A stretch of 64,000 nucleotides of DNA from a virus. The notes under the pieces are model-generated. The model saw only the letters and a list, made by a program, of their open reading frames with translations, searched no databases and had not been told where the DNA came from. The DNA lies in IMG/VR virus record IMGVR_UViG_3300015370_000568, positions 1 through 64,000 of that record; one strand, given 5' to 3'. A program made the translations under genes and the position numbers. Shown piece after piece: positions 1 through 64,000 of this stretch. The stretch's first letter is position 1; each line of letters begins with the position of its first letter.

Positions 1-47
1 AAAAAAGGTTTCCACCTTTCTCTCAATCCAGACTACAGAGATTCTGA
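1..47 (+). CDS. 3' end of a fifth DUF1566-family paralog (partial)
   Basis: Frame 3 reads KRFPPFSQSRLQRF*, matching the PFSQxxLRRF* tail of the four downstream paralogs, with the same AAAGGT..ACCTTT hairpin. Confidence 0.8.
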   Translation, partial: KRFPPFSQSRLQRF

Positions 48-58
48 AAGGCAGGATT

Positions 59-289
59 TTGGAACAGGAACGATTAAATCAAGTAGGTTTTCTTCTTGAG
101 GCTATTTATCATCTAGTACAACTATATTGTGCAAAAAGCAGCAAGCAGGCAACCTATCACTATACTTGGGCAGACTATTCTGTTACTAAGACTCTAAGCT
201 CTCTTTCTCCTAAAGTTGCTGATAATATGGGAAAACAACTTGATCAGCTTAGGAAAGAAGCTGTCAAGAGAGGACTAATAGAGGAGTAG
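59..289 (+). CDS. hypothetical protein
   Basis: ORF fills the gap between neighbours; GAAAGG upstream. Confidence 0.55.
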   Translation: MEQERLNQVGFLLEAIYHLVQLYCAKSSKQATYHYTWADYSVTKTLSSLSPKVADNMGKQLDQLRKEAVKRGLIEE

Positions 290-291
290 CA

Positions 292-873
292 TTGAATACT
301 GTCACTATTGTTGGAGTCGGAGCACTTGGTTCTCATGTAGCTCTTTTTGCTCGTAACTGGAAGAACTATAGGCTCCGACTTATAGATCATGACAAAATTG
401 AGTCAAAGAATATTATGGCCCAGGTTCATACAAAAATGGGGCTTGGCAACAATAAGGCTTTGGCTCTCCAGCAAGTAATCAAACAGCTCTTTGGCGTCCC
501 TATAGAGGCTTTCCCTAGAAAGCTAATTCCTGACAATGTAGAAATACTTCTAGGTCGCTCTTCTCTAGTTATTGACTGTACAGATAATATTGAGGCCCGT
601 AAACTAATTCAAAAGTTCACACAGGCCCATAATATTCCCTGTCTACATAGTGCTCTATCAGCTAGTGGCGATTTTGCCAGGATTGTCTGGACTGAACACT
701 TTGTTCCGGACCCAGAAGGAACTCCTGGGCAAGCTACTTGTGAAGATGGAGAAATGCTACCATTTTTTGCAGCTGTAGCAGCTCAAACAACTATTGTCGC
801 TCAAGAGTTTCTCTCAACTAGTCGAAGAACAAGTTATCAAATGACTCCCCAGTTCCTACTAAGAGTCGTCTAA
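292..873 (+). CDS. ThiF/E1-like adenylyltransferase
   Basis: IVGVGALGS nucleotide-binding loop, LIDHDKIESKN, VIDCTDN, candidate catalytic Cys in ATCED. Confidence 0.85.
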   Translation: MNTVTIVGVGALGSHVALFARNWKNYRLRLIDHDKIESKNIMAQVHTKMGLGNNKALALQQVIKQLFGVPIEAFPRKLIPDNVEILLGRSSLVIDCTDNIEARKLIQKFTQAHNIPCLHSALSASGDFARIVWTEHFVPDPEGTPGQATCEDGEMLPFFAAVAAQTTIVAQEFLSTSRRTSYQMTPQFLLRVV

Positions 874-1326
874 ATGTCTCGCTATCTAAAAATTAGTAGT
901 GAGATTATCTTCGATCCTTGTACAAACCTCCAATGGGCAAAGGATTATGTAGACAATAAGACCTGGACTCAAGCACAAGAATATTGCGATGAACTAAATG
1001 CCCAAAGATATGCAGGTTTTGATGACTGGCGATTGCCTACAATAGGAGAATTATGGACACTGATCGACCATTCTAGATTTAATCCAGCAAGCTTATTTCC
1101 TGATATGCCTTCAAAAAATTTCTGGTCGTCGTCGTCCTGCGCCTACAACACCGACTACGCGTGGAACGTCTGCTTCGACGTCGGCTTCGTGTACAACGGC
1201 TACAAGTCGTACGTTTACGCGGCGCGGTGCGCGCGGGGCGGACCTTTGGTCCTTGACTCTAAAAAGAAAGAGGGCAAGAAAGAAAGGTTACTACCTTTCT
1301 CTCAATTTAGGCTGAGAAGATTCTAA
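874..1326 (+). CDS. DUF1566 (Lcl C-terminal, CLec-fold) protein, DGR target 1
   Basis: D..TNLQW, TWTQAQEYC..LN, DWRLPTIGEL, FWSSS, AWxVxF motifs; variable repeat near the C-terminus. Confidence 0.9.
   Translation: MSRYLKISSEIIFDPCTNLQWAKDYVDNKTWTQAQEYCDELNAQRYAGFDDWRLPTIGELWTLIDHSRFNPASLFPDMPSKNFWSSSSCAYNTDYAWNVCFDVGFVYNGYKSYVYAARCARGGPLVLDSKKKEGKKERLLPFSQFRLRRF
1120..1260 (+). repeat. DGR variable repeat VR1 with IMH-like GC run
   Basis: 141-nt GC-rich repeat in four copies; differences fall mainly at positions 1-2 of NNC codons. Confidence 0.88.
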
Positions 1327-1781
1327 TGTCTCGCTTTCAAATCATTAACAATGAAATTGTACTAGATAAAGAAACAGGTCTTCAATGGACCAAGAACTAT
1401 GTAATAGAAAAGACTTGGGACCAAGCACAAGAATACTGCAACGAACTAAACGCCCAAAGATACGGAGGTTTTAGTGATTGGCGAGTACCGACAATTGCAG
1501 AACTAATAACCTTGATTGACTTTGAAAGAAGGGGCCCAGCTAGTTCTTTTCCTGATATGCCTTCAAAAACTTTCTGGTCGTCGTCGTCCTACGCCAACAT
1601 CACCGCCAACGCGTGGTACGTCTCCTTCGCCCACGGCAACGTGAACAACGCCCACAAGACGAACGTCTTCGCGGCGCGGTGCGCGCGGGGCGGACCTTTG
1701 GTTCTTGGCTCTCAAGATAAAAAGAAGAGAAAGAAGGAAGTTCCTTTATCTTTCTCTCAGCTTAGACTGAGAAGGTTCTAA
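1326..1781 (+). CDS. DUF1566 protein, DGR target 2
   Basis: Paralog of 874..1326 with WRVPT..EL and FWSSS motifs and a VR. Confidence 0.9.
   Translation: MSRFQIINNEIVLDKETGLQWTKNYVIEKTWDQAQEYCNELNAQRYGGFSDWRVPTIAELITLIDFERRGPASSFPDMPSKTFWSSSSYANITANAWYVSFAHGNVNNAHKTNVFAARCARGGPLVLGSQDKKKRKKEVPLSFSQLRLRRF
1572..1712 (+). repeat. DGR variable repeat VR2
   Basis: Aligns without gaps to VR1, VR3 and VR4. Confidence 0.88.
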
Positions 1782-1794
1782 AAAGGAGAATCTG

Positions 1795-2634
1795 ATGGTT
1801 TCCAAAGTCCACCTTCTAATTATCGACCCTCAAATAGATTTTACAGAACCTGGCAGACCTCTTTATGTCCCCGGTGCTGATAATGATATGAGACAAATCG
1901 TGAAATTACTGAACTTCCTGATAGAAAGGAATGGACCTACTAGTATCACTGTTTCATTGGATAGTCATTCTCCCTTCACTGTTAGTCATCCTTGTATGTT
2001 TATTAATAGTGAAGGTCAACATCCAGAACCCTTTATCCAAATTCATCTAGAAGATGTCTTCAGTGGAACATGGCAAGTTATTAACATTGATTGGTACACA
2101 ATAGTTGTACAATACCTCAAGTTTCTACAAGAACAGGGAAAGAGCCTAACTATTTGGCCTCCACACTGTATTGTAGGTTCTTCAGGACATGCCATTTGTC
2201 CTGTAGTAAATGAAGCAATTATTAAGTGGGAAATGGAGTTTAACTGGTCAGCAGTACGTCTTCTTAAAGGATTGTCACAGGATAGCGACCAATTCTCTAT
2301 TTTTCATCCTGTTTTTGCTTCTCTAGCAGATAGAAAAGAGGCAATTGATCTAGCATCTAAGTTTGCAGAAAGCGATCTCCTACTTGTTTGCGGTGAAGCA
2401 GCAAGTCACTGTGTAATAGAGTCTCTTGAAAGCTATTACAGTATCTGCGAAAGGTATCAATTGAGAGAGCTAGGAACTCATAGACAAGTTATTCTTCTAA
2501 CTGATGCAACTTCTAGTGTACCAGGCTATGAAGAAGAGACCCAGAAAAGGCTGGATAAGCTTCAAGAGAAGGGACTTCTTTTCTCAACTGTTAAGGAAAT
2601 TCTCAATAATATTAATCCTTTGCTAAAGGAATAA
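1795..2634 (+). CDS. pncA: nicotinamidase (isochorismatase family)
   Basis: LLIIDPQIDF, SLDSH, WPPHC, GEAASHCV motifs; adjacent to pncB. Confidence 0.85.
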   Translation: MVSKVHLLIIDPQIDFTEPGRPLYVPGADNDMRQIVKLLNFLIERNGPTSITVSLDSHSPFTVSHPCMFINSEGQHPEPFIQIHLEDVFSGTWQVINIDWYTIVVQYLKFLQEQGKSLTIWPPHCIVGSSGHAICPVVNEAIIKWEMEFNWSAVRLLKGLSQDSDQFSIFHPVFASLADRKEAIDLASKFAESDLLLVCGEAASHCVIESLESYYSICERYQLRELGTHRQVILLTDATSSVPGYEEETQKRLDKLQEKGLLFSTVKEILNNINPLLKE

Positions 2635-2637
2635 AAA

Positions 2638-3918
2638 TTGACTGCTTTACTAACTGACCTTTATCAGATTAGCATGATGCAAGGCTACTATCTAGCCGGT
2701 AAGCATCAGAATCTAGCAACTTTTGAGCTAACATTTAGAAAGGGCTATGGTAATCAAGCTTGGCTAATTTTTGCTGGGCTTGAATCAGTCCTACAATTCA
2801 TCAAAAAGCTGCGGTTTACTGAGGAGGATATCAGGTATCTTAGTAATATGGGCTTTGACTCTTCTTTTCTTAGAGCTCTTGAAGATTTCAAGTTTACTGG
2901 CGATATTTTTTCTCTTCCAGAAGGCACAGTTTTCTTCCCTAGAGAGCCAGCTCTAATTGTTCAAGCTCCTTTATGGGAAGCCCAGTATCTTGAAACAATG
3001 ATTGTTAACTTTATTGGCTTTCAAACCCTAGTAGCTACCAAGGCAAAACATTATAGATTCGCCGCTAGGGATAAACAACTGATCGAAATGGGACTACGTA
3101 GAGGTCATGGGTTTAACACAGAAATGTCCCGAGCTGCACGAATTGGAGGCTTTGACTATACTTCTAATGTTGAAGCTGGAAGACTCTATAGTATTCCAAC
3201 AGTAGGAACAATGGCCCATAGTTGGGTAATGTCTTTTCAGGAAGAAACTGAAGCTTTCATTTCTTTTGCAAATCATGGCAGACCACCAATTTCTCTACTT
3301 CTTGATACCTACAGTACCCTTGATAGCGGTCTCCCTCATGCTCTGAAAGTTATTACAAACAGAGAAGGAATTAGTAGTATCCGTCTTGATTCAGGTAATC
3401 TTCTTGAACTAAGTAAAACAGTTAGAGAAGAGCTTGATTATCTAGGAGATGAAGGACAACACGTTAAGATTATTGTTTCCGGCGACCTTACTCCTGATAG
3501 CATAGCTACTCTTGAAGCTCAAAATGCTCCAATTGATATGTATGGAGTCGGCTCAGCTCTAGCAACACTCCATCCTTTCCCTATTCATACTGCTGTCTAT
3601 AAGCTTTGTCAGATTATAGATAGTAGGACAGGACAAATTCGCAAGATTTGTAAAAAGTCCGATTCACCTGCTAAAACTACTCTTCCAGGTCGAAAAACTT
3701 TAGTTCGAGACTATGACACTAAGAAAGACACTATTGTTCCAGTTCTACCAACATACAATCATACTTCCCCTCAAGACCCTTTTATTGTGGCAATCAAACA
3801 AGGACAGACTACTCAATTCCTTCCAACAATGACTGAGAAAGCTAGACAAAGACTTCAAGATACTAACGAATTAGTTTTTAGTCCAGATTGGAAGGTAGAG
3901 ATTGATTCAAGTATCTAA
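2638..3918 (+). CDS. pncB: nicotinate phosphoribosyltransferase
   Basis: ALLTDLYQISM, EMGLRR, GTMAHSW, LLDTY, IRLDSG, SGDL, YGVG, VYKL motifs. Confidence 0.92.
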   Translation: MTALLTDLYQISMMQGYYLAGKHQNLATFELTFRKGYGNQAWLIFAGLESVLQFIKKLRFTEEDIRYLSNMGFDSSFLRALEDFKFTGDIFSLPEGTVFFPREPALIVQAPLWEAQYLETMIVNFIGFQTLVATKAKHYRFAARDKQLIEMGLRRGHGFNTEMSRAARIGGFDYTSNVEAGRLYSIPTVGTMAHSWVMSFQEETEAFISFANHGRPPISLLLDTYSTLDSGLPHALKVITNREGISSIRLDSGNLLELSKTVREELDYLGDEGQHVKIIVSGDLTPDSIATLEAQNAPIDMYGVGSALATLHPFPIHTAVYKLCQIIDSRTGQIRKICKKSDSPAKTTLPGRKTLVRDYDTKKDTIVPVLPTYNHTSPQDPFIVAIKQGQTTQFLPTMTEKARQRLQDTNELVFSPDWKVEIDSSI

Positions 3919-4093
3919 AGTGCAGAACTGGATTAGTAACAATGTTCCTCAGCTTCTAGGAGCTCTGGTTATTGTTATTGACTTGCTCGCAGCTATACTT
4001 TATCCAGTCTCTGAACTTCTTGCCTTAATTGCCTATCTTTTGTATAGAATTAAGGAAAGAAAACGACCCCTACTAATAGTGCCAGGAGTCTAA
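3902..4093 (+). CDS. small membrane protein
   Basis: Long hydrophobic stretch; ORF fits the gene order. Confidence 0.5.
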   Translation: MIQVSKVQNWISNNVPQLLGALVIVIDLLAAILYPVSELLALIAYLLYRIKERKRPLLIVPGV

Positions 4094-4094
4094 A

Positions 4095-4565
4095 GTGGAA
4101 TCAGATAGATTCCCCAGTTGGACAATCAATGGAGATCTAGTTATTCTAGATCGAAGAACTAGCCTTGAATGGACCGGATGCTTTGGCTCTAACCTAAACT
4201 GGGACCAAGCGCAAGAATACTGTGATACACTAAATTCACAAGCATATGCTGGACCTAACGACTGGCGATTGCCTACAATAGAAGAATTATGGACACTAAT
4301 TGATTTTCAGAGAGCTAACCCAGCAAGTTCATTTCCTGATATGCCTCCCAAAACTTTTTGGTCGTCGTCGTCTTACGCCTACAACACCGGCTACGCGTGG
4401 CTCGTCTACTTCGCCTACGGCCACGTGAACCACGACTACAAGACGTACGGATACGCGGCGCGGTGCGTACGGGGCGGACCTTCGGTTCTTGACTCTTCCA
4501 AGAAGAAAGAGGGCAAAAAAGAAAAGGTTCCACCTTTCTCTCAAATGCCTTTGAGAAGGTTCTAA
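4095..4565 (+). CDS. DUF1566 protein, DGR target 3
   Basis: DWRLPTIEEL, FWSSS, VR and PFSQMPLRRF tail. Confidence 0.9.
   Translation: MESDRFPSWTINGDLVILDRRTSLEWTGCFGSNLNWDQAQEYCDTLNSQAYAGPNDWRLPTIEELWTLIDFQRANPASSFPDMPPKTFWSSSSYAYNTGYAWLVYFAYGHVNHDYKTYGYAARCVRGGPSVLDSSKKKEGKKEKVPPFSQMPLRRF
4356..4496 (+). repeat. DGR variable repeat VR3
   Basis: Ungapped alignment to the other VRs. Confidence 0.88.
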
Positions 4566-5023
4566 TGCATCGCTTTCAAATCATTAGTAATGAAATTATT
4601 CTAGATGAAGAAACTAATCTTCAGTGGGCAATGAACTATGTAGAAAAAAAGACATGGGACCAAGCGCATGAATATTGTGATGAACTAAATGCCCAAAAAT
4701 ACGGAGGCTTTGATGATTGGCGACTGCCTACAATTGAAGAACTTAGAATGCTAGTTGATTATTCTAGATTTGACCCAGCAAGCTTGTTTCCTGATATGCC
4801 TCCCAAAACTTTCTGGTCGTCGTCGTCCTTCGCCTACAACACCGCCAACGCGTGGCTCGTCCTCTTCGACTACGGCAACGTGTACTACGACTACAAGACG
4901 AACGTTGGCGCGGCGCGGTGCGCGCGGAGCGGACCTTTGACTCTTAACTCTTCTAAGAAAAAGAGCAAGAAGAAAAAGGAAGTTCCCTTACCTTTTTTCC
5001 AATTACCTCTAAGAAGGTTCTAA
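4565..5023 (+). CDS. DUF1566 protein, DGR target 4
   Basis: Same motifs as targets 1-3. Confidence 0.9.
   Translation: MHRFQIISNEIILDEETNLQWAMNYVEKKTWDQAHEYCDELNAQKYGGFDDWRLPTIEELRMLVDYSRFDPASLFPDMPPKTFWSSSSFAYNTANAWLVLFDYGNVYYDYKTNVGAARCARSGPLTLNSSKKKSKKKKEVPLPFFQLPLRRF
4811..4951 (+). repeat. DGR variable repeat VR4
   Basis: Ungapped alignment to the other VRs. Confidence 0.88.
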
Positions 5024-5025
5024 AA

Positions 5026-5241
5026 ATGATGAAATTTCCCGACACTTACCATAATGTTAGTTACACCTGTCCTTGGTGTGGCGCACCTGGAAAACATTTG
5101 ACAAAAGGTGCGCCGACAGGTGTAAGAATCAGAGCAACCTGTTTTTGCAAAATCTGTAAAAAACTCGTTGGAGTTACTTTCGAGTTTAATCCGGACTTTG
5201 TGGCTGTCCTTGATACCTATCAAGCATCAGTCGCACCTTAA
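5026..5241 (+). CDS. small zinc-ribbon protein
   Basis: CPWC ... CKIC. Confidence 0.55.
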   Translation: MMKFPDTYHNVSYTCPWCGAPGKHLTKGAPTGVRIRATCFCKICKKLVGVTFEFNPDFVAVLDTYQASVAP

Positions 5242-5280
5242 TTAGGGAAATTCGGGAAATTTTTTGTAGGGAGATTCACT

Positions 5281-6450
5281 GTGGAGCTACAAGAAAGACT
5301 AGCCGCAGCACAATTGATTGCTAACCAGCCACAGCTCATAGGAGCAGCCTTAGCTGGACCTCTTCAAGGAGCAAAGATTAGAGTCTTTCACAGCCAAAAT
5401 TATTATACAGCCTGGTGGAAAGACTCAGGATTGTTTCTCCGAGTCCCCTTCGCTAATTGCCAAGACCCCCTTTGGTGTGAGTCTGGCCCTGAAATCATTG
5501 ATTGGGCCATAACAGAGAAGTGTAACAAATCATGTCGGATTTGTTATTCTAATGCGACACCTGAAGGAAGAGAGACAACAGAAGCCGAGTTAGAGGCTTT
5601 TTGTAAGGCTCTCAAGACTGTACCTGTTCATTCAGTAGCTCTTGGCGGCGGCAATCCTAATGAACATCCTCTATTTCCTACAATTGTTCGCCGGCTACAT
5701 GAAACAGGAGCTATACCTACATATACAACTAATGGAGAAGGAGTAACAGATGAAGTTCTAGAAGCTACTAAGCAACATTGTGGAGCTGTAGCTGTTAGCT
5801 GGCCATGGGATGGAGATACTAATGACCTAGTCTTAGTTCTCTCAACTCTCCGAAAGTTTATTAGGGCCGGCATCCAAACAAATATCCACTTTGTTCTTGG
5901 AAAAGATAGTATTTCAGAGGCTATCAGAATAACTAGATACTCGCCTAAGTACTGGAATCTTGATGGTCTAAATGCTATTGTCTTCCTCCTCTATAAGCCT
6001 GTAGGAAGAGCAACAGAGGATGGTCTTCTTGACGCTTCTAATCCGAAACTGCTAGAACTCTTTTCTCTTCTTGGTTTAGTTCAGGGAAAACAAAAGCCTA
6101 CAGGCTGGCCAGTGGGATTTGATAGCTGTTCTGTACCTATTCTTCTATCTCTTACAGATACAAATAGAGAACTGGTCGAGACATGTGAAAGTGCTCGCTT
6201 TTCCATGTTTCTTACCACTGATTTAAGAGCAGCTCCATGTTCATTTATGCAACATCAAGGAGAGTTGCCATCTATCCTTTCCAGTTCAATTCTAGATGTC
6301 TGGCAGCATAATGAACTATTTACCACCCACCGAGACCTACTGCTCCACCATCATCCAGTAAAGTGTATGGGTTGCAGTGACTTAAAGCACTGTCTTGGAG
6401 GCTGTACTTACCTTCCTCAAATTGTAGACTGCCAAAGAAGTGATGTATAA
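5281..6450 (+). CDS. radical SAM/SPASM-domain protein
   Basis: CNKSCRIC, ALGGGNPNEHP, TTNG, and C-terminal SPASM cysteines (CESAR, PCSF, CMGC...CLGGC). Confidence 0.9.
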   Translation: MELQERLAAAQLIANQPQLIGAALAGPLQGAKIRVFHSQNYYTAWWKDSGLFLRVPFANCQDPLWCESGPEIIDWAITEKCNKSCRICYSNATPEGRETTEAELEAFCKALKTVPVHSVALGGGNPNEHPLFPTIVRRLHETGAIPTYTTNGEGVTDEVLEATKQHCGAVAVSWPWDGDTNDLVLVLSTLRKFIRAGIQTNIHFVLGKDSISEAIRITRYSPKYWNLDGLNAIVFLLYKPVGRATEDGLLDASNPKLLELFSLLGLVQGKQKPTGWPVGFDSCSVPILLSLTDTNRELVETCESARFSMFLTTDLRAAPCSFMQHQGELPSILSSSILDVWQHNELFTTHRDLLLHHHPVKCMGCSDLKHCLGGCTYLPQIVDCQRSDV

Positions 6451-6865
6451 TAGGCTCATGACAAAGAATAATACCCTTCGTTCATCACTAGCTAACCTAA
6501 GAAAAGCAATAGGTGTAGAATCTGACCCAGATTCTTATCAAGAAGACGATGATACTCTTCCTGTTCTTGCAGGCCTAGTTACTGAAGCAGGAAAGATTGC
6601 CGTAAATACTCCTTCTCCTGAGTGGTTCTACAACTGGCGAGGACCTTGTCCTGATGGTCATCCTTGGGCATATACTACTGATGCAGAACTCAAACTTCTT
6701 CTTCTAGTGTTCGAACATCTTACCGCTCAATGTATTGATATGAGAGGACCTGGAGCAAAACCTACCTCCTTCATCAGTGAAACAAACCCCGGCTGGAAAC
6801 CAGATAGACAGCCAGGGAAAGAAAATGGAATTGGACTGGGAAGACCAGTCACCTTTGAGGTATAG
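6440..6865 (+). CDS. hypothetical protein
   Basis: ORF overlapping the rSAM stop. Confidence 0.55.
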   Translation: MMYNRLMTKNNTLRSSLANLRKAIGVESDPDSYQEDDDTLPVLAGLVTEAGKIAVNTPSPEWFYNWRGPCPDGHPWAYTTDAELKLLLLVFEHLTAQCIDMRGPGAKPTSFISETNPGWKPDRQPGKENGIGLGRPVTFEV

Positions 6866-6895
6866 GACCTCATTGCTTCTAGAGAAAGGGACAAA

Positions 6896-7204
6896 ATGAC
6901 TTTTGAAATTGAACAGGTAAAGAGATTGGCAAAGGCAGCAGGAAGTATGCTCGGATATGGCGTCCTGGCTTACGGAGATATGCGAGTTAACTTCCGTGTT
7001 ATTCAGGCCAAGGATGGTAACATCTTTATGTCTCTGCCCTCTCGAAAGGGTACAGACAATGAATGGCATGACGAAGTGCGATTCATTTCCGCAGACGCTC
7101 GCAAGGAAGCTAATACTGCTCTAGTAGATGCATGGGCCAAGCTCAACCAGAACAATACAGATAACAAGCCAGCAGCTGATAAGGGTAGCGACATTCCCTT
7201 CTAG
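6896..7204 (+). CDS. SpoVG-family nucleic-acid-binding protein
   Basis: RVIQAKDGNIFMSLPSRK...WHDEVRFISADAR pattern; C-terminal SDIPF. Confidence 0.75.
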   Translation: MTFEIEQVKRLAKAAGSMLGYGVLAYGDMRVNFRVIQAKDGNIFMSLPSRKGTDNEWHDEVRFISADARKEANTALVDAWAKLNQNNTDNKPAADKGSDIPF

Positions 7205-7218
7205 TAGGATTTTCCCCC

Positions 7219-8076
7219 ATGACCATTGAATATCCTGTCCGTATAGGGAGCAATCGCTCTAACCGTTGTTCTCCTGAACTTCAAGCTCTCATTTGCAATC
7301 TAGCATTAACGGAGCCTAGAGCTGGGATTTCAGAAATCTGGAGAACTATTACACAACAGGGACATCAAGTATCTTACTTTCCTGTCTTTCAAAAGGTTAA
7401 GGAAGCAAGAGAACACGGTCCTGAGATTGTTATTAACCCTACAAAGGAAGAGACAGGCTGGATGCACGGACCACAAAAGCAACAGGTCCGTGAAGCTTCT
7501 GTTAACTTTGCTAAAAGATTCCTGCCCAAGAAAAAGATAGTTGGCAATGCTATTGGTCTACCCTACAAGTTTCATGACCAGACCAGAGATTACGCAGCAG
7601 TATTTCCTCATGTAGAGGGGAGGAAGCTGTATTCCTACTTCTTCGAGAATAATCCTCTAATGATGCATGATACAGTAGAGGCTCATATCAAGTCATTTTG
7701 GCGTACCAAAACCACAATAGTTTTGGGCGATATTCTCGAAGAAGGTCTAAGAATTGTGCCAGATGTTCAAACACTTGTCTTTGACCTTGACTTCATGTGT
7801 CTTGTAAATGCTGCCTTCCTTTCTAAAACTCTTGACCTTGTGGTAGCCAAAGCACATTCAGAAGCCTTCTATCTGTTCCTAAATAATGCTTTTGGCCGGT
7901 GGACTACTTTTCATGAGACACTAGCAGCTCACCGAGCTATTGTTCATTCAATAGCTAGTGCGTGGCTTCAAAAACCAGCTGACAAAGAATTTGACGTACA
8001 GTATAATCATCAACGGTATCGGGATTCTTTCCCTATGCTAGCAACAACGCTAGTGGGGTTTAGGAGAAAGAGATGA
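7219..8076 (+). CDS. hypothetical protein (possible N-terminal HTH)
   Basis: Long ORF with no clear family. Confidence 0.6.
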   Translation: MTIEYPVRIGSNRSNRCSPELQALICNLALTEPRAGISEIWRTITQQGHQVSYFPVFQKVKEAREHGPEIVINPTKEETGWMHGPQKQQVREASVNFAKRFLPKKKIVGNAIGLPYKFHDQTRDYAAVFPHVEGRKLYSYFFENNPLMMHDTVEAHIKSFWRTKTTIVLGDILEEGLRIVPDVQTLVFDLDFMCLVNAAFLSKTLDLVVAKAHSEAFYLFLNNAFGRWTTFHETLAAHRAIVHSIASAWLQKPADKEFDVQYNHQRYRDSFPMLATTLVGFRRKR

Positions 8077-8158
8077 CTAGCTCGACACTTGGAATCATCT
8101 TTCTTCTAGTCGCTGTTGGTTTCTTTGCTCTCAACAAAGCTCTTAGAAAGGACAGATA

Positions 8159-8425
8159 GTGGCCAAAGATAAGGAAAAGAAGACTAAGGATGCTGGTGCT
8201 AAGGCAGCTCGAGAAGCTAATGCTCTTCAGCGACGTAAGCTTCGAGGACTAACTAAACAGACCCAGCATACCAGGAAGCTGCAAAAGGCACGAGAAAAGG
8301 TTACAAAGTGTAGTTCAGTAGCAGAGTATAAGAAACTGGCTAATGTTTTTCCTAGATTGCTCAAAGAAGAACATACAGCAGCTCGTCACCGTCTCCATAT
8401 AACTAGCAGACAATTACATGAGTGA
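8159..8425 (+). CDS. basic hypothetical protein
   Basis: K/R-rich ORF with GAAAGG upstream. Confidence 0.55.
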   Translation: MAKDKEKKTKDAGAKAAREANALQRRKLRGLTKQTQHTRKLQKAREKVTKCSSVAEYKKLANVFPRLLKEEHTAARHRLHITSRQLHE

Positions 8426-8708
8426 TACTCACTCGAAAGGAAGACAGATGAATGCTTTTCAGGTTAAGATGCAGGCAAGACAAGCTCTCCTTCGAACCAA
8501 GCGGCGCGGCAATCTTTCCGGTGCCAAGCTAGCCGTAAAGGTTAGACAGGCAAGGACAAAGATTGTAAATAATCAAGCACTCCCTGATTCTGTCGTTAAT
8601 GCAATCAGCGAAAACTTTGATGACTGGACCATTAAGGACCTATCTCCTGCTCAGAAGGCTGCTTTTTCACGCCGGGCCTATGACAAGTATCTCGGCTACT
8701 ACGGTTGA
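8418..8708 (+). CDS. basic hypothetical protein
   Basis: Coupled ORF. Confidence 0.55.
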   Translation: MSDTHSKGRQMNAFQVKMQARQALLRTKRRGNLSGAKLAVKVRQARTKIVNNQALPDSVVNAISENFDDWTIKDLSPAQKAAFSRRAYDKYLGYYG

Positions 8709-8733
8709 CATCCTAAGCTCCAGCAGATAGACT
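8705..8733 (+). promoter_or_regulatory. sigma70-like promoter
   Basis: TTGACA-17 nt-TAGACT just upstream of ATG 8740. Confidence 0.55.
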
Positions 8734-8739
8734 CTTCTC

Positions 8740-9042
8740 ATGATACGTCCCCACCTAGTAGACCCTATAAGAACCAAGCTAACCAAGTTCTTATCTAAAC
8801 TAACAGGACAGCTAAATGATAAGGAATTAGTGCTTCTTTGGGCTCTTGTAGGATTTGATATAGGTCGAAGCATTCATGGCCAAGAGATTACAAACACAGA
8901 TCAGCTCATAGAACTACACAAAGACAAGCCTACAATTGCTACAGCTTTAATGTTACAGTCCATGATAGCAAAGTCATGGACAGAGGAAACAGCAAATGAA
9001 CAAACTAGAGAAGGCAGTAGCTCTAGAAGCAGCACTACCTGA
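8740..9042 (+). CDS. hypothetical protein
   Basis: ORF downstream of the promoter. Confidence 0.55.
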   Translation: MIRPHLVDPIRTKLTKFLSKLTGQLNDKELVLLWALVGFDIGRSIHGQEITNTDQLIELHKDKPTIATALMLQSMIAKSWTEETANEQTREGSSSRSSTT

Positions 9043-9373
9043 TCCTTCTAAAGTTTCACCAGAAGAGTTCATAGATAAGCTATCAGAAACAATGGAAGAA
9101 CTAATGCTTCCTAGAGGCAGAGTACTAACAGCAATAGAGTATGAATCCTGGATGTTTCCAGAGAATAACTTCACGAACTGGAAAGCGTTCCTTGAAAAGT
9201 ACTTCTATCTTATTCGTCAAACAGCGAATGAACTTGAGCTACTGACTAAGATTTATGGCTTTATTGCTAACTCTACTTTACAGAAAGAGCTAGACAAATA
9301 TACAGGAGATAATTATGAGATGGACCGAGACAGAGGACAAGATTCTGGAGACTCTATGGCATTATGCGACTAG
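8996..9373 (+). CDS. hypothetical protein
   Basis: ORF with RBS-like GAGG. Confidence 0.55.
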   Translation: MNKLEKAVALEAALPDPSKVSPEEFIDKLSETMEELMLPRGRVLTAIEYESWMFPENNFTNWKAFLEKYFYLIRQTANELELLTKIYGFIANSTLQKELDKYTGDNYEMDRDRGQDSGDSMALCD

Positions 9374-10514
9374 TGTTGAGATTGCAGCTGTTCTAGGGCT
9401 ACTAGGATATAAAAGAGGCAGTAGTGCCATTAGAAACCGAGCAATCCGTCTCAACCTGGCCGAGACAGGCTATCAAGGAGAGACTCTGGAAGAAAGAGTT
9501 CAAGAGAATCTATCTCCTGAAGAAGCTAAGATAGTTCTAAGTGTTCTTGGACCAGAATGTGGAGAAGATGAAGAAGTAACCTCACAGCTACTCCAACCTG
9601 TAGCCTCAAGCTCTGACAAAGCTGCTTATACTAAGCAGTCCCGGTCTATCTATAATGAACTACTGACTTTCCTAGACCAACTAGCTGTTACTGATAAACG
9701 AGTATCAATACCTCTACCTGCAAAAAGTAAGGGAGCTGAGTCACTGGTTGTGGTCTTAAGTGACCTTCACTTTGGTAAGTTGATTAAGAACAGACGCGGC
9801 CAGGACCTTTATAATGTTCAAATCGCTACTGAGAGAATGCAAGCTCTTACTGAACAAATAGCTAAACTAGGTGCTCATATTGAAGCAAGTAGCATCATTG
9901 ATGAAGTTGTCATAGTATTGGCCGGAGATATTGTTGATAACGAAGGTATCTATGAAACTCAAGCATTCCATCTTGATGCTACTCTACTAGGTCAAATTCA
10001 AGCTGCTACTGAATCATTATGGTCACTAATAACAACCTTAGCAACACAATATCCACAGGTTAGAGTCATAACATGTAGAGGTAATCATGGTAGAACAGGA
10101 GGAGCTGAGAGTTCTAACTGGGACAATATTGTTTACTATATCCTTTCAGTTCTAGTTAAAACAACAGGTCTTCCCGTCAGTGTTTCTACTTCGTTAGATG
10201 AGTACAATACTTTCTTTGTCAAAGGATATAAAGGACTCATCCGGCATGAAATTCCTAAGCCTGATGGGACACCAACAGCGAGTGCTAAGCTAGGTGGATG
10301 GTATGCCCGACACCACTATGATTTCCTGATTTCTGGTCACTATCATCAAGTTCGACTAGGTTATTATCATGGTAAGCCATTGTTTAGAAACGGTGCTTTG
10401 ACAGGAGGAGATGACCTGGCAGAAAGAATGGGAGTTGATGATGACCCTAAACAACTTCTCTTCGGTGTCTCAGAGAAACATGTCCCTACTTTCCTGTATC
10501 CCCTAGAGTTTTAG
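9315..10514 (+). CDS. calcineurin-like metallophosphoesterase with N-terminal Myb/HTH-like segment
   Basis: SDLHFG, GDIVD, GNHGR, GHYH motifs; N-terminal RWTETED. Confidence 0.85.
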   Translation: MRWTETEDKILETLWHYATSVEIAAVLGLLGYKRGSSAIRNRAIRLNLAETGYQGETLEERVQENLSPEEAKIVLSVLGPECGEDEEVTSQLLQPVASSSDKAAYTKQSRSIYNELLTFLDQLAVTDKRVSIPLPAKSKGAESLVVVLSDLHFGKLIKNRRGQDLYNVQIATERMQALTEQIAKLGAHIEASSIIDEVVIVLAGDIVDNEGIYETQAFHLDATLLGQIQAATESLWSLITTLATQYPQVRVITCRGNHGRTGGAESSNWDNIVYYILSVLVKTTGLPVSVSTSLDEYNTFFVKGYKGLIRHEIPKPDGTPTASAKLGGWYARHHYDFLISGHYHQVRLGYYHGKPLFRNGALTGGDDLAERMGVDDDPKQLLFGVSEKHVPTFLYPLEF

Positions 10515-10523
10515 GAGTCTTAG

Positions 10524-10919
10524 ATGCAGTCTTTGCAACAAAAACTGATGGCACAGGTCCCACAAAAGCTTTCTTTTGGAGATACAGAGCAGATTAAGAA
10601 GCTATCAAGGATAAGAGAGCTTGCTCCTGGTTCTTTTCAATTCACTGCTCGCTATCTTCTTTCTCTTAGCTGCTATGTAGAGACAAGTCTAGATATATGG
10701 GCGGCAAGTGCTGAAGAAGCCTATAATATAGCAAATTCTGAGAAATTTTTTGATGAAGCTTTTCAACAAGCATCAGATGAAATTCTAGAGTGGGATGTAG
10801 ACAGAACAGATCTTCTTTCGGTAACTCCTGTTACTCCTCTACCTCCTAGTCCCAAAAGTCAACTCCCCCTTCTACAAGTGAAGCCTAACTACAGACCACA
10901 ACTTAAAGATTGGAGATAA
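10524..10919 (+). CDS. hypothetical protein
   Basis: ORF with AGGAG RBS. Confidence 0.6.
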   Translation: MQSLQQKLMAQVPQKLSFGDTEQIKKLSRIRELAPGSFQFTARYLLSLSCYVETSLDIWAASAEEAYNIANSEKFFDEAFQQASDEILEWDVDRTDLLSVTPVTPLPPSPKSQLPLLQVKPNYRPQLKDWR

Positions 10920-10920
10920 A

Positions 10921-11382
10921 ATGTCAGGTCAATTCAGTATCTATAAGCCCAAAGCCGCTGTCCAATTTCGTTGCAAGTCAGCTGAGCCAGGTGCTACAGA
11001 ACGTGATGGCTGTGTCTTTATGGACATTGCTCCTGGTATTGGACAAGATGACTCTGGAAACAATCGATATGACTGGGAAAATAAGATTGTGTTTGCCTTT
11101 GCACTAGTTGATTTAGGGCAAACAATCTTAGGTCTTCGAACTAAACAGTCAGTCAAGCTCTATCATGACCCAAGTAAGAGTGCTGGAGCTGCATCAACAG
11201 GACTCAAAGTACTTGTCTTTGAGCCTGCTGAGTCAGGAGACGGCTCATGGTTTCTTCGTGTCTCTCAAGGCCCTAAGGATGGAGGAAAGAGCTATTCAAT
11301 TAACCTATCAGCTTATGAGCTACTCATTCTTGGGACATTGATGCAAGATGCTCTTTCAAAAGTGATTGCTTGGGGCAAGTAA
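10921..11382 (+). CDS. Whirly-like ssDNA-binding protein
   Basis: FSIYKPKAA, RYDWENK, YHDP, KVLVFEP and terminal helix plus W follow the motif order of plant Whirly. Confidence 0.7.
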   Translation: MSGQFSIYKPKAAVQFRCKSAEPGATERDGCVFMDIAPGIGQDDSGNNRYDWENKIVFAFALVDLGQTILGLRTKQSVKLYHDPSKSAGAASTGLKVLVFEPAESGDGSWFLRVSQGPKDGGKSYSINLSAYELLILGTLMQDALSKVIAWGK

Positions 11383-11807
11383 TGACTAATGTCTATCTTG
11401 TGGCTGATGGACAGCACTTCTGGGTAATCATCTGGGACTCAGAGACCCAAACCCTATCAGTTATCAAAGAATGTGCTCGTAAAGGCACTGATAAGAGGAC
11501 AACTATTCTTGAAGCCTTTTGGTTTGCTCTTCAAATGCTTCAGCAACGGGCAAGATTTACTCTTCCAGTAAAATTTCTCGTACCTAGAAGAACTATCAAG
11601 AAGCTTTCAGAGCTACCTGATTACTTCCATGAGGAGTTTAAGCAGCTGCGAGGACAATTCTTTGAGCCCAGCGACTGGGTTCTAGGTCACTATCGTCTGT
11701 GGTTTTCAAAGACAGGAAAGTATATCCGTCAGCTCAAGAACTTTGCTAAAGGTAGACGAAGAATTGCCTTTCAAAAACATGTGGAGTATGATCCATTATG
11801 TCCCTAA
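11370..11807 (+). CDS. hypothetical protein
   Basis: Coupled ORF (probable ATG at 11382). Confidence 0.55.
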   Translation: MGQVMTNVYLVADGQHFWVIIWDSETQTLSVIKECARKGTDKRTTILEAFWFALQMLQQRARFTLPVKFLVPRRTIKKLSELPDYFHEEFKQLRGQFFEPSDWVLGHYRLWFSKTGKYIRQLKNFAKGRRRIAFQKHVEYDPLCP

Positions 11808-12148
11808 CGTGCCAAGGTCTTTGTGGAATAGTTAGCGACCCAATCTGTCCTGGAAAATCATTACAGGACGGAGCTTTCTATTCCCTCCAAATAGCTACAG
11901 CAGATCCACATAAGATAGTTGAAGGCAAACCAAAGATTCATAAGTATACTCTTGAAATCTGGGTGCCTCGAAATGAAAACAAAGAATTTCTAGCTAAGTG
12001 TAAACGAAAAGAGATTTACCAGCTTCGTCTAGGTACTATTCAAGACCGAGGTAATGGGACTACAGCTCTAGTCACTTCAACTAGCAACTTTATCCATCTT
12101 GAAAGACCTCTGTGGGCTAGTGGTAAAGAGCAGGCTGATGAGTCTTGA
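11798..12148 (+). CDS. hypothetical protein (possible OB-fold)
   Basis: Beta-rich pattern; weak. Confidence 0.45.
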   Translation: MSLTCQGLCGIVSDPICPGKSLQDGAFYSLQIATADPHKIVEGKPKIHKYTLEIWVPRNENKEFLAKCKRKEIYQLRLGTIQDRGNGTTALVTSTSNFIHLERPLWASGKEQADES

Positions 12149-12503
12149 TACAACAGCAGTCTTTTTTAAGTTTCCTGTCATTCTTCTTAAAGAAGGAGAA
12201 GAGCTAGATGTCGACGAATTTCTTACCGGTCTAACAGAGATAGCTAAGAAAGAAATTGTTGAGGCAAAAGGAGTAGAGGTCACTGGCACACATGCCATGA
12301 TTCTCCGATTGTTTCAACAGATTCTTCCTACTTGGTTCGACGCAGACTCTTTTCTCTATATCGCGACATCTAATAACAAACGTCACGGGTTCTTAGGTGC
12401 ATTAGCTACTGCTTATCTAGCTGGACTATGGGTCGGTCAAAACAAAGTACAAGTAAAGCCAGGGAAAATAGATGAGAAAAGCCCTGACAGCAATAGTCAA
12501 TGA
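12099..12503 (+). CDS. hypothetical protein
   Basis: Coupled ORF. Confidence 0.55.
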   Translation: MKDLCGLVVKSRLMSLDTTAVFFKFPVILLKEGEELDVDEFLTGLTEIAKKEIVEAKGVEVTGTHAMILRLFQQILPTWFDADSFLYIATSNNKRHGFLGALATAYLAGLWVGQNKVQVKPGKIDEKSPDSNSQ

Positions 12504-12867
12504 GCTAGGCTTGCAAGATGGTACTAGCTATAAAGTACTTAGAAATGGCGACGGATTAGTAGTAGGCTTTACTATTATCTGTCTTATCCAAGTTGAAAAC
12601 AAAGCCCTCTCTGTTCAAATAACTGAGGCTAATGATAAGTTCTTTATTCGCCTTATTAGTGATCGGGTAGACCAATTCCCAATGCCTCGTTGGGTTAGCC
12701 AAGCTCTTCGAGTTAGTAAGATTTGTCCCAATAACTTGACCCCTACAAAGCTTACTATTGGAAGCTATAAAAATGGTCAGTCTTATCTTGCAGTAGATTT
12801 ACTAGTAGAAGACAGTGAAATTCTACGACTAGAAGCAAAAGATCTGCATATTGTTGGGAGATGGTAA
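12472..12867 (+). CDS. hypothetical protein
   Basis: Coupled ORF. Confidence 0.55.
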   Translation: MRKALTAIVNELGLQDGTSYKVLRNGDGLVVGFTIICLIQVENKALSVQITEANDKFFIRLISDRVDQFPMPRWVSQALRVSKICPNNLTPTKLTIGSYKNGQSYLAVDLLVEDSEILRLEAKDLHIVGRW

Positions 12868-12870
12868 AGA

Positions 12871-13332
12871 ATGCTACTCCTTTTAGGGTATAAAGGCACT
12901 CAACAATCACGAGAGACTCTCTTTGGCATTGCCAAAAGACTTGGAGTACCAGTAAGTGTGAGTTTTGCCATTGAGGATAGTGAAATCATCAATAAGGCCA
13001 CAGCAATCATTCCTTTTGGACAAGCAGCATTAGGAGCTATCCCAAGTAGCTTTACTGGACCAGTCTTACAACATGTTCCTTCTCCTAGTACATTAGTTAC
13101 CTTAACTTCTGTTCAGAAACGAGTAGAATGGGAAAGGATTATGGCTTTCGTCTCTGAACACTCTCCTAGTATGGGCAAGACTATTGTTTATACAGCAGAG
13201 AAAGGAACAGAGATTACTGTAGGAGAAGATAGTGATCTGACTTGGCAGGAACTACAAGCCATCTCAACTCTTGTCGAATCCCTAGGCTTAGGACCTGGCA
13301 GTGTAAGACTGGAGAAAAATTCTCATGATTGA
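12871..13332 (+). CDS. hypothetical protein
   Basis: Coupled ORF. Confidence 0.55.
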   Translation: MLLLLGYKGTQQSRETLFGIAKRLGVPVSVSFAIEDSEIINKATAIIPFGQAALGAIPSSFTGPVLQHVPSPSTLVTLTSVQKRVEWERIMAFVSEHSPSMGKTIVYTAEKGTEITVGEDSDLTWQELQAISTLVESLGLGPGSVRLEKNSHD

Positions 13333-15055
13333 TGGACTTACCGAGCTTTCTATCTATATCAAGAGTGCCAGGCCTCTTGTATGGGTAATTAGCCAGGAAA
13401 AAGAGAGAGTTCTGCGCGATCTGAAAGGAATTCTCGACTCAAGTGATGCAGGGTCAGTCCCCTTTCTTATTAGACAGACTGCTATTAGCTGTCCTCATCT
13501 AGTCTCTCAAGAATTACATGATTCTGTAATCCTTGACCCTCGAGCTAGTATGTCTCTTAGTGAGCTCGTAAGCGCTCTTCTGGAACAAAAAGCTCCTGTA
13601 GGCTTAACTAATCCGCATATCAATAAGATTCTTTCCGATCATGATAATCAGCAGAGATTAAGGGCAGCAGGGGCTATCATCTTCTGGGAGAATCCTGATT
13701 TCTGTCTTCGAGAAGAGCGTGAAGACAGTAGATTCCTTTGCTCCGTACTGCCCCAACTACAGCAACATGGTATCTCTATTGTAGGAGTTGCTCCTGGTTT
13801 TTGTACTCTAAATGGGCCTGTTCCACATATAATTGCTAGTCATTTTGCTGTTGTAAACTATATTCTCCCAGACATCGAGAAGCTTCGAGAGGTACTAACT
13901 AAAGAACTAGAGGAAGCCAGTAATACCGTCAGCTCTACCATTGCAGCATATAAGAAGGTAAAGAACACCAAGCTTGTTCAGACTCGTATTGCTAGACTAC
14001 AGGCTATCAAGCTAGAGTATTCTCCTGATGAAGTTCATCAGATTCTTAGAGCCTCTGCTGGAATGACAGCCTTTGAATTCAGAGATCACCTTGAACATTT
14101 TCTCATGCGTGACTCAGAACTCAAGCCTCTACAGTTTCTAGAGGCTAAGGCTGCAATTATCAAGAAGTCTCATCTACTTGAGCTTATTAATCAACCAGAA
14201 GGACTAGACCAAGTAGGAGGACTAGAAGAAGCAAAGAAGTTTGTTCGCCAATGGAAGAATTGTTTCAGTGAAGAAGCTCAAAAGTTTGGAGTTGAAAGCC
14301 TTAAAGGTCTAACTCTAACTGGTCCTCCAGGAACTGGAAAAAGTCTCTTTGCCAAGGCTGTAGCAGCCGAGCTAGGTCTACCACTACTCAGACTTGATAT
14401 TGGGAGACTCCTAGGTGGAGTGGTAGGGCAAAGTGAATCTCAGGCACGAGAAGCTATCAAGTTGATTATTGCCTGTGCTCCTGTAACACTTTGGATAGAT
14501 GAAATAGAAAAAGGATTGGCCGGTTCTACAGGTAATAGCCTTGATTCAGGAGTAATGGCTCGGGTTTTGGGCACATTACTAACTGCTATGGAAGAAGAAT
14601 TTGATGGGGTAATTCCTATTGCTACTTCCAATAACATCAAGAATATTCCTCCTGAATTTCTGCGCCGATTTGAAGAAGTGTTCTTTGTTGACCTTCCATC
14701 AGCAAAGATTAGAGAACAAATCTTTAGTATTCATCTTAAGAAAAGAGATAGAGATCCAGCTTTGTTTGATCTCAGTGCTCTGGCTTCCTTTACTGAAGGA
14801 TTTACAGGAGCTGAGATTGAAAAAATAGTCCGCCGAGCTATTGCTAATAGCTTTGCCTCCTATCAAGGCAGAGAAGATATCTCTACTGATAACCTGACTC
14901 AAGCTGTCAAGGGAGTTAATCCTATCTCGCAGCTAATGAAGGAAGAAATCGATTCAGTAAGAACCTGGGCCAAGGAGCATAATGCTATCATGGCCGACGC
15001 AACGTCTGAAAAGACAAAAATGGTAGAACTTCGACGAGGACTAGGTGAACTATGA
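13325..15055 (+). CDS. Ycf46-like AAA+ ATPase
   Basis: VGGLEEAK, GPPGTGKS, LLRLDIG, LWIDEIEK, PPEFLRRFEEVFFVDLP. Confidence 0.9.
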   Translation: MIDGLTELSIYIKSARPLVWVISQEKERVLRDLKGILDSSDAGSVPFLIRQTAISCPHLVSQELHDSVILDPRASMSLSELVSALLEQKAPVGLTNPHINKILSDHDNQQRLRAAGAIIFWENPDFCLREEREDSRFLCSVLPQLQQHGISIVGVAPGFCTLNGPVPHIIASHFAVVNYILPDIEKLREVLTKELEEASNTVSSTIAAYKKVKNTKLVQTRIARLQAIKLEYSPDEVHQILRASAGMTAFEFRDHLEHFLMRDSELKPLQFLEAKAAIIKKSHLLELINQPEGLDQVGGLEEAKKFVRQWKNCFSEEAQKFGVESLKGLTLTGPPGTGKSLFAKAVAAELGLPLLRLDIGRLLGGVVGQSESQAREAIKLIIACAPVTLWIDEIEKGLAGSTGNSLDSGVMARVLGTLLTAMEEEFDGVIPIATSNNIKNIPPEFLRRFEEVFFVDLPSAKIREQIFSIHLKKRDRDPALFDLSALASFTEGFTGAEIEKIVRRAIANSFASYQGREDISTDNLTQAVKGVNPISQLMKEEIDSVRTWAKEHNAIMADATSEKTKMVELRRGLGEL

Positions 15056-15432
15056 GCATTCAGATTACCCTTCGTAGCAACATTCGTGACCTTACTCTTC
15101 TGGAAAAGGCTCTGTTTCGTATGGGAGTAACAGAGCAATCAATGACCAGAGACACTATCGTAGCACAGCAGAAATGTGCTCTGGCAATTGACCAACAGGT
15201 AGGGTTCTCCCGCCAGGCAGATGAAACTCTCTCTCTTGTAGGCGACCCATACTATACTCAAGCTCTCCGAAAGTACTACCGGAAGACAGAAAGTCTTCGT
15301 CAAGATCTCACAGCTAACTACCTGCTAGAAGACGCAATCGTAAAGGCAAGACGGGCAGGATTTACTGCTAAAGAGGAAACAATTGCCCGTCATAATGATG
15401 GTACTGTTACCTTGGAGGCGTGGGCAAGATGA
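15052..15432 (+). CDS. DUF1257 (Ycf35-like) protein
   Basis: IRDLTLLEKAL..MG, VGFSRQ, LVGD motifs; sits between the Ycf46 AAA and a DUF2997-like gene. Confidence 0.65.
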   Translation: MSIQITLRSNIRDLTLLEKALFRMGVTEQSMTRDTIVAQQKCALAIDQQVGFSRQADETLSLVGDPYYTQALRKYYRKTESLRQDLTANYLLEDAIVKARRAGFTAKEETIARHNDGTVTLEAWAR

Positions 15433-15611
15433 ATAAGCTAATCATTACCATTGATCCCAAGACCGAGACAGTTTCCTTCAAAGTCAAGGGAGTCAAAGGG
15501 GCTGGCTGTCTAAGTATTAGTGACGATCTTCGTCGAGGCTCAGAGATTATTGAACAACACGAAACCGAAGAACTTCATGAAGTTAACGTGGAACAGGTAG
15601 CCCAGAGATGA
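15420..15611 (+). CDS. DUF2997-family protein
   Basis: ITIDP..V.FKVKGVKGAGC motif. Confidence 0.7.
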   Translation: MGKMNKLIITIDPKTETVSFKVKGVKGAGCLSISDDLRRGSEIIEQHETEELHEVNVEQVAQR

Positions 15612-16456
15612 TTCCTGCCCAAGTAGATAGCAGAATCCATTTCGCCAACCTAGTTGTTAACTGTGGTTGGTGTAATGCTTCCTGTCCTAATTGCTATGTT
15701 CCACACAAGAACTGTGCCTATGACTACACTTTTATGTGGCTTGAAGGTCTGTTCATTGACCCAAGTAATTGTCCTCTGCAACCAGAAGCTATTGTTCTAT
15801 CTCTAGCTAACGATCATCAGCTCATTAAGGAAATCAGTTCAAAGTTTGGAGATAGCATCCTCTGTAGTAAGCCTGATATTACTCTGGCTATCAGAGATGT
15901 AGAACACTTTCTCACTTGGGTTATTCATTCAGGAATCAATCTCCAGACTTGGCTAGGCAATGTAAAACTTGTTCTCAGTAACTATGAAGGTCTTGTTCCT
16001 CTTCTAGCAGAGATAGATTATCGAAAAGTAAATGTTGAGATTGGGATAATTGATAATGGAAGTCCTCTCTCTGCCAGTCAGATTAAGAACTGTCCTTTCC
16101 CTATCTATCGAATTATTCCGAAGCCAGCTGAAGCTCTGGTCTCGGCTGGTACTAATGACCTATGTCTTAGCTATATGCACAATGATCCTCCTTGTCCTGC
16201 TGGGACACAACATTTTAGTGCTTGGCCAGATGGAAGAATCACTGGCTGTCCATATAGAAGATTTCATTCTGCTCCTCTTCTGCATAGTAACCTTAATATA
16301 AGTCAATTGTTCTTTGCTCCATATGATTCATGGGTTCAACAGATTAGAGGACAAATGCGGAACCCTGATCCATATGTTTTCTGTCCAGCTAATTATGAAA
16401 ACGGTTACAAGTTTTGTAACCAAGCTCAACTGCAACGATTTCGTGACTCCTTGTAA
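15608..16456 (+). CDS. divergent radical SAM protein with twitch/SPASM-like region
   Basis: CNASCPNC; CPAG...WPDGRITGCPY. Confidence 0.7.
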   Translation: MIPAQVDSRIHFANLVVNCGWCNASCPNCYVPHKNCAYDYTFMWLEGLFIDPSNCPLQPEAIVLSLANDHQLIKEISSKFGDSILCSKPDITLAIRDVEHFLTWVIHSGINLQTWLGNVKLVLSNYEGLVPLLAEIDYRKVNVEIGIIDNGSPLSASQIKNCPFPIYRIIPKPAEALVSAGTNDLCLSYMHNDPPCPAGTQHFSAWPDGRITGCPYRRFHSAPLLHSNLNISQLFFAPYDSWVQQIRGQMRNPDPYVFCPANYENGYKFCNQAQLQRFRDSL

Positions 16457-16562
16457 ACTAGAAAGTATGAAGAGTTATTCAGACTTTCTTCTCTCCTGAT
16501 GAAATATCAATAGGTTACAGCTTACCTGTTGACTAGAGCATCACCTAGGATAGAGTAGAACA

Positions 16563-17132
16563 ATGTCAATAGACCAGGTAATTGTAGGCCCGCTGGATAG
16601 TATCTCCTCTCCAACAGTACAATCTCTCCTTACTTCTCTAGCTGAAGGCAAAGGAATTGCTGATAGCTTTAAGGGTAGAATGTATGAAGAGTATACTGTT
16701 GACGGAAAATCATTAAGAGAATGGCAAATAGCCTTCTCTATTGATATTCCAGTTGATTTAGGTCCTCAAGAGTGTAAGATATTAGCTGGCCAACTTCTTA
16801 CTCATTATGAAGAAGCTACACGTCATTTCATTATTGCTGATGCAGTATTGACTGCTCTCCTCGATGGCAAAGCATCTGATCAACAAGTAAGAATGGAAGC
16901 TCTCATCAGTCACTATAGAAGAACAGTAAGAAAAGAGCCACCAGCAACAACTCTAAGAGAATTCAAAGAGCTGGCTGAAAATACTACTATGAGAAGTACT
17001 GTAGCAAATGCTCGCATTGCCAAAGATTTCTTCAAAAATATTCTGGACTTGCTTACTAATGCAAGAAAGATTTGTGAGCAGGCAAGTATTGCTAATGGAA
17101 CAATGGCTAAGCTAGTTAGACAGGCTGACTAG
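16563..17132 (+). CDS. hypothetical helical protein
   Basis: Long ORF with coiled-coil character. Confidence 0.6.
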   Translation: MSIDQVIVGPLDSISSPTVQSLLTSLAEGKGIADSFKGRMYEEYTVDGKSLREWQIAFSIDIPVDLGPQECKILAGQLLTHYEEATRHFIIADAVLTALLDGKASDQQVRMEALISHYRRTVRKEPPATTLREFKELAENTTMRSTVANARIAKDFFKNILDLLTNARKICEQASIANGTMAKLVRQAD

Positions 17133-17152
17133 AGAAGAAAGGAAAGAAAAGA

Positions 17153-17566
17153 ATGGGCGACGAAGACAAGACCATGGTAGAAACAAATCGAGGACCTGAA
17201 GACTCTGATAAGAAGGTGCCCCTAAAGTTTGGGTATATCATTGGAGTTACTGAGGAAGGCGAGCTTAAGTATCAACTGATTGGAGATACTGACCTTGTTC
17301 ACCTCCTATCACTCCATACAGCAATGGGACGTATTGTTGAGGCAGAGCTAGAGATGACTGAGCCTTCTCCTCTATTTATTGGAATGGCTCGTAATTCTAA
17401 GCTGCTAACTGATATTGCTCAGACTGTTGCTGCTATGGGAGATGCTCTCCAAGAGATTCAGACCAAGCTAGGAATCTCTGAAACAGCTAAAGAGACTAAT
17501 GAATGTTGCTGTGCAAAGGAGGAAGCTACTAGTGACACACCCTCGGGAACTGACCAGAGCAGCTAA
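17153..17566 (+). CDS. hypothetical protein
   Basis: ORF with purine-rich RBS. Confidence 0.6.
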   Translation: MGDEDKTMVETNRGPEDSDKKVPLKFGYIIGVTEEGELKYQLIGDTDLVHLLSLHTAMGRIVEAELEMTEPSPLFIGMARNSKLLTDIAQTVAAMGDALQEIQTKLGISETAKETNECCCAKEEATSDTPSGTDQSS

Positions 17567-19703
17567 ACAAATCTTCATAGAAAGATATCTTCTTAAAGAT
17601 AAAGATGGACAAGTCATTGAGACTCCTGATGAATTATTCAGACGTGTCGCTAAAGCTGTAGCTAAAGCGGAGAAGCCTGGAGGACCTCAAGGACACTGGG
17701 CAGAGAAATTCTATGAAGGAATGTCTTCTCTTACCTGGCTTCCAAACAGTCCTACTCTTCTAAATGCTGGAGCTGGCCAAGATGGAAAGAATCGAGGCTG
17801 TTTATCTGCTTGTTTTCAGCTAACTCCTGAGGATGATGAAGAAGATATCCTCGATACAGCCAAAAGAATGGGGATGATTCTTAAACATGGAGGAGGAGTA
17901 GGTATTGCTCTCTCCAAGTTAAGACCTCAAGGCTCACCTATTAAAAGTACTCATGGTATAGCTCATGGACCAGTACTTGCTTTAAGAGAAGTCTTCCGAG
18001 CTGTTCCTAGACAGATTACACAAGGCGGTGTTCGGCAAGCTGCCAATATGTGTATTCTACATAGAAGCCATCCTGATATTGAAAAATTCATTACGGTCAA
18101 GAAAGACCACCTTCCTAATGGTCCCGATGACCCAGGCATGGCTTTGTATAATATCTCAGTAGCTACTGATGATGAGTTCTTTAGAACTTTTGACCAAGAA
18201 AAGAACAAGCAACTCTTTGATAAGATTACTGAGATGGCATGGCAACATGGCTGCCCTGGATTCTATTTCATTGACCATGCTAATAAAGATAATCTCCTGC
18301 TTCGTGATTACCTAGAAACAGAAAATCCCTATTATTTTCATGGAGTTAATCCGTGTGGAGAGCAAAGTCTTCCAAGTACGGGAAGCTGTACCTTAGCTTC
18401 TATTAACATTGCTCGTTTCTTTAAGGGCAGTACTTTTGACAAGGTAGGATTTGGTCTTTGTGTAAAGACAGTCATTCGCTTTTTGGATGACGTTCTAACT
18501 ATTAATACCTATCCCGATGAGAAAATAGCAGAGTATGCTCTCTTTAGTAGAGACATTGGTCTAGGAATCATGGGCCTGACTGATGTTTTTACAGAAGCAG
18601 GAGTAGAATATGGTTCTCCTGAAAGTCTAGCCCTCTGTGATACTGTAATGACAGAGATGGCTAGAGCAGCTAGAGAAGCATCAGAAGACCTTGCTCAAGA
18701 GAGAGGTCCTGCTCCAGCAATGGAGAGGATAAGAAAAATTGCGCCGAGACGAAATACTAGTCTTCTAGTAGTTGCTCCTACAGGTAGCCTTAGTATCTTT
18801 GCTGATTGTGTCGGTGGTGTTGAACCTCTATTTGCACCAGTAGAATTAAGAAAGCAAGGAGGAATAGAGTATTTCAATATCCCCCGAGTAGTTAGACAGT
18901 TTCTTAAGCCTGGCGATCTTGATAAATTGGATAAGATACTATCATCAGACAAGATAACTAAAGAAAAGATGACCCTGGCTGAAGAACTAATCAGACCAAA
19001 ACTACCCAAGTTTCTCAAGACAGCTCATGAAATACACTGGAGAAATAAACTTGATGTCATTGCTACCATTCAAAAGTATGTAGACCGTGGGATTAGTCAT
19101 ACTCTAAATCTTCCTCATGATGCTAAGCTAGAAGATGTAAGAGAGTCAGCCATTTATGCTTGGGAGCAAGGACTAAAGGGATGGACATGCTATCGAGATG
19201 GGTCCATTCCTCAGCAGCCTTATACAGCTCTGTCTACTCTTCAACAGCAGCAGAAGACAGAGGTACAAGGATTATTCCCTGTACCTGATGTAGTTCCTGG
19301 TGAAGTTCATAAAGTTAAGGTAGATATTGACGGAAAAGAACCAGAACATGTCTATATTACTGTAGGATTCATTCCTGGAACTAAAAAACCTTTCGAAGTA
19401 TTTGTTTCTGGCCGCGTCCAAAACTTATCTCCTATTGCTATGCAACAAATTACTCTTACTACAAGGTTAGTATCTACTTGTCTAAGAGCTAGAGCTCCTC
19501 TAGCTGAGGTGATTAAGCAACTAGAGAGAACAGAGGGCCAATGGATGTATTCTATCCCTCTCTCAATTGCCAAAGTCTTGTCTCAATACTTACTGGCTGC
19601 TGGAGCAATTAATGGTGCCCGCTGTCCTGATTGTGGAGAACCTACTCTCCATGGAGAAGGTTGCGAAAAGTGTACCATTTGTGGCTGGTCTCGCTGCAGC
19701 TAG
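17499..19703 (+). CDS. nrdJ: class II (B12-dependent) ribonucleotide reductase with TSCPD and Zn-ribbon domains
   Basis: PNSPTLLNAG, SACF, GGGVG, NPCGEQ, CTLASIN, APTGS, YRDGS; C-terminal CPDC..GCEKCTICGWSRC. Confidence 0.93.
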   Translation: MNVAVQRRKLLVTHPRELTRAAKQIFIERYLLKDKDGQVIETPDELFRRVAKAVAKAEKPGGPQGHWAEKFYEGMSSLTWLPNSPTLLNAGAGQDGKNRGCLSACFQLTPEDDEEDILDTAKRMGMILKHGGGVGIALSKLRPQGSPIKSTHGIAHGPVLALREVFRAVPRQITQGGVRQAANMCILHRSHPDIEKFITVKKDHLPNGPDDPGMALYNISVATDDEFFRTFDQEKNKQLFDKITEMAWQHGCPGFYFIDHANKDNLLLRDYLETENPYYFHGVNPCGEQSLPSTGSCTLASINIARFFKGSTFDKVGFGLCVKTVIRFLDDVLTINTYPDEKIAEYALFSRDIGLGIMGLTDVFTEAGVEYGSPESLALCDTVMTEMARAAREASEDLAQERGPAPAMERIRKIAPRRNTSLLVVAPTGSLSIFADCVGGVEPLFAPVELRKQGGIEYFNIPRVVRQFLKPGDLDKLDKILSSDKITKEKMTLAEELIRPKLPKFLKTAHEIHWRNKLDVIATIQKYVDRGISHTLNLPHDAKLEDVRESAIYAWEQGLKGWTCYRDGSIPQQPYTALSTLQQQQKTEVQGLFPVPDVVPGEVHKVKVDIDGKEPEHVYITVGFIPGTKKPFEVFVSGRVQNLSPIAMQQITLTTRLVSTCLRARAPLAEVIKQLERTEGQWMYSIPLSIAKVLSQYLLAAGAINGARCPDCGEPTLHGEGCEKCTICGWSRCS

Positions 19704-19723
19704 TCTAGAAAGTTTGTCCTACA

Positions 19724-20602
19724 ATGATGAAACTAACCGACATTCGTCGTGATCCTAGTGGTATTGTCTGGAAGCTCATCTTTGAGAGTGCTAGCAGTCC
19801 AGCAATAGCAGAGACTGTAGTCTATCGGTATAACGATAGAGTAGTAGTCTGTTTCTCTTGTCAAAGTGGCTGTCCAGTAGGATGTGTATTCTGTGGCACT
19901 GGTAATCATTTCATAAGAAACCTTACTGTTTCAGAAATGCAACTACAGATTGAGAAAGGTCTAAATCTAGCTGGTCGAGCCAAACAAATGCAAATCATGG
20001 CTATGTCTATGGGTGAGCCAGCATTAAATCACCAGGCTGTATTAGAAGTAGCCGAGGATTACTTGTCTCAAGGCTATGACTTTTTCTTCTCAACAATAGG
20101 ATTAAGAGATAACCCTTTCATTGACCAGGTATGTCTACTAGGACAAAGATACTGGCGCTGCGGGCTACAATTTTCTCTTCATTCTCTTAATGACCAGGAA
20201 AGACTTTCGCTCTTCAGAAATAAACGCCTTCCATACATGACCATTGAAGAGATGATAGCCGCAGCTGACAAATTCAAGGCACGAAGCAGAAGTTCAGCAT
20301 ACTTCAACTGGATTTGTACACCAGCTAATGCCACTCAGGAGAATGCTGAAGAAATGCAAATCCTGAGAAGACACCATCTAACCTGTTCTGTTATGTGTAA
20401 TACTTCTTGTCCAGAAAAAGGTGATATACAACTAGCAGAAAAATTTGCCTCATTAGTCAGAGACTGTACTAACGAAGTCACAGTGTCTACTTTCGATCCT
20501 GCAGGACAAGACACTATCGGAGGAGGATGCGGGCAACTTTGGTATGTACAGGAAAAGTTGAAAGAGTTAAGAGGAAAAGGAAATAAAAATGAAGCTCTAT
20601 AA
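19724..20602 (+). CDS. RlmN/Cfr-like radical SAM RNA methyltransferase
   Basis: CFSCQSGCPVGCVFC, MSMGEP, QFSLH, GGGCGQL. Confidence 0.82.
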   Translation: MMKLTDIRRDPSGIVWKLIFESASSPAIAETVVYRYNDRVVVCFSCQSGCPVGCVFCGTGNHFIRNLTVSEMQLQIEKGLNLAGRAKQMQIMAMSMGEPALNHQAVLEVAEDYLSQGYDFFFSTIGLRDNPFIDQVCLLGQRYWRCGLQFSLHSLNDQERLSLFRNKRLPYMTIEEMIAAADKFKARSRSSAYFNWICTPANATQENAEEMQILRRHHLTCSVMCNTSCPEKGDIQLAEKFASLVRDCTNEVTVSTFDPAGQDTIGGGCGQLWYVQEKLKELRGKGNKNEAL

Positions 20603-21104
20603 AGTAACAACAGCTAAGGGAGTTTCAGGCACACGATTTCCATGTATTGCAAAAGTTTACTGGAAAGCAGGAGTTACTAAGGAGCTTACACCTAGGCCAG
20701 ACCCACGGCTATGTACAAGCACAGTTTATCATGCTTATGTACACCCAATCCAAGCAGTTCTTGCAGACTCCCTCCTTCATCTTAACTATCTTCTTGCAGG
20801 ACAACTTTGGGAAGCAGAAGGTGAGCCAGTAATCTGGGATTGTAGAAAAGTTGGCTGCTTCAAACTAACAACTATCAGACCAATCGAGACTCCTTCTGTA
20901 TCAGGCACACTTCTACTCTTTATTTTTAGAGAACTAAATACTCTTAGGCCAGCTTTGACACTACCTCCTGAATCAGCCATTACAGCTAGTTATCTCTTTC
21001 TCTCTGACTTTGATTCTATCTCCCCATGTGAGCTTCAGGAAGCATATGACATTGCTTGGAGGAAATGGAAGAAAACGGAAGAAAAAAATGAACTGGATGC
21101 CTGA
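20589..21104 (+). CDS. hypothetical phage protein
   Basis: LYKVT...LC..YHAY...LWEAEGE...KVGC pattern. Confidence 0.6.
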
Positions 21105-21909
21105 ACTCGAAAAGGCTCTTCAAGAAAATAGACTAGCTTTCAAATGCACTAACTGGGGCGGTTATCCATGTAACGGTGGCAAACAGGATCATCAGCTAGC
21201 CCTCGGGCCTGATAATGAACCGGGTGAATGGCTGCCTACCCAGAGAAGAGAGATGTGCTGTTCAGGCTACCATGTAACCGTTAAGCCATATCAATGGCAA
21301 GGCAGTCAGGTATGGCTCGTTGAAACAAAAGAGCCTATTAACCTGGCCAACGATAAGAGCTGTGTAAGCAGTCTTAGAGCTGTTGCACTAGTTAATCCGG
21401 CTGAATGTATCAATCCAGGGGTTTGGGTTGTAGCTTCAAAAGCTAATCTCTCTGAAGCTAATCTTTCTGGAGCTAATCTCTCTAATGCTGATCTTTCTAG
21501 AGCTGATCTCTCTGGAGCTAATCTTTGTAGCACTGATCTTCTTAACACTAATCTTTCCAGAGCTGATCTCTCTAGAGCCAACCTTACGAAAGCCAATCTT
21601 TCTAATGCTAATCTCTTTGGAGCTGATCTTACTGGAGCTGATCTCACTAGAGCTAACTTTCAAGGAGCTGATCTTACTGGAGCTAATCTACTTAGAGCTC
21701 ACCTTGCTGGAGCTGATCTCTCGGAAGCTAATCTAACCAGAGCTAACCTTCGAAAAGCTAATCTCTTAGGAGCTAATCTTTCTAGCGCCAATCTTCGTAT
21801 GGCTAATTTCTGTGAAGCTAACCTCTCTGAAGTTATTCTTTTTGAGGTTAGAAATGCTCATTCAGCTTTCAACTTTCCAGAAGAAATTGAAGGAGCTATC
21901 CAGAGGTAG
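21010..21909 (+). CDS. pentapeptide repeat protein (probable start near 21088)
   Basis: Long A(D/N)Lxx repeat tract after a Cys-containing N-terminal domain. Confidence 0.9.
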
Positions 21910-21994
21910 GGTTGTAAAATGTCTATGACTATGATAACTTAGAAAGACTATCACAAGGTCTATGAGAAGAGAAAAGAAAAGATATAGTTTCTAC

Positions 21995-22082
21995 TCAAGG
22001 GTGACCGAGTGGCCGATGGTAACGGGCTGTTAACCCGTCGACTAACCCTCCACCGCAGGTTCAAATCCTGCCCCTTGAGCCA
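21995..22082 (+). tRNA. tRNA-Asn(GTT) with long variable region
   Basis: TCAAGGG/CCCTTGA acceptor, ACGGG-CTGTTAA-CCCGT anticodon arm, TTCAAAT loop, CCA. Confidence 0.85.
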
Positions 22083-22085
22083 TAA

Positions 22086-22160
22086 CCCTCGTTCGTCTAG
22101 CGGTTAGGACTCCACCCTTCCAAGGTGGAAGCGTCGGTTCGACTCCGACACGAGGGTCCA
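22086..22160 (+). tRNA. tRNA-Gly(TCC)
   Basis: Cloverleaf, CCACC-CTTCCAA-GGTGG, U73, CCA. Confidence 0.92.
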
Positions 22161-22213
22161 CTATCTTTCCTCTTAAATAGTCGCAACTTCCTCTTTTTTG
22201 AAAGGCGAATGAC

Positions 22214-23146
22214 ATGACATGGCAAGAGCTTCTTGACCAAGTAACTCTGGATGCTGCTGATTGTCGAGATGTTCGAAAGGCTTTGAGCCTTTGCGAATAC
22301 AAAGCTACTGAAGATACTGGGGACAATATGTTGGAGAATGCCCGAATGACTCCTTGGGCATTCGGACAGATGTGTCAGCGACTAGGTATTCCTACTTCCT
22401 ATATGAATATTTGTCCTTCTCAGCTGAGAGAAACCAATATTCTCTATTGGCTAACTCGGTCACCAAGAGATGTAATGATTCGCTTTCGAGAAGATACAGT
22501 CAGAGCATTAGTATCTGACAAGTACGGCCCGCTTGATGACCATAAAATGGTTAAGCTAACAATGGATAAAGCTGACGACCAACTAGATATTGTCAGAGCC
22601 AGCTGTAGTGATTCTTTTACTGAGCTAGTAACTCTTGACAAGCTAGGGCCTCTAGGAGTTAGAGACCTACAAGACCATGAGTTTCGTATTGGTCTAATTC
22701 TTCATAACAGTATGGTTGGCCGGGCTGCTTTTCGAGCTAGACTTGCAGTTCTGAGACAAAGACAGTCTTGCTGGTGGATATATCTTTCATCTGGTAGTGT
22801 TAGTGTATCCAAGCGGCACATCTATATTGATGAGGACCAGTTTCTTCTTAAACTAGAAGCTGTCCTAGCTCAATTGAATACATTCCGAGTAGCAGCAGAA
22901 CAAGCTCTTGAGTCAGCCCTTATTGATAAGGTTAAGCCAGTTGAGCTAGCAAGGTTGAAGCATAAGATGGCTCTCATCTTTGGAGCTGTGTGGGTAAAAG
23001 AAAGATGGCCCGGCTTTGAGCAGGATTCCTCTCTTACTAAGTATACTCTAGCAAGTATTATTGCTGAAGAAGCTAATAGAGATGGAATTTCTCCTGAAGA
23101 TCATGTATATGGCTCACTCATTGCTGGAAGACTAGTAGGAGTATAA
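22214..23146 (+). CDS. DUF932-like phage protein
   Basis: AFGQMCQRLGIP, VRALVSDKY, LHNSMVG motifs. Confidence 0.7.
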   Translation: MTWQELLDQVTLDAADCRDVRKALSLCEYKATEDTGDNMLENARMTPWAFGQMCQRLGIPTSYMNICPSQLRETNILYWLTRSPRDVMIRFREDTVRALVSDKYGPLDDHKMVKLTMDKADDQLDIVRASCSDSFTELVTLDKLGPLGVRDLQDHEFRIGLILHNSMVGRAAFRARLAVLRQRQSCWWIYLSSGSVSVSKRHIYIDEDQFLLKLEAVLAQLNTFRVAAEQALESALIDKVKPVELARLKHKMALIFGAVWVKERWPGFEQDSSLTKYTLASIIAEEANRDGISPEDHVYGSLIAGRLVGV

Positions 23147-23153
23147 CTGTCCT

Positions 23154-24377
23154 ATGGCTCAAGTAGCTCATCTGGTAATGTGTACCTCCGCCAACAACAA
23201 TAAATACTACAACATGGAAGAAAAAGGTGGCGAGATTCATGTAGAATATGGCCGAGTAGGAGTTACTTCTGTCTCTTGTGTCTATCCATTAAGTAAATGG
23301 AACTCGCTCTATAACTCTAAGATTAAGAAGGGCTATAGAGATATCACTGCTATGAAAGCAGTACAGACAAGTAATCCTTCAGGATTTCTTGATATCTCGG
23401 ACAGAGCTATTGCTACTCTTATTGCTGACCTTCAAGCCTTTGCTAAAAAATCAGTGTCTCAAAACTACACTGTTTCATCAGAAGCAGTAACTGCTCAACA
23501 AGTTGCAGAGGCACAGAGAATTCTAGATAGCATTGCTCAACAACTTTCTCCATCAGCAGATGGTAGAGCTATTGATGCTATGCTTCTCAATCTCTACCAC
23601 GTAATTCCAAGAAAAATGGATCACGTCCATAATTTCTTGATTCGTGGTACTAATTTAACAGATACCAAGCTCTATAAGAGAGCTCAAGAGTTAGTAAGTA
23701 ATGAGCAAGCTACTCTTGATGTCATGAGCGGCCAGGTTTCTTTACATACAGCCCAACAGACTCAACAAGCTACTCCTGATGACCCCATTACTATTCTTGA
23801 TGCTATTGGTATCTCTCTAACAATAACAGCTCAAGAAGATATAGATATCATCAAAACTCAGCTCGGAGGAATGCAAAATCAGTACCAAACGTCCTATAAA
23901 GTAACAAACAAAAAGACAGAAGAAAGATTTCAAAAATGGTTACAGTCAACAAAGAATAAGACGACCAAGCTCTTCTGGCATGGTAGTCGTAATGAGAACT
24001 GGTGGAATATCCTAGGCTCTGGATTAATGATTCGTCCTTCTGGAGTAGTACATACTGGAAGTATGCTCGGAAATGCCATTTATGGAGCTGACCGAGCTAA
24101 GAAATCTCTAGGCTATACATCAATCAATGGCTCTTATTGGGCTAGAGGTAGTGCTAGACGAGCATTTATGGGTCTCTTCCTCTTTCATCTTGGCAAACAA
24201 TTAAAGCTAACTAATTTCCCTTCTGATGCTCATCGCTTTTCTTCCAAGTATTTAGCTAGTAAGGGAGGTTATGATAGTGTATTTGCCTCAGCAGAAAAAG
24301 GAATGCTTCGTAACAATGAATTTACTGTCTATAGACCTGACCAGGTAACTATCAGATATCTGGTAGAAATTAAGTAA
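23154..24377 (+). CDS. PARP-like ADP-ribosyltransferase (WGR + regulatory + catalytic domains)
   Basis: NNNKYY..YGRVG (WGR), LYHVIPR, LFWHGSR, GNAIYGAD..KSLGY, NNEF (H-Y-E triad). Confidence 0.88.
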   Translation: MAQVAHLVMCTSANNNKYYNMEEKGGEIHVEYGRVGVTSVSCVYPLSKWNSLYNSKIKKGYRDITAMKAVQTSNPSGFLDISDRAIATLIADLQAFAKKSVSQNYTVSSEAVTAQQVAEAQRILDSIAQQLSPSADGRAIDAMLLNLYHVIPRKMDHVHNFLIRGTNLTDTKLYKRAQELVSNEQATLDVMSGQVSLHTAQQTQQATPDDPITILDAIGISLTITAQEDIDIIKTQLGGMQNQYQTSYKVTNKKTEERFQKWLQSTKNKTTKLFWHGSRNENWWNILGSGLMIRPSGVVHTGSMLGNAIYGADRAKKSLGYTSINGSYWARGSARRAFMGLFLFHLGKQLKLTNFPSDAHRFSSKYLASKGGYDSVFASAEKGMLRNNEFTVYRPDQVTIRYLVEIK

Positions 24378-24379
24378 GC

Positions 24380-24467
24380 AGAGAGATGCCTGAGAGGTTA
24401 AAAGGGCCGCCCTGCTAAGGCGTGCGAGGTAACACTCACGTCAGTTCGAATCTGACTCTCTCTGCCA
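24380..24467 (+). tRNA. tRNA-Ser(GCT)
   Basis: AGAGAGA/TCTCTCT acceptor, CTGCTAA loop, long variable arm, CCA. Confidence 0.85.
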
Positions 24468-24506
24468 ACTTATAACTTTTTCTAAGCCTGATGAAAGGGA
24501 AAAGCA

Positions 24507-24755
24507 ATGACCATTTTCAAGTTTTCACTTCCTGTTCATGGCCTTAATACAGTTCTAATGCCCAAGTGGGCAGACATTGTGCATTGTGATTTTTCAGGTG
24601 ACGACCCAGCCATTTGGGTCTATTGTAATCAGGAAGCTTTGAAAGAAGAGCGACAGTTTCTTGTTCTAGGCACTGGGAAGCCTATTCCTAAGAAGGCCAT
24701 CTACCTGGGCACAGCAGTTAAACCAGGGGTTGGTGTTCATGTCTTTGAAGTATAA
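24507..24755 (+). CDS. small conserved phage protein
   Basis: TIFKF..., GTG.PIP, YLGT, VHVFE pattern. Confidence 0.65.
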   Translation: MTIFKFSLPVHGLNTVLMPKWADIVHCDFSGDDPAIWVYCNQEALKEERQFLVLGTGKPIPKKAIYLGTAVKPGVGVHVFEV

Positions 24756-24765
24756 GATATCTAGA

Positions 24766-24843
24766 GACCTCGTCGTCTAGTCTGGCTCAGGATCCTGGCC
24801 TTTCACGCCAGAGACGCGGATTCAAATTCCGCCGAGGTCGCCA
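24766..24843 (+). tRNA. tRNA-Glu(TTC)
   Basis: CTGGC-CTTTCAC-GCCAG; CCA. Confidence 0.92.
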
Positions 24844-24857
24844 TACATATACTACTT

Positions 24858-24945
24858 GCCGGTGTGGAGGAATCAGGCATACTCCTCCCACTTAAAATGG
24901 GAGGCCCTTAGTGGATTGAGGGTTCAAATCCCTCCACCGGCACCA
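24858..24945 (+). tRNA. tRNA-Leu(TAA)
   Basis: TCCCA-CTTAAAA-TGGGA; variable arm; CCA. Confidence 0.92.
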
Positions 24946-24956
24946 AAAGAAAAAGA

Positions 24957-25157
24957 ATGTCCAGACGTGAGTATATAACTACTGAGCCACCTCTTAACCC
25001 ACCAGAAATCTGTGAAGAATGTGGCAAAGCAGAAGCCTTCAGGTGGATAAGAGATGGTAACTGGCAGCCTTACTATCTTTGTCATCATTGCTATCTAGAA
25101 TTTGATACAGTAAGAGGTGAATTTCTGTTTGAAATTGAAAAAGAAAGGAACAGATAA
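24957..25157 (+). CDS. small Zn-finger protein
   Basis: CEEC ... CHHC. Confidence 0.55.
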   Translation: MSRREYITTEPPLNPPEICEECGKAEAFRWIRDGNWQPYYLCHHCYLEFDTVRGEFLFEIEKERNR

Positions 25158-25159
25158 TA

Positions 25160-25405
25160 ATGACCTCAGGACAAATGATGGTCTGGGCAGCAGTCCTAGC
25201 TAAAGAACTAGATATCTCTAATCCCCCAAGACATGTCCTTGAAGACGAAACACAATGGAGTAAATGGGAAGACAATCGTCTTATTACTGCTATTGAACAA
25301 GCAAATCATGTAGTAAAATGGCTTGAAACAATAGGACCTCAAGTAAAAGAAGCAATGGGCGGAGAGACTGACTCTTATATCACTCTCATGGAAATGATTC
25401 AGTAG
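25160..25405 (+). CDS. hypothetical protein
   Basis: ORF between tRNAs, GAAAGG upstream. Confidence 0.55.
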   Translation: MTSGQMMVWAAVLAKELDISNPPRHVLEDETQWSKWEDNRLITAIEQANHVVKWLETIGPQVKEAMGGETDSYITLMEMIQ

Positions 25406-25406
25406 T

Positions 25407-25492
25407 GGTCCTGTAGGAGAATTGGTATATCCAAGAGGCTTAGACCCTCTGGCCTAACAGCCGTCCTGGTTCGAATCCGGGCAGGACCACCA
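25407..25492 (+). tRNA. tRNA-Leu(TAG)
   Basis: AGAGG-CTTAGAC-CCTCT; variable arm; CCA. Confidence 0.92.
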
Positions 25493-25555
25493 CACACACA
25501 CACAATCTTAGTTGCAGAAAGTACCACTTAATGGTACCTTTAGTGAATGAAACCT

Positions 25556-25631
25556 CGGAGAATGGGCAAGTTGGTATGCCACCTGTTTTGGGGACAGGAA
25601 ATCGGGAGTTCAAGTCTCCCTTCTCCGACCA
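25556..25631 (+). tRNA. tRNA-Pro(TGG)
   Basis: CCTGT-TTTGGGG-ACAGG; CGGAGAA/TTCTCCG acceptor; CCA. Confidence 0.9.
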
Positions 25632-25638
25632 TTCTTGG

Positions 25639-25712
25639 TGCGGTATGGTGAAACAGCATCACACTAGGCTCATAACCTTGAGTTTCCAGTGCAACTCTGG
25701 ATACCGCTACCA
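25639..25712 (+). tRNA. tRNA-Met(CAT), possibly initiator-like (1:72 mismatch)
   Basis: CTCATAA loop; GCGGTA/TACCGC acceptor; CCA. Confidence 0.8.
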
Positions 25713-25714
25713 CT

Positions 25715-25951
25715 ATGACTATTAAGCGTTTCTCCTCTAAAAAGCTTCAGAAAGAATTCAAAGTCATTGGGGCTTGTGCTGACTTGCTAAGTTCTCTGAA
25801 AAATGAAGATGCACAGGCACGAGCAGCAGGTTACTTACTTCATCTCTTCGGAAAAGAAGAGATAGAGGAAGAAGATAAGCAAAAAGTAAAGATAGAAGCA
25901 ATTGGCTTTACGTTACCAGAAAACGATGAAGATGAAGATGAAGGCGCGTAG
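25715..25951 (+). CDS. acidic-tailed hypothetical protein
   Basis: ORF whose stop codon lies inside tRNA-Val. Confidence 0.6.
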   Translation: MTIKRFSSKKLQKEFKVIGACADLLSSLKNEDAQARAAGYLLHLFGKEEIEEEDKQKVKIEAIGFTLPENDEDEDEGA

Positions 25952-26017
25952 TTCAGTTGGGAGAACGCTGCCCTTACAAGGCAGAAGTCGCAGGTCCAAA
26001 TCCTGTCGCGCCTACCA
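25942..26017 (+). tRNA. tRNA-Val(TAC)
   Basis: CTGCC-CTTACAA-GGCAG; CCA. Confidence 0.92.
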
Positions 26018-26027
26018 CCTTTCTTGT

Positions 26028-26122
26028 GGGAAGATAACGTCCGCAGGCTGTAAACCTGCCCTGCTTTAACAACTGGCGTACGGTCTAGCAGCAAGGAGGT
26101 TCAAATCCTTCTCTTCCCACCA
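26028..26122 (+). tRNA. atypical tRNA-Tyr(GTA), D-armless with a very long variable arm
   Basis: GGGAAGA/TCTTCCC acceptor, GCAGG-CTGTAAA-CCTGC anticodon arm, T arm, A73, CCA; only 8 nt between acceptor and anticodon stems. Confidence 0.75.
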
Positions 26123-26132
26123 TCTAAATTAT

Positions 26133-26207
26133 GCGGCAGAAGCTCAAGTGGCTGAGCATCTGACTGTGGATCAGAAGGCTGTGAGTTCAAATCTCACCTG
26201 CCGTTCA
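26133..26207 (+). tRNA. tRNA-His(GTG), atypical 3' end
   Basis: TCTGA-CTGTGGA-TCAGA; T arm; no clean encoded CCA. Confidence 0.75.
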
Positions 26208-26268
26208 CTTGACTAAATAGTCTGAATTGACTAGTAAGTCAAACTAGGCTATTTAATCAACTATATGT

Positions 26269-26343
26269 GGAGCTATAACATAGAAGTCTATGTGCTTGAC
26301 TGAAAATCAAGAGATCCTGGAGCGTTACCAGGTGGCTCCACCA
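26269..26343 (+). tRNA. tRNA-Phe(GAA)
   Basis: CTTGA-CTGAAAA-TCAAG; atypical T loop; CCA. Confidence 0.85.
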
Positions 26344-26346
26344 TTA

Positions 26347-26435
26347 GGAAGGTTGGCCGAGCGGTTTAAGGCGGTAGTCTTGAAAACTACAGAGGTTAAT
26401 AGCCTCCAGAGGTTCGAATCCTCTACCTTCCTCCA
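26347..26435 (+). tRNA. tRNA-Ser(TGA)
   Basis: GTAGT-CTTGAAA-ACTAC; variable arm; CCA. Confidence 0.93.
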
Positions 26436-26457
26436 CAAACTATAGGAGAAAAATTAG

Positions 26458-26694
26458 ATGGTTAGATGTCCTCAATGTAATAGTGAAGTCTACTATGTTC
26501 AAGATGTAACTGAGTATCATTCTTTCGACTTGCTAGATAATGATGATGACTTTGTAGACCTAATAGCACTAGTTGACAGTGTTCCTAATAACGATAAAGG
26601 CTATCGTCTTCACTGTAGTCAATGTCCTAATCAACCAACTATGACTGAGCTAAGGCAATATTATGAAAATAAGACTGACTCATGTAACGAATAG
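26458..26694 (+). CDS. small Zn-ribbon protein
   Basis: CPQC ... CSQC; AGGAG RBS. Confidence 0.6.
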   Translation: MVRCPQCNSEVYYVQDVTEYHSFDLLDNDDDFVDLIALVDSVPNNDKGYRLHCSQCPNQPTMTELRQYYENKTDSCNE

Positions 26695-26968
26695 TTCTTC
26701 CTCTTCTTTTGTAGTTTCGCGAGCAGCGATTACTGGGAAGCAACTACAGCTCATTCATAACCATATTCTCATGGCCGAAGAATTGGGGCTTCATAAGAGC
26801 CCTCCATGGCAAATTATTGAAGATGGCCATGTCATAATTGGGACAACCTCTATGGATAACTTTGATATGCATTTCTTCTTGAAACACATTGGGGTTCCTC
26901 TTAATAGAGTCTTCTGGGCTAGAGCCATTCTGAGAAGGGATAGGGATGAATGTCTTTCTTTAGAGTAA
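26663..26968 (+). CDS. MKIRLxHVTNSSSSSF-tag protein 1
   Basis: N-terminal motif shared by six ORFs. Confidence 0.8.
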   Translation: MKIRLTHVTNSSSSSFVVSRAAITGKQLQLIHNHILMAEELGLHKSPPWQIIEDGHVIIGTTSMDNFDMHFFLKHIGVPLNRVFWARAILRRDRDECLSLE

Positions 26969-28026
26969 CAGTAGAAACAGTAGAGAAGGTCTGGCCGCAT
27001 TCAAATGCTGATAGATTAGAGCTAGCCTCTCTTCAGAACATGAGCTTCCAATTCTGTGTACAAAAAGGGTTATGGAAGTCTGGGGATAAGTGTCTCTATT
27101 TCCCAGTTGATTCTCTCCTCCCCGATAAGACAGCTGAGCTACTAGGAGTAAAAGGATTACTCGCTGGGAAAGAAAAGAATAGAATCAAGACAATTAGACT
27201 ACGAGGAGAATACAGCCAAGGTATCATTGGCCCTTGTGACCTAGTCCCTGAGGCTATTGATTATGAACAGCTTACTGAATACTTTGGGGTAGTTAAGTAT
27301 GAACCACCAGTAACAGAAGAGAAGAGTGCCAGGCTTTTCCCTTTACCAGCTTTTGTTCCTACCTATGATATTGAAGGAGCAGATAGATATAAGCTGGCGG
27401 CTGATGAAATGATGGATTTGCCCATAGCTATTACTGAAAAGCTTGAAGGTATGTGTTCCTCTATCAGCTGGAATCCCGCGACAGCAAAGATTCATCTATG
27501 TTCTCATCGAAAAGATGTAGTACCTAAAGAAGATGGCAGTTCCCATTTCTTTTGGACCACAGCTACAAGAATAGGGCTCTTTGATAAGCTAAGAAAGCTA
27601 GTAGAGTTACTACAAAAAGATGGGCTAGCGTTTCAAGATTCAACTGTCTCTATCTTTGGCGAGTTTTGTGGGCCAAGAGCTCAGGGGAATATTTATGGAC
27701 TACCCAAACATGACATCTACTGTTTTGATATCCGAATAGGAGAACAGTGGCTCGACTTCCCTCTTTGGAAAGACTATTGCCTCAAGGTAGGTCTTACTAC
27801 CGTTCCTATCCTTTGGGATGGACGAGGAACATTGAGAGAAGTTCTAGAAGCCTCCAAGGTTGATAGTATTCCAAAGCTATCAGATGGAGAGTCAGTATTA
27901 AGAAAGAATACAAGGCGGGAAGGAATTGTTATCCGGCCAGTTATTGAACAAAGGTCTGAAATTCTTCATGGCCGGCTTCAATTAAAACAACGATCTCCAG
28001 CCTACTTAGCAAAGTCGGAGAACTAA
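26950..28026 (+). CDS. RNA ligase, DRB0094/Rnl5-like
   Basis: HSNADRLELA, LRGEYSQG, TEKLEG, FGEFCG, YCFDI, REGIVIR motifs. Confidence 0.88.
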   Translation: MSFFRVTVETVEKVWPHSNADRLELASLQNMSFQFCVQKGLWKSGDKCLYFPVDSLLPDKTAELLGVKGLLAGKEKNRIKTIRLRGEYSQGIIGPCDLVPEAIDYEQLTEYFGVVKYEPPVTEEKSARLFPLPAFVPTYDIEGADRYKLAADEMMDLPIAITEKLEGMCSSISWNPATAKIHLCSHRKDVVPKEDGSSHFFWTTATRIGLFDKLRKLVELLQKDGLAFQDSTVSIFGEFCGPRAQGNIYGLPKHDIYCFDIRIGEQWLDFPLWKDYCLKVGLTTVPILWDGRGTLREVLEASKVDSIPKLSDGESVLRKNTRREGIVIRPVIEQRSEILHGRLQLKQRSPAYLAKSEN

Positions 28027-28028
28027 AA

Positions 28029-28469
28029 TTGATTCTTGCTATGACTGCTGGTCTCCCTAGTGCTGGGAAGACCACATTTTGTAGACAACAATTACTTACT
28101 AACTACGTCTATATCAGTCCTGAGTTCCTTGCTCCTCAACAAACAGAGCTGCTGATTCGGACATGTATACAGGCAAACCAACAGCTAATAATTGATGCCC
28201 CTAATCTAAGCAGGGATGACCGAGCAAAGTGGCAAAAGTATAAACCTCATGACTGGAAAAGTTACTGCTTCTACTTCCCTCCTAACATAGACGAATGTCT
28301 TGAAAGGAATAGACAACGGGAAAAAGGTAAATTGCCTGCTCATGTAATCTCTAATGCAGCTATGTTCTGGCGTGAGCCAGAATTAGAAGAAGGTTTTCAC
28401 TCGATTTTCAAAGTCACAGTCCTAGCAGAGAAAAACTTTTCAGTACTATGGGAGAAAAGAGATGCCTAA
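28029..28469 (+). CDS. P-loop polynucleotide kinase-like protein (AAA_33)
   Basis: GLPSAGKTT, IIDAPN, CLERNRQR, PELEEGF; coupled to the RNA ligase. Confidence 0.78.
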   Translation: MILAMTAGLPSAGKTTFCRQQLLTNYVYISPEFLAPQQTELLIRTCIQANQQLIIDAPNLSRDDRAKWQKYKPHDWKSYCFYFPPNIDECLERNRQREKGKLPAHVISNAAMFWREPELEEGFHSIFKVTVLAEKNFSVLWEKRDA

Positions 28470-29175
28470 GAAGGATTTTACCGTTGTAGCTTGCATCCTT
28501 GACCGTTCTGGCTCAATGCAAGGCCTTGAAAATGATGTCATTGGTGGCTATAACACCATGCTCAGAGAACAAAAGCTGCTGCCTGGCAAAGCTAAGTTCA
28601 CTCTTGTCCTCTTTGACGATAAGTATGAGCTAGTCTATGACCTTGTACCTCTTCAAAATGTTCCTGAGCTAACTAAGGAAGTGTACTACACTCGTGGATT
28701 CACTCGTTTGGTCGATGCTTGCTGCGAGACTATCGACTCTCTTGGTGCTCAGTTGGATGCAATGTGTGAAGAGGAGAGACCTGAAGCAGTAGTAATCATT
28801 ATCAATACAGACGGGCAGGAGAATGATTCACAAGAGTATTCTTCAGCTCAACTAGCAGAAAAGATTAAGACTCAGCAGGATACCTACAAATGGAAGTTCA
28901 TTTTCCTTGGTGCTAATCAAGATGCTTTTGCTACGGCAAATCAGTTCCACATTCAGAAAGGCGGGACCTATAACTTTGCGGCTAACTCCGCAGGAATCCG
29001 TGCCAGCTATGCTACCTCTTCAACCCAGATTGGAAGAGCAAGAAGAGTATCAATACAGAATATGCAAGAGCTAGGATTTCAGGGCGATATTCTAGCCCAA
29101 GACCCTATCAATCAGGGAGTAGATAGAGATACAACAGGAGACTCCAATGAAGATTCGTCTAGCTCATGTAACTAA
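28462..29175 (+). CDS. von Willebrand factor A domain protein
   Basis: ILDRSGSM MIDAS motif, TDGQEN, FLGANQDA. Confidence 0.88.
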   Translation: MPKKDFTVVACILDRSGSMQGLENDVIGGYNTMLREQKLLPGKAKFTLVLFDDKYELVYDLVPLQNVPELTKEVYYTRGFTRLVDACCETIDSLGAQLDAMCEEERPEAVVIIINTDGQENDSQEYSSAQLAEKIKTQQDTYKWKFIFLGANQDAFATANQFHIQKGGTYNFAANSAGIRASYATSSTQIGRARRVSIQNMQELGFQGDILAQDPINQGVDRDTTGDSNEDSSSSCN

Positions 29176-29656
29176 CTCATCTTCTAGTAGCTTTCTAGTA
29201 GCTTTTCCTGAAGAGCAGCCAGATACTCCTGAGAAGATGCAAAAGCTTCTGTTTGGAGAACAAGAACTACTTTACCAGACATTTGAAGATGAACCCTGGC
29301 CTACAGAGGAACTAGCTAGAGCAGTATTAGAAAGCCGGCAAACAGTTAAGACTATACCTCTTGAAGTAGAAGCTGTTGTAGCAATGCTAGTTACAGGCTA
29401 TGGCTCATGGAATCATCTTGCAGAAGACCTTACTCAAGGAATGAGTCTAGACGAAAAGTGCAAAAGTTGGCAGGCAATCACAGATTTTGAAGCAGACAAA
29501 GTAGCAAGAGCTTTTATTGAACAAGTCTTACGAAGATTTCCTAAGACTAAAGAGCTTGAAGTCTACGAGTTTGCTGATGAAACTCCTTTAGGTAGTGCAT
29601 TAGAATACAGTAGTGTCTTCAGTACTCTTCCTCATATAACAATTAGTCATCACTAG
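29147..29656 (+). CDS. MKIRLxHVTNSSSSSF-tag protein 2
   Basis: Shared N-terminal motif. Confidence 0.8.
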   Translation: MKIRLAHVTNSSSSSFLVAFPEEQPDTPEKMQKLLFGEQELLYQTFEDEPWPTEELARAVLESRQTVKTIPLEVEAVVAMLVTGYGSWNHLAEDLTQGMSLDEKCKSWQAITDFEADKVARAFIEQVLRRFPKTKELEVYEFADETPLGSALEYSSVFSTLPHITISHH

Positions 29657-29664
29657 GAGCATCA

Positions 29665-30471
29665 ATGATTCCTCATCTAGACGTAGAGAAGGCTTGTGAC
29701 CAAATCGTCAGAGAATACACAGACTTTCTCTCCAAGACGTGGGTTCGTAGACCAGTAGTTGGTATCTCAGGCGGAATTGATTCAGCTGTAGCTGCTGCTT
29801 TATCTTTACGAGCTACTAGAAAGTTCAATACACAGCCGCCTGTATTAGTACATCTTCCAATGGACCATTGTTCCTCTAATGACTCTCTTTTAAGAGCCAG
29901 AGAACTAGCTGTTTCCTTAGGTCTCTATATGAAAGAAGTTTCAATTACCTCAATAGTTAGAGCCTGTGACATAGCCTTTTCAAATGTAGGAATTCTAGGA
30001 CGTTCCTATGTCTCAGACAAGTTTCAGCTGGGAAACATTATGGCCCGAGTAAGAATGATTTCCCTTTGGGCTCTTGCTCGAGCAGAGTCAGGTTTTGTTG
30101 TCGGCACGGGAAATAGAACAGAAACTCTGCTAGGCTACTGTACTCTTCATGGTGATGATGCTTGTATCATTAACCCATTGGCTGGTCTCTACAAGCAATG
30201 GGTATATGAACTGGCAGAGTATCTAAAAATTTCTGAATCAATCATCAAAGCTCCTCCATCGGCAGAACTTTGGTCAGGACAGACAGATGAACAAGAGTTA
30301 GGTTTTTCGTATGAAATTGCCGATGAAGTCTGCTATGCTCATGACCATCTCAATTATCCTTTGCAGGAGGTTACTCAAAGTATTAAAGATGTTATTGCTC
30401 AAATCAATAGAACATCCTTTAAGAGAGAAGTTCCCTATAATCTAGGAACTAAACTTCCGTTGGCCCTGTAG
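29665..30471 (+). CDS. nadE: NH3-dependent NAD+ synthetase
   Basis: GISGGIDS, NIMARVRM, GTGNRTE, GYCTLHGD, PPSAELWSGQTDEQELG. Confidence 0.93.
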   Translation: MIPHLDVEKACDQIVREYTDFLSKTWVRRPVVGISGGIDSAVAAALSLRATRKFNTQPPVLVHLPMDHCSSNDSLLRARELAVSLGLYMKEVSITSIVRACDIAFSNVGILGRSYVSDKFQLGNIMARVRMISLWALARAESGFVVGTGNRTETLLGYCTLHGDDACIINPLAGLYKQWVYELAEYLKISESIIKAPPSAELWSGQTDEQELGFSYEIADEVCYAHDHLNYPLQEVTQSIKDVIAQINRTSFKREVPYNLGTKLPLAL

Positions 30472-30536
30472 CTCAAGGGTGGCAGCTCTGGTCTTATAAA
30501 CCAGGGGAGGTAGTTCGAGTCTACCCAGGGTCACCA
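30462..30536 (+). tRNA. tRNA-Ile(TAT)
   Basis: CTGGT-CTTATAA-ACCAG; CCA. Confidence 0.88.
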
Positions 30537-30582
30537 GAAAAGATAATTGACCAGATACTAAAAAAAGATAGAATAAAAAGTA

Positions 30583-30656
30583 CGACTCATAGGATAACGG
30601 TAGTCCGTATCTCTGATAAGGATAAAGAGGTAGTTCGACTCTACCTGAGTCGACCA
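30583..30656 (+). tRNA. tRNA-Ile(GAT)
   Basis: TATCT-CTGATAA-GGATA; CCA. Confidence 0.88.
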
Positions 30657-30663
30657 GGAAAAT

Positions 30664-30739
30664 GGGGTCGTAGCTCAATTGGGAGAGCACCTGACTTGCA
30701 CTCAGGAGGTTGCCGGTTCGATTCCGGCCGACTCCACCA
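30664..30739 (+). tRNA. tRNA-Ala(TGC)
   Basis: G3:U70 pair; CTTGCAC loop; CCA. Confidence 0.94.
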
Positions 30740-30741
30740 GT

Positions 30742-30816
30742 AGGGTATTAGTGTAGAGGTTAGCACGGTAGATTGTCGATCTACAGTCAGGAGTTCAATT
30801 CTCCTATACCCTGCCA
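30742..30816 (+). tRNA. tRNA-Asp(GTC)
   Basis: GTAGA-TTGTCGA-TCTAC; G73; CCA. Confidence 0.9.
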
Positions 30817-30830
30817 AAGAAAGAAGTTAT

Positions 30831-30906
30831 GCCCTAGTAGCACAGAGGCCAGTGCAGGAGTTTTGTAAACTCAAGGTCGGCGGTTCAAATCCGTCCTAGG
30901 GCTCCA
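30831..30906 (+). tRNA. tRNA-Thr(TGT)
   Basis: GAGT-TTTGTAA-ACTC; CCA. Confidence 0.9.
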
Positions 30907-30907
30907 T

Positions 30908-30984
30908 ACGCCCATAGCTCAACTGGATAGAGTAATGGGTTTCTACCCCATAGGTTGTAGGTTCAAGTCCTACTGGGCGTACCA
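30908..30984 (+). tRNA. tRNA-Arg(TCT)
   Basis: ATGGG-TTTCTAC-CCCAT; CCA. Confidence 0.9.
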
Positions 30985-31174
30985 AAAAGGTATTCAAGAT
31001 GTGTGAGTTATCAGAAAGACAACTAGCTGAAGGAGAAAGGTATCTCCGGCTTTGGCAAGAAACCTCTCAAGAAATGTGGCTAGTCTATTTAGAAAAATGG
31101 CTATGGGATTATCATGAAGCTCTCATTTCTATGGCTAGACAGCAACTAAATACTCAGAAAATAAGATAGAGTAA

Positions 31175-32245
31175 GTGAGAAAAATAACTTTACTCATACA
31201 CTTAGTAGTATTTTTCTTTCCTCTAACTACTATAGCAAGATCTTCTGTAATTGTACTTCCTTCTATAAATAAAGAAACTAAAATGGCTAGTCCTCAGTGG
31301 CATTATCTTGTAGAAGGAATCATTGTTCAGCAACTACTTACTGAAAAATCTCCTTGGTCTGTAAGTAGTTTATCTTCTATAATAGAGCAATTAGAAACTG
31401 AAAAGGCTAAACAATTGGCTCTATGTACAGAAGATAGAGGGCGCCACGAGCCTCGAGCCATTCCGCATGGAGCTCCGCTCCCTGGGCGCCCGCTTCGCCA
31501 CACATGCTCACGAGTGGGTGGAGCGCCAGGGCACGCGCCTCTCCCTCCCGGCCGGTGCCTCCCTCGAGGGCCAGGCCACGGTGCAGCCGGGCGGCACGGA
31601 GATCGAGCTGCGGGGCTCCCTGGACGGACAGGGCCTCTCCCTGGCCGCCCAGCTCCCGGCCCTGGACCTGCCCTTCGCCAACGGCACGGCGAGCCTCGTC
31701 TCCGATCCCCTGGCCAAGGTGGCCCGGCTGGCCGGCGGCGCCGGGCAGATCAAGGTCCCCCACGACAATCGACTGAACATGGCCGCGGGCACCATCGAGG
31801 CCTGGGCAGACTGAAGAGGAGGATGACGATGGGACGAGAGACAGTGAGGAAGGGATACCAGCCGTCCTCCGGCAAGAAGCCGATGACGGAGGGGTATCAG
31901 CCGTCCCGCCGGTCAGCAGATGCGAGCCACACGTTCGTGGCTCCGAAACCTCCGCGTCCGCGTCCCTCCTCGAACGGAAAGTCCCACTCCAGGTCTGTTC
32001 AAGAGCTTCGTAAAAGACTACCAAATCTTGAAAAAGATCTTGTTCAGATTCCTATATCAGAAGATCACTATAAAACAATAGGATTGTTAGAAATTGATTC
32101 TGAAGGAATCTTAATTGGAATCCCAGGAGCCAGGGGTATGTCTCCGAACGCCAAAATGGAGCCTATAGTAAGATATCAGCTTCAAAAATCAGGGTTTTAT
32201 CTAAAGCTTGAAAAGCTTAAGAAGGATTCAAAGACCAATATGTAA
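31175..32245 (+). CDS. signal-peptide protein interrupted in frame by a GC-rich insert (chimeric or pseudogene)
   Basis: Hydrophobic N-terminus; AT-rich flanks; the central G/P/R-rich translation comes from off-frame reading of foreign DNA. Confidence 0.55.
   Translation: MRKITLLIHLVVFFFPLTTIARSSVIVLPSINKETKMASPQWHYLVEGIIVQQLLTEKSPWSVSSLSSIIEQLETEKAKQLALCTEDRGRHEPRAIPHGAPLPGRPLRHTCSRVGGAPGHAPLPPGRCLPRGPGHGAAGRHGDRAAGLPGRTGPLPGRPAPGPGPALRQRHGEPRLRSPGQGGPAGRRRRADQGPPRQSTEHGRGHHRGLGRLKRRMTMGRETVRKGYQPSSGKKPMTEGYQPSRRSADASHTFVAPKPPRPRPSSNGKSHSRSVQELRKRLPNLEKDLVQIPISEDHYKTIGLLEIDSEGILIGIPGARGMSPNAKMEPIVRYQLQKSGFYLKLEKLKKDSKTNM
31440..31993 (+). other. GC-rich foreign (host-like) DNA fragment
   Basis: Sharp GC jump; contains the 3' end of a gene (stop 31814), RBS GAGGAGG, and the start of a GYQP-repeat small protein at 31823; boundaries approximate. 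Confidence 0.85.
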
Positions 32246-32260
32246 TTCTCGATAGCAATT

Positions 32261-32336
32261 GGGTCTGTAACTCAAATGATAGAGTTCCGCCCTTTTAAGG
32301 CGGGGGTTCTGGGTTTGAATCCCAGCAGGCCCACCA
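32261..32336 (+). tRNA. tRNA-Lys(TTT)
   Basis: CCGCC-CTTTTAA-GGCGG; CCA. Confidence 0.92.
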
Positions 32337-32358
32337 CTTAACTATTAAGGAAAGAAAT

Positions 32359-32562
32359 ATGCGCTATTTCCTTCTCCTAGCTTCCTTACTATTCCTCTCC
32401 TGTGATATAGACCTTTCCTCTCAAGCAACAAGACAAGTAATCAAACAGTGCTTAATAGCACAGGAAGAGGGATATCTTACCTGTCAGCTAAGAATCATTG
32501 GACAAGTTCCAAATATATCTTGTCTATGTAAAACAGTACCTCTATTAGAAACAGGCCCGTAG
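32359..32562 (+). CDS. small putative lipoprotein
   Basis: MRYFLLLASLLFLSC lipobox-like N-terminus; stop codon inside tRNA-Gln. Confidence 0.55.
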   Translation: MRYFLLLASLLFLSCDIDLSSQATRQVIKQCLIAQEEGYLTCQLRIIGQVPNISCLCKTVPLLETGP

Positions 32563-32626
32563 TGTAATGATAACATTGAGGAATTTGGCTCCTCAGTTGT
32601 GGGTTTGAATCCTACCGGGCCTGCCA
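32553..32626 (+). tRNA. tRNA-Gln(TTG)
   Basis: GAGGA-ATTTGGC-TCCTC; G73; CCA. Confidence 0.88.
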
Positions 32627-32644
32627 TTTTTAGAAAGGTTCTCG

Positions 32645-33769
32645 ATGAATACACTATATCTTCCAGCTCTCTATCATCAAGGTTCTAAAGGAGCCATAGT
32701 TCAATGGCAAGTATGGACAGTAAATGATGAAATCCATACTCTCTATGGACAAGTAGATGGCAAACAGCAACAGGCTATGAAGAAAGCAGTAGGAAAGAAT
32801 ACTGGAAAGGCTAATGCTACTACTGCAGAAGAACAAGCTCAACTAGAAGCTAAAGCTATGTGGACAAAACGTCTTGAAGGTAAATATAGTGAGACAATAG
32901 AAGAAGCCAAAGAGACAGTCTTCTTACCAATGCTTGCTCATAAGTTTGCAGACTATAAGAAGAATTTAGTCTATCCTGTAGATGTTCAACCAAAGCTGGA
33001 TGGTCTTCGTTGTCTTGTGTTTTGGCGAAAAAACAGAGTTTGTTTTTTAAGTAGAGGTGGGAAGGATTATACTTCTCTAGACCATCTAGGTAAGAAAATT
33101 GCCTGCTGGCTACCTAAAGATTTCATTCTCGACGGCGAACTCTATCTCCACGGTCTTACCCTTCAAGAAATTAACCGACGAGTTAAAAAGTATAGACCAG
33201 GAAAGACAGAAGAGATTCAGTACTGGTGCTATGATGGTTTTCCTCTATCAGACCATGATACTCTTCCTTGGCAGCTACGCTTTGCAAGTCTACGAGGTCT
33301 ATGGTCCTCTATCGAGGCAGAAGAAAGAGACCAGTGCAGACTAGTCAGAACAACCACTGTTGATAATGAGGCTGATGTTCTCACTCTTCAACAAGAATAT
33401 ATGCAGACAGGATTTGAAGGAGCTATTGTTCGAGCTCGTACTGGTCCTAATGTCTTCTATACTCTTGGTCATAGAAACCAAGGACTATTAAAAGTAAAGT
33501 CTTTTGATGATACTGAGTTCCCAGTAATAGGCTTCAAGGAAGGTGTTGGCCGATTTGAAAAGGCAGTTGTCTGGACTTGTAAACTGCCCTCTGGCGAAAC
33601 ATTTGACTGTGTTCCTAAAGGCACTATGGAACAAAAGCGAGAATGGTTTGCCAACGGACATAAGTACATAGGCAAACTGCTTACAGTCAAACATCAAGGG
33701 ACTTCTGAAACAGGCGTCCCTCTATTCCCAGTTGGCTTAGGCTTCCGACTTGAAGAAGACCTACCGTAA
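32645..33769 (+). CDS. ATP-dependent DNA ligase
   Basis: PMLA, QPKLDGLRC, LDGELY, FEGAIVR, LLKVK, PLFPV. Confidence 0.92.
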   Translation: MNTLYLPALYHQGSKGAIVQWQVWTVNDEIHTLYGQVDGKQQQAMKKAVGKNTGKANATTAEEQAQLEAKAMWTKRLEGKYSETIEEAKETVFLPMLAHKFADYKKNLVYPVDVQPKLDGLRCLVFWRKNRVCFLSRGGKDYTSLDHLGKKIACWLPKDFILDGELYLHGLTLQEINRRVKKYRPGKTEEIQYWCYDGFPLSDHDTLPWQLRFASLRGLWSSIEAEERDQCRLVRTTTVDNEADVLTLQQEYMQTGFEGAIVRARTGPNVFYTLGHRNQGLLKVKSFDDTEFPVIGFKEGVGRFEKAVVWTCKLPSGETFDCVPKGTMEQKREWFANGHKYIGKLLTVKHQGTSETGVPLFPVGLGFRLEEDLP

Positions 33770-34019
33770 GAAAGGATACTCTATGCCCTACAATGCTTTG
33801 AAATGGAAGAAAGGTCCCGACCTTAAGCAAATCAGTCTCTGCTTCAAGGATGAAGAAGGTGAATGGGAACCCATTGTCACACTCTTCCCTATGATTCAAC
33901 CAGGGAATAAGATTCTCTGGTGGGAAGCCACCATTGTTACCTCTTCATGGGCTGGCTCTTGGCGTACTCTCAAGGAAGCTAAGCAAGCAGTAGAAGCCTA
34001 TGTAAAGACTTGGTATTAG
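33750..34019 (+). CDS. hypothetical protein
   Basis: ORF ending TLKEAKQAVE. Confidence 0.55.
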   Translation: MKKTYRKKGYSMPYNALKWKKGPDLKQISLCFKDEEGEWEPIVTLFPMIQPGNKILWWEATIVTSSWAGSWRTLKEAKQAVEAYVKTWY

Positions 34020-34032
34020 AAAGGAAAGAGCA

Positions 34033-34239
34033 TTGATTGTCTGTGTAAATTGTAAACAAGAAATGCAATGTACTAAGAATGGAGTAGGCATTGACTTTGG
34101 CAATGGACATATCTATGCCGGGGATAAATACTCCTGTTCTCAGTGCAATGCTACAATCATTCGAACTAACGCTGCCTCACATCATGACCCTGAATATACT
34201 TTTCATGATGAATATCTAAGAATGCCAGCCCTATTATGA
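34033..34239 (+). CDS. small Zn-ribbon protein
   Basis: CVNC ... CSQC. Confidence 0.6.
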   Translation: MIVCVNCKQEMQCTKNGVGIDFGNGHIYAGDKYSCSQCNATIIRTNAASHHDPEYTFHDEYLRMPALL

Positions 34240-34859
34240 GACGATTAGAATATTCCATAGTAGCTGAGTTTACAGCATTACCTCATGATATCAGAGATAT
34301 AGACTATTGGAGTAACCAAGTTCCTCTAGGCATTACTATTTCTGAACCAGGGGACCATGACTATATCTATCTAGCAGTAGAAGAAGAGTTACCTAATCAT
34401 ACTCCTACAGACCCAGACCAACCTTGTCTGGACTGTCCTATTAGAGAAGAGGACAGCTGTCCTTTCTGGTGCCAGTTTGCCTATAAAGGGCAGGTATTAC
34501 ATGCTTCAGGAATTCTCACTCAGAAAGAATTTGACAAGTGGGTAAGTAATCTGTACTTAGTTGCAGATAGTACTGAGACAATGGGTACTTTAGGAGGTCC
34601 TTTAGCTCCTTGGGGAGGAGTAGTTCCAGATATAGTTTTTCAGTATGAGTCTCAGACAGTTATTGCTTCCATTCGTGTAACTCCTTTTGTAGTAGATGAG
34701 AATAGAGAAGGGGTTCCTATTCCTTGGCGCGAAATGAACAATAACGATTTACTTAAAGCCTATCTAGGCCAAATGACTAGAGAACAATACATGCATAGAA
34801 GAGCAGAACGGTTCTGGATACGACTTAAGAAAGCAATCTGTCAAAAGTATCAGCCCTAA
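34236..34859 (+). CDS. hypothetical protein
   Basis: ATGA-coupled ORF. Confidence 0.6.
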   Translation: MRRLEYSIVAEFTALPHDIRDIDYWSNQVPLGITISEPGDHDYIYLAVEEELPNHTPTDPDQPCLDCPIREEDSCPFWCQFAYKGQVLHASGILTQKEFDKWVSNLYLVADSTETMGTLGGPLAPWGGVVPDIVFQYESQTVIASIRVTPFVVDENREGVPIPWREMNNNDLLKAYLGQMTREQYMHRRAERFWIRLKKAICQKYQP

Positions 34860-34875
34860 CTCTATTGGAGAAGAT

Positions 34876-35718
34876 ATGTCTGTATTGACTGTTGCATACA
34901 AAGCATTTACTCACAATCTCTGCTCACCTATTCAAGGCGGCGAGCCGATTTGGGATGGAGCACTACCGTTCAGTCTGCCTTCGGTTATAATGGATAAATC
35001 AGATAAGAAATGTAGTTATGGCTGGAATGCTGCCAGAGACCCTAAAACTGTAATCCAGATTGCTGGTCTTTGTCCAGGTGGATGGCCGGTACGACTCTAT
35101 TGTGTTGAAACTAAGGGTAAAGTCATTGAGAGAGGGGATAAATTACGTGCTTCAACATGGCGGATTGTTAAGGAAATACCAGTTCAACCAGTGATAGAGA
35201 GCTTTTCTCAAGAGGCATTTTCAGCACAGCATACTAAGATTATGAGCAAAGAGCAAATAGCATGGTATCAAGCTCTCGGACGTCCTCAATGGTCACTGTC
35301 AAAGGTAATTCGAGGCCTTGAGACCTCATTGAAAGCTAGAGGCTTGAACTGGACCCTTCAGCGTTTTGAGTCTGCTGGAGCTGTCTGGACTTTTAGAGCG
35401 GCTGCTCCTATTTGGCCTACTAATAATGCCTGGAACATCGTAACTACCGAAACTGGTCTACACTGCTTAAACAAAGATACTAGGGAGGCTACTAAAAAAA
35501 TTAGGAATACCTGGTTTCCCTGGCCTACTTGTAATATTCAGACCTCCTGGGCTGCTGGAGATGCTTGGGCCGCATTATTAGTTCAATATGCTGCGCGAAA
35601 TAACTGGATCTCACATCGCCCAGACCTACTAACTGTCGGTTTACGATCAGCATATCGACATGGATTAGCAATTGCCTTACCAGTTGGGGCAGACACACTA
35701 GGCTGGGCAATGATATAA
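34876..35718 (+). CDS. hypothetical phage protein
   Basis: AYKAF...CSYGWN...LYCVET...DKLRAS pattern, similar to 20589 and the 21010 N-terminal domain. Confidence 0.6.
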   Translation: MSVLTVAYKAFTHNLCSPIQGGEPIWDGALPFSLPSVIMDKSDKKCSYGWNAARDPKTVIQIAGLCPGGWPVRLYCVETKGKVIERGDKLRASTWRIVKEIPVQPVIESFSQEAFSAQHTKIMSKEQIAWYQALGRPQWSLSKVIRGLETSLKARGLNWTLQRFESAGAVWTFRAAAPIWPTNNAWNIVTTETGLHCLNKDTREATKKIRNTWFPWPTCNIQTSWAAGDAWAALLVQYAARNNWISHRPDLLTVGLRSAYRHGLAIALPVGADTLGWAMI

Positions 35719-35730
35719 GGAGAAGCTATA

Positions 35731-35979
35731 ATGTCAGAGAACACGCTCAATACCACTGTTATAACTGAGACAGAGATGCATGTTGATATCAGCCGTTCTC
35801 AACTACAAGAGTTCCTAGCTCAGGTTACTAGAGTAGAAGGCTTCCTAGATAAGGAAATTCATACCATAGAGATTAAGCCTATTACGAGTGGGGGAAACCA
35901 TACTGCTTTCAGGGTAGTAGCTAAGAAACGAGTATGCCAATTAATTAGCAACTCTCCTATAGCTAACCATGATTATTGA
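35731..35979 (+). CDS. hypothetical protein
   Basis: AAGGAG RBS. Confidence 0.55.
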   Translation: MSENTLNTTVITETEMHVDISRSQLQEFLAQVTRVEGFLDKEIHTIEIKPITSGGNHTAFRVVAKKRVCQLISNSPIANHDY

Positions 35980-36005
35980 CAAAGTGTTACTTGTTAGACT
36001 ACAAT
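35976..36005 (+). promoter_or_regulatory. sigma70-like promoter
   Basis: TTGACA-18 nt-TACAAT. Confidence 0.5.
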
Positions 36006-36027
36006 TGCAGGCGAGAGGACCTGCAGT

Positions 36028-36375
36028 TTGGTCAATTCCCCTGAACACAATGAAATTCTATTTGACGATGTCAAACACCTATTAGCTGACCTATTAGAAC
36101 GAGCAGTTCGAGATCTATTGATACTAAGTCCAGATGACCCCTATTTTGAGACAGCTTTTGGCCTAATCTTTGATGATGAATATCTTATTTATTTTGATGA
36201 GCCAGATGAAAAAGGACATCAGAAGCCTGACGGAGAAACCCTTTCACTTGACGAGATTCTATCAGTCGTCGATATTGATAAGGAGTTCCTCAGATGTCAG
36301 ATGAGAAAGAGACTATACGAGATGAAGAGACCTCTTGCTTGCCAACTGTTTGGGAAAGAATTGGACTGGAAATAG
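36028..36375 (+). CDS. hypothetical protein
   Basis: ORF downstream of the promoter. Confidence 0.55.
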   Translation: MVNSPEHNEILFDDVKHLLADLLERAVRDLLILSPDDPYFETAFGLIFDDEYLIYFDEPDEKGHQKPDGETLSLDEILSVVDIDKEFLRCQMRKRLYEMKRPLACQLFGKELDWK

Positions 36376-36791
36376 GAGAACTTGTAGCTCAAAAACAAGA
36401 AGCCTATGGAAACTCTTTCGGCCAGGCATATCGAATCCTAGAAGTTCTATTTCCTCAAGGAATAAGTCCTCAAGACTATCATAAAGTTCTATTAATAGCT
36501 CGAGTAATAGATGAACTCTTCCGGTATGTTACTCTCCCTAATGCTTTTGGAGAATCTCCCTGGAGAGATATTGTAGGCTATGGCCTACTTGAAATTGCTA
36601 ACCAGGAGAATAGTCAAGAATATAGTCCCTCAAAGCTACTTGAAATGACCTCAGATGCTCTTGAGACCACTACACAAGCTCTCAAAATTATCAGACAACT
36701 TGCATCTTCCTCTACAGCCCGGGCTAATATAATGGATATAGAGTATGAGGCCGACAAAGCATTGAAATTAACAGTGGAGAACAGCAATTGA
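36294..36791 (+). CDS. nucleotide-modification-associated (DUF1599/Nmad-like) protein
   Basis: KQEAYGNSF...RVIDELFR...ESPWRDIVGYGLL pattern. Confidence 0.6.
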   Translation: MSDEKETIRDEETSCLPTVWERIGLEIGELVAQKQEAYGNSFGQAYRILEVLFPQGISPQDYHKVLLIARVIDELFRYVTLPNAFGESPWRDIVGYGLLEIANQENSQEYSPSKLLEMTSDALETTTQALKIIRQLASSSTARANIMDIEYEADKALKLTVENSN

Positions 36792-37219
36792 AAATCCGTC
36801 TAACTCATGTGACTAATAGTTCATCTTCTAGCTTTCTCTGTCTAGTAAAGAAAGAGGCTGCTAATGAGGTTCTTGATACATATCCTGAGCCAGTAAGAGA
36901 ACTCCTTCTGGAGGAAGTTGCCCGGGAACTTCTTTGTCTAGGTCAAGAGGCTCTCGCTTTTGTAAATATGTATATTCAGAGCTATTCTCTTCATGAAAGA
37001 GAGATGCAAGATAAAGTCACACAGCTACAAGAAAAATATAAGGATCTTCAGGTCCTTGACTGTTATGATCATAGTATCATAGAGATAATTGACAACTTCA
37101 GTCGAGAAGTAGAAGAAAAATATCCTGGGGCAACTTTTTCTGCTCAAATATTTGATGATAATCCTCCAACCTTTTTCTCTAGAAAGCCAGAAGATGATTC
37201 TAATCAGACCGAGTCATGA
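36788..37219 (+). CDS. MKIRLxHVTNSSSSSF-tag protein 3
   Basis: Shared N-terminal motif; TTG start. Confidence 0.8.
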   Translation: MKIRLTHVTNSSSSSFLCLVKKEAANEVLDTYPEPVRELLLEEVARELLCLGQEALAFVNMYIQSYSLHEREMQDKVTQLQEKYKDLQVLDCYDHSIIEIIDNFSREVEEKYPGATFSAQIFDDNPPTFFSRKPEDDSNQTES

Positions 37220-38936
37220 AATTATAGAGACAGCTGGAGACGAAAAGCTTGTCGAGAGAGTAGCTCGTACTTGCTATAAGTCTGAGAGTAGAATTACAGA
37301 TGACTCAGCCAATAAGTTTGTCAAAATGCTTCGAGATAGAGGTCATCATGCAATGCTTGAATTTGGCTGGGTATGTGTGAAATTCATATGTGATCGGGGA
37401 TGCTGCTATGATTCCCAGACAGAGGTTCTAACTCAAGGGGGGTGGAAGTACTTTAAGGATCTCATACAAGAAGATAAATTGGCCTGTCTCAATGACTCTA
37501 ACTATCTAGAATGGCACCAACCTCAGACTCTACAGCAATATGATTTCAAAGGAAAGATGCTCTCCTTTCAGACACCTGTAATTGACCTAATGGTAACTCC
37601 AAACCACAAGATGTGGGTATTTGATTACGACAAGTGTTCTTCAAAGACAGGAATGTGGAAATTTCTAGAAGCGCAAGATATGACCAATGGTCACTATGGA
37701 ATATCCAAGACTGCACATTGGCATGGCGAAGAAAAGACAGTCTGTATTCCAGAGCATCCAACAAGACGACTACAATTTCCGGCACTACAATTTGATCATA
37801 TTTTAACTGCAGACCTATTTGAATTACTAGGTCTCTGGGCTATAAATGGATCTTATAGATATAGCACCGGTTGGCGTAGTAGCTCTTCAATTCAGATCTC
37901 ACTAACTGAGCTTTCTGTATATCAAAAGATCAAATCTCTATGTCAAAACCTGGGACTCCGCTGTACTCGTCATAGAAACGAGCTTCATATTGATAATCTT
38001 CGCTTGTTCCAATTTGTCTTGGAATTATTTGGCCAAGGACCAAGGCGGGTTCCTGACCTTATTAAGGAGGCCTCAGCAGCACAAATTCGCCGCTTTTTGG
38101 ACGGAGTAGTTGCAGGAGATAACTCTATCCAGGCCAGTAATGGACATATAACAATCTACACAGCATCAAAACATTTTGCCGACGGTTTACAAGAATTATA
38201 CCTCAAAGTAGGAGGATTATCTGCGAATATTAAAGTAGAATTTCCAAGAGAAAGCGAAATACTTGCTGGAATTTCTACTTCCCCTAATCAAAAGATATAT
38301 CTTGTCTCTGTCCATAAAAGAAAAAGATCTATACATCGCCTTGATCGCAGATCTGCTGAAGCATTTAGAGAACCAGTCAAGTATAGTGGTAAAGTTTACT
38401 GTGCCACAGTGCCTTTCCATCGACTTTATGTTCGTCGCAATGGTAAAGCCTGCTGGTCTGGTAATTCGCATGAACTAGTAAGACATAGACTAGTATCATT
38501 TGCACAAGAAAGCACAAGATACTGTAATTATAGGGGTGGCATAACATTTGTTATCCCTCCCTGGCTAGATTTACCAGAAGGAGAATATAACCTTGACTCT
38601 GAAGAGGTTCACTGTAATAACAAACTAGTTCCTGGTCTATATAAAGCATCTCATCCAGCTGGAAGATGGTTCTGGCATATGATTGATTCACAAAGTAACT
38701 ACCAGGCTCTTCTTACAGTACAAAACTGGACACCTCAACAAGCCAGGTCAGTTCTTCCAAATAGTCTTAAGACAGAAATAGTATGTGCCGGAAATCTTCG
38801 AGAGTGGCGACATATTCTCCAGCTCCGAACCAGTAAAGCTGCTCATCCTCAAATGCAAGAACTAATGGTCCCATTACTCAAAGACTTTCAAACAAGATGG
38901 CCAGTTTTGTTTGAAGACATAGGAGAAAAATTATGA
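37194..38936 (+). CDS. thyX: flavin-dependent thymidylate synthase with intein
   Basis: ARTCYKS, RGH.AMLE, DRGC|intein|SHELVRHR, SFAQESTRY, ARSVLP, NLREWRH, AHPQM. Confidence 0.92.
   Translation: MILIRPSHEIIETAGDEKLVERVARTCYKSESRITDDSANKFVKMLRDRGHHAMLEFGWVCVKFICDRGCCYDSQTEVLTQGGWKYFKDLIQEDKLACLNDSNYLEWHQPQTLQQYDFKGKMLSFQTPVIDLMVTPNHKMWVFDYDKCSSKTGMWKFLEAQDMTNGHYGISKTAHWHGEEKTVCIPEHPTRRLQFPALQFDHILTADLFELLGLWAINGSYRYSTGWRSSSSIQISLTELSVYQKIKSLCQNLGLRCTRHRNELHIDNLRLFQFVLELFGQGPRRVPDLIKEASAAQIRRFLDGVVAGDNSIQASNGHITIYTASKHFADGLQELYLKVGGLSANIKVEFPRESEILAGISTSPNQKIYLVSVHKRKRSIHRLDRRSAEAFREPVKYSGKVYCATVPFHRLYVRRNGKACWSGNSHELVRHRLVSFAQESTRYCNYRGGITFVIPPWLDLPEGEYNLDSEEVHCNNKLVPGLYKASHPAGRWFWHMIDSQSNYQALLTVQNWTPQQARSVLPNSLKTEIVCAGNLREWRHILQLRTSKAAHPQMQELMVPLLKDFQTRWPVLFEDIGEKL
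37404..38465 (+). mobile_element. intein (354 aa) with LAGLIDADG-like endonuclease region
   Basis: Starts CYDSQTEVLT, contains VTPNHKM, ends VYCATVP..LYVRRNGKACWSGN before Ser+1; interrupts the ThyX motif. Confidence 0.9.
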
Positions 38937-39157
38937 CGCTAGCACTACGAATCCTGAATATAGCAATCGCTCTTGCCTGTCTAGGTAATTTACTTAATGT
39001 CTATCTATCTAATGAGAACTCTATGGCTATTCTCGGATGGACTACTGCATTCATGCTTGCAGTAGTAGCAGTAGCAAACAACGAAAAAAGTAATGTTCTC
39101 AACAAGCTAGCAACAAAAGAAGAAAGAAAGGCCGGTAGTCTTGAAAATCAGACTTAG
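38933..39157 (+). CDS. small two-TM membrane protein
   Basis: Two hydrophobic helices. Confidence 0.55.
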   Translation: MTLALRILNIAIALACLGNLLNVYLSNENSMAILGWTTAFMLAVVAVANNEKSNVLNKLATKEERKAGSLENQT

Positions 39158-39617
39158 CCATGTAACTAACTCCTCTTCTAGTAGCTTTATAGTCTTGGAC
39201 CCTCATCTAACTAAAGAGCAGCGAGAGGTTCTCGTAAATTATCCTGGCTTTAAGTTTGAAGAGACTACTAGAGTCTGGCGAATTAGTGTTATCTGTAACG
39301 AAGAAGATGTAAGTAATCTACTTGAAGAGCACAGGATTCCCTATAAAGCCAAGATACACTATAACTGTGAAGCTCACATCTTTGATGGAACTTATCTAGC
39401 AGTAATACCCAACTTTGGAGAAGTAGCTAGTATATATGGACTTCGACATGTCCTTCAAGATAGATATCCTTCCCTAACACCTTATAATGAACAGATTAGA
39501 GGAGCAATCAAGATAGTAAACGTGCTAAAAGGAGAACAGGAACTCACTCCTGAGTTAAGAGAAGAGTTAGTTCAAAGGGAAAAAGGATTAGAAGAAAAGG
39601 AAAGGGAATTGCAATGA
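39141..39617 (+). CDS. MKIRLxHVTNSSSSSF-tag protein 4
   Basis: Shared N-terminal motif; TTG start. Confidence 0.8.
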   Translation: MKIRLSHVTNSSSSSFIVLDPHLTKEQREVLVNYPGFKFEETTRVWRISVICNEEDVSNLLEEHRIPYKAKIHYNCEAHIFDGTYLAVIPNFGEVASIYGLRHVLQDRYPSLTPYNEQIRGAIKIVNVLKGEQELTPELREELVQREKGLEEKERELQ

Positions 39618-39985
39618 AGATTCTAAAGTATGGCGGCGACCTTTATACAGCAGCAATAATTACTATTAGAGATGGAGCAATTATTGCCTCAGAAGTTAGA
39701 CAACTCCGAATGGCTTCTGTACGACACGAAGGTGTATCAGGGATGATTCCCCTTCTGACACCTCCCGATTTTTGTAATGCTCCTGTATCAACAATGACTT
39801 TTCCCCTAGCTGCTACTGCATACTATGCTGCAGAGGGAGAAGATGAGAAGACCTACCTGGAAATTATCAAACAGACCGAAGAGATTGAACAGTCTCAGAG
39901 AGCTGCTAAGGCAGGTATTGCTCTAGCTGGTAGTATCCCTAGTGGTCTTCCTTCACCAGGAGCTTTACAGTCAGCCTTCAAGTAG
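39614..39985 (+). CDS. hypothetical protein
   Basis: ATGA-coupled ORF. Confidence 0.6.
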   Translation: MKILKYGGDLYTAAIITIRDGAIIASEVRQLRMASVRHEGVSGMIPLLTPPDFCNAPVSTMTFPLAATAYYAAEGEDEKTYLEIIKQTEEIEQSQRAAKAGIALAGSIPSGLPSPGALQSAFK

Positions 39986-39999
39986 AAAGGCTAATTCTT

Positions 40000-40224
40000 A
40001 TGCCAATGTTTCGAATAAGTATTTACTGGGCCGACCCAGATGAAATGACTCAACACCATCTATTAGGCACAGTTACTATCGAGGCAAATAATGTCTGGAT
40101 AGCCAAACAAGATGCTATGGATATACTCTGGGACGAAAGACTTAATGCCTGTGCTATTATTGAAGTAGAAGAAATAGAAGCAGAAAAGGAGGAAGAATGT
40201 CACGAATTGCTCGATCCGACTTAA
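40000..40224 (+). CDS. hypothetical protein
   Basis: GAAAGG upstream. Confidence 0.55.
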   Translation: MPMFRISIYWADPDEMTQHHLLGTVTIEANNVWIAKQDAMDILWDERLNACAIIEVEEIEAEKEEECHELLDPT

Positions 40225-40409
40225 TAGAGTTTGTAAGAGAAGATGCTCAACAAAACTGTGACAACCCTTTTAGTAGCTGCTATACCGACTGTACTTCTCA
40301 AGACCAAGCTAACTGTACTTCACTGCTCCTGTATAAGCTTCTAAGCAGTATGTCAGATGCCGAAGTAGAATATCATCTGTATGGCGAGCCAGGACTAGGA
40401 GAATTTTAA
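40197..40409 (+). CDS. hypothetical protein
   Basis: AGGAGG RBS. Confidence 0.55.
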   Translation: MSRIARSDLIEFVREDAQQNCDNPFSSCYTDCTSQDQANCTSLLLYKLLSSMSDAEVEYHLYGEPGLGEF

Positions 40410-40411
40410 CG

Positions 40412-40753
40412 ATGAAAATTAGGCTGGCACATGTAACTAACAGCAGCTCTCAGAGCTTCTTTATTTGCAGACCTCTAGAAGAAGAGAATAAACCTATCCT
40501 TCTAGCTGTGGATGTCTCTGCAGAGACCAGGACCTTCCATTCTGAAGAAGAGTATGAAGCTTTCATGGTAGACCATGAATGGATTCCAGAGGAAGATTCA
40601 AAAATCCGGGCTGCATTAAGACAAGGAAAAATCATCGAGCTCGTAGAAGGTGATACAAATGAGTACGGTATTAGCCGAAATATTGGACAGGCCATGAGCA
40701 AAGACTTTCTCTTAACAAATGGTGCATATTTAGTAACTAGAGAGGAAAATTGA
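40412..40753 (+). CDS. MKIRLxHVTNSSSQSF-tag protein 5
   Basis: Shared N-terminal motif. Confidence 0.8.
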   Translation: MKIRLAHVTNSSSQSFFICRPLEEENKPILLAVDVSAETRTFHSEEEYEAFMVDHEWIPEEDSKIRAALRQGKIIELVEGDTNEYGISRNIGQAMSKDFLLTNGAYLVTREEN

Positions 40754-40755
40754 GT

Positions 40756-41103
40756 ATGAAAATAAGACTTTGTCATGTTACTAATAGCTCATCTTCCTCT
40801 TTCTGTATTGTAGGAATGGGGATTGATAGCTTTCTACAGATTGCTCATAAGCAAGACCCAGAAAAGTATCCAGAAACTTCTGGAGGCTGGGGAGATCAAT
40901 GGTTTGAAGAGCTTGCAGGACAAGACCTAGCAGAAGGCCAAGAGGCAAGCGAAGTCATTGGTCTAGATATTACTAAAATCAAAGAGAATGAAACTCTTGG
41001 CCAGTTTCGCCAAAGAGTCTGTGATAAACTCCTAGAAGCTACAGGGGTTCAACTGACTCCAAACCAACTATATTTCTGTAAGGATAGTTGGTACGATGGC
41101 TAA
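40756..41103 (+). CDS. MKIRLxHVTNSSSSSF-tag protein 6
   Basis: Motif starts at ATG 40756. Confidence 0.8.
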   Translation: MKIRLCHVTNSSSSSFCIVGMGIDSFLQIAHKQDPEKYPETSGGWGDQWFEELAGQDLAEGQEASEVIGLDITKIKENETLGQFRQRVCDKLLEATGVQLTPNQLYFCKDSWYDG

Positions 41104-41581
41104 AATGCAATATCAGTACAGTATTGGCCAATGGGTAGCTTGTCGAGGCACAGTAGAAGCTGAGTATGAAAATACTGAGGATGAGCCTATATGTGCTCCT
41201 AATGCTCCTCGAAAATTAGTTCGAACAGACTATTCAAATTCTGAAAAAGTCCCTATAGGTCAAATATCAGGGATGAAGCGACTGTTTCTAGGCAAGTATA
41301 GACCTAGACAAGGCTATATGGACGTAGACGGTGGAGGCTATGAGGACCCTTATCTTAAGGTTGAAAGCTCTCAACTAGTCTATCTTGTGCGACAAGGGAT
41401 GTTAAACAAAGAGATTCAAGTTCTGCTAGAAGACCTCAAGCCTCTAGAAAAAGGCTCCTATAAAGCTCCTCTGCCAATACTTCATTCTCCTCCTTGTAAA
41501 ATAGATACAAGGGATAGACAAATGCTTAGTAAAGAGGCTCAAAGCTGGCCACGAGATGCAAAAGGGAGATGGACCAAGTGA
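41096..41581 (+). CDS. hypothetical protein
   Basis: Coupled ORF ending PRDAKGRW. Confidence 0.6.
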   Translation: MAKMQYQYSIGQWVACRGTVEAEYENTEDEPICAPNAPRKLVRTDYSNSEKVPIGQISGMKRLFLGKYRPRQGYMDVDGGGYEDPYLKVESSQLVYLVRQGMLNKEIQVLLEDLKPLEKGSYKAPLPILHSPPCKIDTRDRQMLSKEAQSWPRDAKGRWTK

Positions 41582-42585
41582 ATGCAGATGTTAGTGCGCT
41601 ACTCAAACTAGTTAATAAAAAGTTTGGCGAGGGAACTCTAGTAATTCTTGGCTCTGACCAAAAGGTAGAAGTCCCTGTTATTCCTACTGGTTCTGTAGGT
41701 CTAGACAGAGCTCTAGGTATTGGTGGTTGGCCGAGAGGAAGAATTGTAGAAGTTTATGGGCCTGAACGAGGAGGCAAGACCACACTTGCTCTACATGCCA
41801 TTGCTGAGTCTCAAAAGCGAGGAGGAATTGCTGCATTTATTGATGCTGAGCATTCTCTTGATGTGGAATATGCCAGGACTATTGGAGTAGACACAGAGAC
41901 TCTTCTATTGTCTCAGCCTATGAGTGCAGAAGATGGTCTTGAGACAGTTGATATGATTGTCCGCAGTGGTACTGTAGACATCATAGTAATTGACTCAGTA
42001 GCAGCTATGGTTCCTAAAGTTGAACTAGAAGGAGAAATGGGCTCTTCTCATATAGGTGTTCAAGCTAGACTAATGGGTCAAGCATTACGAAAGCTTGCAG
42101 CAATTACTAGTAAATCTAATACTCTAATCTTCTTCATCAACCAGATAAGAATGAAGATTGGGGTAATGTATGGGTCGCCCGAAGTTACACCAGGAGGGGA
42201 AGCCTTAAAATTCTTCAGTTCTGTTCGCTGTAGAGTATCTGGTCTTTCAGAACGTAGAAAGAATGACCAGAAGGAAGAGACTGCTGGGCTAACAAGGGTA
42301 AAGGTTGTAAAGAATAAACTGGCCGTTCCATATAAATCTACAGATTTCTGGGTAGTTTTTGGTCAAGGCATTGATAAAAACTATGAGACAATGGAAGCTC
42401 TTCTCAATGCAAATGTACTACAAAAGAATGGTGCCTGGTTTAGCTATAATGGAGAGAATGTAGCTCATGGGAAAGAACAACTCCTAGAATTTGTAGCTAG
42501 TAAAGAATGGGACCTATCTCAATTAGAAATCAAGGTGGATAATGCCTCGGGGCCGGAAGAAGAAGAATCAACCAGTAGCGAGTGA
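41569..42585 (+). CDS. recA: recombinase RecA
   Basis: PRGRIVEVYGPE.GGKTT, FIDAEH, IDSVAA, INQIRMKIGVMYGSPE.TPGG.ALKF. Confidence 0.96.
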   Translation: MDQVNADVSALLKLVNKKFGEGTLVILGSDQKVEVPVIPTGSVGLDRALGIGGWPRGRIVEVYGPERGGKTTLALHAIAESQKRGGIAAFIDAEHSLDVEYARTIGVDTETLLLSQPMSAEDGLETVDMIVRSGTVDIIVIDSVAAMVPKVELEGEMGSSHIGVQARLMGQALRKLAAITSKSNTLIFFINQIRMKIGVMYGSPEVTPGGEALKFFSSVRCRVSGLSERRKNDQKEETAGLTRVKVVKNKLAVPYKSTDFWVVFGQGIDKNYETMEALLNANVLQKNGAWFSYNGENVAHGKEQLLEFVASKEWDLSQLEIKVDNASGPEEEESTSSE

Positions 42586-42964
42586 AGAAGGAAATATTTT
42601 TCTAAAGATAGGTGATACGTGGCGTATTGGATATTCAGAACATAGTTTTGATGTCCAACAAAGAAGAACAAAAAGAGATGGTTCCGAAGGATGGCGACCA
42701 CCTCTTTACTATAGTACTATGCAAGCCGCCCTTCTATCTATTCTAGACCAAGCCCCAGCTGTTCATCTTGCCAGCTCTATTGAATCAGTAGTACAAGCCT
42801 GGAAGGATGTAGCTAAACAGATAGAAGAAGGAATAGCCAAGGCTAAAGTAATTCCTATTCCACCAGGGACATTAAAGGCCTATGTGGAGTTCAAAACAGG
42901 ACAAGCCGTAACCAAAAATACTGACCAACCAACTAAACGAAGACGACGAAAGGCTACTAAATGA
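42542..42964 (+). CDS. hypothetical protein
   Basis: ORF overlapping the recA end. Confidence 0.55.
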   Translation: MPRGRKKKNQPVASEEGNIFLKIGDTWRIGYSEHSFDVQQRRTKRDGSEGWRPPLYYSTMQAALLSILDQAPAVHLASSIESVVQAWKDVAKQIEEGIAKAKVIPIPPGTLKAYVEFKTGQAVTKNTDQPTKRRRRKATK

Positions 42965-43188
42965 ATCGCTGGCTTCAAGAAGAACTCAGAAATGTCGAAA
43001 AGAATGAACCTATGTGGCCCGGAGATTCAATCTCACATCAGAACATTAAAGAGCTTACTCGACTTGGTCTAGTAGCAAGAGACCATGAAGGAAACATTCT
43101 ATTGACCATAGCTGGCAGAACATATTTACATTCAGAGAGGCATCAGAATGCAGGAGTATCACCTAGAACTACGGAAGCTAGTATCTAA
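42961..43188 (+). CDS. small winged-helix-like protein
   Basis: L..LGLV...LT.AGR pattern. Confidence 0.45.
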   Translation: MNRWLQEELRNVEKNEPMWPGDSISHQNIKELTRLGLVARDHEGNILLTIAGRTYLHSERHQNAGVSPRTTEASI

Positions 43189-43975
43189 AACCAACCTCAA
43201 TTTCGTTCATTACAACGCTAAAGTAGGAGTATCATTAGACATTGATAGTTTTTGCCCTCGTCAACTAGCAGGAAAAGAATGTGCCTATTGCTATGTAAGA
43301 GCAATGAAAGAGCGTTCATTTATGACTCTCAAAGAGACCCAGTACTATGACCCTCAAGACTGGGGAGTTCTTCATTCTCAAAAGTTTCGTCACTTTCTTA
43401 TGCTCTTCCACACTTTAGGTCTTCGCTTTGGAGTCAAGAGACAGTTTATTAGACTATTCTCCAAGAGTGACTATAAAAGAGAACATAAAGGTTTCTGGAC
43501 TCAAGTCCTTAATCTTTGTAAGAAGGAACATGTAAAAACTGTTGTAATTACAAAGCAACAGAAGGCTGTAACAGATTTATCTGACTATGCTACAACAGTT
43601 CAATTTAGTATTGACCGAGTTTCTAATGACAAGACAGTATTAAAGGCTCAAGCAACTCATGCAAGAAACAGCCGTCCTAATGTTGTAGTAAGAGCTGTAG
43701 CTTGTAGTGAACAAGAGATTCTTGCTCTTGGGTCTACAGTTGATATCCTTACTCTTTATCATAACGATGCTCAAGGAGAATTACGCCAAGCTTTGAAACA
43801 GAGCTTCCCAGAGACAGTAGAATCTGCATGGAAGCCAGAGAACTATCAGGGAAGAGTAAGAGCATATATCTGTTGTGCAAGTAAAGGCGACGGGAAACAC
43901 GCAAAGTGTGTATACTGTGGGAATTGTCTTAAGGCATTAGAAAGAAAGAGGAGACAAAATGGGCTATCGCAATAA
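43148..43975 (+). CDS. Cys-rich, radical-SAM-like protein (divergent)
   Basis: FCPR....ECAYCY, IRLFS, QFSID, C-terminal CC...CVYCGNC. Confidence 0.5.
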   Translation: MQEYHLELRKLVSKTNLNFVHYNAKVGVSLDIDSFCPRQLAGKECAYCYVRAMKERSFMTLKETQYYDPQDWGVLHSQKFRHFLMLFHTLGLRFGVKRQFIRLFSKSDYKREHKGFWTQVLNLCKKEHVKTVVITKQQKAVTDLSDYATTVQFSIDRVSNDKTVLKAQATHARNSRPNVVVRAVACSEQEILALGSTVDILTLYHNDAQGELRQALKQSFPETVESAWKPENYQGRVRAYICCASKGDGKHAKCVYCGNCLKALERKRRQNGLSQ

Positions 43976-44348
43976 CTTTGGGCTAGCTATTCTAGGACCA
44001 ACTAGTAAAGTTCATACCTTGCTAGAGATGATTAAAGAAAAGGCTGATTCAACAGCAGATTATGATTCAGAGGCAGGAGTTTATGCTACTATTCTCCTAT
44101 CCTTACAGGAGACAACTAGAGAGGACCTACTTTGGTTCCATGATGAATATGTTAAGTGTCAGGGTGAATGGCATGATGTAATATCACAGATAATGACAGA
44201 TGCCCATGACCTAGGCTGTCATTCAGCCTATTGTAGGATGGGTGAAGACCTAGATGATATTGAGATAGATGAGCTTGGAGTAGGAGATGAGAGTCTAAGG
44301 GTTTATATCCCTGTATTACGAATTCTAGGGGAGCCTGTAGTTCCCTAA
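43959..44348 (+). CDS. hypothetical phage protein
   Basis: MGYR...RMGEDLDDIE pattern; GAGGAG RBS. Confidence 0.6.
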   Translation: MGYRNNFGLAILGPTSKVHTLLEMIKEKADSTADYDSEAGVYATILLSLQETTREDLLWFHDEYVKCQGEWHDVISQIMTDAHDLGCHSAYCRMGEDLDDIEIDELGVGDESLRVYIPVLRILGEPVVP

Positions 44349-45268
44349 TGAATTTTGTACATCTACATGTCCACTCAAGCTATTCAACCCAGGATGGAAT
44401 GATTAAGCCATCCGACTTGGTTGATACTTGTCTAACAAAAGGCTTCATTGCGGCTTGTATTACCGACCATGGTAATCTTAGAGCAGCTCCTATTCAATGG
44501 GAAGAGTGTAAAGGAAAGATTAAGTGTATTCTAGGGATAGAAGCATATCTAACAACAGGCTCACGACATGATAAAGACACACAGCAGCCTAAATCTTGTC
44601 ATTTAATTCTTCTGGCCAAGAATAAAAAAGGCTGGCAGAACCTATTAAAACTCAGTACTCTTTCCTTCCTTGAAGGCTTCTACTACAGTCCTAGATTAGA
44701 CTGGGAGCTATTGAATAGTGACCTAGGGAATGACCTTATTGTTCTTAGTGCATGTATGAGAGGCGAGATAAACTTTACCTCAGCCATTGTGGATGATGAT
44801 AAGAATATTCTTGGCTGGGATAGTAATAAAATGCAGACAGCTGTTGAAAAATATCTTGCTCGCTTTGGAGATGATTTCTTCATTGAACTACAAGCTACAG
44901 CTTGGAGTGGTCAAGCTGCTCTAAATGAGCAACTCGTAGACATGGCAGTTAAGACAGGTATTCCCCTAGTAGCAACTACTGATGCCCATTTTTTAACTCA
45001 GGATAGCTATAAAGCTCATCAAGCAATGGTTTCTCTTAGACGAGGGACTAATCTAAAAGAGATAGAAGCAAAAGGTACTGAACTATATGGGTCTTGGTTC
45101 TATCTTCAGACTCCAGAGGAAATGGAACAGTTTCTTCCTTCTAATTATGCTTATGAAGCTCTAAACAATACAGGTATCATAGCTTCAATGATTGAAGAGT
45201 TTGATATTGGATTAAATCCTGGCAAGCCTTTCTTAGTAGAATGGGTTGATGATGGACCCGGTAACTAA
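44348..45268 (+). CDS. dnaE: DNA polymerase III alpha, N-terminal PHP domain as a separate gene
   Basis: FVHLHVHSSYS.DG, ITDHGN, GIEAY, HLILLAKN, LSACMRGE, ATTDAH. Confidence 0.92.
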   Translation: MNFVHLHVHSSYSTQDGMIKPSDLVDTCLTKGFIAACITDHGNLRAAPIQWEECKGKIKCILGIEAYLTTGSRHDKDTQQPKSCHLILLAKNKKGWQNLLKLSTLSFLEGFYYSPRLDWELLNSDLGNDLIVLSACMRGEINFTSAIVDDDKNILGWDSNKMQTAVEKYLARFGDDFFIELQATAWSGQAALNEQLVDMAVKTGIPLVATTDAHFLTQDSYKAHQAMVSLRRGTNLKEIEAKGTELYGSWFYLQTPEEMEQFLPSNYAYEALNNTGIIASMIEEFDIGLNPGKPFLVEWVDDGPGN

Positions 45269-47822
45269 ACTGACTAGACTAACTCGCGGAGGTATGAAAC
45301 TTCGTGGAGTCGAAGGGAAAAAAGAATATGAAGCCCGGCTTACTTATGAATTAGGAGTTATCACACGTTTCCATCTTGAAAGCTACTTTCTCAATGTCTG
45401 GGACTTAGCAGTTCGCTTTGCCAAGAAACAAGGCATCCTACTAGGTCCCGGTAGAGGCAGTGCGCCATCCTCATTAGTTCTATACTGTCTAGGAGTAACT
45501 CACCTTGACCCTATTCAAGAGAAGCTACCATTTGAGCGATTTCTTAATGAGGGGCGTCTAGAAACTGGTCACTTACCAGACGTTGATTTGGATTTTACCA
45601 AAGCTGGCCGGGAGAAAGTAGTCAAGTATCTCATCGAGAAATACGGAAAAGATAATGTCGTTGGTATCGGTACAGTAGGAACTTATGAAGCTAGGTCCTC
45701 AATTAAATCTGCTGCTCGGGCTTTAGATCTCCCCTACATTGTAGGAGAAAAGCTGAATAAGCTTCTCCCACCACCTCTTCATGGGTTCCCTCTATCTCTA
45801 GCTGAGAGCTATGATAAGGTTCCTGAACTCAGAGCTATGAGGTTTAATCCTGAGTTTGAAGGCACAGATGAGAACCAAGTATTAAGTTTAGCTGAACAGT
45901 TCGAAGGACACGTACAAAATGTAGGTCAGCATCCAGCAGGAATAGTTATCTCGCCTGTCCCTGTTGTTAATCTTGCTCCTCTATGTACTGCTAAGAAGTC
46001 AGAGTTTCCTATTGCTCAATGGACAATGGAGACAGTAGAGAAATTAGGGTTCATCAAGTATGATTTACTAGTCATTTCTAACTTAGATATCATTGAGGAT
46101 ACTATTAAGTTAGTTAAAGACCGTCAAGGTATTGAAATAGATATCTATTCTGTGCCAGATGATGACAGAGTTTGGCGAATGCTGAATACAGGACTCCTTT
46201 CTGGTATCTTTCAGCTAGAAGGTTCACCAGGAATGAAGTCCATGGCGACTAGGATTGGAATGTCATCTCGCCAGCATATTTCTGATATCCTAGCCCTATA
46301 TAGACCTGGTCCAGTATCAGCAGGACTATTAGAACAATACATTAGAGTAAAAAGAGGACAAGATACTTCTAAATATCTTCATCCTGGTCTTCAACCTATA
46401 CTAGAAGAAACATACTCAGCTCTAGTTTATCAAGAGCAAGTACTAAGAATTGCCTCCGAACTAGCTGGGTTTAGTCTCATTGATGCAGATATCATGCGAG
46501 ATATTCTGGGCAAGAAAAAGAAAGAAAAAATGCCCGAACAACGAGAAAAGTTTATCTCTGGACTTATTCAGAACTCAGATTTTACTGAAACCAAGGCTAA
46601 TGAACTATTCGATACTATTGAAGTTTATGCCGCGTACTGCTTTAACCGATCACACAGTAGGGCATATGCTCAGCTCTCTTACTGGACAGCCTATCTTAAG
46701 GCTCTCTATCCTCTTGAGTTCATGCTCTCATTGATGACACATCGCAGAAAGAAGTTAGAAGCTTTCCCGCTCTATATTCATGAGTGTAGAGAGCTAGGAT
46801 TAAAAGTAACCCCGCCGGATATTAACGAAAGCGGAGTCAGCTTTTCTCCTATTGGCAATGACACTCTGCGTTGGGGCCTAGGGGCTGTCAAGGGAGTAGG
46901 TAAAGGGGCCAAGACTATTATTCAAGAAAGAGCCCAGGGTCCATTCAAAAGTGTAGCTGACTTTGTCTTGCGAACACAAGGTCTAAATAGAAAGGTCTAT
47001 GAAGCTCTGATTAAAGCCGGGACTGTTGATTCAATTGTAAAGAACAGAGGTCTAGCATTAGCTGAGTTGGACGCTGCATTGAAACTGAGAGATGATGTTC
47101 CCCGTTATCAAGCAAAGCTTGCTACTTATGAGAAGCGCTTGCTTCAAGCAGAAGAACGACTGATTGAGATAGATAAATTAGTCGCCGCTAATACTCCTAA
47201 ATCTAAGGTTCCTAAACCTTTCAAAGAACCAGAGAAGCCTAAAGCTCCTGAACTCACCGTCTTTGATAGTGAGCCTTCCAGTCAGACAGAAGACCTCAAC
47301 TGGGAAAAAGAACTACTAGGAACTTATGTCTCAAGTCATCCTGCTGCTCTAGCTTATGTTGAGACCCAACCAATTGATACAGCAATTGCTGAGGCTATTG
47401 ATGGTCAAGGTATTCAACTATCGGGAGTAATTGATGAGGTAACTGTTAAGAGGTCAAAAGCAGGGAGACAATTTGCAACAGGTACTCTTAGTGATAGTAC
47501 TGGGCAAATACGTTTCCTTTGTTTTGAAGATACAGTTAAGGCTCGCCGGGCTCTATTAAAAACTGGAAGTCTTGTAAAACTTACAGGAAAGATACAACGA
47601 AGAGAAGAAGCAGAAGACCCAGAAATAATTGTTGGAGATGTCCATATTCTAGGTAAAAAACATGAGACCAGACAAGCAATGAGTATCAAGTCAGATAGGA
47701 TCCTTACGCCTACGGGAGTAAGAGACTTCCTTGAAGAGACAGAATGGCATAGACGACCAGACCCCTTCTCTCTTACGATTCAAATGCAATCAGGAACACG
47801 AGTAATTCTTACACGAGGTTAA
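45246..47822 (+). CDS. dnaE: DNA polymerase III alpha, catalytic part
   Basis: GPGRGSA, FERFLN, PDVDLDF, HPAGIVI, KYDLL, YRPGP, YQEQ, FNRSHS, PPDIN, C-terminal OB fold. Confidence 0.95.
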   Translation: MMMDPVTKLTRLTRGGMKLRGVEGKKEYEARLTYELGVITRFHLESYFLNVWDLAVRFAKKQGILLGPGRGSAPSSLVLYCLGVTHLDPIQEKLPFERFLNEGRLETGHLPDVDLDFTKAGREKVVKYLIEKYGKDNVVGIGTVGTYEARSSIKSAARALDLPYIVGEKLNKLLPPPLHGFPLSLAESYDKVPELRAMRFNPEFEGTDENQVLSLAEQFEGHVQNVGQHPAGIVISPVPVVNLAPLCTAKKSEFPIAQWTMETVEKLGFIKYDLLVISNLDIIEDTIKLVKDRQGIEIDIYSVPDDDRVWRMLNTGLLSGIFQLEGSPGMKSMATRIGMSSRQHISDILALYRPGPVSAGLLEQYIRVKRGQDTSKYLHPGLQPILEETYSALVYQEQVLRIASELAGFSLIDADIMRDILGKKKKEKMPEQREKFISGLIQNSDFTETKANELFDTIEVYAAYCFNRSHSRAYAQLSYWTAYLKALYPLEFMLSLMTHRRKKLEAFPLYIHECRELGLKVTPPDINESGVSFSPIGNDTLRWGLGAVKGVGKGAKTIIQERAQGPFKSVADFVLRTQGLNRKVYEALIKAGTVDSIVKNRGLALAELDAALKLRDDVPRYQAKLATYEKRLLQAEERLIEIDKLVAANTPKSKVPKPFKEPEKPKAPELTVFDSEPSSQTEDLNWEKELLGTYVSSHPAALAYVETQPIDTAIAEAIDGQGIQLSGVIDEVTVKRSKAGRQFATGTLSDSTGQIRFLCFEDTVKARRALLKTGSLVKLTGKIQRREEAEDPEIIVGDVHILGKKHETRQAMSIKSDRILTPTGVRDFLEETEWHRRPDPFSLTIQMQSGTRVILTRG

Positions 47823-47920
47823 TATGTCCGAACAAAAGAAACCTGACAATGGTATACCTCTCTTTCCTTTACTATGTGCCGGGGTAATTATTACCTCAAT
47901 AGCTCTTCCTGCTCTGCTAA

Positions 47921-48307
47921 TTGCTGGAGGACTCTATCTACTTACCAGAGGTAAAGATGACTGACATTATTGCTTACATTGCCGGTCCCTACCGAGCTAA
48001 GACAGAGTGGGAAGTAAACAGGAACATTGAACGAGCTAGACTAGTAGCTGCAAGAGTAGCAAAGCTCGGCCTTATGTTCATCTGTCCACATCTGAATAGT
48101 GCTCATATGGGAGGCACTGAGCCAGAAGAGATAGGTCAAGATTTCTGGCTAGAAGGATACCTAGAAATTCTTAGCCGCTGCGACTTAATTGTCTTTACAG
48201 AAGGGTGGGAAGATTCACAAGGCTCAGTAGCTGAAGAGGGACTAGCCCATCAGCTAGGCCTCAACATCTACTATTCAATTGAGGAGCTAGAAAAAGAAGG
48301 GGTGTAG
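47921..48307 (+). CDS. DUF4406/nucleoside 2-deoxyribosyltransferase-like protein
   Basis: YIAGPY, CPHLN, GWEDSQGS..E. Confidence 0.7.
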   Translation: MLEDSIYLPEVKMTDIIAYIAGPYRAKTEWEVNRNIERARLVAARVAKLGLMFICPHLNSAHMGGTEPEEIGQDFWLEGYLEILSRCDLIVFTEGWEDSQGSVAEEGLAHQLGLNIYYSIEELEKEGV

Positions 48308-48314
48308 TGAAAGC

Positions 48315-48989
48315 ATGGAAGAAACAATCAGAGACCTCTATCGAGAAGTAGATAACTGTCAAGACTGTGAGTTATATCTCCTACATTCTCGTACACCTAG
48401 ACCTAGACCTGTAGGTAATCCTCGGTCTAAGGTTATGGTTATTGGTGAGTGTCCAGGAGAAGTAGAAGAGCGACTCTCTAAAGTCTTTGTAGGTCCTGCT
48501 GGCCAATTATTAGGGAGAATGCTACAGGCCATTGATGTTGATGTCTATGAAGACGTCTACCTTTGTAACGTAGCTAAGTGTAGGCCAGCATCAGCATCAG
48601 GGTCAGGACGACAGAATGACACACCTATGCTTGAGTACAGACAGATTTGTACCAAGAAGTTTCTATCCCGTGAGATGGATATTATCAGGCCCAAAGCTAT
48701 TATTGCTCTAGGTAAGTCCGCTACGATTGCTTTGACTGGCCACCCAACGACTGTAACAATGCGGCGGCTTCTAGGGCTTCACCCCCCGACAACAGACGTA
48801 AAGCTTCAAGATAGAGTACTTTGGAGGACACCAGATAATTCAGAAGACCTAGAATGGATATACGCAATTTATCATCCAAGCATGTTTTTACATACAAGTA
48901 GTGATGAACAAAAGACAATTGAACTTAAGAGGGTACAATGGGAACATCTAAAAGAAATCGCAAAGTTACTAAATCAAATCAAAGGGTAA
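48315..48989 (+). CDS. family 4 uracil-DNA glycosylase
   Basis: CQDCEL, IGECPG..E, FVGPAGQLL, NVAKCRP, YHPS. Confidence 0.9.
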   Translation: MEETIRDLYREVDNCQDCELYLLHSRTPRPRPVGNPRSKVMVIGECPGEVEERLSKVFVGPAGQLLGRMLQAIDVDVYEDVYLCNVAKCRPASASGSGRQNDTPMLEYRQICTKKFLSREMDIIRPKAIIALGKSATIALTGHPTTVTMRRLLGLHPPTTDVKLQDRVLWRTPDNSEDLEWIYAIYHPSMFLHTSSDEQKTIELKRVQWEHLKEIAKLLNQIKG

Positions 48990-49405
48990 GACGAACAGAG
49001 TTTGGCCAATCAATGGCTACAATAGCACAAGGGATGCTATTACAGGCAGGTGATGCAACCTACCAATTATCAAGACTCGTAGACCTAGTCCTCCATGCCT
49101 GCCAATCGTTGGCTGTGAAAGACCAGGCTGAGTGGGTAGATGCTGAGCAAGGGTTAGTTCGGTTTAAGACAGAATTGCAGGCTAAAGTTCAACAACTATT
49201 AGGAGGAGTAGGACAGTATGGACCAGCAGGAAGTGAATCGACAAGTGACAGCAGCTCTAGAGGAATTCAACCAGAAGATGGAGATGTTAGAGGGGGAACT
49301 GGGAATGTTGAGGAGACAGTATGCCGAAGTGGGGAAGACGCTGTTACAGGTGACTCAGAACCATATAGCCTTGGAGACAGCGATGAGGAACAAAGGGCTG
49401 ATTAG
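48938..49405 (+). CDS. hypothetical protein
   Basis: ORF; the 3' part overlaps the next gene. Confidence 0.45.
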   Translation: MGTSKRNRKVTKSNQRVRRTEFGQSMATIAQGMLLQAGDATYQLSRLVDLVLHACQSLAVKDQAEWVDAEQGLVRFKTELQAKVQQLLGGVGQYGPAGSESTSDSSSRGIQPEDGDVRGGTGNVEETVCRSGEDAVTGDSEPYSLGDSDEEQRAD

Positions 49406-49511
49406 TCGAGCGGAGATTGAAACGGCTTATGACGAAAAAATCAATGAGCTCATCCAACAAGGGACCAATCCAGCGACCGGGATGCCTTTGGTCAACAGAT
49501 GGCCACACTAG
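49218..49511 (+). CDS. coiled-coil hypothetical protein
   Basis: AGGAGG upstream. Confidence 0.55.
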   Translation: MDQQEVNRQVTAALEEFNQKMEMLEGELGMLRRQYAEVGKTLLQVTQNHIALETAMRNKGLISRAEIETAYDEKINELIQQGTNPATGMPLVNRWPH

Positions 49512-49788
49512 GAACTGGATTGCTGCTACAGTAAAACGGCTACAGGACCAAACACAGCAACTAGTAGAGGCAATGACAAAGGTTAGAGACCTGGCTCATG
49601 ATACTGGCGAGGATTTCTATAATCTCATTGAGATATACCAAGAGATGAGTTTCGTGCAAAAACAGGCTTATGAAGCTGCTGGTATATTAGAGAACATTCT
49701 TAATGAAGAGGAAGTAAACTCAGAGGTCCATGCTAAACTTCAGGAAGTATGGGATCTGCTTACTAAAGCTTCTGATGCTCTGCTATAG
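49417..49788 (+). CDS. helical hypothetical protein
   Basis: Last + strand ORF before the convergence point. Confidence 0.5.
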   Translation: MKRLMTKKSMSSSNKGPIQRPGCLWSTDGHTRNWIAATVKRLQDQTQQLVEAMTKVRDLAHDTGEDFYNLIEIYQEMSFVQKQAYEAAGILENILNEEEVNSEVHAKLQEVWDLLTKASDALL

Positions 49789-50073
49789 CTGTTGTTTCTC
49801 ATAGGTAATCTTCACACAATCACCTATTAACCACTCGATCTTCTTTACATGCCGGCGAGCTTTCAGAACATTAGCCAGCCATTCTGCTATCTCATTAGCT
49901 GGCTGAATGTGAATATTCTGAATACCAGCAGGACGTAATGTATCTGTAACAATAGGCTCTTCAGGTTCTGATCGTTCTCGTTGCATTTGTTCCATACTAC
50001 GAAGTCTTTGTGGTTCCATTGGTGGCTGCTGTGGAATGATTCCTCGAGGCATATTAGGCATTACTTCTGGCAT
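49783..50073 (-). CDS. hypothetical protein
   Basis: Convergent ORF with GAAGGGAG RBS. Confidence 0.55.
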   Translation of the reverse strand: MPEVMPNMPRGIIPQQPPMEPQRLRSMEQMQRERSEPEEPIVTDTLRPAGIQNIHIQPANEIAEWLANVLKARRHVKKIEWLIGDCVKITYEKQQL

Positions 50074-50259
50074 TAGATAACTCCCTTCAGTGATAAAATA
50101 GCAGGTATAGCTACTTTCTGCAATAGTTAATAACCCAGGACCTTTTAGCTCTCAGGAGAGAGCAGATTTCTGAAAAGGTGAGCATAAGATGACGAGAATG
50201 TTCAATAAATACTTCCGCTGAAGTAATCTTATCAAACTTAAAACCTCGTCGACGGTCTA

Positions 50260-50880
50260 CTAACATTCCCAATAAGCTATCTCTCTACTATATCTCTTAC
50301 TAATATCATGATAAGACCAAATCTCTGGAACTTCAAGTGAAGAAAAGAACTTGTAAGCTTCTGTCCCTTTCCCACCAGCAACAACAACCAGCTTCTGAAA
50401 CTCATCAGGATAGAACCTCTTGAAGCGTTTCATTTTTACTCTATCTCCTGGACGAAGATATCCTTTTACCTCTACCCAATGTTCATTCTTGTTAGCTAAA
50501 GTAATAAGAAAATCAGGAGTATAATGGCGATTCCCTCGTCTAAATGATTCATACCAGAAGGTATGAGGTTCATATTCCCAGGAGACTACTTTGAATTCTT
50601 TGTTTTTCTTCTTGCTCCATTCAAAGAATCTTGCACAATTAGCTTCCCAAGAAGAACGAACATATAAGTTATCAAGGTCACTACGTTTTCCTTGTCGTGT
50701 ACCAGTGGCTGGGTTAACTAGGATAGGTGCATCTTTTGCTCTGATTTTTGCGAGATGAGCTTTAACCGTAGTAGGAGCACGAGCTAGGGCTATACCTAGT
50801 TGGGCCAGAGGTAGCTTTTTATAGTTTGCAGCCAGCCATTCTTCTTCAACGGGCGACCATGGGCGCGTCTTTTGAGCCAT
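50260..50880 (-). CDS. PD-(D/E)XK endonuclease with N-terminal HTH
   Basis: RSSWEAN, WEYEP, YTPDF, WVEVKG. Confidence 0.8.
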   Translation of the reverse strand: MAQKTRPWSPVEEEWLAANYKKLPLAQLGIALARAPTTVKAHLAKIRAKDAPILVNPATGTRQGKRSDLDNLYVRSSWEANCARFFEWSKKKNKEFKVVSWEYEPHTFWYESFRRGNRHYTPDFLITLANKNEHWVEVKGYLRPGDRVKMKRFKRFYPDEFQKLVVVAGGKGTEAYKFFSSLEVPEIWSYHDISKRYSREIAYWEC

Positions 50881-50893
50881 AGTTCTTCTACTT

Positions 50894-51619
50894 TTACACG
50901 ATCAAATAGTGGGGCGTAAGACTAGCACCGCGAATCTGTTTAAGATCCGCGGCACATTTTTTGGTCCTCCTTCCCCATATACCATCTACTTCTAGTTGTA
51001 CGTCAATAACTCTTTTGAGTATCTTCTGAGCTTGTTCTGCTACTCTACGTCGAACAATGTTCATCTCTACAGCTCGACCTGGACAAGTCTTTCTCAACCT
51101 TTTATGACCTTTCTTATCTAAAAACCAGCCTGTTCCTTTAAGTTCTCTGTGTCCTAAAACAGCTTCATAAGGGTTAAGGCCCAAGTATAAACAAGTAGCA
51201 GCCGCCCAGATAATGAAATTGGAAAGCTGAGCATCTGTTGGGGCTCTATCAAAAGCTGGTGAAGGCTGTGTAGGTCGATACATGAGACAAGCACCTAGGG
51301 AATTAGCATTATGGCCTCCAGCGTGCCATACAAGGTCTTCCCAGGCATTGCAGTGAATACGTTCTCCATCCTTCATGAATACTTCATGATAGCTAATACC
51401 TGGTAGGCCTAACGGGTCAATTAGATTTCTACCATCTTGACTCCAGCCAAGAGTAATAGCATCAGGGTGAAAGCCTTTCACATCATATTGCCAGAGGTCT
51501 TCAATAGTCCAATCAATATCTGAACAATGTAGGATAATGTATTTAATAGAATGAAGACCACGTCGTCTCCATTGTTTTGAAGAGACAAAGAGAGGATTTA
51601 CGGTAAGGTCTTTCGCCAT
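50894..51619 (-). CDS. N-acetylmuramoyl-L-alanine amidase (endolysin)
   Basis: IILHCS, ISYH, WHAGGHN, GHRE, KTCPG; peptidoglycan-binding-like VDGIWG. Confidence 0.85.
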   Translation of the reverse strand: MAKDLTVNPLFVSSKQWRRRGLHSIKYIILHCSDIDWTIEDLWQYDVKGFHPDAITLGWSQDGRNLIDPLGLPGISYHEVFMKDGERIHCNAWEDLVWHAGGHNANSLGACLMYRPTQPSPAFDRAPTDAQLSNFIIWAAATCLYLGLNPYEAVLGHRELKGTGWFLDKKGHKRLRKTCPGRAVEMNIVRRRVAEQAQKILKRVIDVQLEVDGIWGRRTKKCAADLKQIRGASLTPHYLIV

Positions 51620-52149
51620 ATTTTCTGCTTTCGGTACTGTTCCTTTCTGTACTGTCTGGCTCTATCCAAGAGTTCTTTCTTTCTTTTACTAGAAGGTTTA
51701 GGAAGCTGAATAGTAGAGTGACTCATGGTCTCTAAAGCTTCCTGAATCCTTGGTAATAGAACCTCCTCTGGTTTCTCATTATATTGTATCACAACATAGC
51801 CAAAACCAGCAGAGCGTGCTGCAGTTTCTTTTGCACTGTCCTGTTCCTGGATTTCTTTTAACCCAGGAGTTTTTATACAGGTACGACAGTCGATTTTTGT
51901 ATCTACTCGCGGCCCCCATTGAACTAATTGACTATGCTGCTCCCCATGACATTCAATAACTACTTTCAAGTCTAGAATTACCCAATCATATCGAGCTCTT
52001 CCATTAGGCCATGATGGATTTATTTTCTGGACAGGGTATTCTTGGTAGATACGATAACATGGATAGGTTTGACGCAGCCAGTCACCGACTGAACGATGTA
52101 GTTTACTGGCTGATTTTCGGTAAGCGAACTGGAGACGTCTAGATTTCAA
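51598..52149 (-). CDS. Vsr/DUF559-like endonuclease
   Basis: YDWVI..LKVVIECHGEQH...D..K. Confidence 0.7.
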   Translation of the reverse strand: MKSRRLQFAYRKSASKLHRSVGDWLRQTYPCYRIYQEYPVQKINPSWPNGRARYDWVILDLKVVIECHGEQHSQLVQWGPRVDTKIDCRTCIKTPGLKEIQEQDSAKETAARSAGFGYVVIQYNEKPEEVLLPRIQEALETMSHSTIQLPKPSSKRKKELLDRARQYRKEQYRKQKIWRKTLP

Positions 52150-52542
52150 CTACTTAGCAGCTAGCTCAAAAACTAGAGCTTTACCTTTGGGAATATCAGA
52201 GAAGAGAAGCATTTCGTTAGAAACAGTAATTTGTAATCCTCGTTTAGACTGTGCTAAATATTCTCTAAAACGAATAGTGACCAAATCACATCCATCGATA
52301 GTTACAAAACAGCTGACATTATCAGCTAGTTCTTCAGGGTCAGAAGGCACGTCTTTGTAAGGGCGAAAGTGTGTCTCTTTCATCTGACAATCAGGATATA
52401 CAGCACACTCTGCAAGAGGCTTCATTGCTTCAATAGGAACAGCAAATAGAAGATGTCTCCAATCAAGATGGACATAATAATACGTGCCATCTGTATAACA
52501 TTCTTGTCCTTCTAATGTAGAAATGAGTAGTGTATTATTCAT
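52150..52542 (-). CDS. hypothetical protein
   Basis: Coupled ORF. Confidence 0.55.
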   Translation of the reverse strand: MNNTLLISTLEGQECYTDGTYYYVHLDWRHLLFAVPIEAMKPLAECAVYPDCQMKETHFRPYKDVPSDPEELADNVSCFVTIDGCDLVTIRFREYLAQSKRGLQITVSNEMLLFSDIPKGKALVFELAAK

Positions 52543-52975
52543 CTTTAATCCTTTCTATATCTTCTTTAGCCTGACTATCGATAGAGGTGACATCAAAAAC
52601 CAGGACTTCTTCTGTGATGATATCGTCTACACTAACTCCCCAAGTTCTCTCCTTGAACTTACAAGTGAAGGTTTTCCAAATCACAGGAGGTTTATTGTTC
52701 TCTCCAAAATTATGTAAGACTTCAATTCGACATGTACCAACATTAGATTCCCACATTTCAGGTAAGACATTATCACCAAAATCTACAAGCCGCAGAGTAA
52801 GAGTGAACGAATAGGGTTCTTGAGTACATTTTACATCAACAGAAGAACAGCTTGGTACGTATTCTCCATTGATATGTATTCGAGTATCAACTCCACTAGG
52901 AGAATAAACACTATATGGCTTAGAATCACCTAACTGATAGACTGGAACTTTATTCTGGATTGCTGCCATTAACAT
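52535..52975 (-). CDS. hypothetical protein, paralog of 61194..61724 (possible tail-tube-like fold)
   Basis: DFGDNVLPEMW versus DQGKNLLPELW; GVSVDDIITEE. Confidence 0.55.
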   Translation of the reverse strand: MLMAAIQNKVPVYQLGDSKPYSVYSPSGVDTRIHINGEYVPSCSSVDVKCTQEPYSFTLTLRLVDFGDNVLPEMWESNVGTCRIEVLHNFGENNKPPVIWKTFTCKFKERTWGVSVDDIITEEVLVFDVTSIDSQAKEDIERIKDE

Positions 52976-53438
52976 ACCTCTCTCTTAGTTTCTGTGCTTC
53001 TTCTACACTCATAACAGAAACGAGATGATATGTCCCATTTCTATTAGCTTGGTCTGCATTTTGTTTTAGAAGGCCTAGAGATACTACGAAAAAACATCCT
53101 CGAACTGAATTACCATCTTCTCTAGTTAGAACAATCTCTAAGACATTTTCGTTTTCCTTCAGGTGACTTTGTCCTTTTACTTTTTCACTAACTGGGGCTC
53201 CATGAGCAAGATAATATATTCCTTCCCAGCAGATAGCATTGTCATCAACCAGAGTTTCTCTGCGAACATAAGGAGTATCGTAAGGAGTGTCGAGAAGAAG
53301 CCAATCGGCAACTGTAAAAATTGTTCCTGGAAAATCAGGAAGAGTGACTAAATAATTGTCTTGACCATCTGCCCAGATAGGATAATTTTCAGGAAGACAA
53401 CGAACAATAACATCAGACTGTCTATTCTTGGAGGCCAT
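52950..53438 (-). CDS. hypothetical protein
   Basis: GAGG RBS; coupled ORF. Confidence 0.55.
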   Translation of the reverse strand: MASKNRQSDVIVRCLPENYPIWADGQDNYLVTLPDFPGTIFTVADWLLLDTPYDTPYVRRETLVDDNAICWEGIYYLAHGAPVSEKVKGQSHLKENENVLEIVLTREDGNSVRGCFFVVSLGLLKQNADQANRNGTYHLVSVMSVEEAQKLRERYVNGSNPE

Positions 53439-53441
53439 AAT

Positions 53442-54005
53442 CTACCTCATTCCGGGAGTAGATTCTCGAATAGCAATGACTTGTCGGATATGATTCATTC
53501 TATCAACAATTCTTTGACGAACATCATCTCTTAATGATGAAGGAAGAGAGTCTAAATACAGTTGGGCGGAATCAGGAAATTTACCTGTCCGTTTCCACTC
53601 TTGAAAGTTTTTGACTTCAGAGCTGAGACTAGGAGAAATTTGAAGAGCTTGTTTTTCATAGTCAGTCAATCGAGGAGTACGCTCATTAGCAAATCCATGA
53701 CGATGACGTAGCTCTTCAATAAAATGAATCATTTCAATACCGTTGAGACTTGGGGCCATTGAACTAGCACCTACTGGTCGCCATTCTTCGATAAAATGGG
53801 CAAGAGCTTCCCAGCGTTCATCTTCTTCTATTTTTTGTAAAGACCCACCAGTGATTTCTTCAAGATAGAATTGTCTATCCCAAAGAGTTACGTAATAGAT
53901 ATACTCCCTTACTCCTTCATGTACTGTAGCAAGATGCCAGATAGCATTAGGACACTCTGGTATCTTCAAAGGAAAAGGATTGGTATCAATCATCTTGAAA
54001 CTCAA
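53442..54005 (-). CDS. hypothetical protein
   Basis: GAGG RBS; coupled ORF. Confidence 0.55.
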   Translation of the reverse strand: MSFKMIDTNPFPLKIPECPNAIWHLATVHEGVREYIYYVTLWDRQFYLEEITGGSLQKIEEDERWEALAHFIEEWRPVGASSMAPSLNGIEMIHFIEELRHRHGFANERTPRLTDYEKQALQISPSLSSEVKNFQEWKRTGKFPDSAQLYLDSLPSSLRDDVRQRIVDRMNHIRQVIAIRESTPGMR

Positions 54006-54006
54006 G

Positions 54007-54489
54007 TTAATACCTCTCTGTAACCCATGCAGGCTGATTATTCACTAATCTAGTAGGATTAGAAAATACTTTATCATCAGGGACAGAAGTTTTATCTCTC
54101 CGCCGAGTAGATAATTTAATCCCTAGTGCTTGAAATTTCTTCTTTCTATTCAAGACTTTGAATACTCTAAAAGCAGCATCATCAGCTTCTTTTTCATCAT
54201 CAAAGCCATTAGCATGAGCTAATTCATGAAGAAGAGTAAGAATGATAATAGCTATAGGCCGTTCAGCAAGACAAAGCGAAGCATGAACACTTTCCATATC
54301 AGGGTCCCAAGCAGCAAGAATATCTGCAACACTGAACCCGTTCTCTCTTTCGAACTCAATCTTATCTATTGCAATATGCTTAGCGAGAGCTACACCATCC
54401 CAATGCCAGACCAGATGAGGCTTGACTTCCCAATCTGCAGGTAAGCACTGTAACAGTACTTTGTATAGACAATGGGTTGTTCGAACCAT
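54007..54489 (-). CDS. HEXXH metallopeptidase-like protein
   Basis: TLLHELAHA...E..AD. Confidence 0.6.
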   Translation of the reverse strand: MVRTTHCLYKVLLQCLPADWEVKPHLVWHWDGVALAKHIAIDKIEFERENGFSVADILAAWDPDMESVHASLCLAERPIAIIILTLLHELAHANGFDDEKEADDAAFRVFKVLNRKKKFQALGIKLSTRRRDKTSVPDDKVFSNPTRLVNNQPAWVTERY

Positions 54490-54491
54490 CT

Positions 54492-54818
54492 CTATTGCTT
54501 CTTAATCCGCTCATTATGTGCATCTGCAGCATCCATAGCTGCATTATAGGCATCTAAATCCTTCTTAGGTAGGCCTACAGTCATTGCAGGAGCTGAAGAT
54601 AGAGCACCACACTTTAGACAACGAGCAAAAGCAATAGACGGCTCTTTAATCTGAAGACCGCCTCCAATAGGAGAATTGAGAAGATTGACTCTGACAGCCA
54701 AAACCTCTTCAAACCATTCACAGCCACAATCATTACATTTGGCCGTTTCAATCTTCTGAATGAGTCTCTTAACTGCCTCATCTTGTGCGCTTGCTACGCC
54801 TTCCCACTGTTGAACCAT
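54492..54818 (-). CDS. Zn-ribbon protein
   Basis: CNDC ... CLKC. Confidence 0.6.
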   Translation of the reverse strand: MVQQWEGVASAQDEAVKRLIQKIETAKCNDCGCEWFEEVLAVRVNLLNSPIGGGLQIKEPSIAFARCLKCGALSSAPAMTVGLPKKDLDAYNAAMDAADAHNERIKKQ

Positions 54819-55469
54819 TTAGTCTTTCCTTTCTTGAGTCGTAATCGTATTCACTATTCCAGCATGCCAGAACTGAGCAGCAATGTAAAGCTGTCTATCT
54901 GTAATCTGTATAGATTGATACCTCTCTTTCTTCAACTGACCTCCAGGAGCTGGAGAGAAAAGGTAATAATCTGGCTCGTCTACATATGTAAGCATCATCC
55001 TGAATTTGAGTTCATGAATTACAGGACTCCACCAATTCATAGTAGTCAAATCTCGCGGAAATATATCTATGACTCGTACTCTATTCTTGCCTATAGCTAC
55101 GATATCATTAGTGAATTTAAGTAATGCTCTACCTATTTCACATGTACCTGGCACATTAGCAATTCTCTGTAATTCAGGGATAGCATTAAGGATTTGTTCA
55201 GCATAATCTAATAGCCATCGGGGTCTATCTAAAGGTAGAGAAGGGGGAAAAGTATTAGCAATCAGGTCATCTAAAACTTGATACTTAGCTCCTCTTGGGA
55301 GAGGGCCCCATTTGAATTCTTCTTGGATTAGAGAAGCTACAAAAGTCTTGAGCTGCCACCATAGTTCATCAAGATAGGGATTAGTCTCTCTATTAGTTAG
55401 CCATTGTGAAGAGCTATTAGCATAGAGACCTAGCTCCTCGATACTGAGGGCCTGCTGATGATACGGCAT
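54819..55469 (-). CDS. hypothetical protein
   Basis: GGAG RBS; coupled ORF. Confidence 0.55.
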   Translation of the reverse strand: MPYHQQALSIEELGLYANSSSQWLTNRETNPYLDELWWQLKTFVASLIQEEFKWGPLPRGAKYQVLDDLIANTFPPSLPLDRPRWLLDYAEQILNAIPELQRIANVPGTCEIGRALLKFTNDIVAIGKNRVRVIDIFPRDLTTMNWWSPVIHELKFRMMLTYVDEPDYYLFSPAPGGQLKKERYQSIQITDRQLYIAAQFWHAGIVNTITTQERKD

Positions 55470-56110
55470 GACGGCTCCATAATGCAGTTAAACTGGGCTT
55501 CTACAGCGGGAGAATATCTACCCATGATTTCTGCTTGATAAGTTTCCGGAGACAGAACTTCTTGAAGACTTTCCATCGCCTTGGTGTCATGAATAGAGTA
55601 ATGTTCTCCAAAGATACCTACAGGGATGCCTGTTTCAATAAGAAAGTCTGAAAAGGCATCACCTTCATAAGTATACGGCGAGGAAATGAAAAGAAGAGTC
55701 TTCTTCGCCTGCTCATGAAATAACCAAGACAAGACTGTCTCATTACAAAAGACAGCTTCATCTACTACTATTTGGTCAGCCCGTTTAATTGACGAGAGAA
55801 AAACGTAATCATCTTCAGGACCTAATGGACAAGGTTGTATTTCAGCATAAATATTTACATCTTCTGTCTCAAGCCAACGAGCTTTTTCTCGTACATAAAC
55901 TGACATCTGCATACGAGGAACAATAACTGTTGTTACTGGAAAAAGTCTAGACCTCAATAAAGCTCCTGTTGTCTTGCCTGATTGTCGTGGAGCAATCCAG
56001 GCACTAACAGGATATTCACAATCAAGTAGTTTCTGTTGAAGCGAATTGAAAATCATAGTGTACTCCCAAATCCAATCCCAAAGCCATATGAGTTTTGAGG
56101 GAAAATCCAA
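55430..56110 (-). CDS. terminase-like P-loop ATPase domain without nuclease domain
   Basis: APRQSGKTT, IVVDEA, FISSP, YQAEIMGRY. Confidence 0.65.
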   Translation of the reverse strand: MDFPSKLIWLWDWIWEYTMIFNSLQQKLLDCEYPVSAWIAPRQSGKTTGALLRSRLFPVTTVIVPRMQMSVYVREKARWLETEDVNIYAEIQPCPLGPEDDYVFLSSIKRADQIVVDEAVFCNETVLSWLFHEQAKKTLLFISSPYTYEGDAFSDFLIETGIPVGIFGEHYSIHDTKAMESLQEVLSPETYQAEIMGRYSPAVEAQFNCIMEPSCRIISRPSVSRS

Positions 56111-57057
56111 TGAGCCATCGGCCCAATAAACAAATCAGATAGAAGAGGTAACTGCTTCCCTATGTTATAGGATATAGGCATGAAACCTACAGCACCACAC
56201 TCAGAACCACATATACCACCTGAGACACGAAGAAATCGCCAGGTATTATCATCGGGGGTTAATCCATAAGCCATGAAAGACATACCTACTTCAGCTACAG
56301 CATGAAGTTTGACATCTAAATTGAGTCCGCCGACTAGACATATATCAATATGAGGAGCCCAGACAAAGAATCTTTCTTCAGGATAATCTACCTGTAATAC
56401 ATCTAACTCAGTCAGTTCTAATTTGACTAAGTCTTGACCTTCTTTGTCTAACTCATATAAAGAGACATAGAAAACTGACTGACCATCTCCAGTAATAGCT
56501 CTTGAAAGACTACCTCGAAATTTTTGGGTCAGCTCATAGGAAAAGTCTTCAGTGATAGCATCACCCTGGACAGAGAGCCTCCAATCCTGAAATGCAAAGG
56601 GTAGACTTTTTATTTCGTGAACCTTTGGGTCGTCCTCTGGGCCGCTTAGGTAGACTATCTTTTCCTTTGATACTACCTTTGTTTCCCACTTTACTACTAA
56701 TTTCCCTTCTCCCTTGCTTCTTAAGCTTGCTTCCAGATTCACTACTTCCTGTGTCTTGAGCTCTAACCGCTGGACATCCTCCAGATGACTCTGTTCCATT
56801 TGCTGGAGAGCTGTCTGCAAACTCACCAGTCTTGATTGTGCCCGACCCAATTGCAAATCTGATTGCACCCTTGATGCAGTTAACTCCGCAATTGTTTGCG
56901 AGCTTCTGTATTCGAGCCAGAGTCCTCTTATCATTAGGACAATAACGATTAAAGCTACCATCCCCAAGCACACAAAGTGCCAGGGCTTGAGAGTATTTTT
57001 CATCCAGCACCGCCTGTAAAGCAGAACAGGGAGAACGAAAACAGGCTTCTTGAACAC
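56053..57057 (-). CDS. membrane-anchored coiled-coil protein with beta-rich C-terminus
   Basis: N-terminal TM helix, coiled coil, terminal beta strands. Confidence 0.6.
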   Translation of the reverse strand: MFKKPVFVLPVLLYRRCWMKNTLKPWHFVCLGMVALIVIVLMIRGLWLEYRSSQTIAELTASRVQSDLQLGRAQSRLVSLQTALQQMEQSHLEDVQRLELKTQEVVNLEASLRSKGEGKLVVKWETKVVSKEKIVYLSGPEDDPKVHEIKSLPFAFQDWRLSVQGDAITEDFSYELTQKFRGSLSRAITGDGQSVFYVSLYELDKEGQDLVKLELTELDVLQVDYPEERFFVWAPHIDICLVGGLNLDVKLHAVAEVGMSFMAYGLTPDDNTWRFLRVSGGICGSECGAVGFMPISYNIGKQLPLLSDLFIGPMAHWIFPQNSYGFGIGFGSTL

Positions 57058-57123
57058 TCCATTGTTCTCTGTCTAGACACCAAATCCATTCTCTGGGTAT
57101 TTCCACAGAGACTCCTTTCTTTC

Positions 57124-57315
57124 TTAGCCAACGCGAGCATGGTCATTCCATAGGCCCCAAGATAAATGTTTAGCCGGCCCTTTCTTATTAAATACTCTCT
57201 TTGCTACCTGTCCACAAAAAGGACACACCGGCTCGTATTCATCTCTAAGAGCCATCGAAGGACACATAGCCTCGAACTCTTCATGACAACTAGTACACTC
57301 ATAATCATATAGCAT
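57124..57315 (-). CDS. FmdB-family zinc-ribbon protein
   Basis: LYDYECTSCHEEFE...CPFCG..AKRV. Confidence 0.8.
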   Translation of the reverse strand: MLYDYECTSCHEEFEAMCPSMALRDEYEPVCPFCGQVAKRVFNKKGPAKHLSWGLWNDHARVG

Positions 57316-57330
57316 TCCTACCTCCTCTCT

Positions 57331-59805
57331 CTACTTAGAGTACACGTTTCCAATCTCTCGTTCAACGCTTTCTTGTGAATCTGCAAGAGTCTGAACTCTA
57401 GCTACTTCTTCAGCTGAGACTCTAGAAAAGTCAGAAGAAGCTGGCCAAAAATCTAAAAAGATTGAACTCTTATAAGTCGCGACCTTATTCTTATCCACAA
57501 TCAATTCTATCCTTGGAAGCTTTAATTGACTACCATCTGTTTGTGCTTCGATATGAAAGAGATTAGCGCCTTGTGCTCCAAGGTCATGAACTTGATTATA
57601 GACATGACTAACCCAGTTAGCATCATACTGCATTCCGACAGAGCCAGCCAGGTTATTCATATTAGGCCTAGTTCCAGGTTCCATCTTGGTGTATTCCATA
57701 GTCGCCCAGACAGTAATACCAAACTCGCCAGCTAATCCTTTGAGAGCATTGGATTGTCTTTTAAGACGAACAGGCTCATTAGGTACTTCTTGGAAGTCTA
57801 GAAGCTTATGGAAGTTGTCGAGGATATAAAGAATATGTCGCTCAGGATACTTCTGCTTCAAGAAAGCTAACATTGTCCTGGTGAAAGTCAGATTAGCTCC
57901 TCCACCAGCAAGATTACTAGGATGGGCTCCTTTGAGAACTAACCAACCACCTTCTACTAGCTTCTGTAATCCTGCATAAGCCTTGCGCCGTCTTTCTAAT
58001 ACCCCGCCGCCAAGAATACGTTCCCAATGATTAGGAAACATCACATGGTTCAACTCAAGTGAGTGTGAGCCATCTTGAATAGTTACAAACTTAGGGAGAA
58101 TCTGTTCAGGAGTATCATCAATAGTATGATAGACCACTACTGTATTGTTCTGCTCATAGTGAGTAGCTATATCATGACCAATACAAGAAAGTAAAGAACT
58201 CTTCCCAGAATTTGGTCTTCCGCCGCAAACCAGAAGCATTCCTTGTAGCTCACCCGCAAGAGCTACTTGTAAATCATGAAACTTGGGGCCAAAAAAGAAC
58301 CCCATATGTTGTCCCTTACGAGACTCTTCTATCTCTTGTTGTTGTTTCAATAATGCAACAAACCCTGTTTCAGAGAGACTAGCTTCGTCATGTTTGATAT
58401 TGACTTCGGTAAGTTTGACTAGGCCTTCAGTAAGAATAGCTTCACTATTGCCAGAAAACAGCTCTAGGTCTCGTTTAATGCCATCAACAATGGCACTACG
58501 TTCTCGTTCACGAACAAGATTCTTTTCGTCTACCAGCCGAAATAGTTCCATTCTGATAGCTCTGAGGTCATATCCTGTTCTTTTTGCCAGGTCTCGACAC
58601 ATTGTCTCTTGAGTAATATGAGATGCCTCGGTAACTATTAACTGAAGCATCCGGTTACAAATAACTTCAGGTTCTTCGTCTTCCGAAAATTGAGTCAGTC
58701 GCCATTGAAAAGCTGACAATTCAGGAATAGCTCTGAAGGCTTCAATACCCTTTTCTCTAATGAATTCATCAGGGTCTTGTTCATTAGGAATGATTTTGAC
58801 CTTGATAGTTAAATCTTTGTGACCTGCAAGACGGGTATCGAGAATCTCGAGAGTGCGTCTTTGGCCAGGATTATCTCCATCCAACGCGAGAACCAACTCT
58901 GTAGCCCCACAACGCTTGAGCAGCGCGACATGTTCACGAGTAAGCGCAGTACCAGATAGGGCCACGCAGTTGTCCAGACCTTTCTCACGAGCTGTGAGAA
59001 CATCTGTATAGCCTTCGAAAAGATAGATTTTGGGGTCTTTCTTGGCAACGTCAAGTCCATAAAGTCTTTGCCCTTTCCGATAGATATTAACTTTGACATC
59101 AGTAGTGGCTGTATTGACATACTTTCTGTCATCGCCAGGCTTATGATTGAGATTCCGGGCTGCAAACCCTACTGGTCTACCAAATTCATCACAGGTAGTG
59201 AAGATAAGATTATGGGGTTGGAAGATAGGACTTGGAAGACCTGTACCTACACCACGTTTTCCGAGGTCGACTTCATCAAGAAACTTGGCAGAGAATCCTG
59301 CAGCTTTGAGCTGGTCGCGGAAGTCACTGAAGGATACTACTGTACCAGTATAGCTTCTACGAAGATTAGTTTGTGACCAGCCTCTTCTTTGTATCTCTGT
59401 CTTGACTTGTTTAGAAGGTTGCGAAGTAGAAACAATTTCGGCCGCTACTTTGTAAGCTCTATAGGTATCTAGCTCATATAGTTCTTCAGGAGTTAGTTCT
59501 TCCATCTCGTGAGAGATACCGAACTTATCAGCTAGATAGAGGACATTTTCTTGGACAAATTCTTTGCCTACAAGGGGTTTATCTTCTAGAAAAGCGGCGC
59601 AATCAAAAATATCCCATGACCGACTACAACCAAAACACCAGATAGCTGTCTTGTCTTCTAATAGACCAGCACTAGGACTCTTATCCTGATGAACAGGATT
59701 GAGACATGAAAATTTATGATGTGGGTCTATTCCTTGTTGCTGAAGATACTCAACCAAGAATGGCCGAATCTTATCTTTAAGTTGTTCAAGTCGTTCGCGC
59801 GACAT
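57331..59805 (-). CDS. DnaG-type primase fused to a DnaB-like helicase domain
   Basis: CLNPVH.DKSPS..CFGC Zn finger, KYVNT, FEGYTD, ALDGDNPG, DPDEF; C-terminal GRPNSGKS, LDNFH, MQYDAN, DKNK. Confidence 0.88.
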   Translation of the reverse strand: MSRERLEQLKDKIRPFLVEYLQQQGIDPHHKFSCLNPVHQDKSPSAGLLEDKTAIWCFGCSRSWDIFDCAAFLEDKPLVGKEFVQENVLYLADKFGISHEMEELTPEELYELDTYRAYKVAAEIVSTSQPSKQVKTEIQRRGWSQTNLRRSYTGTVVSFSDFRDQLKAAGFSAKFLDEVDLGKRGVGTGLPSPIFQPHNLIFTTCDEFGRPVGFAARNLNHKPGDDRKYVNTATTDVKVNIYRKGQRLYGLDVAKKDPKIYLFEGYTDVLTAREKGLDNCVALSGTALTREHVALLKRCGATELVLALDGDNPGQRRTLEILDTRLAGHKDLTIKVKIIPNEQDPDEFIREKGIEAFRAIPELSAFQWRLTQFSEDEEPEVICNRMLQLIVTEASHITQETMCRDLAKRTGYDLRAIRMELFRLVDEKNLVRERERSAIVDGIKRDLELFSGNSEAILTEGLVKLTEVNIKHDEASLSETGFVALLKQQQEIEESRKGQHMGFFFGPKFHDLQVALAGELQGMLLVCGGRPNSGKSSLLSCIGHDIATHYEQNNTVVVYHTIDDTPEQILPKFVTIQDGSHSLELNHVMFPNHWERILGGGVLERRRKAYAGLQKLVEGGWLVLKGAHPSNLAGGGANLTFTRTMLAFLKQKYPERHILYILDNFHKLLDFQEVPNEPVRLKRQSNALKGLAGEFGITVWATMEYTKMEPGTRPNMNNLAGSVGMQYDANWVSHVYNQVHDLGAQGANLFHIEAQTDGSQLKLPRIELIVDKNKVATYKSSIFLDFWPASSDFSRVSAEEVARVQTLADSQESVEREIGNVYSK

Positions 59806-60692
59806 TATTCGTCCTCGTCAGGAAGAGTAGTTGTGCCCCAACATAGACTAGACCATTCACAATATCCTCTACATTGCCAATCTCCGACTCGCTCCTTCTT
59901 CTTTTCCCAAGCTGCTAGCTTAGTCTTGGAAAGTAGCTTATGCTTTACCATATCAGTCATCTGGTCATCAGAGTATTCATAGAAAAAGTCATTCGGCGGC
60001 AATACTTTTTCTTGAAGGTAGGCATCTAGAGTAGCGAATCTTCTATAGATATCAGCCATGCAGACTTGAGTAGGACAGTCATCAACCACAATCATTCTAT
60101 GAGCTTCATCTTGGTCATGATTACTGATAGAAATCTTATACTCAGCCCGTTTCATTGAATCTCTAGCAAAATAGAGGAGCTTGCCATATGGCCAAATCTC
60201 TCTACAGAAATCTAAATAGAGAGCAATCTGTAATAGATTACTCCAGCGAGGAAATCCTACTTGTTTAGTATTCCCACAGATTTCCTTGGTGGCTTGATAG
60301 CCGTAGAACGTCTTAATTTCGCAAGGTATTTCTTGTTGGGTAGTAGGGTCCCAGATAATCAGGTCTATTTCTCCTGAGATATTTCGGGGTTCATCATAGT
60401 ATCTGACACTGCTGGCTACCCAGATACCTGCTTCTTTTGCTTTTCTAGCTAGTTCTACTTCGATAGCTTTGCCCATAAGGAAGATATACTGAGAGTAAGG
60501 CGAGGGCTTACTAGGTGGAACAGTTCCCACACGACGCAAAAAAGAAGCTCGTAAACACTTACCTTCAATTCTTTGCCTACCATTCACGTCAGTTAATACT
60601 ATTGATGCTTCTGATGGCCAGTAAGTATTCTTTTGAGGAAGAGAAATACGGTCACGCACAATAAACTGGTCCAGATGTTCCCAGATTTGCAT
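59805..60692 (-). CDS. Cas4-like PD-(D/E)XK exonuclease
   Basis: KCLR, GEIDL, EIKT, QIALY, C-terminal WQCRGYCEWSSLC. Confidence 0.8.
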   Translation of the reverse strand: MQIWEHLDQFIVRDRISLPQKNTYWPSEASIVLTDVNGRQRIEGKCLRASFLRRVGTVPPSKPSPYSQYIFLMGKAIEVELARKAKEAGIWVASSVRYYDEPRNISGEIDLIIWDPTTQQEIPCEIKTFYGYQATKEICGNTKQVGFPRWSNLLQIALYLDFCREIWPYGKLLYFARDSMKRAEYKISISNHDQDEAHRMIVVDDCPTQVCMADIYRRFATLDAYLQEKVLPPNDFFYEYSDDQMTDMVKHKLLSKTKLAAWEKKKERVGDWQCRGYCEWSSLCWGTTTLPDEDE

Positions 60693-60780
60693 TAAATTGC
60701 CTTTCTAGATTGAGGAAAAAGATGAGTCATATCAGCTCCTTTTAGGCCTGAGCCGGGCCATCTATAATCAATCTGAGGTC

Positions 60781-60809
60781 AGGATACCTGAAGGAAGAGA
60801 GAGAGTCAA
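60781..60809 (-). promoter_or_regulatory. sigma70-like promoter
   Basis: Minus strand TTGACT-17 nt-TATCCT upstream of the exonuclease/primase operon. Confidence 0.5.
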
Positions 60810-60816
60810 GAGAAGA

Positions 60817-61032
60817 TTAAGAGCCGATAATAGCAGCTAAGTTAGCCTGAATGAGGATTAGCTGTGATTCTAAAGCATCAACCCTTACCTTGAGAGCATC
60901 AATCTCTTGTTGTCGAACAAGAGTAAGTTGCCGAAGCATCTTAGGAGTAGCTGCATGTTGCATTAGATTTAATAGGTTATTGACACTCAGCTCTAGAGCT
61001 TGAAATCTGGCTTCAATTTCAGTGGCGGTCAT
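60817..61032 (-). CDS. small coiled-coil protein
   Basis: Heptad pattern; AGGAG RBS. Confidence 0.55.
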   Translation of the reverse strand: MTATEIEARFQALELSVNNLLNLMQHAATPKMLRQLTLVRQQEIDALKVRVDALESQLILIQANLAAIIGS

Positions 61033-61333
61033 ATGTTTCTGGTTCTCCTTTGTTCATCTCTTGTAGATAAACGTCTTTGGTCAAGGCTTTTTGCGATACA
61101 TTAGCGCCAAAGTAGCAGAGCCATAGAGGAATCACAAACCATGACCATAATTGAAAGAGCTCAGTAAGATGTTTTGATTGAGTAGATAAGAACTCAATGT
61201 ATTGTGGGCTTTCCATCACCGGGGCCGACATCAGTAGAACAGGAAGTGCAGCTACTAGAATAAGGATTGTCGCTGCACAGGAAAGACCCCATGCGGCTTG
61301 CCATTTCCTGCTTTCTTTCTTTTCCTTGCTCAT
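61019..61333 (-). CDS. two-TM membrane protein (holin-like)
   Basis: SRKW...two TM helices...YFGANVSQK. Confidence 0.5.
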   Translation of the reverse strand: MSKEKKESRKWQAAWGLSCAATILILVAALPVLLMSAPVMESPQYIEFLSTQSKHLTELFQLWSWFVIPLWLCYFGANVSQKALTKDVYLQEMNKGEPETYDRH

Positions 61334-61724
61334 TTTCGCTCAAAGAGATTGTCTCACGGACATAATGAATGTCAACTTCACACCCTTCAAAATCTCTCTC
61401 TGTAACCATGAAGGTAATGACATCCTTAGGATATCCCTCAGCATCAGCACCAAGAACAATAGACCTATCCAAGAGCATACATTCCATGTACTTCCAACAA
61501 TAGACTTTTTCAGTATTTTCATCCGGAAAACAGAGAAGTTCTATGATATGAACAGTATCGCCGTCGTCATCCCATAATTCAGGAAGAAGATTCTTTCCCT
61601 GGTCCCAAAGAGTCAGTTCAAAACAGGCACCATATTCATCATCATAGTAGAGCTCAATCTCATAAACTCCAGGGACATCCTGATGATTGAAAAAGACTCT
61701 GGTATTCTTATTCGTCGGAATCAT
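61194..61724 (-). CDS. hypothetical protein, paralog of 52535..52975
   Basis: Shared TR..N..VP, LTL.D.G.N.LPE.W and WK...C....R motifs. Confidence 0.55.
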   Translation of the reverse strand: MIPTNKNTRVFFNHQDVPGVYEIELYYDDEYGACFELTLWDQGKNLLPELWDDDGDTVHIIELLCFPDENTEKVYCWKYMECMLLDRSIVLGADAEGYPKDVITFMVTERDFEGCEVDIHYVRETISLSENEQGKERKQEMASRMGSFLCSDNPYSSSCTSCSTDVGPGDGKPTIH

Positions 61725-62706
61725 GTTCCCTACCTTTCATTACCTGTTCGATATCGTATTCTACCATCTTCTGAACGAGCTGTTCAAAAGAAGTCTTTGG
61801 CACCCAGCCAAGTACTCGTGTAGCCTTTGAAGCATCACCAATGAGAACATCTACCTCTGCAGGTCTAAAGAAGCGTGGATCGACTTCTACATACTGCCGA
61901 TAGTCTCCAAGACCAGCATACTTGAAAGCTATATCACAAAACTCTCTGACACTATGAGTCTCGCCAGTAGCTAATACAAAGTCATCAGGCTGATTATGAT
62001 TGAGAATCATTATCATCCCTGCACAAAAGTCACTAGCCCAACCCCAATCTCTTTTGGCATCTAGATTTCCTAGATAGAGTTTTTCTTGATTACCAGCCTT
62101 GATATTTGCAACGGCCAATGAAATCTTCCTAGTTACAAAGTTAGGTCCTCGTCTAGTCCCTTCATGGTTATAGCAAATAGAATTACTGGCGAACATCTTG
62201 TATGATTCTCGATAGTTACGAGTAATCCAGTAACCATAGAGTTTTGCTACACCATAAGGAGAGCGAGGATGGAATTCACTTTCTTCGTTGCATAGCACTT
62301 CTCCTCTGATGCCTCCGAATAATTCCGAGGTAGAAGCTTGTAGAAATCGAGTATGAATTCCTGATTCTCTAATAGCTTCAAGACAATAGAGCACTCCTAG
62401 ACCTGTAGCTTGAGCTGTATAGACTGGCTGAGAGAAAGAAGTTCCGACGTGACTTTGTGCTGCCATATTAAAACACAAGTCAGCTTTGGCTAATCGGCAT
62501 AGAGAGGTAAGGCTAGGAAGATCTAGTAGATCTCCTTCTACAATTTCTACATTAGGTTCTTTTTCAAGATGAGCCGCGCATTCTAGACTATTACTTGATG
62601 TTCTTCTCTTTAGACCATAGACTTTATAGCCTTTTTCTAATAGAAGGTCGGCCAGAATTGAACCATCTTGGCCTGTTATACCTGTAATGATAGCTGATTT
62701 AGTCAT
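61708..62706 (-). CDS. gmd: GDP-mannose 4,6-dehydratase
   Basis: ITGITGQDGS, AAQSHV, QASTSELFG, PRSPYGVAK, FVTRKI, LGNLDAKRDWG, RPAEVD. Confidence 0.96.
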   Translation of the reverse strand: MTKSAIITGITGQDGSILADLLLEKGYKVYGLKRRTSSNSLECAAHLEKEPNVEIVEGDLLDLPSLTSLCRLAKADLCFNMAAQSHVGTSFSQPVYTAQATGLGVLYCLEAIRESGIHTRFLQASTSELFGGIRGEVLCNEESEFHPRSPYGVAKLYGYWITRNYRESYKMFASNSICYNHEGTRRGPNFVTRKISLAVANIKAGNQEKLYLGNLDAKRDWGWASDFCAGMIMILNHNQPDDFVLATGETHSVREFCDIAFKYAGLGDYRQYVEVDPRFFRPAEVDVLIGDASKATRVLGWVPKTSFEQLVQKMVEYDIEQVMKGREHDSDE

Positions 62707-63779
62707 TTTTTCTCCTTGAGATAGTCTACAAAAGCAGGCTTATAGAAGTCAATCATTACTTCTGCGTAGTCAGCATCTACCGGATCTTTACTTAAACACG
62801 CAGCTAATATGGGATGACGTAACTCATCAGTTAAATAACGACATAAAGAATAGTGAGTATCTACACGACTACGTTGACCAAGAGCCTTTTGATGAACTCC
62901 GTTGATCCCTGAATCAGTAGGAGCAAAATATCTCATGACCGAAGTGCCCCATCCTAAATGAAAAAATGGACCAATTAAAGACTTACCTTCAGCATCTGGC
63001 ATATTGTTTTGATCTACTGCTTCTAGAATAGATGAAAAATTTGCGTAGTTTAAATCATATTCGGTTTTACAACGAAATGATCTACCATCATAATTAAATA
63101 GAAGACCCCTTTTAAAGTCTCCTACCAAAAACGTAACCCAAGCATTAGCTCTGATGAATGCGTCGAGTTTAACAACCTCATCAGGAACATCAGGCGTTCT
63201 ATCTACTCCTATCATTTCACAAAACCGAAAAAAAGTGATGGTCTCGCTTGCCATGGGATTATTCTTATTGCCAAAGAGCTTTTGATACACAGACAAGAAT
63301 TTTTGATAAAAATCGGTAGTCATAATAATAATTCCTGTCGAAGGTGTAAGATGTCCCCAAGGTGCATGATAATTGTGATCTAATCGTTGTACTTCCCGAA
63401 CAGCGCGATTAGGTTTTATGATCCATCCTGTACGGTTATTAGGAATAGCATAATCTGCTCCTGATACTTCAAATTGTTTAAAAGTTTGAAGTAAATCTTC
63501 CTTCAACCAAAAACAATCACCTTCGCAAACAGCTACCACATCATACTGATTTTGTAGTGCATACTGCATCCCATAATCAATAAAGTGCCCGATATTCCAC
63601 CGTTCTTGAGGTTTAATATTACAAAAATCTCCAGTAACCTGAGGGCCGACATTGAGCAAAAGAAAGTCTAGCTCTCCTTCACAACGAGTTGCAAAGTTCT
63701 TCCAACCTAACAGAAGAAGGGGAGGTAAGCTAATTTCTTGAAGTCCATTCCAATAAGTCACTACAACTAGCCTTCGCAT
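62703..63779 (-). CDS. putative glycosyltransferase (GT-A-like)
   Basis: VVVTYWN, YDVVAVCEGD (DxD-like), NxG-like STGIIIM, FFHLG; next to gmd. Confidence 0.5.
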   Translation of the reverse strand: MRRLVVVTYWNGLQEISLPPLLLLGWKNFATRCEGELDFLLLNVGPQVTGDFCNIKPQERWNIGHFIDYGMQYALQNQYDVVAVCEGDCFWLKEDLLQTFKQFEVSGADYAIPNNRTGWIIKPNRAVREVQRLDHNYHAPWGHLTPSTGIIIMTTDFYQKFLSVYQKLFGNKNNPMASETITFFRFCEMIGVDRTPDVPDEVVKLDAFIRANAWVTFLVGDFKRGLLFNYDGRSFRCKTEYDLNYANFSSILEAVDQNNMPDAEGKSLIGPFFHLGWGTSVMRYFAPTDSGINGVHQKALGQRSRVDTHYSLCRYLTDELRHPILAACLSKDPVDADYAEVMIDFYKPAFVDYLKEKK

Positions 63780-64000
63780 TGTGCAAATTCCTTTAATCTT
63801 CTAATATCGTTCTGATACATAATACGATATTTTTCTTGAATCTTTCCTCGCTTATATCTTCTTGGTATAATACATGGACGTTCTACTATTTTCTCCAAAG
63901 GGAAAGTTTCTAACAATTCTAGACAGTATCGAACAAAAGGACCGTAAAGACGTAATACTCTTTGCCACAAGGATAGGACATCGTCATCTCGAAACACAGG
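63767..64000 (-). CDS. 3' part of a hypothetical protein running off the window
   Basis: ORF reaches the window edge. Confidence 0.45.
   Translation of the reverse strand, partial: PVFRDDDVLSLWQRVLRLYGPFVRYCLELLETFPLEKIVERPCIIPRRYKRGKIQEKYRIMYQNDIRRLKEFAQCEG

Follow-up and report, generated by a model that had tools for sequence, protein, structure and literature searches.

Small lectin-fold proteins arrayed among metabolic genes of a large phage are probable targets of a diversity-generating retroelement

Introduction

Why would a phage keep a row of small lectin-fold genes that agree almost base for base in one short block, differ there at scattered codons, and lie among genes of metabolism? 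To our knowledge, diversity-generating retroelements (DGRs) of phages are understood almost wholly as tail-fibre tools for switching receptors. We analysed such a row in a 64,000-nucleotide stretch of viral DNA, hereafter the window, which opens an IMG/VR record of 131,084 bp. The record's completeness is 65%, and its first bases already fall within the array; CheckV estimates the full phage genome at ~200 kb, and the genome's GC content is 42%. A tail sheath, virion proteins, a replication module and 19 tRNAs mark the record as phage, and its source is a large, lytic-looking groundwater phage.

We conclude, with a probability of about 80%, that the row belongs to an array encoding six or more small Lcl_C/DUF1566 proteins of C-type-lectin fold, which lack a leader and whose ligand-binding surface is the target of a DGR.

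An array of three tandem pairs

Four paralogs lie complete in the window (Table 1), where repeat analysis recovers them as direct-repeat families. The array extends past the start of the record on metagenome contig L005, whose positions 725–1473 match window positions 1–749 at 749/749 bases and which carries two further paralogs. The earlier note on this DNA had counted four; those between 874 and 5,023 are real, and with the two on L005 the count rises to six or more, arranged as three tandem pairs interspersed with metabolic genes. All six are present on a contig of 151,112 bp. As that note had stated, the targets are multiple, stand alone without an N-terminal stalk or hydrophobic leader, and adjoin a ThiF-like protein and a nicotinate phosphoribosyltransferase of NAD salvage. 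Other neighbours are radical-SAM and replication genes. An earlier assignment of the 279-aa ORF to PncA found no backing in Pfam or PHROG.

Table 1. Features of the array and its neighbourhood (window coordinates unless a contig is named).
Feature	Position	Strand	Remarks
Paralog −1	L005 2–322		ORF on L005
Paralog 0, last 47 nt	1–47	+	Gene runs upstream off the record; whole at L005 322–771; repeat D4
76-aa ORF, no assigned function	59–289	+	Between paralog 0 and ThiF-like gene; no PHROG match
ThiF-family (E1-like adenylyltransferase) protein, 193 aa	292–873	+	PF00899, E = 4.4e-23
Paralog p1, Lcl_C/DUF1566 C-type-lectin-fold protein, 150 aa	874–1326	+	PF07603, E = 5.3e-29
VR1	1123–1230	+	Mutable codons 1138–1218; invariant GC run from 1219; IMH-like extension to ~1248
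p1 C-terminal extension, coding part	1249–1326	+	Lys-rich linker and PFSQ..LRRF; predicted disordered; weak AT-rich inverted repeat
Equivalent extensions of p2, p3, p4	1701–1781, 4485–4565, 4940–5023	+
Paralog p2, 151 aa	1326–1781	+	Start overlaps p1 stop (TAATG); PF07603, E = 9.4e-32
VR2	1575–1682	+	Codon alignment
279-aa ORF	1795–2634	+	No Pfam or PHROG match
Nicotinate phosphoribosyltransferase-family protein, 426 aa	2638–3918	+	PF17767, E = 1.1e-31; PF04095; phrog_448
Paralog p3, 156 aa	4095–4565	+	PF07603, E = 6.3e-34; AlphaFold2 model, mean pLDDT 85.8
VR3	4359–4466	+	Codon alignment
Paralog p4, 152 aa	4565–5023	+	Start overlaps p3 stop; PF07603, E = 4.8e-32
VR4	4814–4921	+	Codon alignment

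Variation is confined to two positions of NNC codons

Each paralog contains a GC-rich block, the variable region (VR). The block had been described as a 141-nt repeat; the repetition is real, and its homogenised part spans ~108 nt, with an IMH-like extension to ~125 nt. The codon table of the four window copies bears out the earlier claim that sixteen NNC codons vary at positions 1 and 2 only: there are exactly 16, including aac/tac/ctc/ctc and ttc/aac/cac/aac. All other bases of the block are fixed across these copies, including the GCG TGG, GTC, TTC, GGC, GTG and AAG codons and the GC run that had been singled out before, and the flanks diverge chiefly at synonymous sites. The motifs flanking the variable codons, TGGTCGTCGTCGTC and GCGGCGCGGTGCG, are each found at these four places and nowhere else in the 64 kb, against 0.06 matches expected by chance.

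Adding the two upstream paralogs brings out the same asymmetry. Across six copies, positions 1, 2 and 3 vary in 14, 15 and 4 of 36 VR codons versus 12, 13 and 25 of 38 upstream codons (Fisher p = 3.9e-4). GC content is 0.635–0.659 in the VRs versus 0.33–0.42 across the remainder of each gene. The VR closes at its 3' end with an invariant GC-rich run, GCGGCGCGGTGCG, which corresponds to an IMH region and is identical in 6/6 copies; copy-specific differences start only beyond it. Five of the copies agree at 80/108 VR positions, only 7 of which are A; the ~28 positions that differ freely are codon positions 1 and 2 of the NNC codons. At three non-adenine positions where all other copies agree, paralog −1 has a different base, which may mean that recent homing passed this copy by.

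If the array works like characterised DGRs, a single template repeat (TR) common to all paralogs would be transcribed and then reverse-transcribed, bases would be misincorporated at random opposite template adenines, and the resulting cDNA would take the place of ~108 nt towards the 3' end of every paralog. Such overwriting from a shared template would leave identical, GC-rich non-adenine positions within an AT-rich gene and ~28 positions free. The template core proposed in the earlier note needs amending: at three codons read as AAC, GAC is likelier because position 1 is G in every copy.

Sites of variation fall largely on template adenines of related DGRs

Three canonical viral DGRs (L092, L093/L094 and L095) share the VR/TR core at the DNA level. 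Their own VR–TR mismatches fall on template A at 12/12, 15/16 and 14/14 positions, respectively. When the array is set against the same templates, its variable core positions fall on adenines at 14/16 (L092; p = 1.4e-7), 14/16 (L093/L094; p = 1.4e-7) and 12/16 (L095; p = 8.5e-6). The array's own TR is absent from the record, and we infer its adenine specificity from these homologous templates.

This coincidence bears on an explanation that dispenses with a retroelement altogether, in which gene conversion among paralogs combines with strong diversifying selection. Tandem paralogs could indeed convert one another. Yet conversion would not limit variation to positions 1 and 2 of NNC codons, erase nearly all synonymous change, produce a GC-rich island, or align variable sites with the template adenines of unrelated DGRs, and we regard this account as extremely unlikely.

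Comparison between assemblies shows VRs changing within unchanged surroundings. Paralog 0 occurs in two assemblies (proteins P0005 and P0007) that differ at 16/149 residues, all within residues 89–115. In VR1, sequencing run X2 differs from the window at 17 bases, 17/17 of them on the 28 variable positions, with 0 differences in the flanking contig pieces. Five other VR-spanning contig pieces, from three runs, have 0 differences from the window (VR2 and VR3 in X2, VR3 and VR4 in X3, VR1 in X4). Because so many VRs are unchanged between runs, turnover is not rapid. Taken together, the adenine coincidence and the confinement of between-assembly differences to the block indicate that the repeats are DGR variable regions that were recently diversified.

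The same data could be read as relics of a lost DGR, with a frozen pattern and with old strain polymorphisms behind the differences between assemblies. The identity of several VRs across runs from different studies and years would fit such a history, as would the drift of paralog −1 at non-adenine sites and the failure to find an RT or TR in the record. Against it stand the two loci that differ in the VR only, and the agreement of five copies within a block whose flanks are only ~77% identical in the same copies, which requires recent overwriting from a common source. A relic is therefore quite improbable.

Where the retroelement machinery may be encoded

The earlier note had pointed to a template with an adjacent reverse transcriptase (RT) and Avd, and none of the three was found in the 131,084-bp record. 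RT profiles PF00078 and phrog_1423 gave 0 matches there (positive controls matched in 3/14 genomes), the Avd family phrog_3206 gave none, and neither a fifth VR/TR-like copy nor a further IMH-like run was present. A degenerate VR/TR pattern run against JGI metagenome contigs returned a single match, which was a VR on L005 and no template; a template on a separate contig could have come to light in this search, as L005, from the same phage, did. In IMG/VR, a pattern anchored on both flanking motifs matched nothing and found no template.

One reading of these searches is that the phage carries targets only and is served in trans by an RT, Avd and template encoded elsewhere, whether on the host chromosome, in a prophage or by a co-infecting element. 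The missing genes speak for it, as do the GC-rich VR islands within a 42% GC genome, and experiments cited by Wu et al. 2018 (PMC5758913) describe avd-TR-brt working in trans from a plasmid. However, the record is incomplete and begins inside the array, which extends further upstream; GC-richness is uninformative, as any template imposes its own composition on VRs wherever it is encoded. No matching template turned up in 185,579 GTDB species genomes, where the VR/TR pattern had 0 matches and the 23-nt GC run had 7; 0/6 readable upstream sequences of these were VR-like or AAC-rich, and the seventh match lay at a locus start. Wu et al. 2018 further argue that a phage DGR should not have remote targets, since these would not be co-inherited with it. 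Of 22 viral records that have both an RT and Lcl_C relatives, 20 show no more than 10 kb between RT and target (median 5.5 kb). Supply in trans is thus rather unlikely. We think it probable that RT, Avd and TR are encoded by the phage itself in the missing third of its genome, most simply upstream of the array.

The DNA downstream of the VRs was also compared with known DGR hairpins. Guo et al. 2011 (PMC3240598) describe a GC-rich stem of 7–10 bp with a 4-nt GRNA loop, 4–34 bp from the VR; this feature, known from a set of phage DGRs, enhances homing without being a universal defining trait. This canonical hairpin/cruciform was not found downstream of the array VRs. An inverted repeat ~45–50 nt 3' of the VR is AT-rich with loops of 3–5 nt that are not GRNA, and its statistics are modest (shuffle z-scores −1.2 to −3.2, consensus energy −3.98 kcal/mol, 1/11 pairs compensatory).

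A lectin fold with a variable surface and a conserved tail

Pfam family PF07603 (Lcl_C) matches 4/4 window paralogs with E-values of 5e-29 to 6e-34 and scores of 101–117 bits, against a gathering cut-off of 34.9. In the AlphaFold2 model of p3, the lectin fold begins at about residue 8. The VR occupies residues ~84–119 in a protein of 150, and a 30-aa tail follows it. The top Foldseek matches in the PDB are the Lcl C-terminal domain (8q4e) and C-type lectins (probability 1.00, E only 2e-3); 8q4e has 22% identity and a TM-score of 0.47–0.55 to the model and is matched by profile search at 1.7e-6. The earlier reading of the repeats as DGR-type VRs on a C-type-lectin fold is thus supported by the Pfam, model and Foldseek matches and by the adenine coincidence described above.

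The proteins are probably soluble dimers, as judged from models. The predicted p3–p4 complex has an ipSAE of 0.74, against 0.01 for the best of three controls; the mark used is attained by 58/80 solved complexes and 2/110 mismatched pairs, counts that are only rough here because the p3–p4 alignments were self-made. Contacts agreed between runs at 93% or more, with a partner pLDDT of at least 82. The predicted interface is symmetric and takes in VR residues, and in the model homodimer and heterodimer are indistinguishable. The pass may also reflect mere likeness, since close cousins of true partners pass too and a solved Lcl domain exists.

The C-terminal tail is Lys-rich with a conserved LRRF end, and is predicted to be disordered (pLDDT 52–56). 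It is missing from 26/26 non-phage homologs aligned, and among the record's 1078 stop-to-stop ORFs of at least 40 aa, only the four paralogs match the tail motif by regular expression. Longer homologs are multi-domain, adhesin-like proteins; no long fused form on the phage's contig appeared among the 120 of 211 matches listed.

Possible sites of action

Phage virion proteins also lack a leader and need no signal peptide. We give virion-attached or released adhesins slightly less than an even chance. One specific form, in which the proteins are displayed on the virion or released at lysis, are attached by the conserved tail, and serve host or substrate recognition through the DGR, is a serious though tentative contender. 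The tail, unique to these proteins, could act as a docking peptide, and the adhesin-like homologs fit. Viral DGR targets are described as mostly tail proteins by Roux et al. 2021 (PMC8144416), and the Lcl_C family, wherever its role is known, is both extracellular and adhesive, with a Legionella surface lipoprotein and Ig-like and fimbrial fusions as examples (Wu et al. 2018, PMC5758913). Genome position argues the other way: the array shares the + strand with genes of replication and metabolism, whereas the sheath and virion genes identified are on the − strand at ~84–131 kb. The proteins have no N-terminal anchoring domain, the lectin fold beginning almost at the first residue, and the targets of a relative (L071) adjoin an exonuclease gene, not tail genes.

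That the proteins are intracellular binders is possible, and some other site of action is unlikely. A fuller proposal, which we consider doubtful, is that the six or more paralogs supply the phage with a set of hypervariable binders that act in the cytoplasm, are produced alongside early and metabolic genes and are re-randomised by the DGR, so that variable host factors, defence proteins among them, could be neutralised or sensed. It would parallel the DGR-diversified putative antigen sensors described in bacteria (PNAS 2024, PMC10907252). In a bolder and speculative extension, the LRRF tail would serve the neighbouring ThiF-like E1 enzyme as a handle, or would act as a docking peptide, coupling each variable binder to a common effector or scaffold. 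The intracellular and counter-defence ideas both derive from gene position and the missing leader alone.

Relation to known systems

Knowledge of mechanism is left unchanged by this array. Multi-target cassettes like it are already present in IMG/VR. What it offers is a clear, recently active case in which the DGR targets are six small lectin-fold proteins, each standing alone and bearing a conserved tail that was not seen in other homologs; their genes form three tandem pairs placed among genes of metabolism and replication. The set is a defined one, with which to ask what is bound by phage DGR targets outside the tail. Iyer et al. 2021 detected no DGR-type lectin domains across 224 jumbo phages, and the array proteins have no match among 50,697 GenBank phage records; the array therefore extends the known occurrence of such arrays.

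The arrangement itself had been called unusual, a view that did not survive comparison: 286/497 pattern-matched IMG/VR stretches encode relatives (best protein identity to the array at most 50%), and many of the 80 loci kept hold 2–4 small Lcl_C ORFs. Wu et al. 2018 (NAR 46:11, PMC5758913) likewise report about half of DUF1566-class targets as short DUF1566-only proteins and 15% of DGRs as multi-target, with up to eight tandem targets. The cassettes L024, L071 and L092/L093/L095 share with the array a row of small stand-alone Lcl_C target genes, and their targets lie outside tail modules where checked. In both loci inspected, RT and Avd stand beside the targets; L024 runs from four small targets to Avd, RT and a methyltransferase. 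These cassettes differ in having Avd and RT directly downstream and the TR beside them, whereas the array's record has none of these and its targets form pairs spread among metabolic genes. L024 and the TR-bearing L092–L095 are also GC-rich, and several such records are proviruses or ~20–60 kb long.

Among characterised classes, the DUF1566/CLec2 targets, which Wu et al. 2018 place in category 'd' and of which the Legionella LdtA DGR is an example, carry the VR on the same Pfam domain and have a VR core of the same type, AW.V.F..G.V. LdtA, however, is a lipoprotein with a signal, unlike the leaderless array proteins; the VR ends the protein in this class and is followed by the conserved ~30-aa tail in the array; and the array resides in a large lytic-looking phage, its RT and TR not found in the record. 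The Legionella pneumophila Lcl C-terminal domain (8q4e), the best PDB match by structure and by sequence, belongs to a collagen-like adhesin that, unlike the array proteins, has no DGR diversification.

Mtd of Bordetella phage BPP-1 (Guo et al. 2011, PMC3240598; Roux et al. 2021, PMC8144416) is likewise a phage-borne C-type-lectin fold diversified near its C-terminus, and an invariant GC-rich run likewise ends its VR. DGRs of the Mtd type have a GC-rich 7–10 bp hairpin with a GRNA loop that was not seen at the array. Mtd, which has an N-terminal stalk, forms the tip of a tail fibre and is encoded in a structural module as a single target with its cassette adjacent, whereas the array proteins, stalkless and encoded outside the tail module, number at least six.

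A hypervariable array of six lectin-like proteins

The window holds a real, recently diversified target array of a diversity-generating retroelement (DGR), with a few distinctive traits. Its four genes, p1-p4, form direct-repeat families, and their products all match Lcl_C (PF07603, formerly DUF1566; Pfam, E 5e-29 to 6e-34). The genes lie as two translationally overlapping pairs, p1/p2 and p3/p4, embedded among metabolic genes. Neither Pfam (E <=0.01) nor PHROG (E <=0.001) gave a match for the 279-aa ORF, and its earlier label of PncA was not confirmed. A promoter and terminator scan gave counts equal to those of shuffled sequence.

Main features of the window
Feature	Position	Strand	Remarks
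ThiF-family protein	292-873		directly upstream of pair p1/p2
Lcl_C paralog p1	874-1326	+	150-156 aa (range of p1-p4)
Lcl_C paralog p2	1326-1781	+	
279-aa ORF	1795-2634		with NAPRTase, precedes pair p3/p4; no family match
NAPRTase	2638-3918		with 279-aa ORF, precedes pair p3/p4
Lcl_C paralog p3	4095-4565	+	
Lcl_C paralog p4	4565-5023	+	
tRNA genes (n=19, three clusters)	21995-32623		Rfam RF00005, 48.6-73.4 bits
Replicative polymerase	45246-47822		DnaE-like, phrog_405, E 2e-204

The array extends beyond the record. When JGI metagenome contigs were scanned with a degenerate pattern, a single contig matched, L005 (1,473 nt), whose last 749 nt are identical to window positions 1-749. Its upstream part encodes one whole paralog (paralog 0) and the 3' two-thirds of another (paralog -1), both with the same variable block. 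Moreover, a protein search found the four window proteins together with two more, P0006 and P0007, on a 151,112-bp contig of another assembly, with no seventh paralog among the 120 matches listed of 196 (1811 candidates). From the L005 overlap and the proteins of the larger contig it follows that the array comprises at least six members, arranged as three tandem pairs, and that the record begins in the tail of the second member. The earlier note's four paralogs thus stand for the window, whereas its total for the array does not. We also considered distinct paralog types for the first and second member of each pair; the identity matrix did not support them, with no clear classes and p3 simply an outlier.

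Variation confined to two codon positions

Each paralog gene carries a variable region (VR) bounded by TGGTCGTCGTCGTC and GCGGCGCGGTGCG. The window contains exactly four occurrences of each motif, where chance would give 0.06. Within it, 16 NNC codons vary at positions 1 and 2 only, while all other bases are the same in the four copies. Across six copies, codon positions 1/2/3 are variable in 14/15/4 of 36 block codons versus 12/13/25 of 38 upstream codons (Fisher p=3.9e-4). In five copies, 80 of 108 block positions are identical, just 7 of them A, while the upstream parts are on average 77% identical. GC content is 63.5-65.9% in the block versus 33-42% in the remainder of each gene. These codon-position counts, fixed positions and GC contrast confirm the repeat pattern that the earlier note had described, a signature opposite to the expectation from purifying selection or drift.

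The VR of paralog -1 (L005 115-222) departs from this pattern. Three non-adenine positions that are invariant in the other five copies are changed there (two G to A, one G to C), as though this copy had escaped recent rewriting; the template may have ceased to act on it.

Recent diversification

Two assemblies capture paralog 0 in different states. The proteins P0005 (L005 322-771) and P0007 (151-kb contig) derive from the same gene and differ at 16 of 149 residues, all within residues 89-115. The window is also present, at least partly, in 11 groundwater-metagenome runs from 7 studies, and we compared the contigs of four (X2-X5) with it; being assembled, these are blind to within-sample minor variants, X4 and X5 were compared only over the parts they cover, and the differences and contig pieces number at least those listed. 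In X2, VR1 shows 17 differences, every one of them at one of the 28 variable positions (hypergeometric p about 5e-17); the contig pieces flanking it show none. Other pieces are identical to the window: across VR2 and VR3 in X2, VR3 and VR4 in X3, and VR1 in X4. These unchanged pieces speak against rapid turnover.

Apparent differences at 4610-4731 were rejected as p4 variation, being contigs of paralog -1 aligned onto p4. Separately, contig ends at 1155, 4833, 4837, 4870 and 4882 (X3, X5) link VR stretches of 38-47 nt with unrelated AT-rich sequence, on one side or on both. Such joins could have arisen as assembly-graph artefacts at the repeats, or they could mark VR-like pieces located elsewhere; none of the joined pieces looks template-like.

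Probable adenine specificity and the predicted fold

A shorter core pattern used on IMG/VR led to three viral contigs with canonical DGRs whose template repeats (TRs) share the core. In these DGRs, VR-TR mismatches fall on template adenines in 12/12, 15/16 and 14/14 cases. The array's variable positions coincide with adenines of the three templates in 14/16, 14/16 and 12/16 cases (p=1.4e-7, 1.4e-7 and 8.5e-6), a measure of adenine specificity taken from homologous DGRs because the array's own template was not found.

The predicted structure fits a DGR target as well. An AlphaFold2 model (mean pLDDT 85.8) has as its best PDB matches the C-terminal domain of Legionella Lcl (8q4e) and C-type lectins (probability 1.00, E only 2e-3), and a sequence profile found 8q4e at 1.7e-6.

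The missing template and reverse transcriptase

The earlier note had proposed checking for a template, a reverse transcriptase (RT) and the accessory protein Avd. BLAST, profile, regex and pattern scans found none of them in the linear, 131,084-bp IMG/VR record, which is 65% complete (CheckV) and whose first 64 kb form the window. BLAST of VR1 against the record returned the four VRs and no fifth repeat; RT (PF00078, phrog_1423) and Avd (phrog_3206) profiles had no match; regex for VR pieces, AAC-rich windows and GC islands gave nothing TR-like; and no other run resembled the IMH, the GC-rich 3' end of the VR. Pattern scans found no template in IMG/VR, and in JGI metagenome contigs only L005, which is a VR. 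The VR pattern had no match in GTDB, where a second scan gave 7 GC-rich chance matches: six lack VR-like upstream sequence, and the seventh (L104) lies at the start of its locus, where the upstream side is not readable.

We favor a phage-encoded RT-TR cassette in the missing third of the genome, at a probability of roughly 0.65, since RT lies <=10 kb from an Lcl_C gene in 20 of 22 RT-positive viral relatives, the 126 kb downstream of the array lack an RT, and the upstream side lies beyond the record. Machinery acting in trans would also leave the record without an RT, and we consider it unlikely; that the VRs are a relic of a lost DGR is highly improbable. Head genes seem to be in the missing part too: a sheath gene lies at 124-126 kb on the - strand, and neither capsid nor terminase was found among 10 large ORFs tested.

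A large phage and its surroundings

The genome is that of a large phage, with a DnaE-type polymerase, RNR, a UvsX-like recombinase, ligases and 19 tRNAs. Searches with the paralog profile, ThiF and DNA polymerase found no close relatives in IMG/VR. Judging from the polymerase, whose best GenBank phage match is 33% identical, the phage appears to have no close cultured or deposited relative in these two databases. In 224 jumbo phages, Iyer et al. 2021 saw no lectin domains of this kind.

Two further loci stand out. A GC-rich island (31412-32011) between two tRNA clusters reaches 79% GC in 100-nt windows in a 42% GC phage. On both strands the ORFs that cross it resemble artefacts of composition. 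Tandem repeats, an Rfam match (best E 0.096) and VR homology are all absent, and the island is not rich in AAC; a large structured RNA or inserted foreign DNA could explain it. The second locus, 5026-6450, encodes a Cys-rich, zinc-ribbon-like ORF of 71 aa and, immediately downstream, a radical-SAM protein of 389 aa (PF04055, E 1.6e-10); the two may form a peptide-maturase pair.

A shared tail, a predicted dimer and the site of action

The paralogs share a conserved C-terminal extension of ~30 aa, predicted to be disordered, with a Lys-rich linker, PFSQ and LRRF. The 26 non-phage homologs aligned all lack this tail, and a regex scan of the record's 1078 ORFs matched only the four paralogs. Its Leu codons vary synonymously, so the peptide itself seems to be under selection. 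By eye, its last codons also look like a ribosome-binding site serving the gene that follows. A short ThiF/E1-like adenylyltransferase gene lies directly upstream of the paralogs and their LRRF-ending tails; that this enzyme acts on the paralog C-termini is pure speculation.

Complex modeling supports p3-p4 dimerization. With author-supplied alignments, the pair scored 0.74 versus 0.01 for the best control, above a mark that 58 of 80 solved complexes attain but just 2 of 110 mismatched pairs do; the runs agree in >=93% of contacts and partner pLDDT is >=82. Because the predicted interface is symmetric and includes VR residues, the model may equally describe a homodimer, or its score may stem from resemblance to lectin oligomers of solved structure.

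Where the proteins act divides the readings. Family precedent favors adhesins, attached to the virion or released, which we hold the leading option at slightly under even odds. Intracellular binders are possible but somewhat less probable. The six copies sit as pairs among metabolic genes, far from identified virion genes, a position that favors non-structural expression. Lack of a leader, in a phage protein, is no proof of a cytoplasmic location. Some other role is doubtful.

Comparison with known DGR arrays

The arrangement is less unusual than the earlier note held. With a profile built from 33 homologs, relatives turned up in 286 of 497 IMG/VR stretches selected by pattern; many of the 80 loci kept hold two to four small Lcl_C ORFs, and database homologs, too, are often 110-160 aa long and leaderless. 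Records of 50 of these 80 loci were searched for RT; 22 carry one, among them 8 of the 12 that are >=90% complete. Among the IMG/VR relatives, Avd, RT and a methyltransferase come after four small targets in L024, and in L071 the targets adjoin an exonuclease VIII gene. Wu et al. 2018 (PMC5758913) had described short DUF1566-only targets, internal VRs, cassettes with as many as eight targets, and phage targets that are not adjacent but lie within 50 kb.

Follow-up and report, generated by a model that had tools for sequence, protein, structure and literature searches.

GC-rich islands in an AT-rich phage are variable regions of a multi-target DGR array with no RT or template beside any target

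The window analysed here comprises positions 1 to 64,000 of the virus record IMGVR_UViG_3300015370_000568, and near its start several short GC- and CpG-rich islands interrupt otherwise AT-rich genes. We found that these islands are the variable regions (VRs) of a multi-target DGR with at least six paralogous mini genes (T-1, T0 and T1-T4), and GC-rich patches are therefore normal for an element of this type. The RT and the template repeat (TR) are probably encoded on a part of the same phage genome that lies outside this record. A preliminary description of the window had identified the patches as DGR variable regions, a call that the column-variation signature bears out, and had taken their GC-richness to point to a host-derived template. 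The latter step does not hold because the same VR excess is seen in AT-rich phages that encode both RT and TR themselves, in seven of seven cases.

Results and discussion

Organization of the target array

The features of the locus are as follows:

1-48, plus strand: 3' tail of T0 (KRFPPFSQSRLQRF, stop), read from the sequence, the gene being truncated by the start of the record
292-873, plus strand: mini E1/ThiF gene between T0 and T1 (PF00899, E 4.4e-23)
874-1326, plus strand: T1, 150 aa, Lcl_C/DUF1566 (Pfam PF07603, E 5.3e-29)
1123-1244, plus strand: VR of T1, 63.3% GC, CpG o/e 1.80, with the variable columns at codon positions 1 and 2
1326-1781, plus strand: T2, 151 aa, Lcl_C (PF07603, E 9.4e-32)
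1575-1696, plus strand: VR of T2, 65.6% GC, CpG o/e 1.61
1795-3918, plus strand: two genes dividing T2 from T3, an ORF of 279 aa that matches no Pfam family and a nicotinate phosphoribosyltransferase (NAPRTase_N, E 1.1e-31)
4095-4565, plus strand: T3, 156 aa, Lcl_C (PF07603, E 6.3e-34)
4359-4480, plus strand: VR of T3, with point changes outside the variable columns
4565-5023, plus strand: T4, 152 aa, Lcl_C (PF07603, E 4.8e-32)
4814-4935, plus strand: VR of T4, 63.3% GC, CpG o/e 1.72

T1-T4 score 101-117 bits against PF07603 (cut-off 34.9) and cover positions 2-117 of the 117 in the profile; judging from these matches, each target is a bare Lcl_C (C-type-lectin-like) domain with a short basic tail. 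A PDB sequence search with an Lcl_C target returned one weak match only, 8q4e (E 0.0034). Two further copies, T-1 and T0, lie just upstream of the window and bring the number of targets to at least six. Bases 1-45 of the T0 tail resemble 1280-1324 (78%) and 4519-4563 (67%), while the sequence L009, whose overlap with window positions 1-749 is free of mismatches, shows the entire T0 gene and part of T-1 upstream of it. A 151,112-bp contig with all six targets is also on record. Single-protein searches of IMG/VR recovered no relatives of T2, of the JAB-like ORF described below or of the DNA polymerase, and neither did an IMG/VR search with the six-target alignment. A tblastn search with T2 gave no match among 50,697 phage records, and against plasmids it retrieved seven records at 27-41% identity, which are too distant for use.

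The E1 gene has homologues at 68 IMG/VR loci of large phages, and upstream of the window a 17,367-bp JGI contig (Ga0180009_10003661, locus L010) carries two ORFs, one JAB-like and the other small and ending in PFGS. On this gene content, the target array is embedded in a predicted JAB-Ubl-E1 gene set.

Composition of the islands

The whole record (131,084 bp) has 41.7% GC, with a standard deviation of 4.8 points in 100-nt windows, and a CpG o/e of 0.52. By comparison, the VRs of T1-T4, at ~122 nt each, have 63.3-65.6% GC and a CpG o/e of 1.61-1.80; their GC lies at z = 4.8-5.4 relative to the record, a level reached by at most 0.37% of its 125-nt windows, and 62% GC or more is reached in the record by the four VRs and an insert at 31.4 kb only. 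In 100-nt windows GC peaks at 0.64 (1151-1250), 0.68 (1601-1700), 0.61 (4401-4500) and 0.61 (4851-4950), and the flanks of the four peaks fall to 0.33-0.44. The same break is seen within the genes: the target gene bodies have GC of 0.37-0.42 and GC3 of 0.28-0.31, as against a GC3 of 0.88-0.95 in the VRs, and the gene tails 3' of the VRs return to a GC of 0.34-0.40. The switch begins at the Phe-Trp-Ser codons (TGG at 1123, 1575, 4359 and 4814) and stops after GGACC; windowed GC and codon data thus agree with the earlier observation of an abrupt change at the FWSSS codons and a return to AT-rich sequence after GGACCT. Codons favoured in the VRs are rare phage-wide, TCG accounting for 6.3% of Ser, GCG for 5.0% of Ala and CGG for 9.9% of Arg codons. 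Each VR closes with a block of ~27 nt, nearly all G and C, which by its position would resemble an IMH. An assembly artefact as the cause of the islands was ruled out, the same VRs being present in independent contigs.

The proposal that the template must itself be GC-rich is supported: the inferred template scaffold has G or C at 72 of 86 non-A invariant positions (84%), and the predicted TR for this phage would have ~56% GC. The insert at 31.4 kb, which had been described as a host-type fragment, showed no tie to any organism, as its 115-aa ORF matches only itself, on a 1,204-bp contig.

Variation within and between the VRs

In the alignment of T1-T4, 31 of 128 columns vary and 97 are identical, with 28 of the variable columns falling on the first or second base of a codon (binomial p = 0.0024); when T0 is added, 94 of the 128 columns are identical across the five copies. 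The 200 nt upstream of the VRs are just 67-80% identical between T1-T4, and the third base of the codon is unchanged at 38 of 41 VR sites versus 30 of 80 upstream. At the non-variable VR positions T0-T4 are identical, and T-1 differs at four non-A positions. The commonest base at the variable columns is A (60 of 140 cells), and from comparison of the VR copies with one another, rather than with a TR, we infer that the variation is adenine-specific.

Variation in the population follows the same columns. Two T0 alleles, P0003 and P0004, are distinguished by 16 of 149 residues, every one of which belongs to the 19 variable codons, whereas their remaining 133 residues do not differ. In run X2 a VR-like contig shows 17 differences from T1, every one at variable columns, and over flanks of 749 and 586 nt there are 0 mismatches between three assemblies. 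The 3' position of the patches, their variation at codon positions 1 and 2 and a population variation confined to the VR identify them as DGR variable regions in target genes. Since the two T0 alleles differ at 16 codons, all of which are variable ones, the element is active now or was so until recently.

Two copies show a different behaviour. T3 carries changes outside the variable columns, namely TTT for the Phe just 5' of the VR, a TCT codon at the fourth Ser and TA in place of CG within the GC-rich block at the 3' end, and its protein is the same in three cluster members (156 aa, 156 aa and a 98-aa call) from contigs of 151,112, 3,842 and 131,084 bp; the T3 VR is possibly frozen. L009 and L010 have the same T-1 VR.

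The read comparison covered four runs, which are present as contigs, and the differences and pieces reported here are among those listed for them. Run X1, the deepest with a phage depth of ~35, contains two extra VR-like contigs of 138 nt (depth 8.0) and 114 nt (depth 23.8), and its T1 VR contig has a depth of 19.7 as against ~37 in its neighbours, contig depth being no true measure; the extra contigs and the lower depth fit alleles within the sample, and we make no claim on this point. Among the X1 contigs listed, none looked like a TR joined to foreign flanks at the edge of a VR, a negative of no weight given that these contigs cover neither 1-400 nor 601-1000 of the window either. Short contigs in X3 and X5 overlap the T4 VR by 37-45 nt and carry dissimilar flanks.

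Searches for RT, Avd and template

The earlier finding of no RT and no template in 64 kb is correct and extends to the entire 131-kb record. Profile searches of the 131,084-bp record gave no match to RVT_1 (PF00078) at E<=1 or to Avd (PF05635) at E<=10. With tblastn, ten phage DGR RTs and one Avd reached a best E of 0.31 against the record, whereas the control RTs hit one another at <=1e-38, and the best E of the BalMu-1 Avd was 0.85. Avd is not universal among DGRs. VR DNA searched against the whole record at E<=10 retrieved the four VR copies and no TR, and a repeat search in the window likewise found these four copies only. As neither RT nor TR was found within the record, we file the locus as the target side of a DGR rather than as a complete DGR.

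These negative results speak for 131 kb of a phage whose record is ~65% complete. The record is classed as linear, with a CheckV completeness of 65%; it has no match to Terminase_6N or Terminase_6C, and its 3' end carries sheath, tube-like and baseplate genes and no clear head module. It starts 33 nt after the T0 VR, and the 17,367-bp JGI contig breaks off at offset 15 of this same polymorphic VR; that both JGI assemblies stop here fits standing VR heterogeneity. The missing RT is weak evidence because the record is incomplete to this degree, lacks terminase and clear head genes and cuts a target gene at its start.

Beyond the record, three TR scans of IMG/VR gave 0, 0 and 2 unrelated matches, and a two-anchor VR pattern run over JGI metagenome contigs found two VR-bearing contigs of the same phage and nothing else. 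The suggestion that the template might reside in a bacterial genome found no support in 185,579 species genomes of GTDB, where the three pattern matches have no similarity between the anchors and are all due to chance. The 5' anchor of the pattern begins with the Trp codon, and a TR starting three bases later would escape the JGI and GTDB scans; the Phe codon before this Trp is TTC in five of six copies as against 38% TTC genome-wide (P = 0.033), which suggests that sequence derived from the template begins no later than this Phe codon, although some risk of a miss persists. In the 17,367-bp upstream contig, of which the first 1,423 nt were read as sequence, the pattern matches once, at the T-1 VR; hence a TR in those ~16 kb, if present, differs in an anchor. 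Finally, none of 50 large-phage records with the E1 gene, 18 of them >=90% complete, matched RVT_1, and DGRs are thus no trait of the wider E1-sharing phage group.

The same islands in self-contained phage DGRs

Of 13 control phage DGR loci, 10 yielded a TR/VR pair. In the seven of these loci with GC <=41.5%, the VR lies 17.6 to 23.8 points above the locus and the TR 2.3 to 14.4 points above it. The Bacillus phage BalMu-1 (NC_030945) has the closest composition pattern, with 41.5% GC for the locus, 55.8% for the TR and 63.3% for the VR, next to 41.7%, a predicted 56% and 63-66% in this phage. A VR GC excess is therefore generic to AT-rich phages with self-contained DGRs and is no pointer to a host template.

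The controls also show in what respects this locus departs from them. The non-A scaffold inferred here, at 84% G+C, is above all of the ten control TRs (50-71%). Each of the ten controls has its TR downstream of a VR, at a distance of no more than a few hundred bases; in this phage neither an RT nor a TR comes after any of the six targets or occurs in the 126 kb downstream.

Where the RT and template may lie

We consider it likely, if by no means certain, that an RT-TR module resides on a part of this phage genome outside the record. An error-prone RT would copy a single template repeat into cDNA, and the cDNA would overwrite each VR of the six targets, with template adenines turning into any base and the remaining positions being copied faithfully. 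Copying from a template would leave the VRs identical at non-variable columns and place the variable columns at codon positions 1 and 2, and the VR would retain an adenine-poor, G+C-rich scaffold regardless of the composition of the surrounding genome. The missing module would be situated either in the ~16 kb further upstream or in the absent region expected to hold the head and packaging genes, and would act on these non-adjacent targets. Among phage-associated DGRs, non-adjacent targets up to ~50 kb from the RT are known, and two have no adjacent target at all, according to the available portion of PMC5758913. Of the preliminary alternatives, a cassette elsewhere on the phage is thus the best explanation; the accompanying idea of its recent acquisition from a high-GC host does not stand, the GC3 of the target gene bodies (~0.30) being phage-like. 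Five points count against a phage-borne module: its TR should match the VRs in abundance and should therefore have assembled somewhere, and none was found; the upstream contig shows a single match to the two-anchor pattern, at the T-1 VR; no RT or TR is adjacent to the six targets, as a TR is in every control; the inferred scaffold is richer in G+C than that of any control TR; and RVT_1 is missing from all 50 E1-sharing large-phage records.

The same absences would be expected if the phage carried targets only and used an RT and TR of the host chromosome, a plasmid, a satellite or a co-infecting phage. RT, TR and Avd are all missing from 131 kb, the upstream contig has no second pattern match, and none of six clustered targets has the customary adjacent TR-RT, and yet the VRs are still being rewritten, so that an RT and a TR must act somewhere. 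A plasmid-expressed avd-TR-brt works in trans, as reported in the portion of PMC5758913 available. Further, 18 of 19 tRNAs in the phage decode codons that end in A or U. Such a set is usually taken as a hint that the host has a higher G+C content than the phage. Against trans use, no template was found in the GTDB species genomes or on non-phage JGI contigs, the record is incomplete, and the high GC content from which the idea arose is a generic feature. Moreover, the gene bodies have diverged by 20-33%, and still T0-T4 are identical at the non-variable VR positions, with four departures in T-1; identical scaffolds in diverged bodies imply a long and stable linkage to one template, which a TR in the same genome gives more easily. 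In the text seen of PMC5758913, Wu et al. also argue that targets not inherited with their DGR are not expected for phages. We therefore regard trans use as unlikely, and by the same token doubt the picture of a large groundwater phage that maintains six or more hypervariable genes for lectin-like binders and borrows a cellular hypermutation system to diversify them.

Still less likely is a recent loss of the module that would have left the VRs as fossils no longer changing. An RT or TR was found nowhere, T3 and T-1 are altered at non-variable positions like decaying copies, T3 shows no difference between the three cluster members, and neither does the T-1 VR between L009 and L010. However, a lone RT-less lineage is expected to have one allele per VR, whereas T0 has two that are 16 variable codons apart, with their remaining residues identical and their flanks free of mismatches; run X2 contributes another VR variant, both JGI assemblies stop at the T0 VR as they would with standing heterogeneity, and every non-variable column agrees across five VRs. 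Foreign DNA from a high-GC genome, brought in by horizontal transfer or gene conversion with no DGR involved, is very improbable: it would account for the abrupt borders and rare codons, and 21 specified bases of a mid-VR motif are common to two high-GC phage contigs (67.5% and 70.4% GC), but transfer gives no same-column variation at codon positions 1 and 2 in six copies and among alleles of one, and the patches are in frame and at the same place within a conserved Lcl_C domain.

Comparison with known DGRs

Mtd of Bordetella phage BPP-1 is a tail-fibre protein. The BPP-1 DGR (mtd VR - avd - TR - brt) resembles the locus described here in its C-terminal VR on a lectin-fold phage binding protein and in variation at codon positions 1 and 2, and the GC-rich block at the 3' end of the VRs stands where BPP-1 has its IMH (PMC5758913, in the portion available). 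BPP-1 has one target with avd, TR and brt directly downstream, whereas the present locus comprises six or more stand-alone targets of 150 aa, and RT, TR and Avd are all missing from its 131 kb. BalMu-1, the nearest in composition, is likewise self-contained, with one target, annotated as SUMF1/EgtB/PvdO family, and with target, Avd, TR and RT within 2 kb.

Closer in target number are systems described in the available part of Wu et al. 2018. In the Treponema denticola DGR, with seven non-adjacent targets, and in phage-associated DGRs with non-adjacent targets, one TR serves several genes located away from the RT; in contrast to the present case, the RT and TR of both are known and lie on the same replicon. 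A Stenotrophomonas DGR has a large tandem family of eight targets for one DGR, but it is bacterial and its cassette is complete, while the present array belongs to a large phage and is interrupted by E1 and NAPRT, genes unrelated to the targets.

Implications

Where a lectin-like gene of an AT-rich phage carries a GC- and CpG-rich island at its 3' end, the island is the mark of a DGR VR, not evidence of foreign DNA or a host template. At least six stand-alone mini targets make an unusually large array for a phage, and the locus is noteworthy for this array, for its JAB-Ubl-E1 setting and for the absence of an RT-TR beside any target. If the complete genome proved to be free of RT and TR, the phage would be drawing on a DGR that is encoded elsewhere, and of such a case we found no description in the portions of the literature searched. 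RT-centred surveys miss remote targets, as noted in the part available of Roux et al. 2021 (PMC8144416), and loci of the type described here are invisible to such surveys.

Target genes and their variable regions

The window spans bases 1-64,000 of a 131,084-bp IMG/VR virus record and carries four target genes, all of which match the Pfam Lcl_C/DUF1566 profile (E 5e-29 to 6e-34).

Target genes in the window
874-1326, + strand: T1, Lcl_C/DUF1566, whole profile covered
1326-1781, + strand: T2, Lcl_C/DUF1566, whole profile covered
4095-4565, + strand: T3, Lcl_C/DUF1566, whole profile covered
4565-5023, + strand: T4, Lcl_C/DUF1566, whole profile covered

Each gene consists of an AT-rich body (GC 0.37-0.42, GC3 0.28-0.31), a block of about 122 nt running from the Trp codon of F-W-S-S-S-S to GGACC (GC 0.63-0.66, GC3 0.88-0.95), and an AT-rich tail (GC 0.34-0.40). 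Relative to the whole record (41.7% GC), the blocks stand out with z = 4.8-5.4, and they use the rarest codons of the phage: TCG (6.3% of Ser), GCG (5% of Ala) and CGG (10% of Arg). As CpG is depleted genome-wide (observed/expected, o/e, 0.52), the blocks, with an o/e of 1.6-1.8, are conspicuous as CpG islands. The preliminary description of them as GC/CpG-rich islands thus proved right in every detail of composition, CpG o/e and codon use against the whole record. They consist almost wholly of codons ending in G or C, a type otherwise avoided by the phage; the window also encodes 19 tRNAs in three clusters (21995-32626), with 18 of the 19 anticodons reading A/U-ending codons.

Aligned across T1-T4, the block varies at 31 of 128 columns, 28 of which fall at codon position 1 or 2 (p = 0.0024). 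The remaining 97 columns are the same in all four copies, whereas the 200 nt upstream are just 67-80% identical; third codon positions are invariant at 38/41 sites within the block versus 30/80 upstream. This pattern points to one overwriting template, and neither common descent nor protein-level selection accounts for it. By their substitution pattern, the blocks are variable regions (VRs) of a diversity-generating retroelement (DGR), in which a single common template would repeatedly overwrite all VR copies. When T0, a further copy just upstream, is included, 94 of 128 columns are identical. T-1, the copy preceding it, deviates at four non-A positions, and T3 carries point changes at two C-to-T sites and within its GC-rich 3' block; rewriting may have ceased in both of these copies.

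The tails beyond the VRs (1245-1326, 1697-1781, 4481-4565 and 4936-5023) encode a Lys-rich linker followed by P-F-S-Q-x-x-L-R-R-F and a stop, conserved in every target. DGR VRs usually lie at the protein end, and a conserved tail beyond the VR is therefore unusual. About 55 nt past the VR, the tail DNA of T0, T1 and T3 could fold into a short AAAGGT/ACCTTT hairpin, which T2 and T4 lack in that form.

Extent of the array and gene neighborhood

Window bases 3-47 code for the tail of T0. Scanning JGI metagenome contigs with the VR pattern recovered two contigs from this phage. L009 (1,473 bp; 0 mismatches to window 1-749) includes T0 in full and T-1 in part. L010, comprising nt 1-1,423 of a 17,367-bp contig, has a JAB-like ORF, then a small ORF ending in PFGS, T-1 and the start of T0. 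There are thus at least six targets, arranged as three pairs, separated by orf95 plus a mini E1/ThiF gene and by a 279-aa ORF plus an NAPRT gene (window 1795-3918). The combined order (L010 1-1423 on the minus strand, L009, window 1-873) is JAB/MPN-like (HTHP..S..D), small ORF ending in KVPFGS, T-1, T0, orf95, mini E1/ThiF, T1 and T2. Hence, the targets sit inside a ubiquitin-like JAB-Ubl-E1 gene set. Homologs of E1 were found in 68 large-phage loci of IMG/VR; among 50 E1-bearing phage records none matched RVT_1, the RT profile, and one had a weak, below-cut-off match to Lcl_C.

By eye, a 268-aa ORF at 29665-30471 looks like an NAD synthetase; NAD+ synthesis genes of jumbo phages are reportedly the subject of a published paper (PMC11662467). 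Elsewhere in the window, the N-terminus M-K-I-R-L-x-H-V-T-N-S-S-S-S-S-F recurs at the starts of six ORFs, which form a paralogous family:
26662-26715
29146-29199
36787-36840
39140-39193
40411-40464
40755-40802
Tandem 15-nt repeats at 21381-21885 (22 registers, 60-72% identity), within an ORF at 21010-21909, would encode a pentapeptide repeat.

Composition and the origin of the template

The preliminary description took GC-rich VRs to suggest a host-derived template. We compared them with 13 GenBank phage loci with a DGR-type RT (reverse transcriptase), a hand-chosen, non-random sample, of which 10 had a template repeat (TR)/VR pair where adenine in one copy accounted for at least 80% of the mismatches; no such pair was found in the cr55_1, LBR48 and H. 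canis prophage loci.

GC content of VRs and TRs relative to their control loci
7 loci, GC 30.7-41.5%: VR +17.6 to +23.8 points (z 2.6-5.4), TR +2.3 to +14.4 points
3 loci, GC 46.7-59.5%: VR +3.3 to +9.1 points, TR -3.0 to +2.8 points

The inference of a host template is not borne out, as the same VR excess occurs in the seven AT-rich, self-contained phage loci. CpG o/e is 0.87-1.72 in control VRs versus 0.47-1.18 in their loci. Bacillus phage BalMu-1 (locus/TR/VR GC 41.5/55.8/63.3) is a near copy of the present case (41.7/predicted 56/63-66). The compositional finding is biology already known. Among the controls, the annotated RT genes of crAss cr6_1 (locus L026, 2260-3288) and cr53_1 (locus L027, 8001-9023) contain in-frame stops under table 11, which would be consistent with recoded stop codons in crAss-like phages.

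The variable columns are just 23% G+C; the GC excess of the present VRs resides in the invariant scaffold, which has G or C at 84% of non-A positions versus 50-71% in the 10 control TRs. As the scaffold is richer in G+C than all of these, it is plausible that the cassette descends from a G+C-richer lineage. The suggestion that it was recently acquired is not supported, since codon usage in the gene bodies is that of the phage itself.

A separate insert of about 550 bp (31440-31990, up to 79% GC), cited in the preliminary description as a host-type fragment, lies within an ORF at 31175-32245 whose frame stays open across it; another frame holds a 115-aa ORF (31467-31814), after which come a stretch resembling a ribosome-binding site and a second start. 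Against 5.8 billion proteins, the 115-aa product matched only itself, on a 1,204-bp contig, which ties the insert to no organism; it may be genuinely foreign or may stem from a chimeric join.

Search for RT, Avd and template

The earlier finding of no RT or template in 64 kb holds and extends to the whole 131,084-bp record: RVT_1 gave no match at E<=1, Avd none at E<=10, and tblastn with 10 phage DGR RTs and one Avd reached at best E 0.31, the same queries cross-matching other phage RTs at <=1e-38. Repeat searches recovered no fifth VR/TR-like copy from the record. Three IMG/VR scans for a TR gave 0, 0 and 2 matches, both of the latter being Lcl_C-like genes of 67-70% GC phages and no template. 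These genes, on phage contigs of 67.5% and 70.4% GC, share all 21 specified mid-VR motif bases (L099 1577-1606 and L100 148-177); the scaffold codons are those of high-GC relatives. A two-anchor pattern, which starts with the Trp codon and would miss a TR beginning three bases further on, found only the two VR-bearing contigs of this phage on JGI metagenome contigs and, in 185,579 species genomes, three chance matches, all in high-GC DNA.

The absence of RT and TR from the record is only weakly informative because the record is incomplete: it is classed as 'linear' with 65% CheckV completeness, has no match to Terminase_6N or Terminase_6C, and is preceded by at least 16 kb of further sequence; a 151,112-bp contig is on record. 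Its 3' end is occupied by minus-strand virion genes (sheath, tube-like, baseplate and very large ones), and from the usual gene order of such phages, head and packaging genes presumably lie beyond it.

Signs of recent rewriting

Two T0 alleles from the protein collection (P0003 and P0004) differ at 16 of 149 residues, all within the 19 variable codons, with the rest identical. A VR-like contig from run X2, which belongs to another study and dates from 2025, has 17 differences to T1, all at variable columns. It is distinct from each of the six known VRs and represents either a seventh copy or a new allele of T1. Assemblies break at the T0 VR, as expected for a polymorphic repeat: the record begins 33 nt beyond it, and the 17-kb contig stops at offset 15 within it. 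All three cluster members share one T3 sequence, and L009 and L010 do not differ in the T-1 VR. We conclude that, at least for T0, the VR has been rewritten recently compared with every other change in this population.

Location of the machinery and relation to known DGRs

We favor, with moderate confidence, an RT-TR cassette borne by the same phage in an unseen part of its genome, because the record is incomplete and the uniformity of six diverged copies needs stable linkage to one template; non-adjacent phage DGR targets are also known (PMC5758913). Against this stand the 10 of 10 control loci in which a TR directly follows a VR, and the lack of a TR in the 126 kb downstream of the targets, of a two-anchor match in the 16 kb upstream, and of any assembled TR in IMG/VR, the JGI contigs and the species genomes scanned. 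Use in trans of an RT and template from the host or another replicon is mechanistically possible, as plasmid-borne avd-TR-brt works (PMC5758913), but we regard it as unlikely: IMG/VR, the JGI contigs and the 185,579 species genomes yielded no candidate template. Recent loss of the module, which agrees with the empty RT/TR searches but disagrees with the allelic rewriting, is less likely still.

The locus is the target side of a DGR and not a complete one, since RT and TR, both defining, were sought and not found in the DNA examined. The targets work like those of BPP-1 and of multi-target or non-adjacent-target DGRs. They differ from these in that no RT-TR adjoins them and that they are six stand-alone 150-aa proteins encoded within a JAB-Ubl-E1 gene set.

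Follow-up and report, generated by a model that had tools for sequence, protein, structure and literature searches.

A 16-residue N-terminal tag of diverse phage proteins is genomically linked to one radical SAM/SPASM enzyme family

A 16-residue N-terminus, MKIRLxHVTNSSS(S/Q)SF, is shared by six proteins of a large phage and, in similar form, by hundreds of proteins elsewhere. In most of the loci analysed, this tag was observed to be linked to genes of a single family of radical SAM/SPASM enzymes, in both directions, and its variants were found to be uniform within a genome. It is inferred, with a probability of roughly one half, that the tag is the element by which these enzymes recognise the tagged proteins and probably modify them. 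That tag and enzyme interact functionally appears quite likely, although binding itself is an inference; a covalent change made by the enzyme somewhere in the first 16 or so residues is a more tentative proposal, in which the modification, its site and its chemistry are all inferred.

Six proteins with a common N-terminus

The window analysed here is a stretch of 64,000 nucleotides, positions 1 to 64,000 of the viral record IMGVR_UViG_3300015370_000568. It contains six plus-strand ORFs that begin with the tag (Table 1), as the original prediction had claimed, and translation of the full 131,084-bp record in all six frames gives these six occurrences of the motif and no others, all within 26.6-41.1 kb. 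Across the six ORFs, 14 of the 16 positions do not vary; position 6 is Thr, Ala, Ser or Cys. The free variation of codons was likewise confirmed: two to five different codons occur at 15 of the 16 positions, Ser alternating between AGY and TCN and Arg being AGA, CGT or AGG, and only His7 (CAT) has a fixed codon. Four ORFs start with ATG and two with TTG, and a GGAG/AGGA-like stretch lies 5' of every start. The last ORF is carried back to a TTG at 40750 in the ORF list; its start in common with the others is the ATG at 40756.

Table 1. Tagged genes, linked enzyme and neighbouring genes in the window
Feature	Position	Strand	Remarks
Radical SAM/SPASM enzyme	5281-6450	+	tag-linked family, single copy in record
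Tagged protein, 101 aa	26663-26968	+	short body family (cluster 4), hhalign probability 99.6%
RNA ligase	26950		neighbour gene
AAA_33 kinase	28029		neighbour gene
VWA	28462		neighbour gene
Tagged protein, 169 aa	29147-29656	+	large canonical family ending ...HITISHH; PHROG 7397, 3e-07
NAD synthase	29665		neighbour gene
Tagged protein, 143 aa, TTG start	36788-37219	+	singleton body, no relatives in sample; best hhalign probability 3.7%
ThyX with LAGLIDADG intein	37152		neighbour gene
Tagged protein, 158 aa, TTG start	39141-39617	+	body cluster 11, hhalign probability 100%, E 1.4e-42
Tagged protein, 113 aa, Gln at tag position 14	40412-40753	+	singleton body, no relatives in sample; best hhalign probability 6.5%
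Tagged protein, 115 aa	40756-41103	+	distant kin of families with C-terminal W/Y-x-D-G; hhalign 94% and 90% to clusters 14 and 7

Beyond the tag, no evident likeness among the six proteins was detected by MAFFT, in which the conserved columns end at F16, or by hhalign, in which the profile of the canonical family aligns with the other five only over residues 1-18 to 1-25. The earlier claim of unrelated bodies thus stands for the six compared with one another; it does not extend to bodies unique to this phage, since four of the six have bodies of families that recur in other phages. In the canonical family of about 170 aa (120-sequence alignment), E153 and H169 never vary, and the conservation of D144 and H154 reaches 90% or more; among the six, only its member at 29147-29656 combines the conserved C-terminal Asp, Glu-His and final His with the tag. 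The start of this ORF overlaps the end of the VWA gene, and the genes named earlier as neighbours of the tagged ORFs (RNA ligase, VWA/nadE and thyX) were correctly placed.

Spread and conservation of the tag

A tag profile built from the six proteins and one relative matches 5,745 protein-cluster representatives at E<=1e-3, of which 402 reach E<=1e-10. In 133 phage loci (53 tag-anchored and the best 80 enzyme-anchored) together with this genome, 475 tagged ORFs (356 unique) with 89 body clusters and body lengths of 80-260 aa were collected; 40 of the 53 tag-anchored loci carry at least two tagged ORFs, and up to ten, all on one strand. The defining motif, [ST]-N-S-S-S-x-S-[FY] from residue 9 after M-K-x-R-x-x-[FH]-V, is present in all six ORFs of the window, and a start codon lies exactly 8 codons 5' of it in 351 of the 356 unique tags, an offset that the start picker tried first. 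M1, K2, R4, F7 and V8 are 90-99% conserved (K2, 99%). Position 7 is Phe in 92% and His in 3%, His7 being found in all six proteins here; position 6 is Asp in 51% and Gly in 42%; position 9 is Thr or Ser in 100%. The stretch N-S-S-S-S-S-F comprises seven consecutive near-invariant residues; the detection pattern constrained these positions, but the 120-sequence profile alignment did not. Across very different phages and bacterial records, the tag is near-identical.

Two candidate identities of the tag were rejected. A glycyl-radical activation site lacks the necessary invariant Gly (at position 6 none of the six proteins has one), and a 2H phosphoesterase, with its two conserved H-x-T/S motifs, is not compatible with the rarity of His7.

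The bodies differ widely. Profile probabilities are below 15% for all but 5 of the body-family pairs tested, some clusters being distantly related (0-2, 5-11 and 6-14), and comparisons of body-family profiles found no residue common to all bodies that could be used as a shared site.

Linkage between tag and enzyme

When ORFs of at least 90 aa were clustered, the only untagged family widespread in the tag-anchored loci was that of the enzyme encoded at 5281-6450. In 40 of the 53 loci, a homolog lies no more than 10 kb from the tags (E 1e-36 to 1e-57, 29-35% identity), on their strand and, for the most part, 1-5 kb upstream of them; on the contig as a whole, a homolog is found in 46 of the 53. 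Of the 13 loci without a nearby enzyme, six carry its gene farther away on the contig, among them both of the contigs with a completeness of at least 90%; the remaining seven are small fragments (2-20% complete). In the reverse direction, one or more tagged ORFs occur on the enzyme's strand, no farther than 10 kb away, in 75 of the best 80 enzyme-anchored loci, often directly after the enzyme's stop codon; of the five without a tag, four end at a contig edge and one (L108) has full flanks. In bacterial-genome records, the enzyme lies within 8 kb in 13 of 14 tag loci, the fourteenth being cut. Among 50,697 records of cultured phages, the canonical tagged protein occurs in 163 and the enzyme in 169, and both sets represent the same T4-like Klebsiella/Enterobacter/Cronobacter/Citrobacter group. 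For example, GAP161 has both genes, approximately 20 kb apart; the E. coli phages RB16 and Lw1 encode the enzyme, and close T4-like relatives, GAP161 among them, carry a minimal pair of one enzyme and one tagged protein.

These counts include many near-duplicate loci (129 tagged loci collapse to 90 groups), and the linkage is partly co-inheritance. In this genome, 21 kb separate the enzyme from the nearest tagged gene, so that local operon logic is absent here. The co-occurrence with enzymes of this type that had been suggested as a check proved positive in both directions, which supports the original proposal of a portable N-terminal element served by a dedicated enzyme, with selection acting on the peptide and not on DNA. 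One divergent fold without enzyme co-occurrence would have refuted that proposal; the linkage is strong, and the two structure models described below differ.

The linked enzyme

The enzyme matches Pfam Radical_SAM (PF04055; 1.6e-10, 41.8 bits against a cut-off of 29.5). Its CxxxCxxC cluster motif reads CNKSCRIC, and towards the C-terminus it has a CxxCx5Cx3C run and the family-invariant C283, C302, C320 and C365. Pfam SPASM gave no match in this product at E<=0.01; among 30 family enzymes, Radical_SAM was matched in 25 and SPASM in 19. The shorter members of the family look twitch-like. No PqqD-type domain was detected in any of the 30 (Pfam, E<=0.01), although a divergent element in the conserved N-terminal extension of approximately 60 residues cannot be excluded. 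The best NCBIfam matches are rSAM/SPASM peptide maturases, all far under their cut-offs (GeoRSP, 62 bits against 400), and the solved structures nearest by sequence are SkfB (6efn, 9.3e-10), the aminoglycoside enzyme BtrN (4m7t, 3e-07), SuiB (5v1q, 2.5e-06) and PqqE (6c8v, 2e-05); anSME is absent among the PDB and NCBIfam matches listed. A second ORF, at 15608, had also been put forward as the partner enzyme. This suggestion was not borne out: the ORF has no Pfam or NCBIfam match and no homolog in the 133 loci.

Tag variants and predicted structures

Tag variants follow the genome rather than the body family. Identity at positions 4, 6, 7 and 9 was seen in 1,046 of 1,300 pairs (80%) that share a locus but differ in body cluster, in 2,144 of 4,944 pairs (43%) that share a body cluster but not a locus, and in 22% as background.

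AlphaFold models are available for two of the six proteins, those starting at 26663 (pLDDT 77.5; residues 1-11 below 50; first strand 14-19) and 29147 (pLDDT 90.4; mean of 56 over the first 10 residues; first strand 13-18). In both, residues 1-11 are of low confidence and unplaced, and the core begins at residue 13 or 14, residues 13-19 forming the first core strand. Part of the tag conservation could therefore be structural. The two models differ in the order of secondary-structure elements and in size.

Interpretation and alternatives

In the preferred reading, the 16-residue N-terminus would couple the six proteins, and hundreds elsewhere, to one phage-borne radical SAM/SPASM family. The free N-terminal arm (residues 1 to approximately 11, MKIRxxxV-S/T-N) would enter the enzyme as an extended strand; the enzyme would cleave S-adenosylmethionine at its iron-sulfur cluster, and the radical thus formed might abstract a hydrogen atom within the invariant Asn-Ser-Ser-Ser-Ser-Ser-Phe tract. 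Each tagged protein would then carry a covalent change, e.g., serine oxidation or a cross-link, and a single enzyme might mature a diversified set of small, mostly acidic proteins of the phage early region. No experiment bears on the chemistry, and this must be held against the preferred reading.

It is also possible, although unlikely, that the tag is a handle only, which docks the proteins on the enzyme and is itself left unchanged; the enzyme would then modify a residue of the body, or the bodies would be exchangeable adaptors that aim the enzyme. The same linkage evidence applies, and variants that track the genome would be expected if a docking peptide is paired with a single partner. Conserved leaders of peptide natural-product systems mostly serve as handles and are not themselves modified, which counts for this reading and against the preferred one. 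In sulfatase maturation, a point in favour of the preferred reading, the conserved motif is itself the site of modification. The 89 body clusters would suit diversified target recognition, in an arrangement comparable to a common docking box with variable recognition domains attached to it. However, seven near-invariant residues exceed the needs of known handles, the bodies offer no shared residue as a common site, and a peptide-recognition domain was detected in none of the 30 enzymes.

A broader form of the modification hypothesis, in which one enzyme places a reactive or cross-linking group in the N-terminal serine tract of many unrelated effectors as a general radical tagging, is doubtful at present. 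If true, it would constitute its own class of post-translational modification, acting on whole proteins, and would arm or stabilise a fast-diversifying arsenal of early genes against the host, with sister forms in bacterial mobile elements.

Improbable, in turn, is the explanation that the tag is a folding or oligomerisation element of a fast-evolving superfamily, the enzyme belonging to the same pathway without contacting the tagged proteins. The first core strand at residues 13-19, the distant kinship of some body clusters and the C-terminal Asp, Glu-His and terminal His of the canonical family, which suggest an autonomous active or metal site, are all in keeping with it. Nonetheless, most body-family pairs lack profile similarity, the two models are unlike each other, and M1, K2, R4, F7 and V8 are strongly conserved even though residues 1-11 are unplaced; a link through the pathway alone also leaves the uniformity of tags within a genome unexplained.

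Signals that act without the enzyme, which the original prediction had listed as self-cleavage at Asn|Ser or as packaging or localisation, are very improbable, given that the enzyme linkage would remain unexplained: G-F-V-S-N|S of the wider family may resemble the last intein strand, but the His usual before the terminal Asn of an intein is missing, and all intein-like matches of the record fall within complete host genes, namely ThyX (LAGLIDADG_3, the window's only intein-related Pfam match) and an 855-aa ORF at 78-79 kb, outside the window (Intein_splicing, under its cut-off), with no orphan N-terminal intein half seen in the record by Pfam, other Hint families being outside the search; a capsid-packaging signal has a precedent in the T4 internal proteins, which bear a common targeting peptide on unrelated bodies, but the tag is too alike across very different phages and bacterial records for such lineage-specific signals, and for export it has no hydrophobic core of signal-peptide length.

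Comparison with known systems

Like the proposed phage system, the peptide natural-product maturases SkfB, SuiB and PqqE, which have SPASM or twitch domains, exemplify one enzyme with several adjacently encoded substrates that carry a conserved recognition sequence. However, the proposed phage substrates are not short peptides but complete proteins of 80-260 aa with folded bodies; the tag lies at the very N-terminus and varies far less than a leader does; and the phage enzymes have no detected PqqD-type domain, reach no NCBIfam model at cut-off and are carried by phages. Bodies of this length, two of which fold confidently in the models, argue against a small released peptide, although processing was not measured.

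The anaerobic sulfatase-maturating enzyme (anSME/AtsB), a SPASM radical SAM enzyme, acts on whole proteins without a leader, oxidising Ser or Cys in a short near-N-terminal motif, which in sulfatases is Cys/Ser-x-Pro/Ala-x-Arg. In enzyme type, kind of substrate and motif position, it resembles the proposed phage system. The sulfatase motif itself is missing from the tag (none of the six proteins has Pro or Arg at positions 9-20), and sulfatase substrates have one fold, in contrast to the 89 body clusters of the tagged proteins.

The T4 internal proteins, small and unrelated proteins encoded in variable gene clusters, share an N-terminal capsid-targeting peptide that is cleaved at a Leu/Ile-x-Glu site. 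This peptide is similar to the tag in being short, N-terminal and shared by small phage proteins that are otherwise unrelated. It differs from the tag in being lineage-specific and in having no known radical SAM partner; its cleavage site is missing from the tag, judging from the sequence only.

In vWA-MoxR conflict systems, FxSxx-type peptides are encoded together with radical SAM/SPASM genes (Kaur, Burroughs, Iyer, Aravind 2020, PMC7159879). They share with the phage system variable proteins with a short conserved piece, an adjacent radical SAM/SPASM gene and a conflict setting, and here a VWA gene adjoins one tagged gene. The conserved FxSxx piece differs from the phage tag in being C-terminal and peptidase-released, and the systems in being bacterial and ternary; of the 133 loci, only 4 contain a homolog of the window's VWA gene.

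Significance

No published description of the tag and enzyme as a system was found, and the data point towards a system new to the literature, with one enzyme serving many different phage proteins by a chemistry that is still hypothetical. If the preferred reading is correct, very common "hypothetical" phage genes (thousands of clusters, up to ten genes per genome) would gain a unifying logic, in which one iron-sulfur enzyme serves many clients that bear a 16-residue tag at the N-terminus. Radical SAM/SPASM chemistry, with peptides and sulfatases among its substrates, would be extended to folded viral proteins of many kinds; a new protein modification could come to light, and the portable pair of tag and enzyme might be of use in protein engineering.

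The tag and the proteins that carry it

The 16-residue tag MKIRLxHVTNSSS(S/Q)SF opens six plus-strand ORFs of 101-169 aa between 26.6 and 41.1 kb, and a search of the complete record in all six frames confirmed the six predicted copies and found no others. Two to five different codons are used at 15 of the 16 tag positions and two of the ORFs start with TTG; this synonymous variety indicates that constraint acts on the peptide, as the original prediction had proposed. After Phe16, no column is conserved among the six proteins, whose pI values range from 4.5 to 8.05.

The record (131,084 bp, classed as linear, approx. 65% complete, the window being its first 64 kb) looks like part of a large tailed phage genome. 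The window carries 19 tRNA genes and genes for an RNA ligase, an AAA_33 kinase, a VWA protein, an NAD synthase, a DNA ligase, and an intein-bearing ThyX. The RNA ligase and kinase adjoining the tRNAs look like an RNA-repair module, the 855-aa ORF outside the window may be a second intein-bearing gene of this phage, and the G+C-rich stretch (0.495 in 30-32 kb vs. approx. 0.42 around it) is possibly of foreign origin or non-coding.

Features of the record discussed in the text (coordinates as in the window unless a contig is given)
Feature	Position	Strand	Remarks
Radical SAM/SPASM gene	5281-6450	+	only gene of its family in the record; tagged genes begin 21 kb downstream
282-aa ORF	15608-16456	+	CxxCxxxCxxC run near N-terminus; no Pfam or NCBIfam match
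19 tRNA genes	21995-32626	+	four groups, interspersed with RNA ligase, AAA_33 kinase, NAD synthase and two tagged genes
Tagged ORF	26663	+	body: short family, 27 unique members
RNA ligase	26950
AAA_33 kinase	28029
VWA gene	28462-29175		29-base overlap with the start of the next tagged gene
Tagged ORF	29147-29656	+	body: full member of the canonical family
G+C-rich stretch	31175-32245	both	overlapping long ORFs in several frames; one 356-aa product rich in Pro/Gly/Arg
Tagged ORF	36788	+	body: no relatives in sampled loci (133 loci and this genome)
ThyX gene	37152-38936	+	split by an intein that includes a LAGLIDADG endonuclease domain (Pfam matches: Thy1 in two stretches, 3.8e-34; LAGLIDADG_3, 1.3e-06)
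Tagged ORF	39141	+	body: family of 7
Tagged ORF	40412	+	body: no relatives in sampled loci (133 loci and this genome)
Tagged ORF	40756	+	body: distant kin of two families in profile comparison (probability 94% and 90%)
855-aa ORF, outside the window	G000:C1:78196-79407	-	weak Pfam intein splicing domain matches (7.7e-08, below cut-off)

Distribution of the tag and diversity of the bodies

The tag marks out a very large set of phage proteins. A search of 1.84 billion entries with a profile built from the six window proteins and one database relative gave 5,745 cluster representatives at a threshold of E<=1e-3, of which 402 reached E<=1e-10. A length of 150-200 aa and a C-terminal His characterise 133 of the best 150 matches. 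In an alignment of 120 sequences of this canonical family, N10, S11, S12, S14, F16, E153, and the C-terminal H169 are invariant, and conservation is 90% or higher at M1, K2, R4, F7, V8, S13, S15, P25, F36, D144, H154, F158, and S167. The five other window proteins align to this family only over residues 1-18 to 1-25. In two database proteins, the tag occurs twice (P0096, the second near residue 135; P0005, in which the first 31 residues are directly repeated); these are probably read-through products or mis-called tandem genes.

Database comparisons gave little indication of function. Pfam yielded nothing above noise for the six window proteins and nothing for eight members of the wider family, the sole PHROGs match was phrog_7397 (unknown function), the ESM Atlas returned only viral hypothetical clusters, and the canonical profile found no relative among PDB sequences (best E-value 1.4).

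Scanning IMG/VR with the canonical alignment provided 53 tag-anchored loci, in which tagged ORFs form same-strand arrays (at least two in 40 of the 53, and ten in two loci). Together with 80 further loci anchored on the enzyme described below, 475 tagged ORFs were collected, 356 of them unique (89 body clusters, 58 singleton clusters). With the tag and four further residues stripped before profiles were compared, few body clusters could be linked, the probability being below 15% in all but five of the tested cluster pairs. Most bodies are acidic (pI below 5.5 in 88%; median 4.6). The canonical body is not an obligatory member, since only 46 of the 75 tag-bearing loci anchored on the enzyme include it. 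The largest satellite family (body cluster 0, e.g., L008:9505 and L010:11698; 38 unique members), found in most enzyme-anchored loci without the canonical family, has F-[VI]-C-D-[IV]-C-G immediately after the tag and may bind metal.

Linkage between the tag and a radical SAM/SPASM enzyme

When all ORFs with a length of 90 aa or more from the 53 tag-anchored loci were clustered, one untagged family was present in 40 loci; the next most widespread reached 13. This family is homologous to the radical SAM/SPASM protein encoded at 5281 (29-35% identity, E 1e-36 to 1e-57), and its genes lie on the same strand as the tags, mostly 1-5 kb upstream. Among the 13 loci without a nearby enzyme gene, six carry one farther away on the contig (among them the two contigs with a completeness of 90% or more), which gives 46 of 53 contigs with the enzyme, and the other seven contigs are 2-20% complete. 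The association also holds from the enzyme side. Of 586 candidate stretches, 488 were matched by a profile built from 30 enzymes. In 75 of the 80 top-ranking loci, the enzyme gene has between one and seven tagged ORFs within 10 kb, all on its strand; a contig end cuts four of the five exceptions. The dedicated partner postulated in the original prediction, and the co-occurrence test proposed there, are upheld for the 5281 enzyme. Metagenomic loci are often near-duplicates (129 tagged loci fall into 90 groups), and these counts include co-inheritance.

The same pairing is seen outside metagenomic viral contigs. In bacterial-genome records (Lachnospiraceae, other Clostridia, Bacteroidales, candidate-phyla bacteria, and Omnitrophota), the enzyme gene lies within 8 kb in 13 of 14 tag loci, the fourteenth being cut. 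Among 50,697 cultured-phage records, 163 have the canonical protein and 169 the enzyme, with nearly equal tallies per taxon (Klebsiella 112/107, Enterobacter 20/20, Cronobacter 13/14, Citrobacter 11/11); at least ten records are common to the 30 enzyme records and 40 canonical-protein records listed. In phage GAP161, the enzyme gene GAP161_155, annotated 'putative radical SAM protein', and the tagged gene GAP161_111, annotated 'hypothetical protein', are approx. 20 kb apart; this spacing is that of the T4-like phages and matches the one in the window. The enzyme is also encoded by the E. coli phages RB16 and Lw1.

Other neighbours do not show such linkage. The ORF at 15608, which had been offered as an alternative partner, has no homolog in any of the 133 tag or enzyme loci; it is not the partner of the tag and may be a second, orphan iron-sulfur protein. 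The VWA protein was likewise rejected as a partner, its homologs occurring in only 4 of the 133 loci, and homologs of NadE (5) and the RNA ligase (8) are similarly rare.

The enzyme family has a CxxxCxxC cluster motif (Cx7Cx6C in some relatives) and four invariant cysteines, C283, C302, C320, and C365; the protein encoded at 5281 also has a CxxCx5Cx3C run. Among 30 enzymes, Pfam detected Radical_SAM in 25 and SPASM in 19, with no other domain. The top NCBIfam matches, all far under the cut-offs, are maturases of peptides or proteins (GeoRSP, ScmE, WgkB, and mycofactocin), and the nearest solved relatives by sequence are SkfB, BtrN, SuiB, and PqqE. On the strength of these Pfam, NCBIfam, and PDB matches, the enzyme is predicted to be a distinct branch of the SPASM/twitch maturases. 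One sub-branch has wider cysteine spacing (L006, L013, L030-L033, L042, L051, L052, and L054; Cx7Cx6C except Cx5Cx6C in L013), and its companion tags have Thr at position 9.

Tag variants follow the genome rather than the body

Although the detection pattern left positions 1-8 unconstrained, M1, K2, R4, F7, and V8 are conserved in 90-99% of tags. In 80% of same-locus pairs with different body clusters, there is identity at the variable positions 4, 6, 7, and 9, compared with 43% of pairs that share a body cluster but come from different loci and 22% of unrelated pairs. This uniformity within genomes agrees with a single partner in each genome, common to its tags. Gene conversion limited to the tag could also be invoked as its cause, but is unlikely because synonymous differences between the tags speak against it. 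All six window tags have His7, with differing codons around it; Phe7 is found in 92% of tags, and His7 in 3% (the window, locus L096, and once in L016). L096 is the only other locus with His7 throughout (three of three tags, at 9378, 11488, and 11838). It may be that His7 marks a lineage with a corresponding change in its enzyme.

Possible roles of the tag

AlphaFold models of two of the six proteins (29147, pLDDT 90.4; 26663, pLDDT 77.5) differ in size and in the order of secondary structure. In both, confidence is low for residues 1-11 (mean 56 in 29147, below 50 in 26663) and the first core strand comprises residues 13-18 or 14-19, so the tag is predicted to be a free arm (M-K-x-R-x-x-F/H-V-S/T-N) followed by a serine-rich stretch that enters the fold. 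No convincing PDB match was obtained for either model, and no fold is claimed: for the canonical model, the best results were E 0.47 (Foldseek against PDB), Z 5.2 over 62 helical residues (VIA-align against 48,161 chains), and E 0.11 (viral predicted structures). For the 26663 model, VIA-align gave at best Z 6.8, under the tool's stated noise level of 7-8, with ferredoxin-like designs and acylphosphatase-like and ACT-like domains among these sub-noise matches. For a complex of the canonical protein with the enzyme, SAM, and three 4Fe-4S clusters, prediction gave scores of 0.22, 0.43, and 0.17 (the mark being 0.32), which speaks neither for nor against binding.

In the best-supported reading, the 5281-type enzyme engages the tagged proteins by way of the tag, although the chemistry is unknown; we put the probability of a functional interaction between tag and enzyme at roughly 0.8. 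Whether the tag itself undergoes a covalent, radical-mediated change is a more tentative matter, which we consider possible but somewhat short of even odds, no chemistry being known. It is favoured by the unusual invariance of N-S-S-S-S-S-F, by its fixed distance from the N-terminus, and by the fact that no peptide-recognition domain could be detected in the enzyme, as in the sulfatase maturase, where the motif itself is the modification site. Against this stand the precedent of leaders that serve only as handles, the structural role of residues 13-19, and the lack of any chemistry at all. The main rival explanation retains docking on the tag, but places the chemistry elsewhere or regards the bodies as adaptors for the enzyme. 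Self-cleavage, packaging, or plain paralogy are weaker explanations. A 2H phosphoesterase and a glycyl-radical site can be rejected since His7 and Gly6, respectively, are not conserved, a signal peptide since the tag has no hydrophobic core, and a HAD-like or PP-loop-like nucleotide loop since it rests on a mere resemblance without a supporting match.

Relation to known systems and significance

Peptide natural-product maturases and the sulfatase maturase follow a logic similar to that of the tag-enzyme pair, but their defining features differ. Bacterial vWA-MoxR systems include radical SAM/SPASM genes adjoining variable proteins with a conserved FxSxx peptide (Kaur and others 2020, PMC7159879); there, the conserved piece is C-terminal, which is a different architecture from that of an N-terminal tag. 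Within the literature searched (motif strings and phage radical SAM/SPASM terms), no published description of the tag-enzyme system was found. The system is a variant of the radical SAM maturase theme whose chemistry and biological role are unknown. The early-region position of the tagged genes and their acidic, diversifying bodies suggest, by inference only, a role in host take-over or counter-defence. The system is abundant, apparently undescribed, and occurs in cultured T4-like phages of enterobacteria, where it is open to testing.
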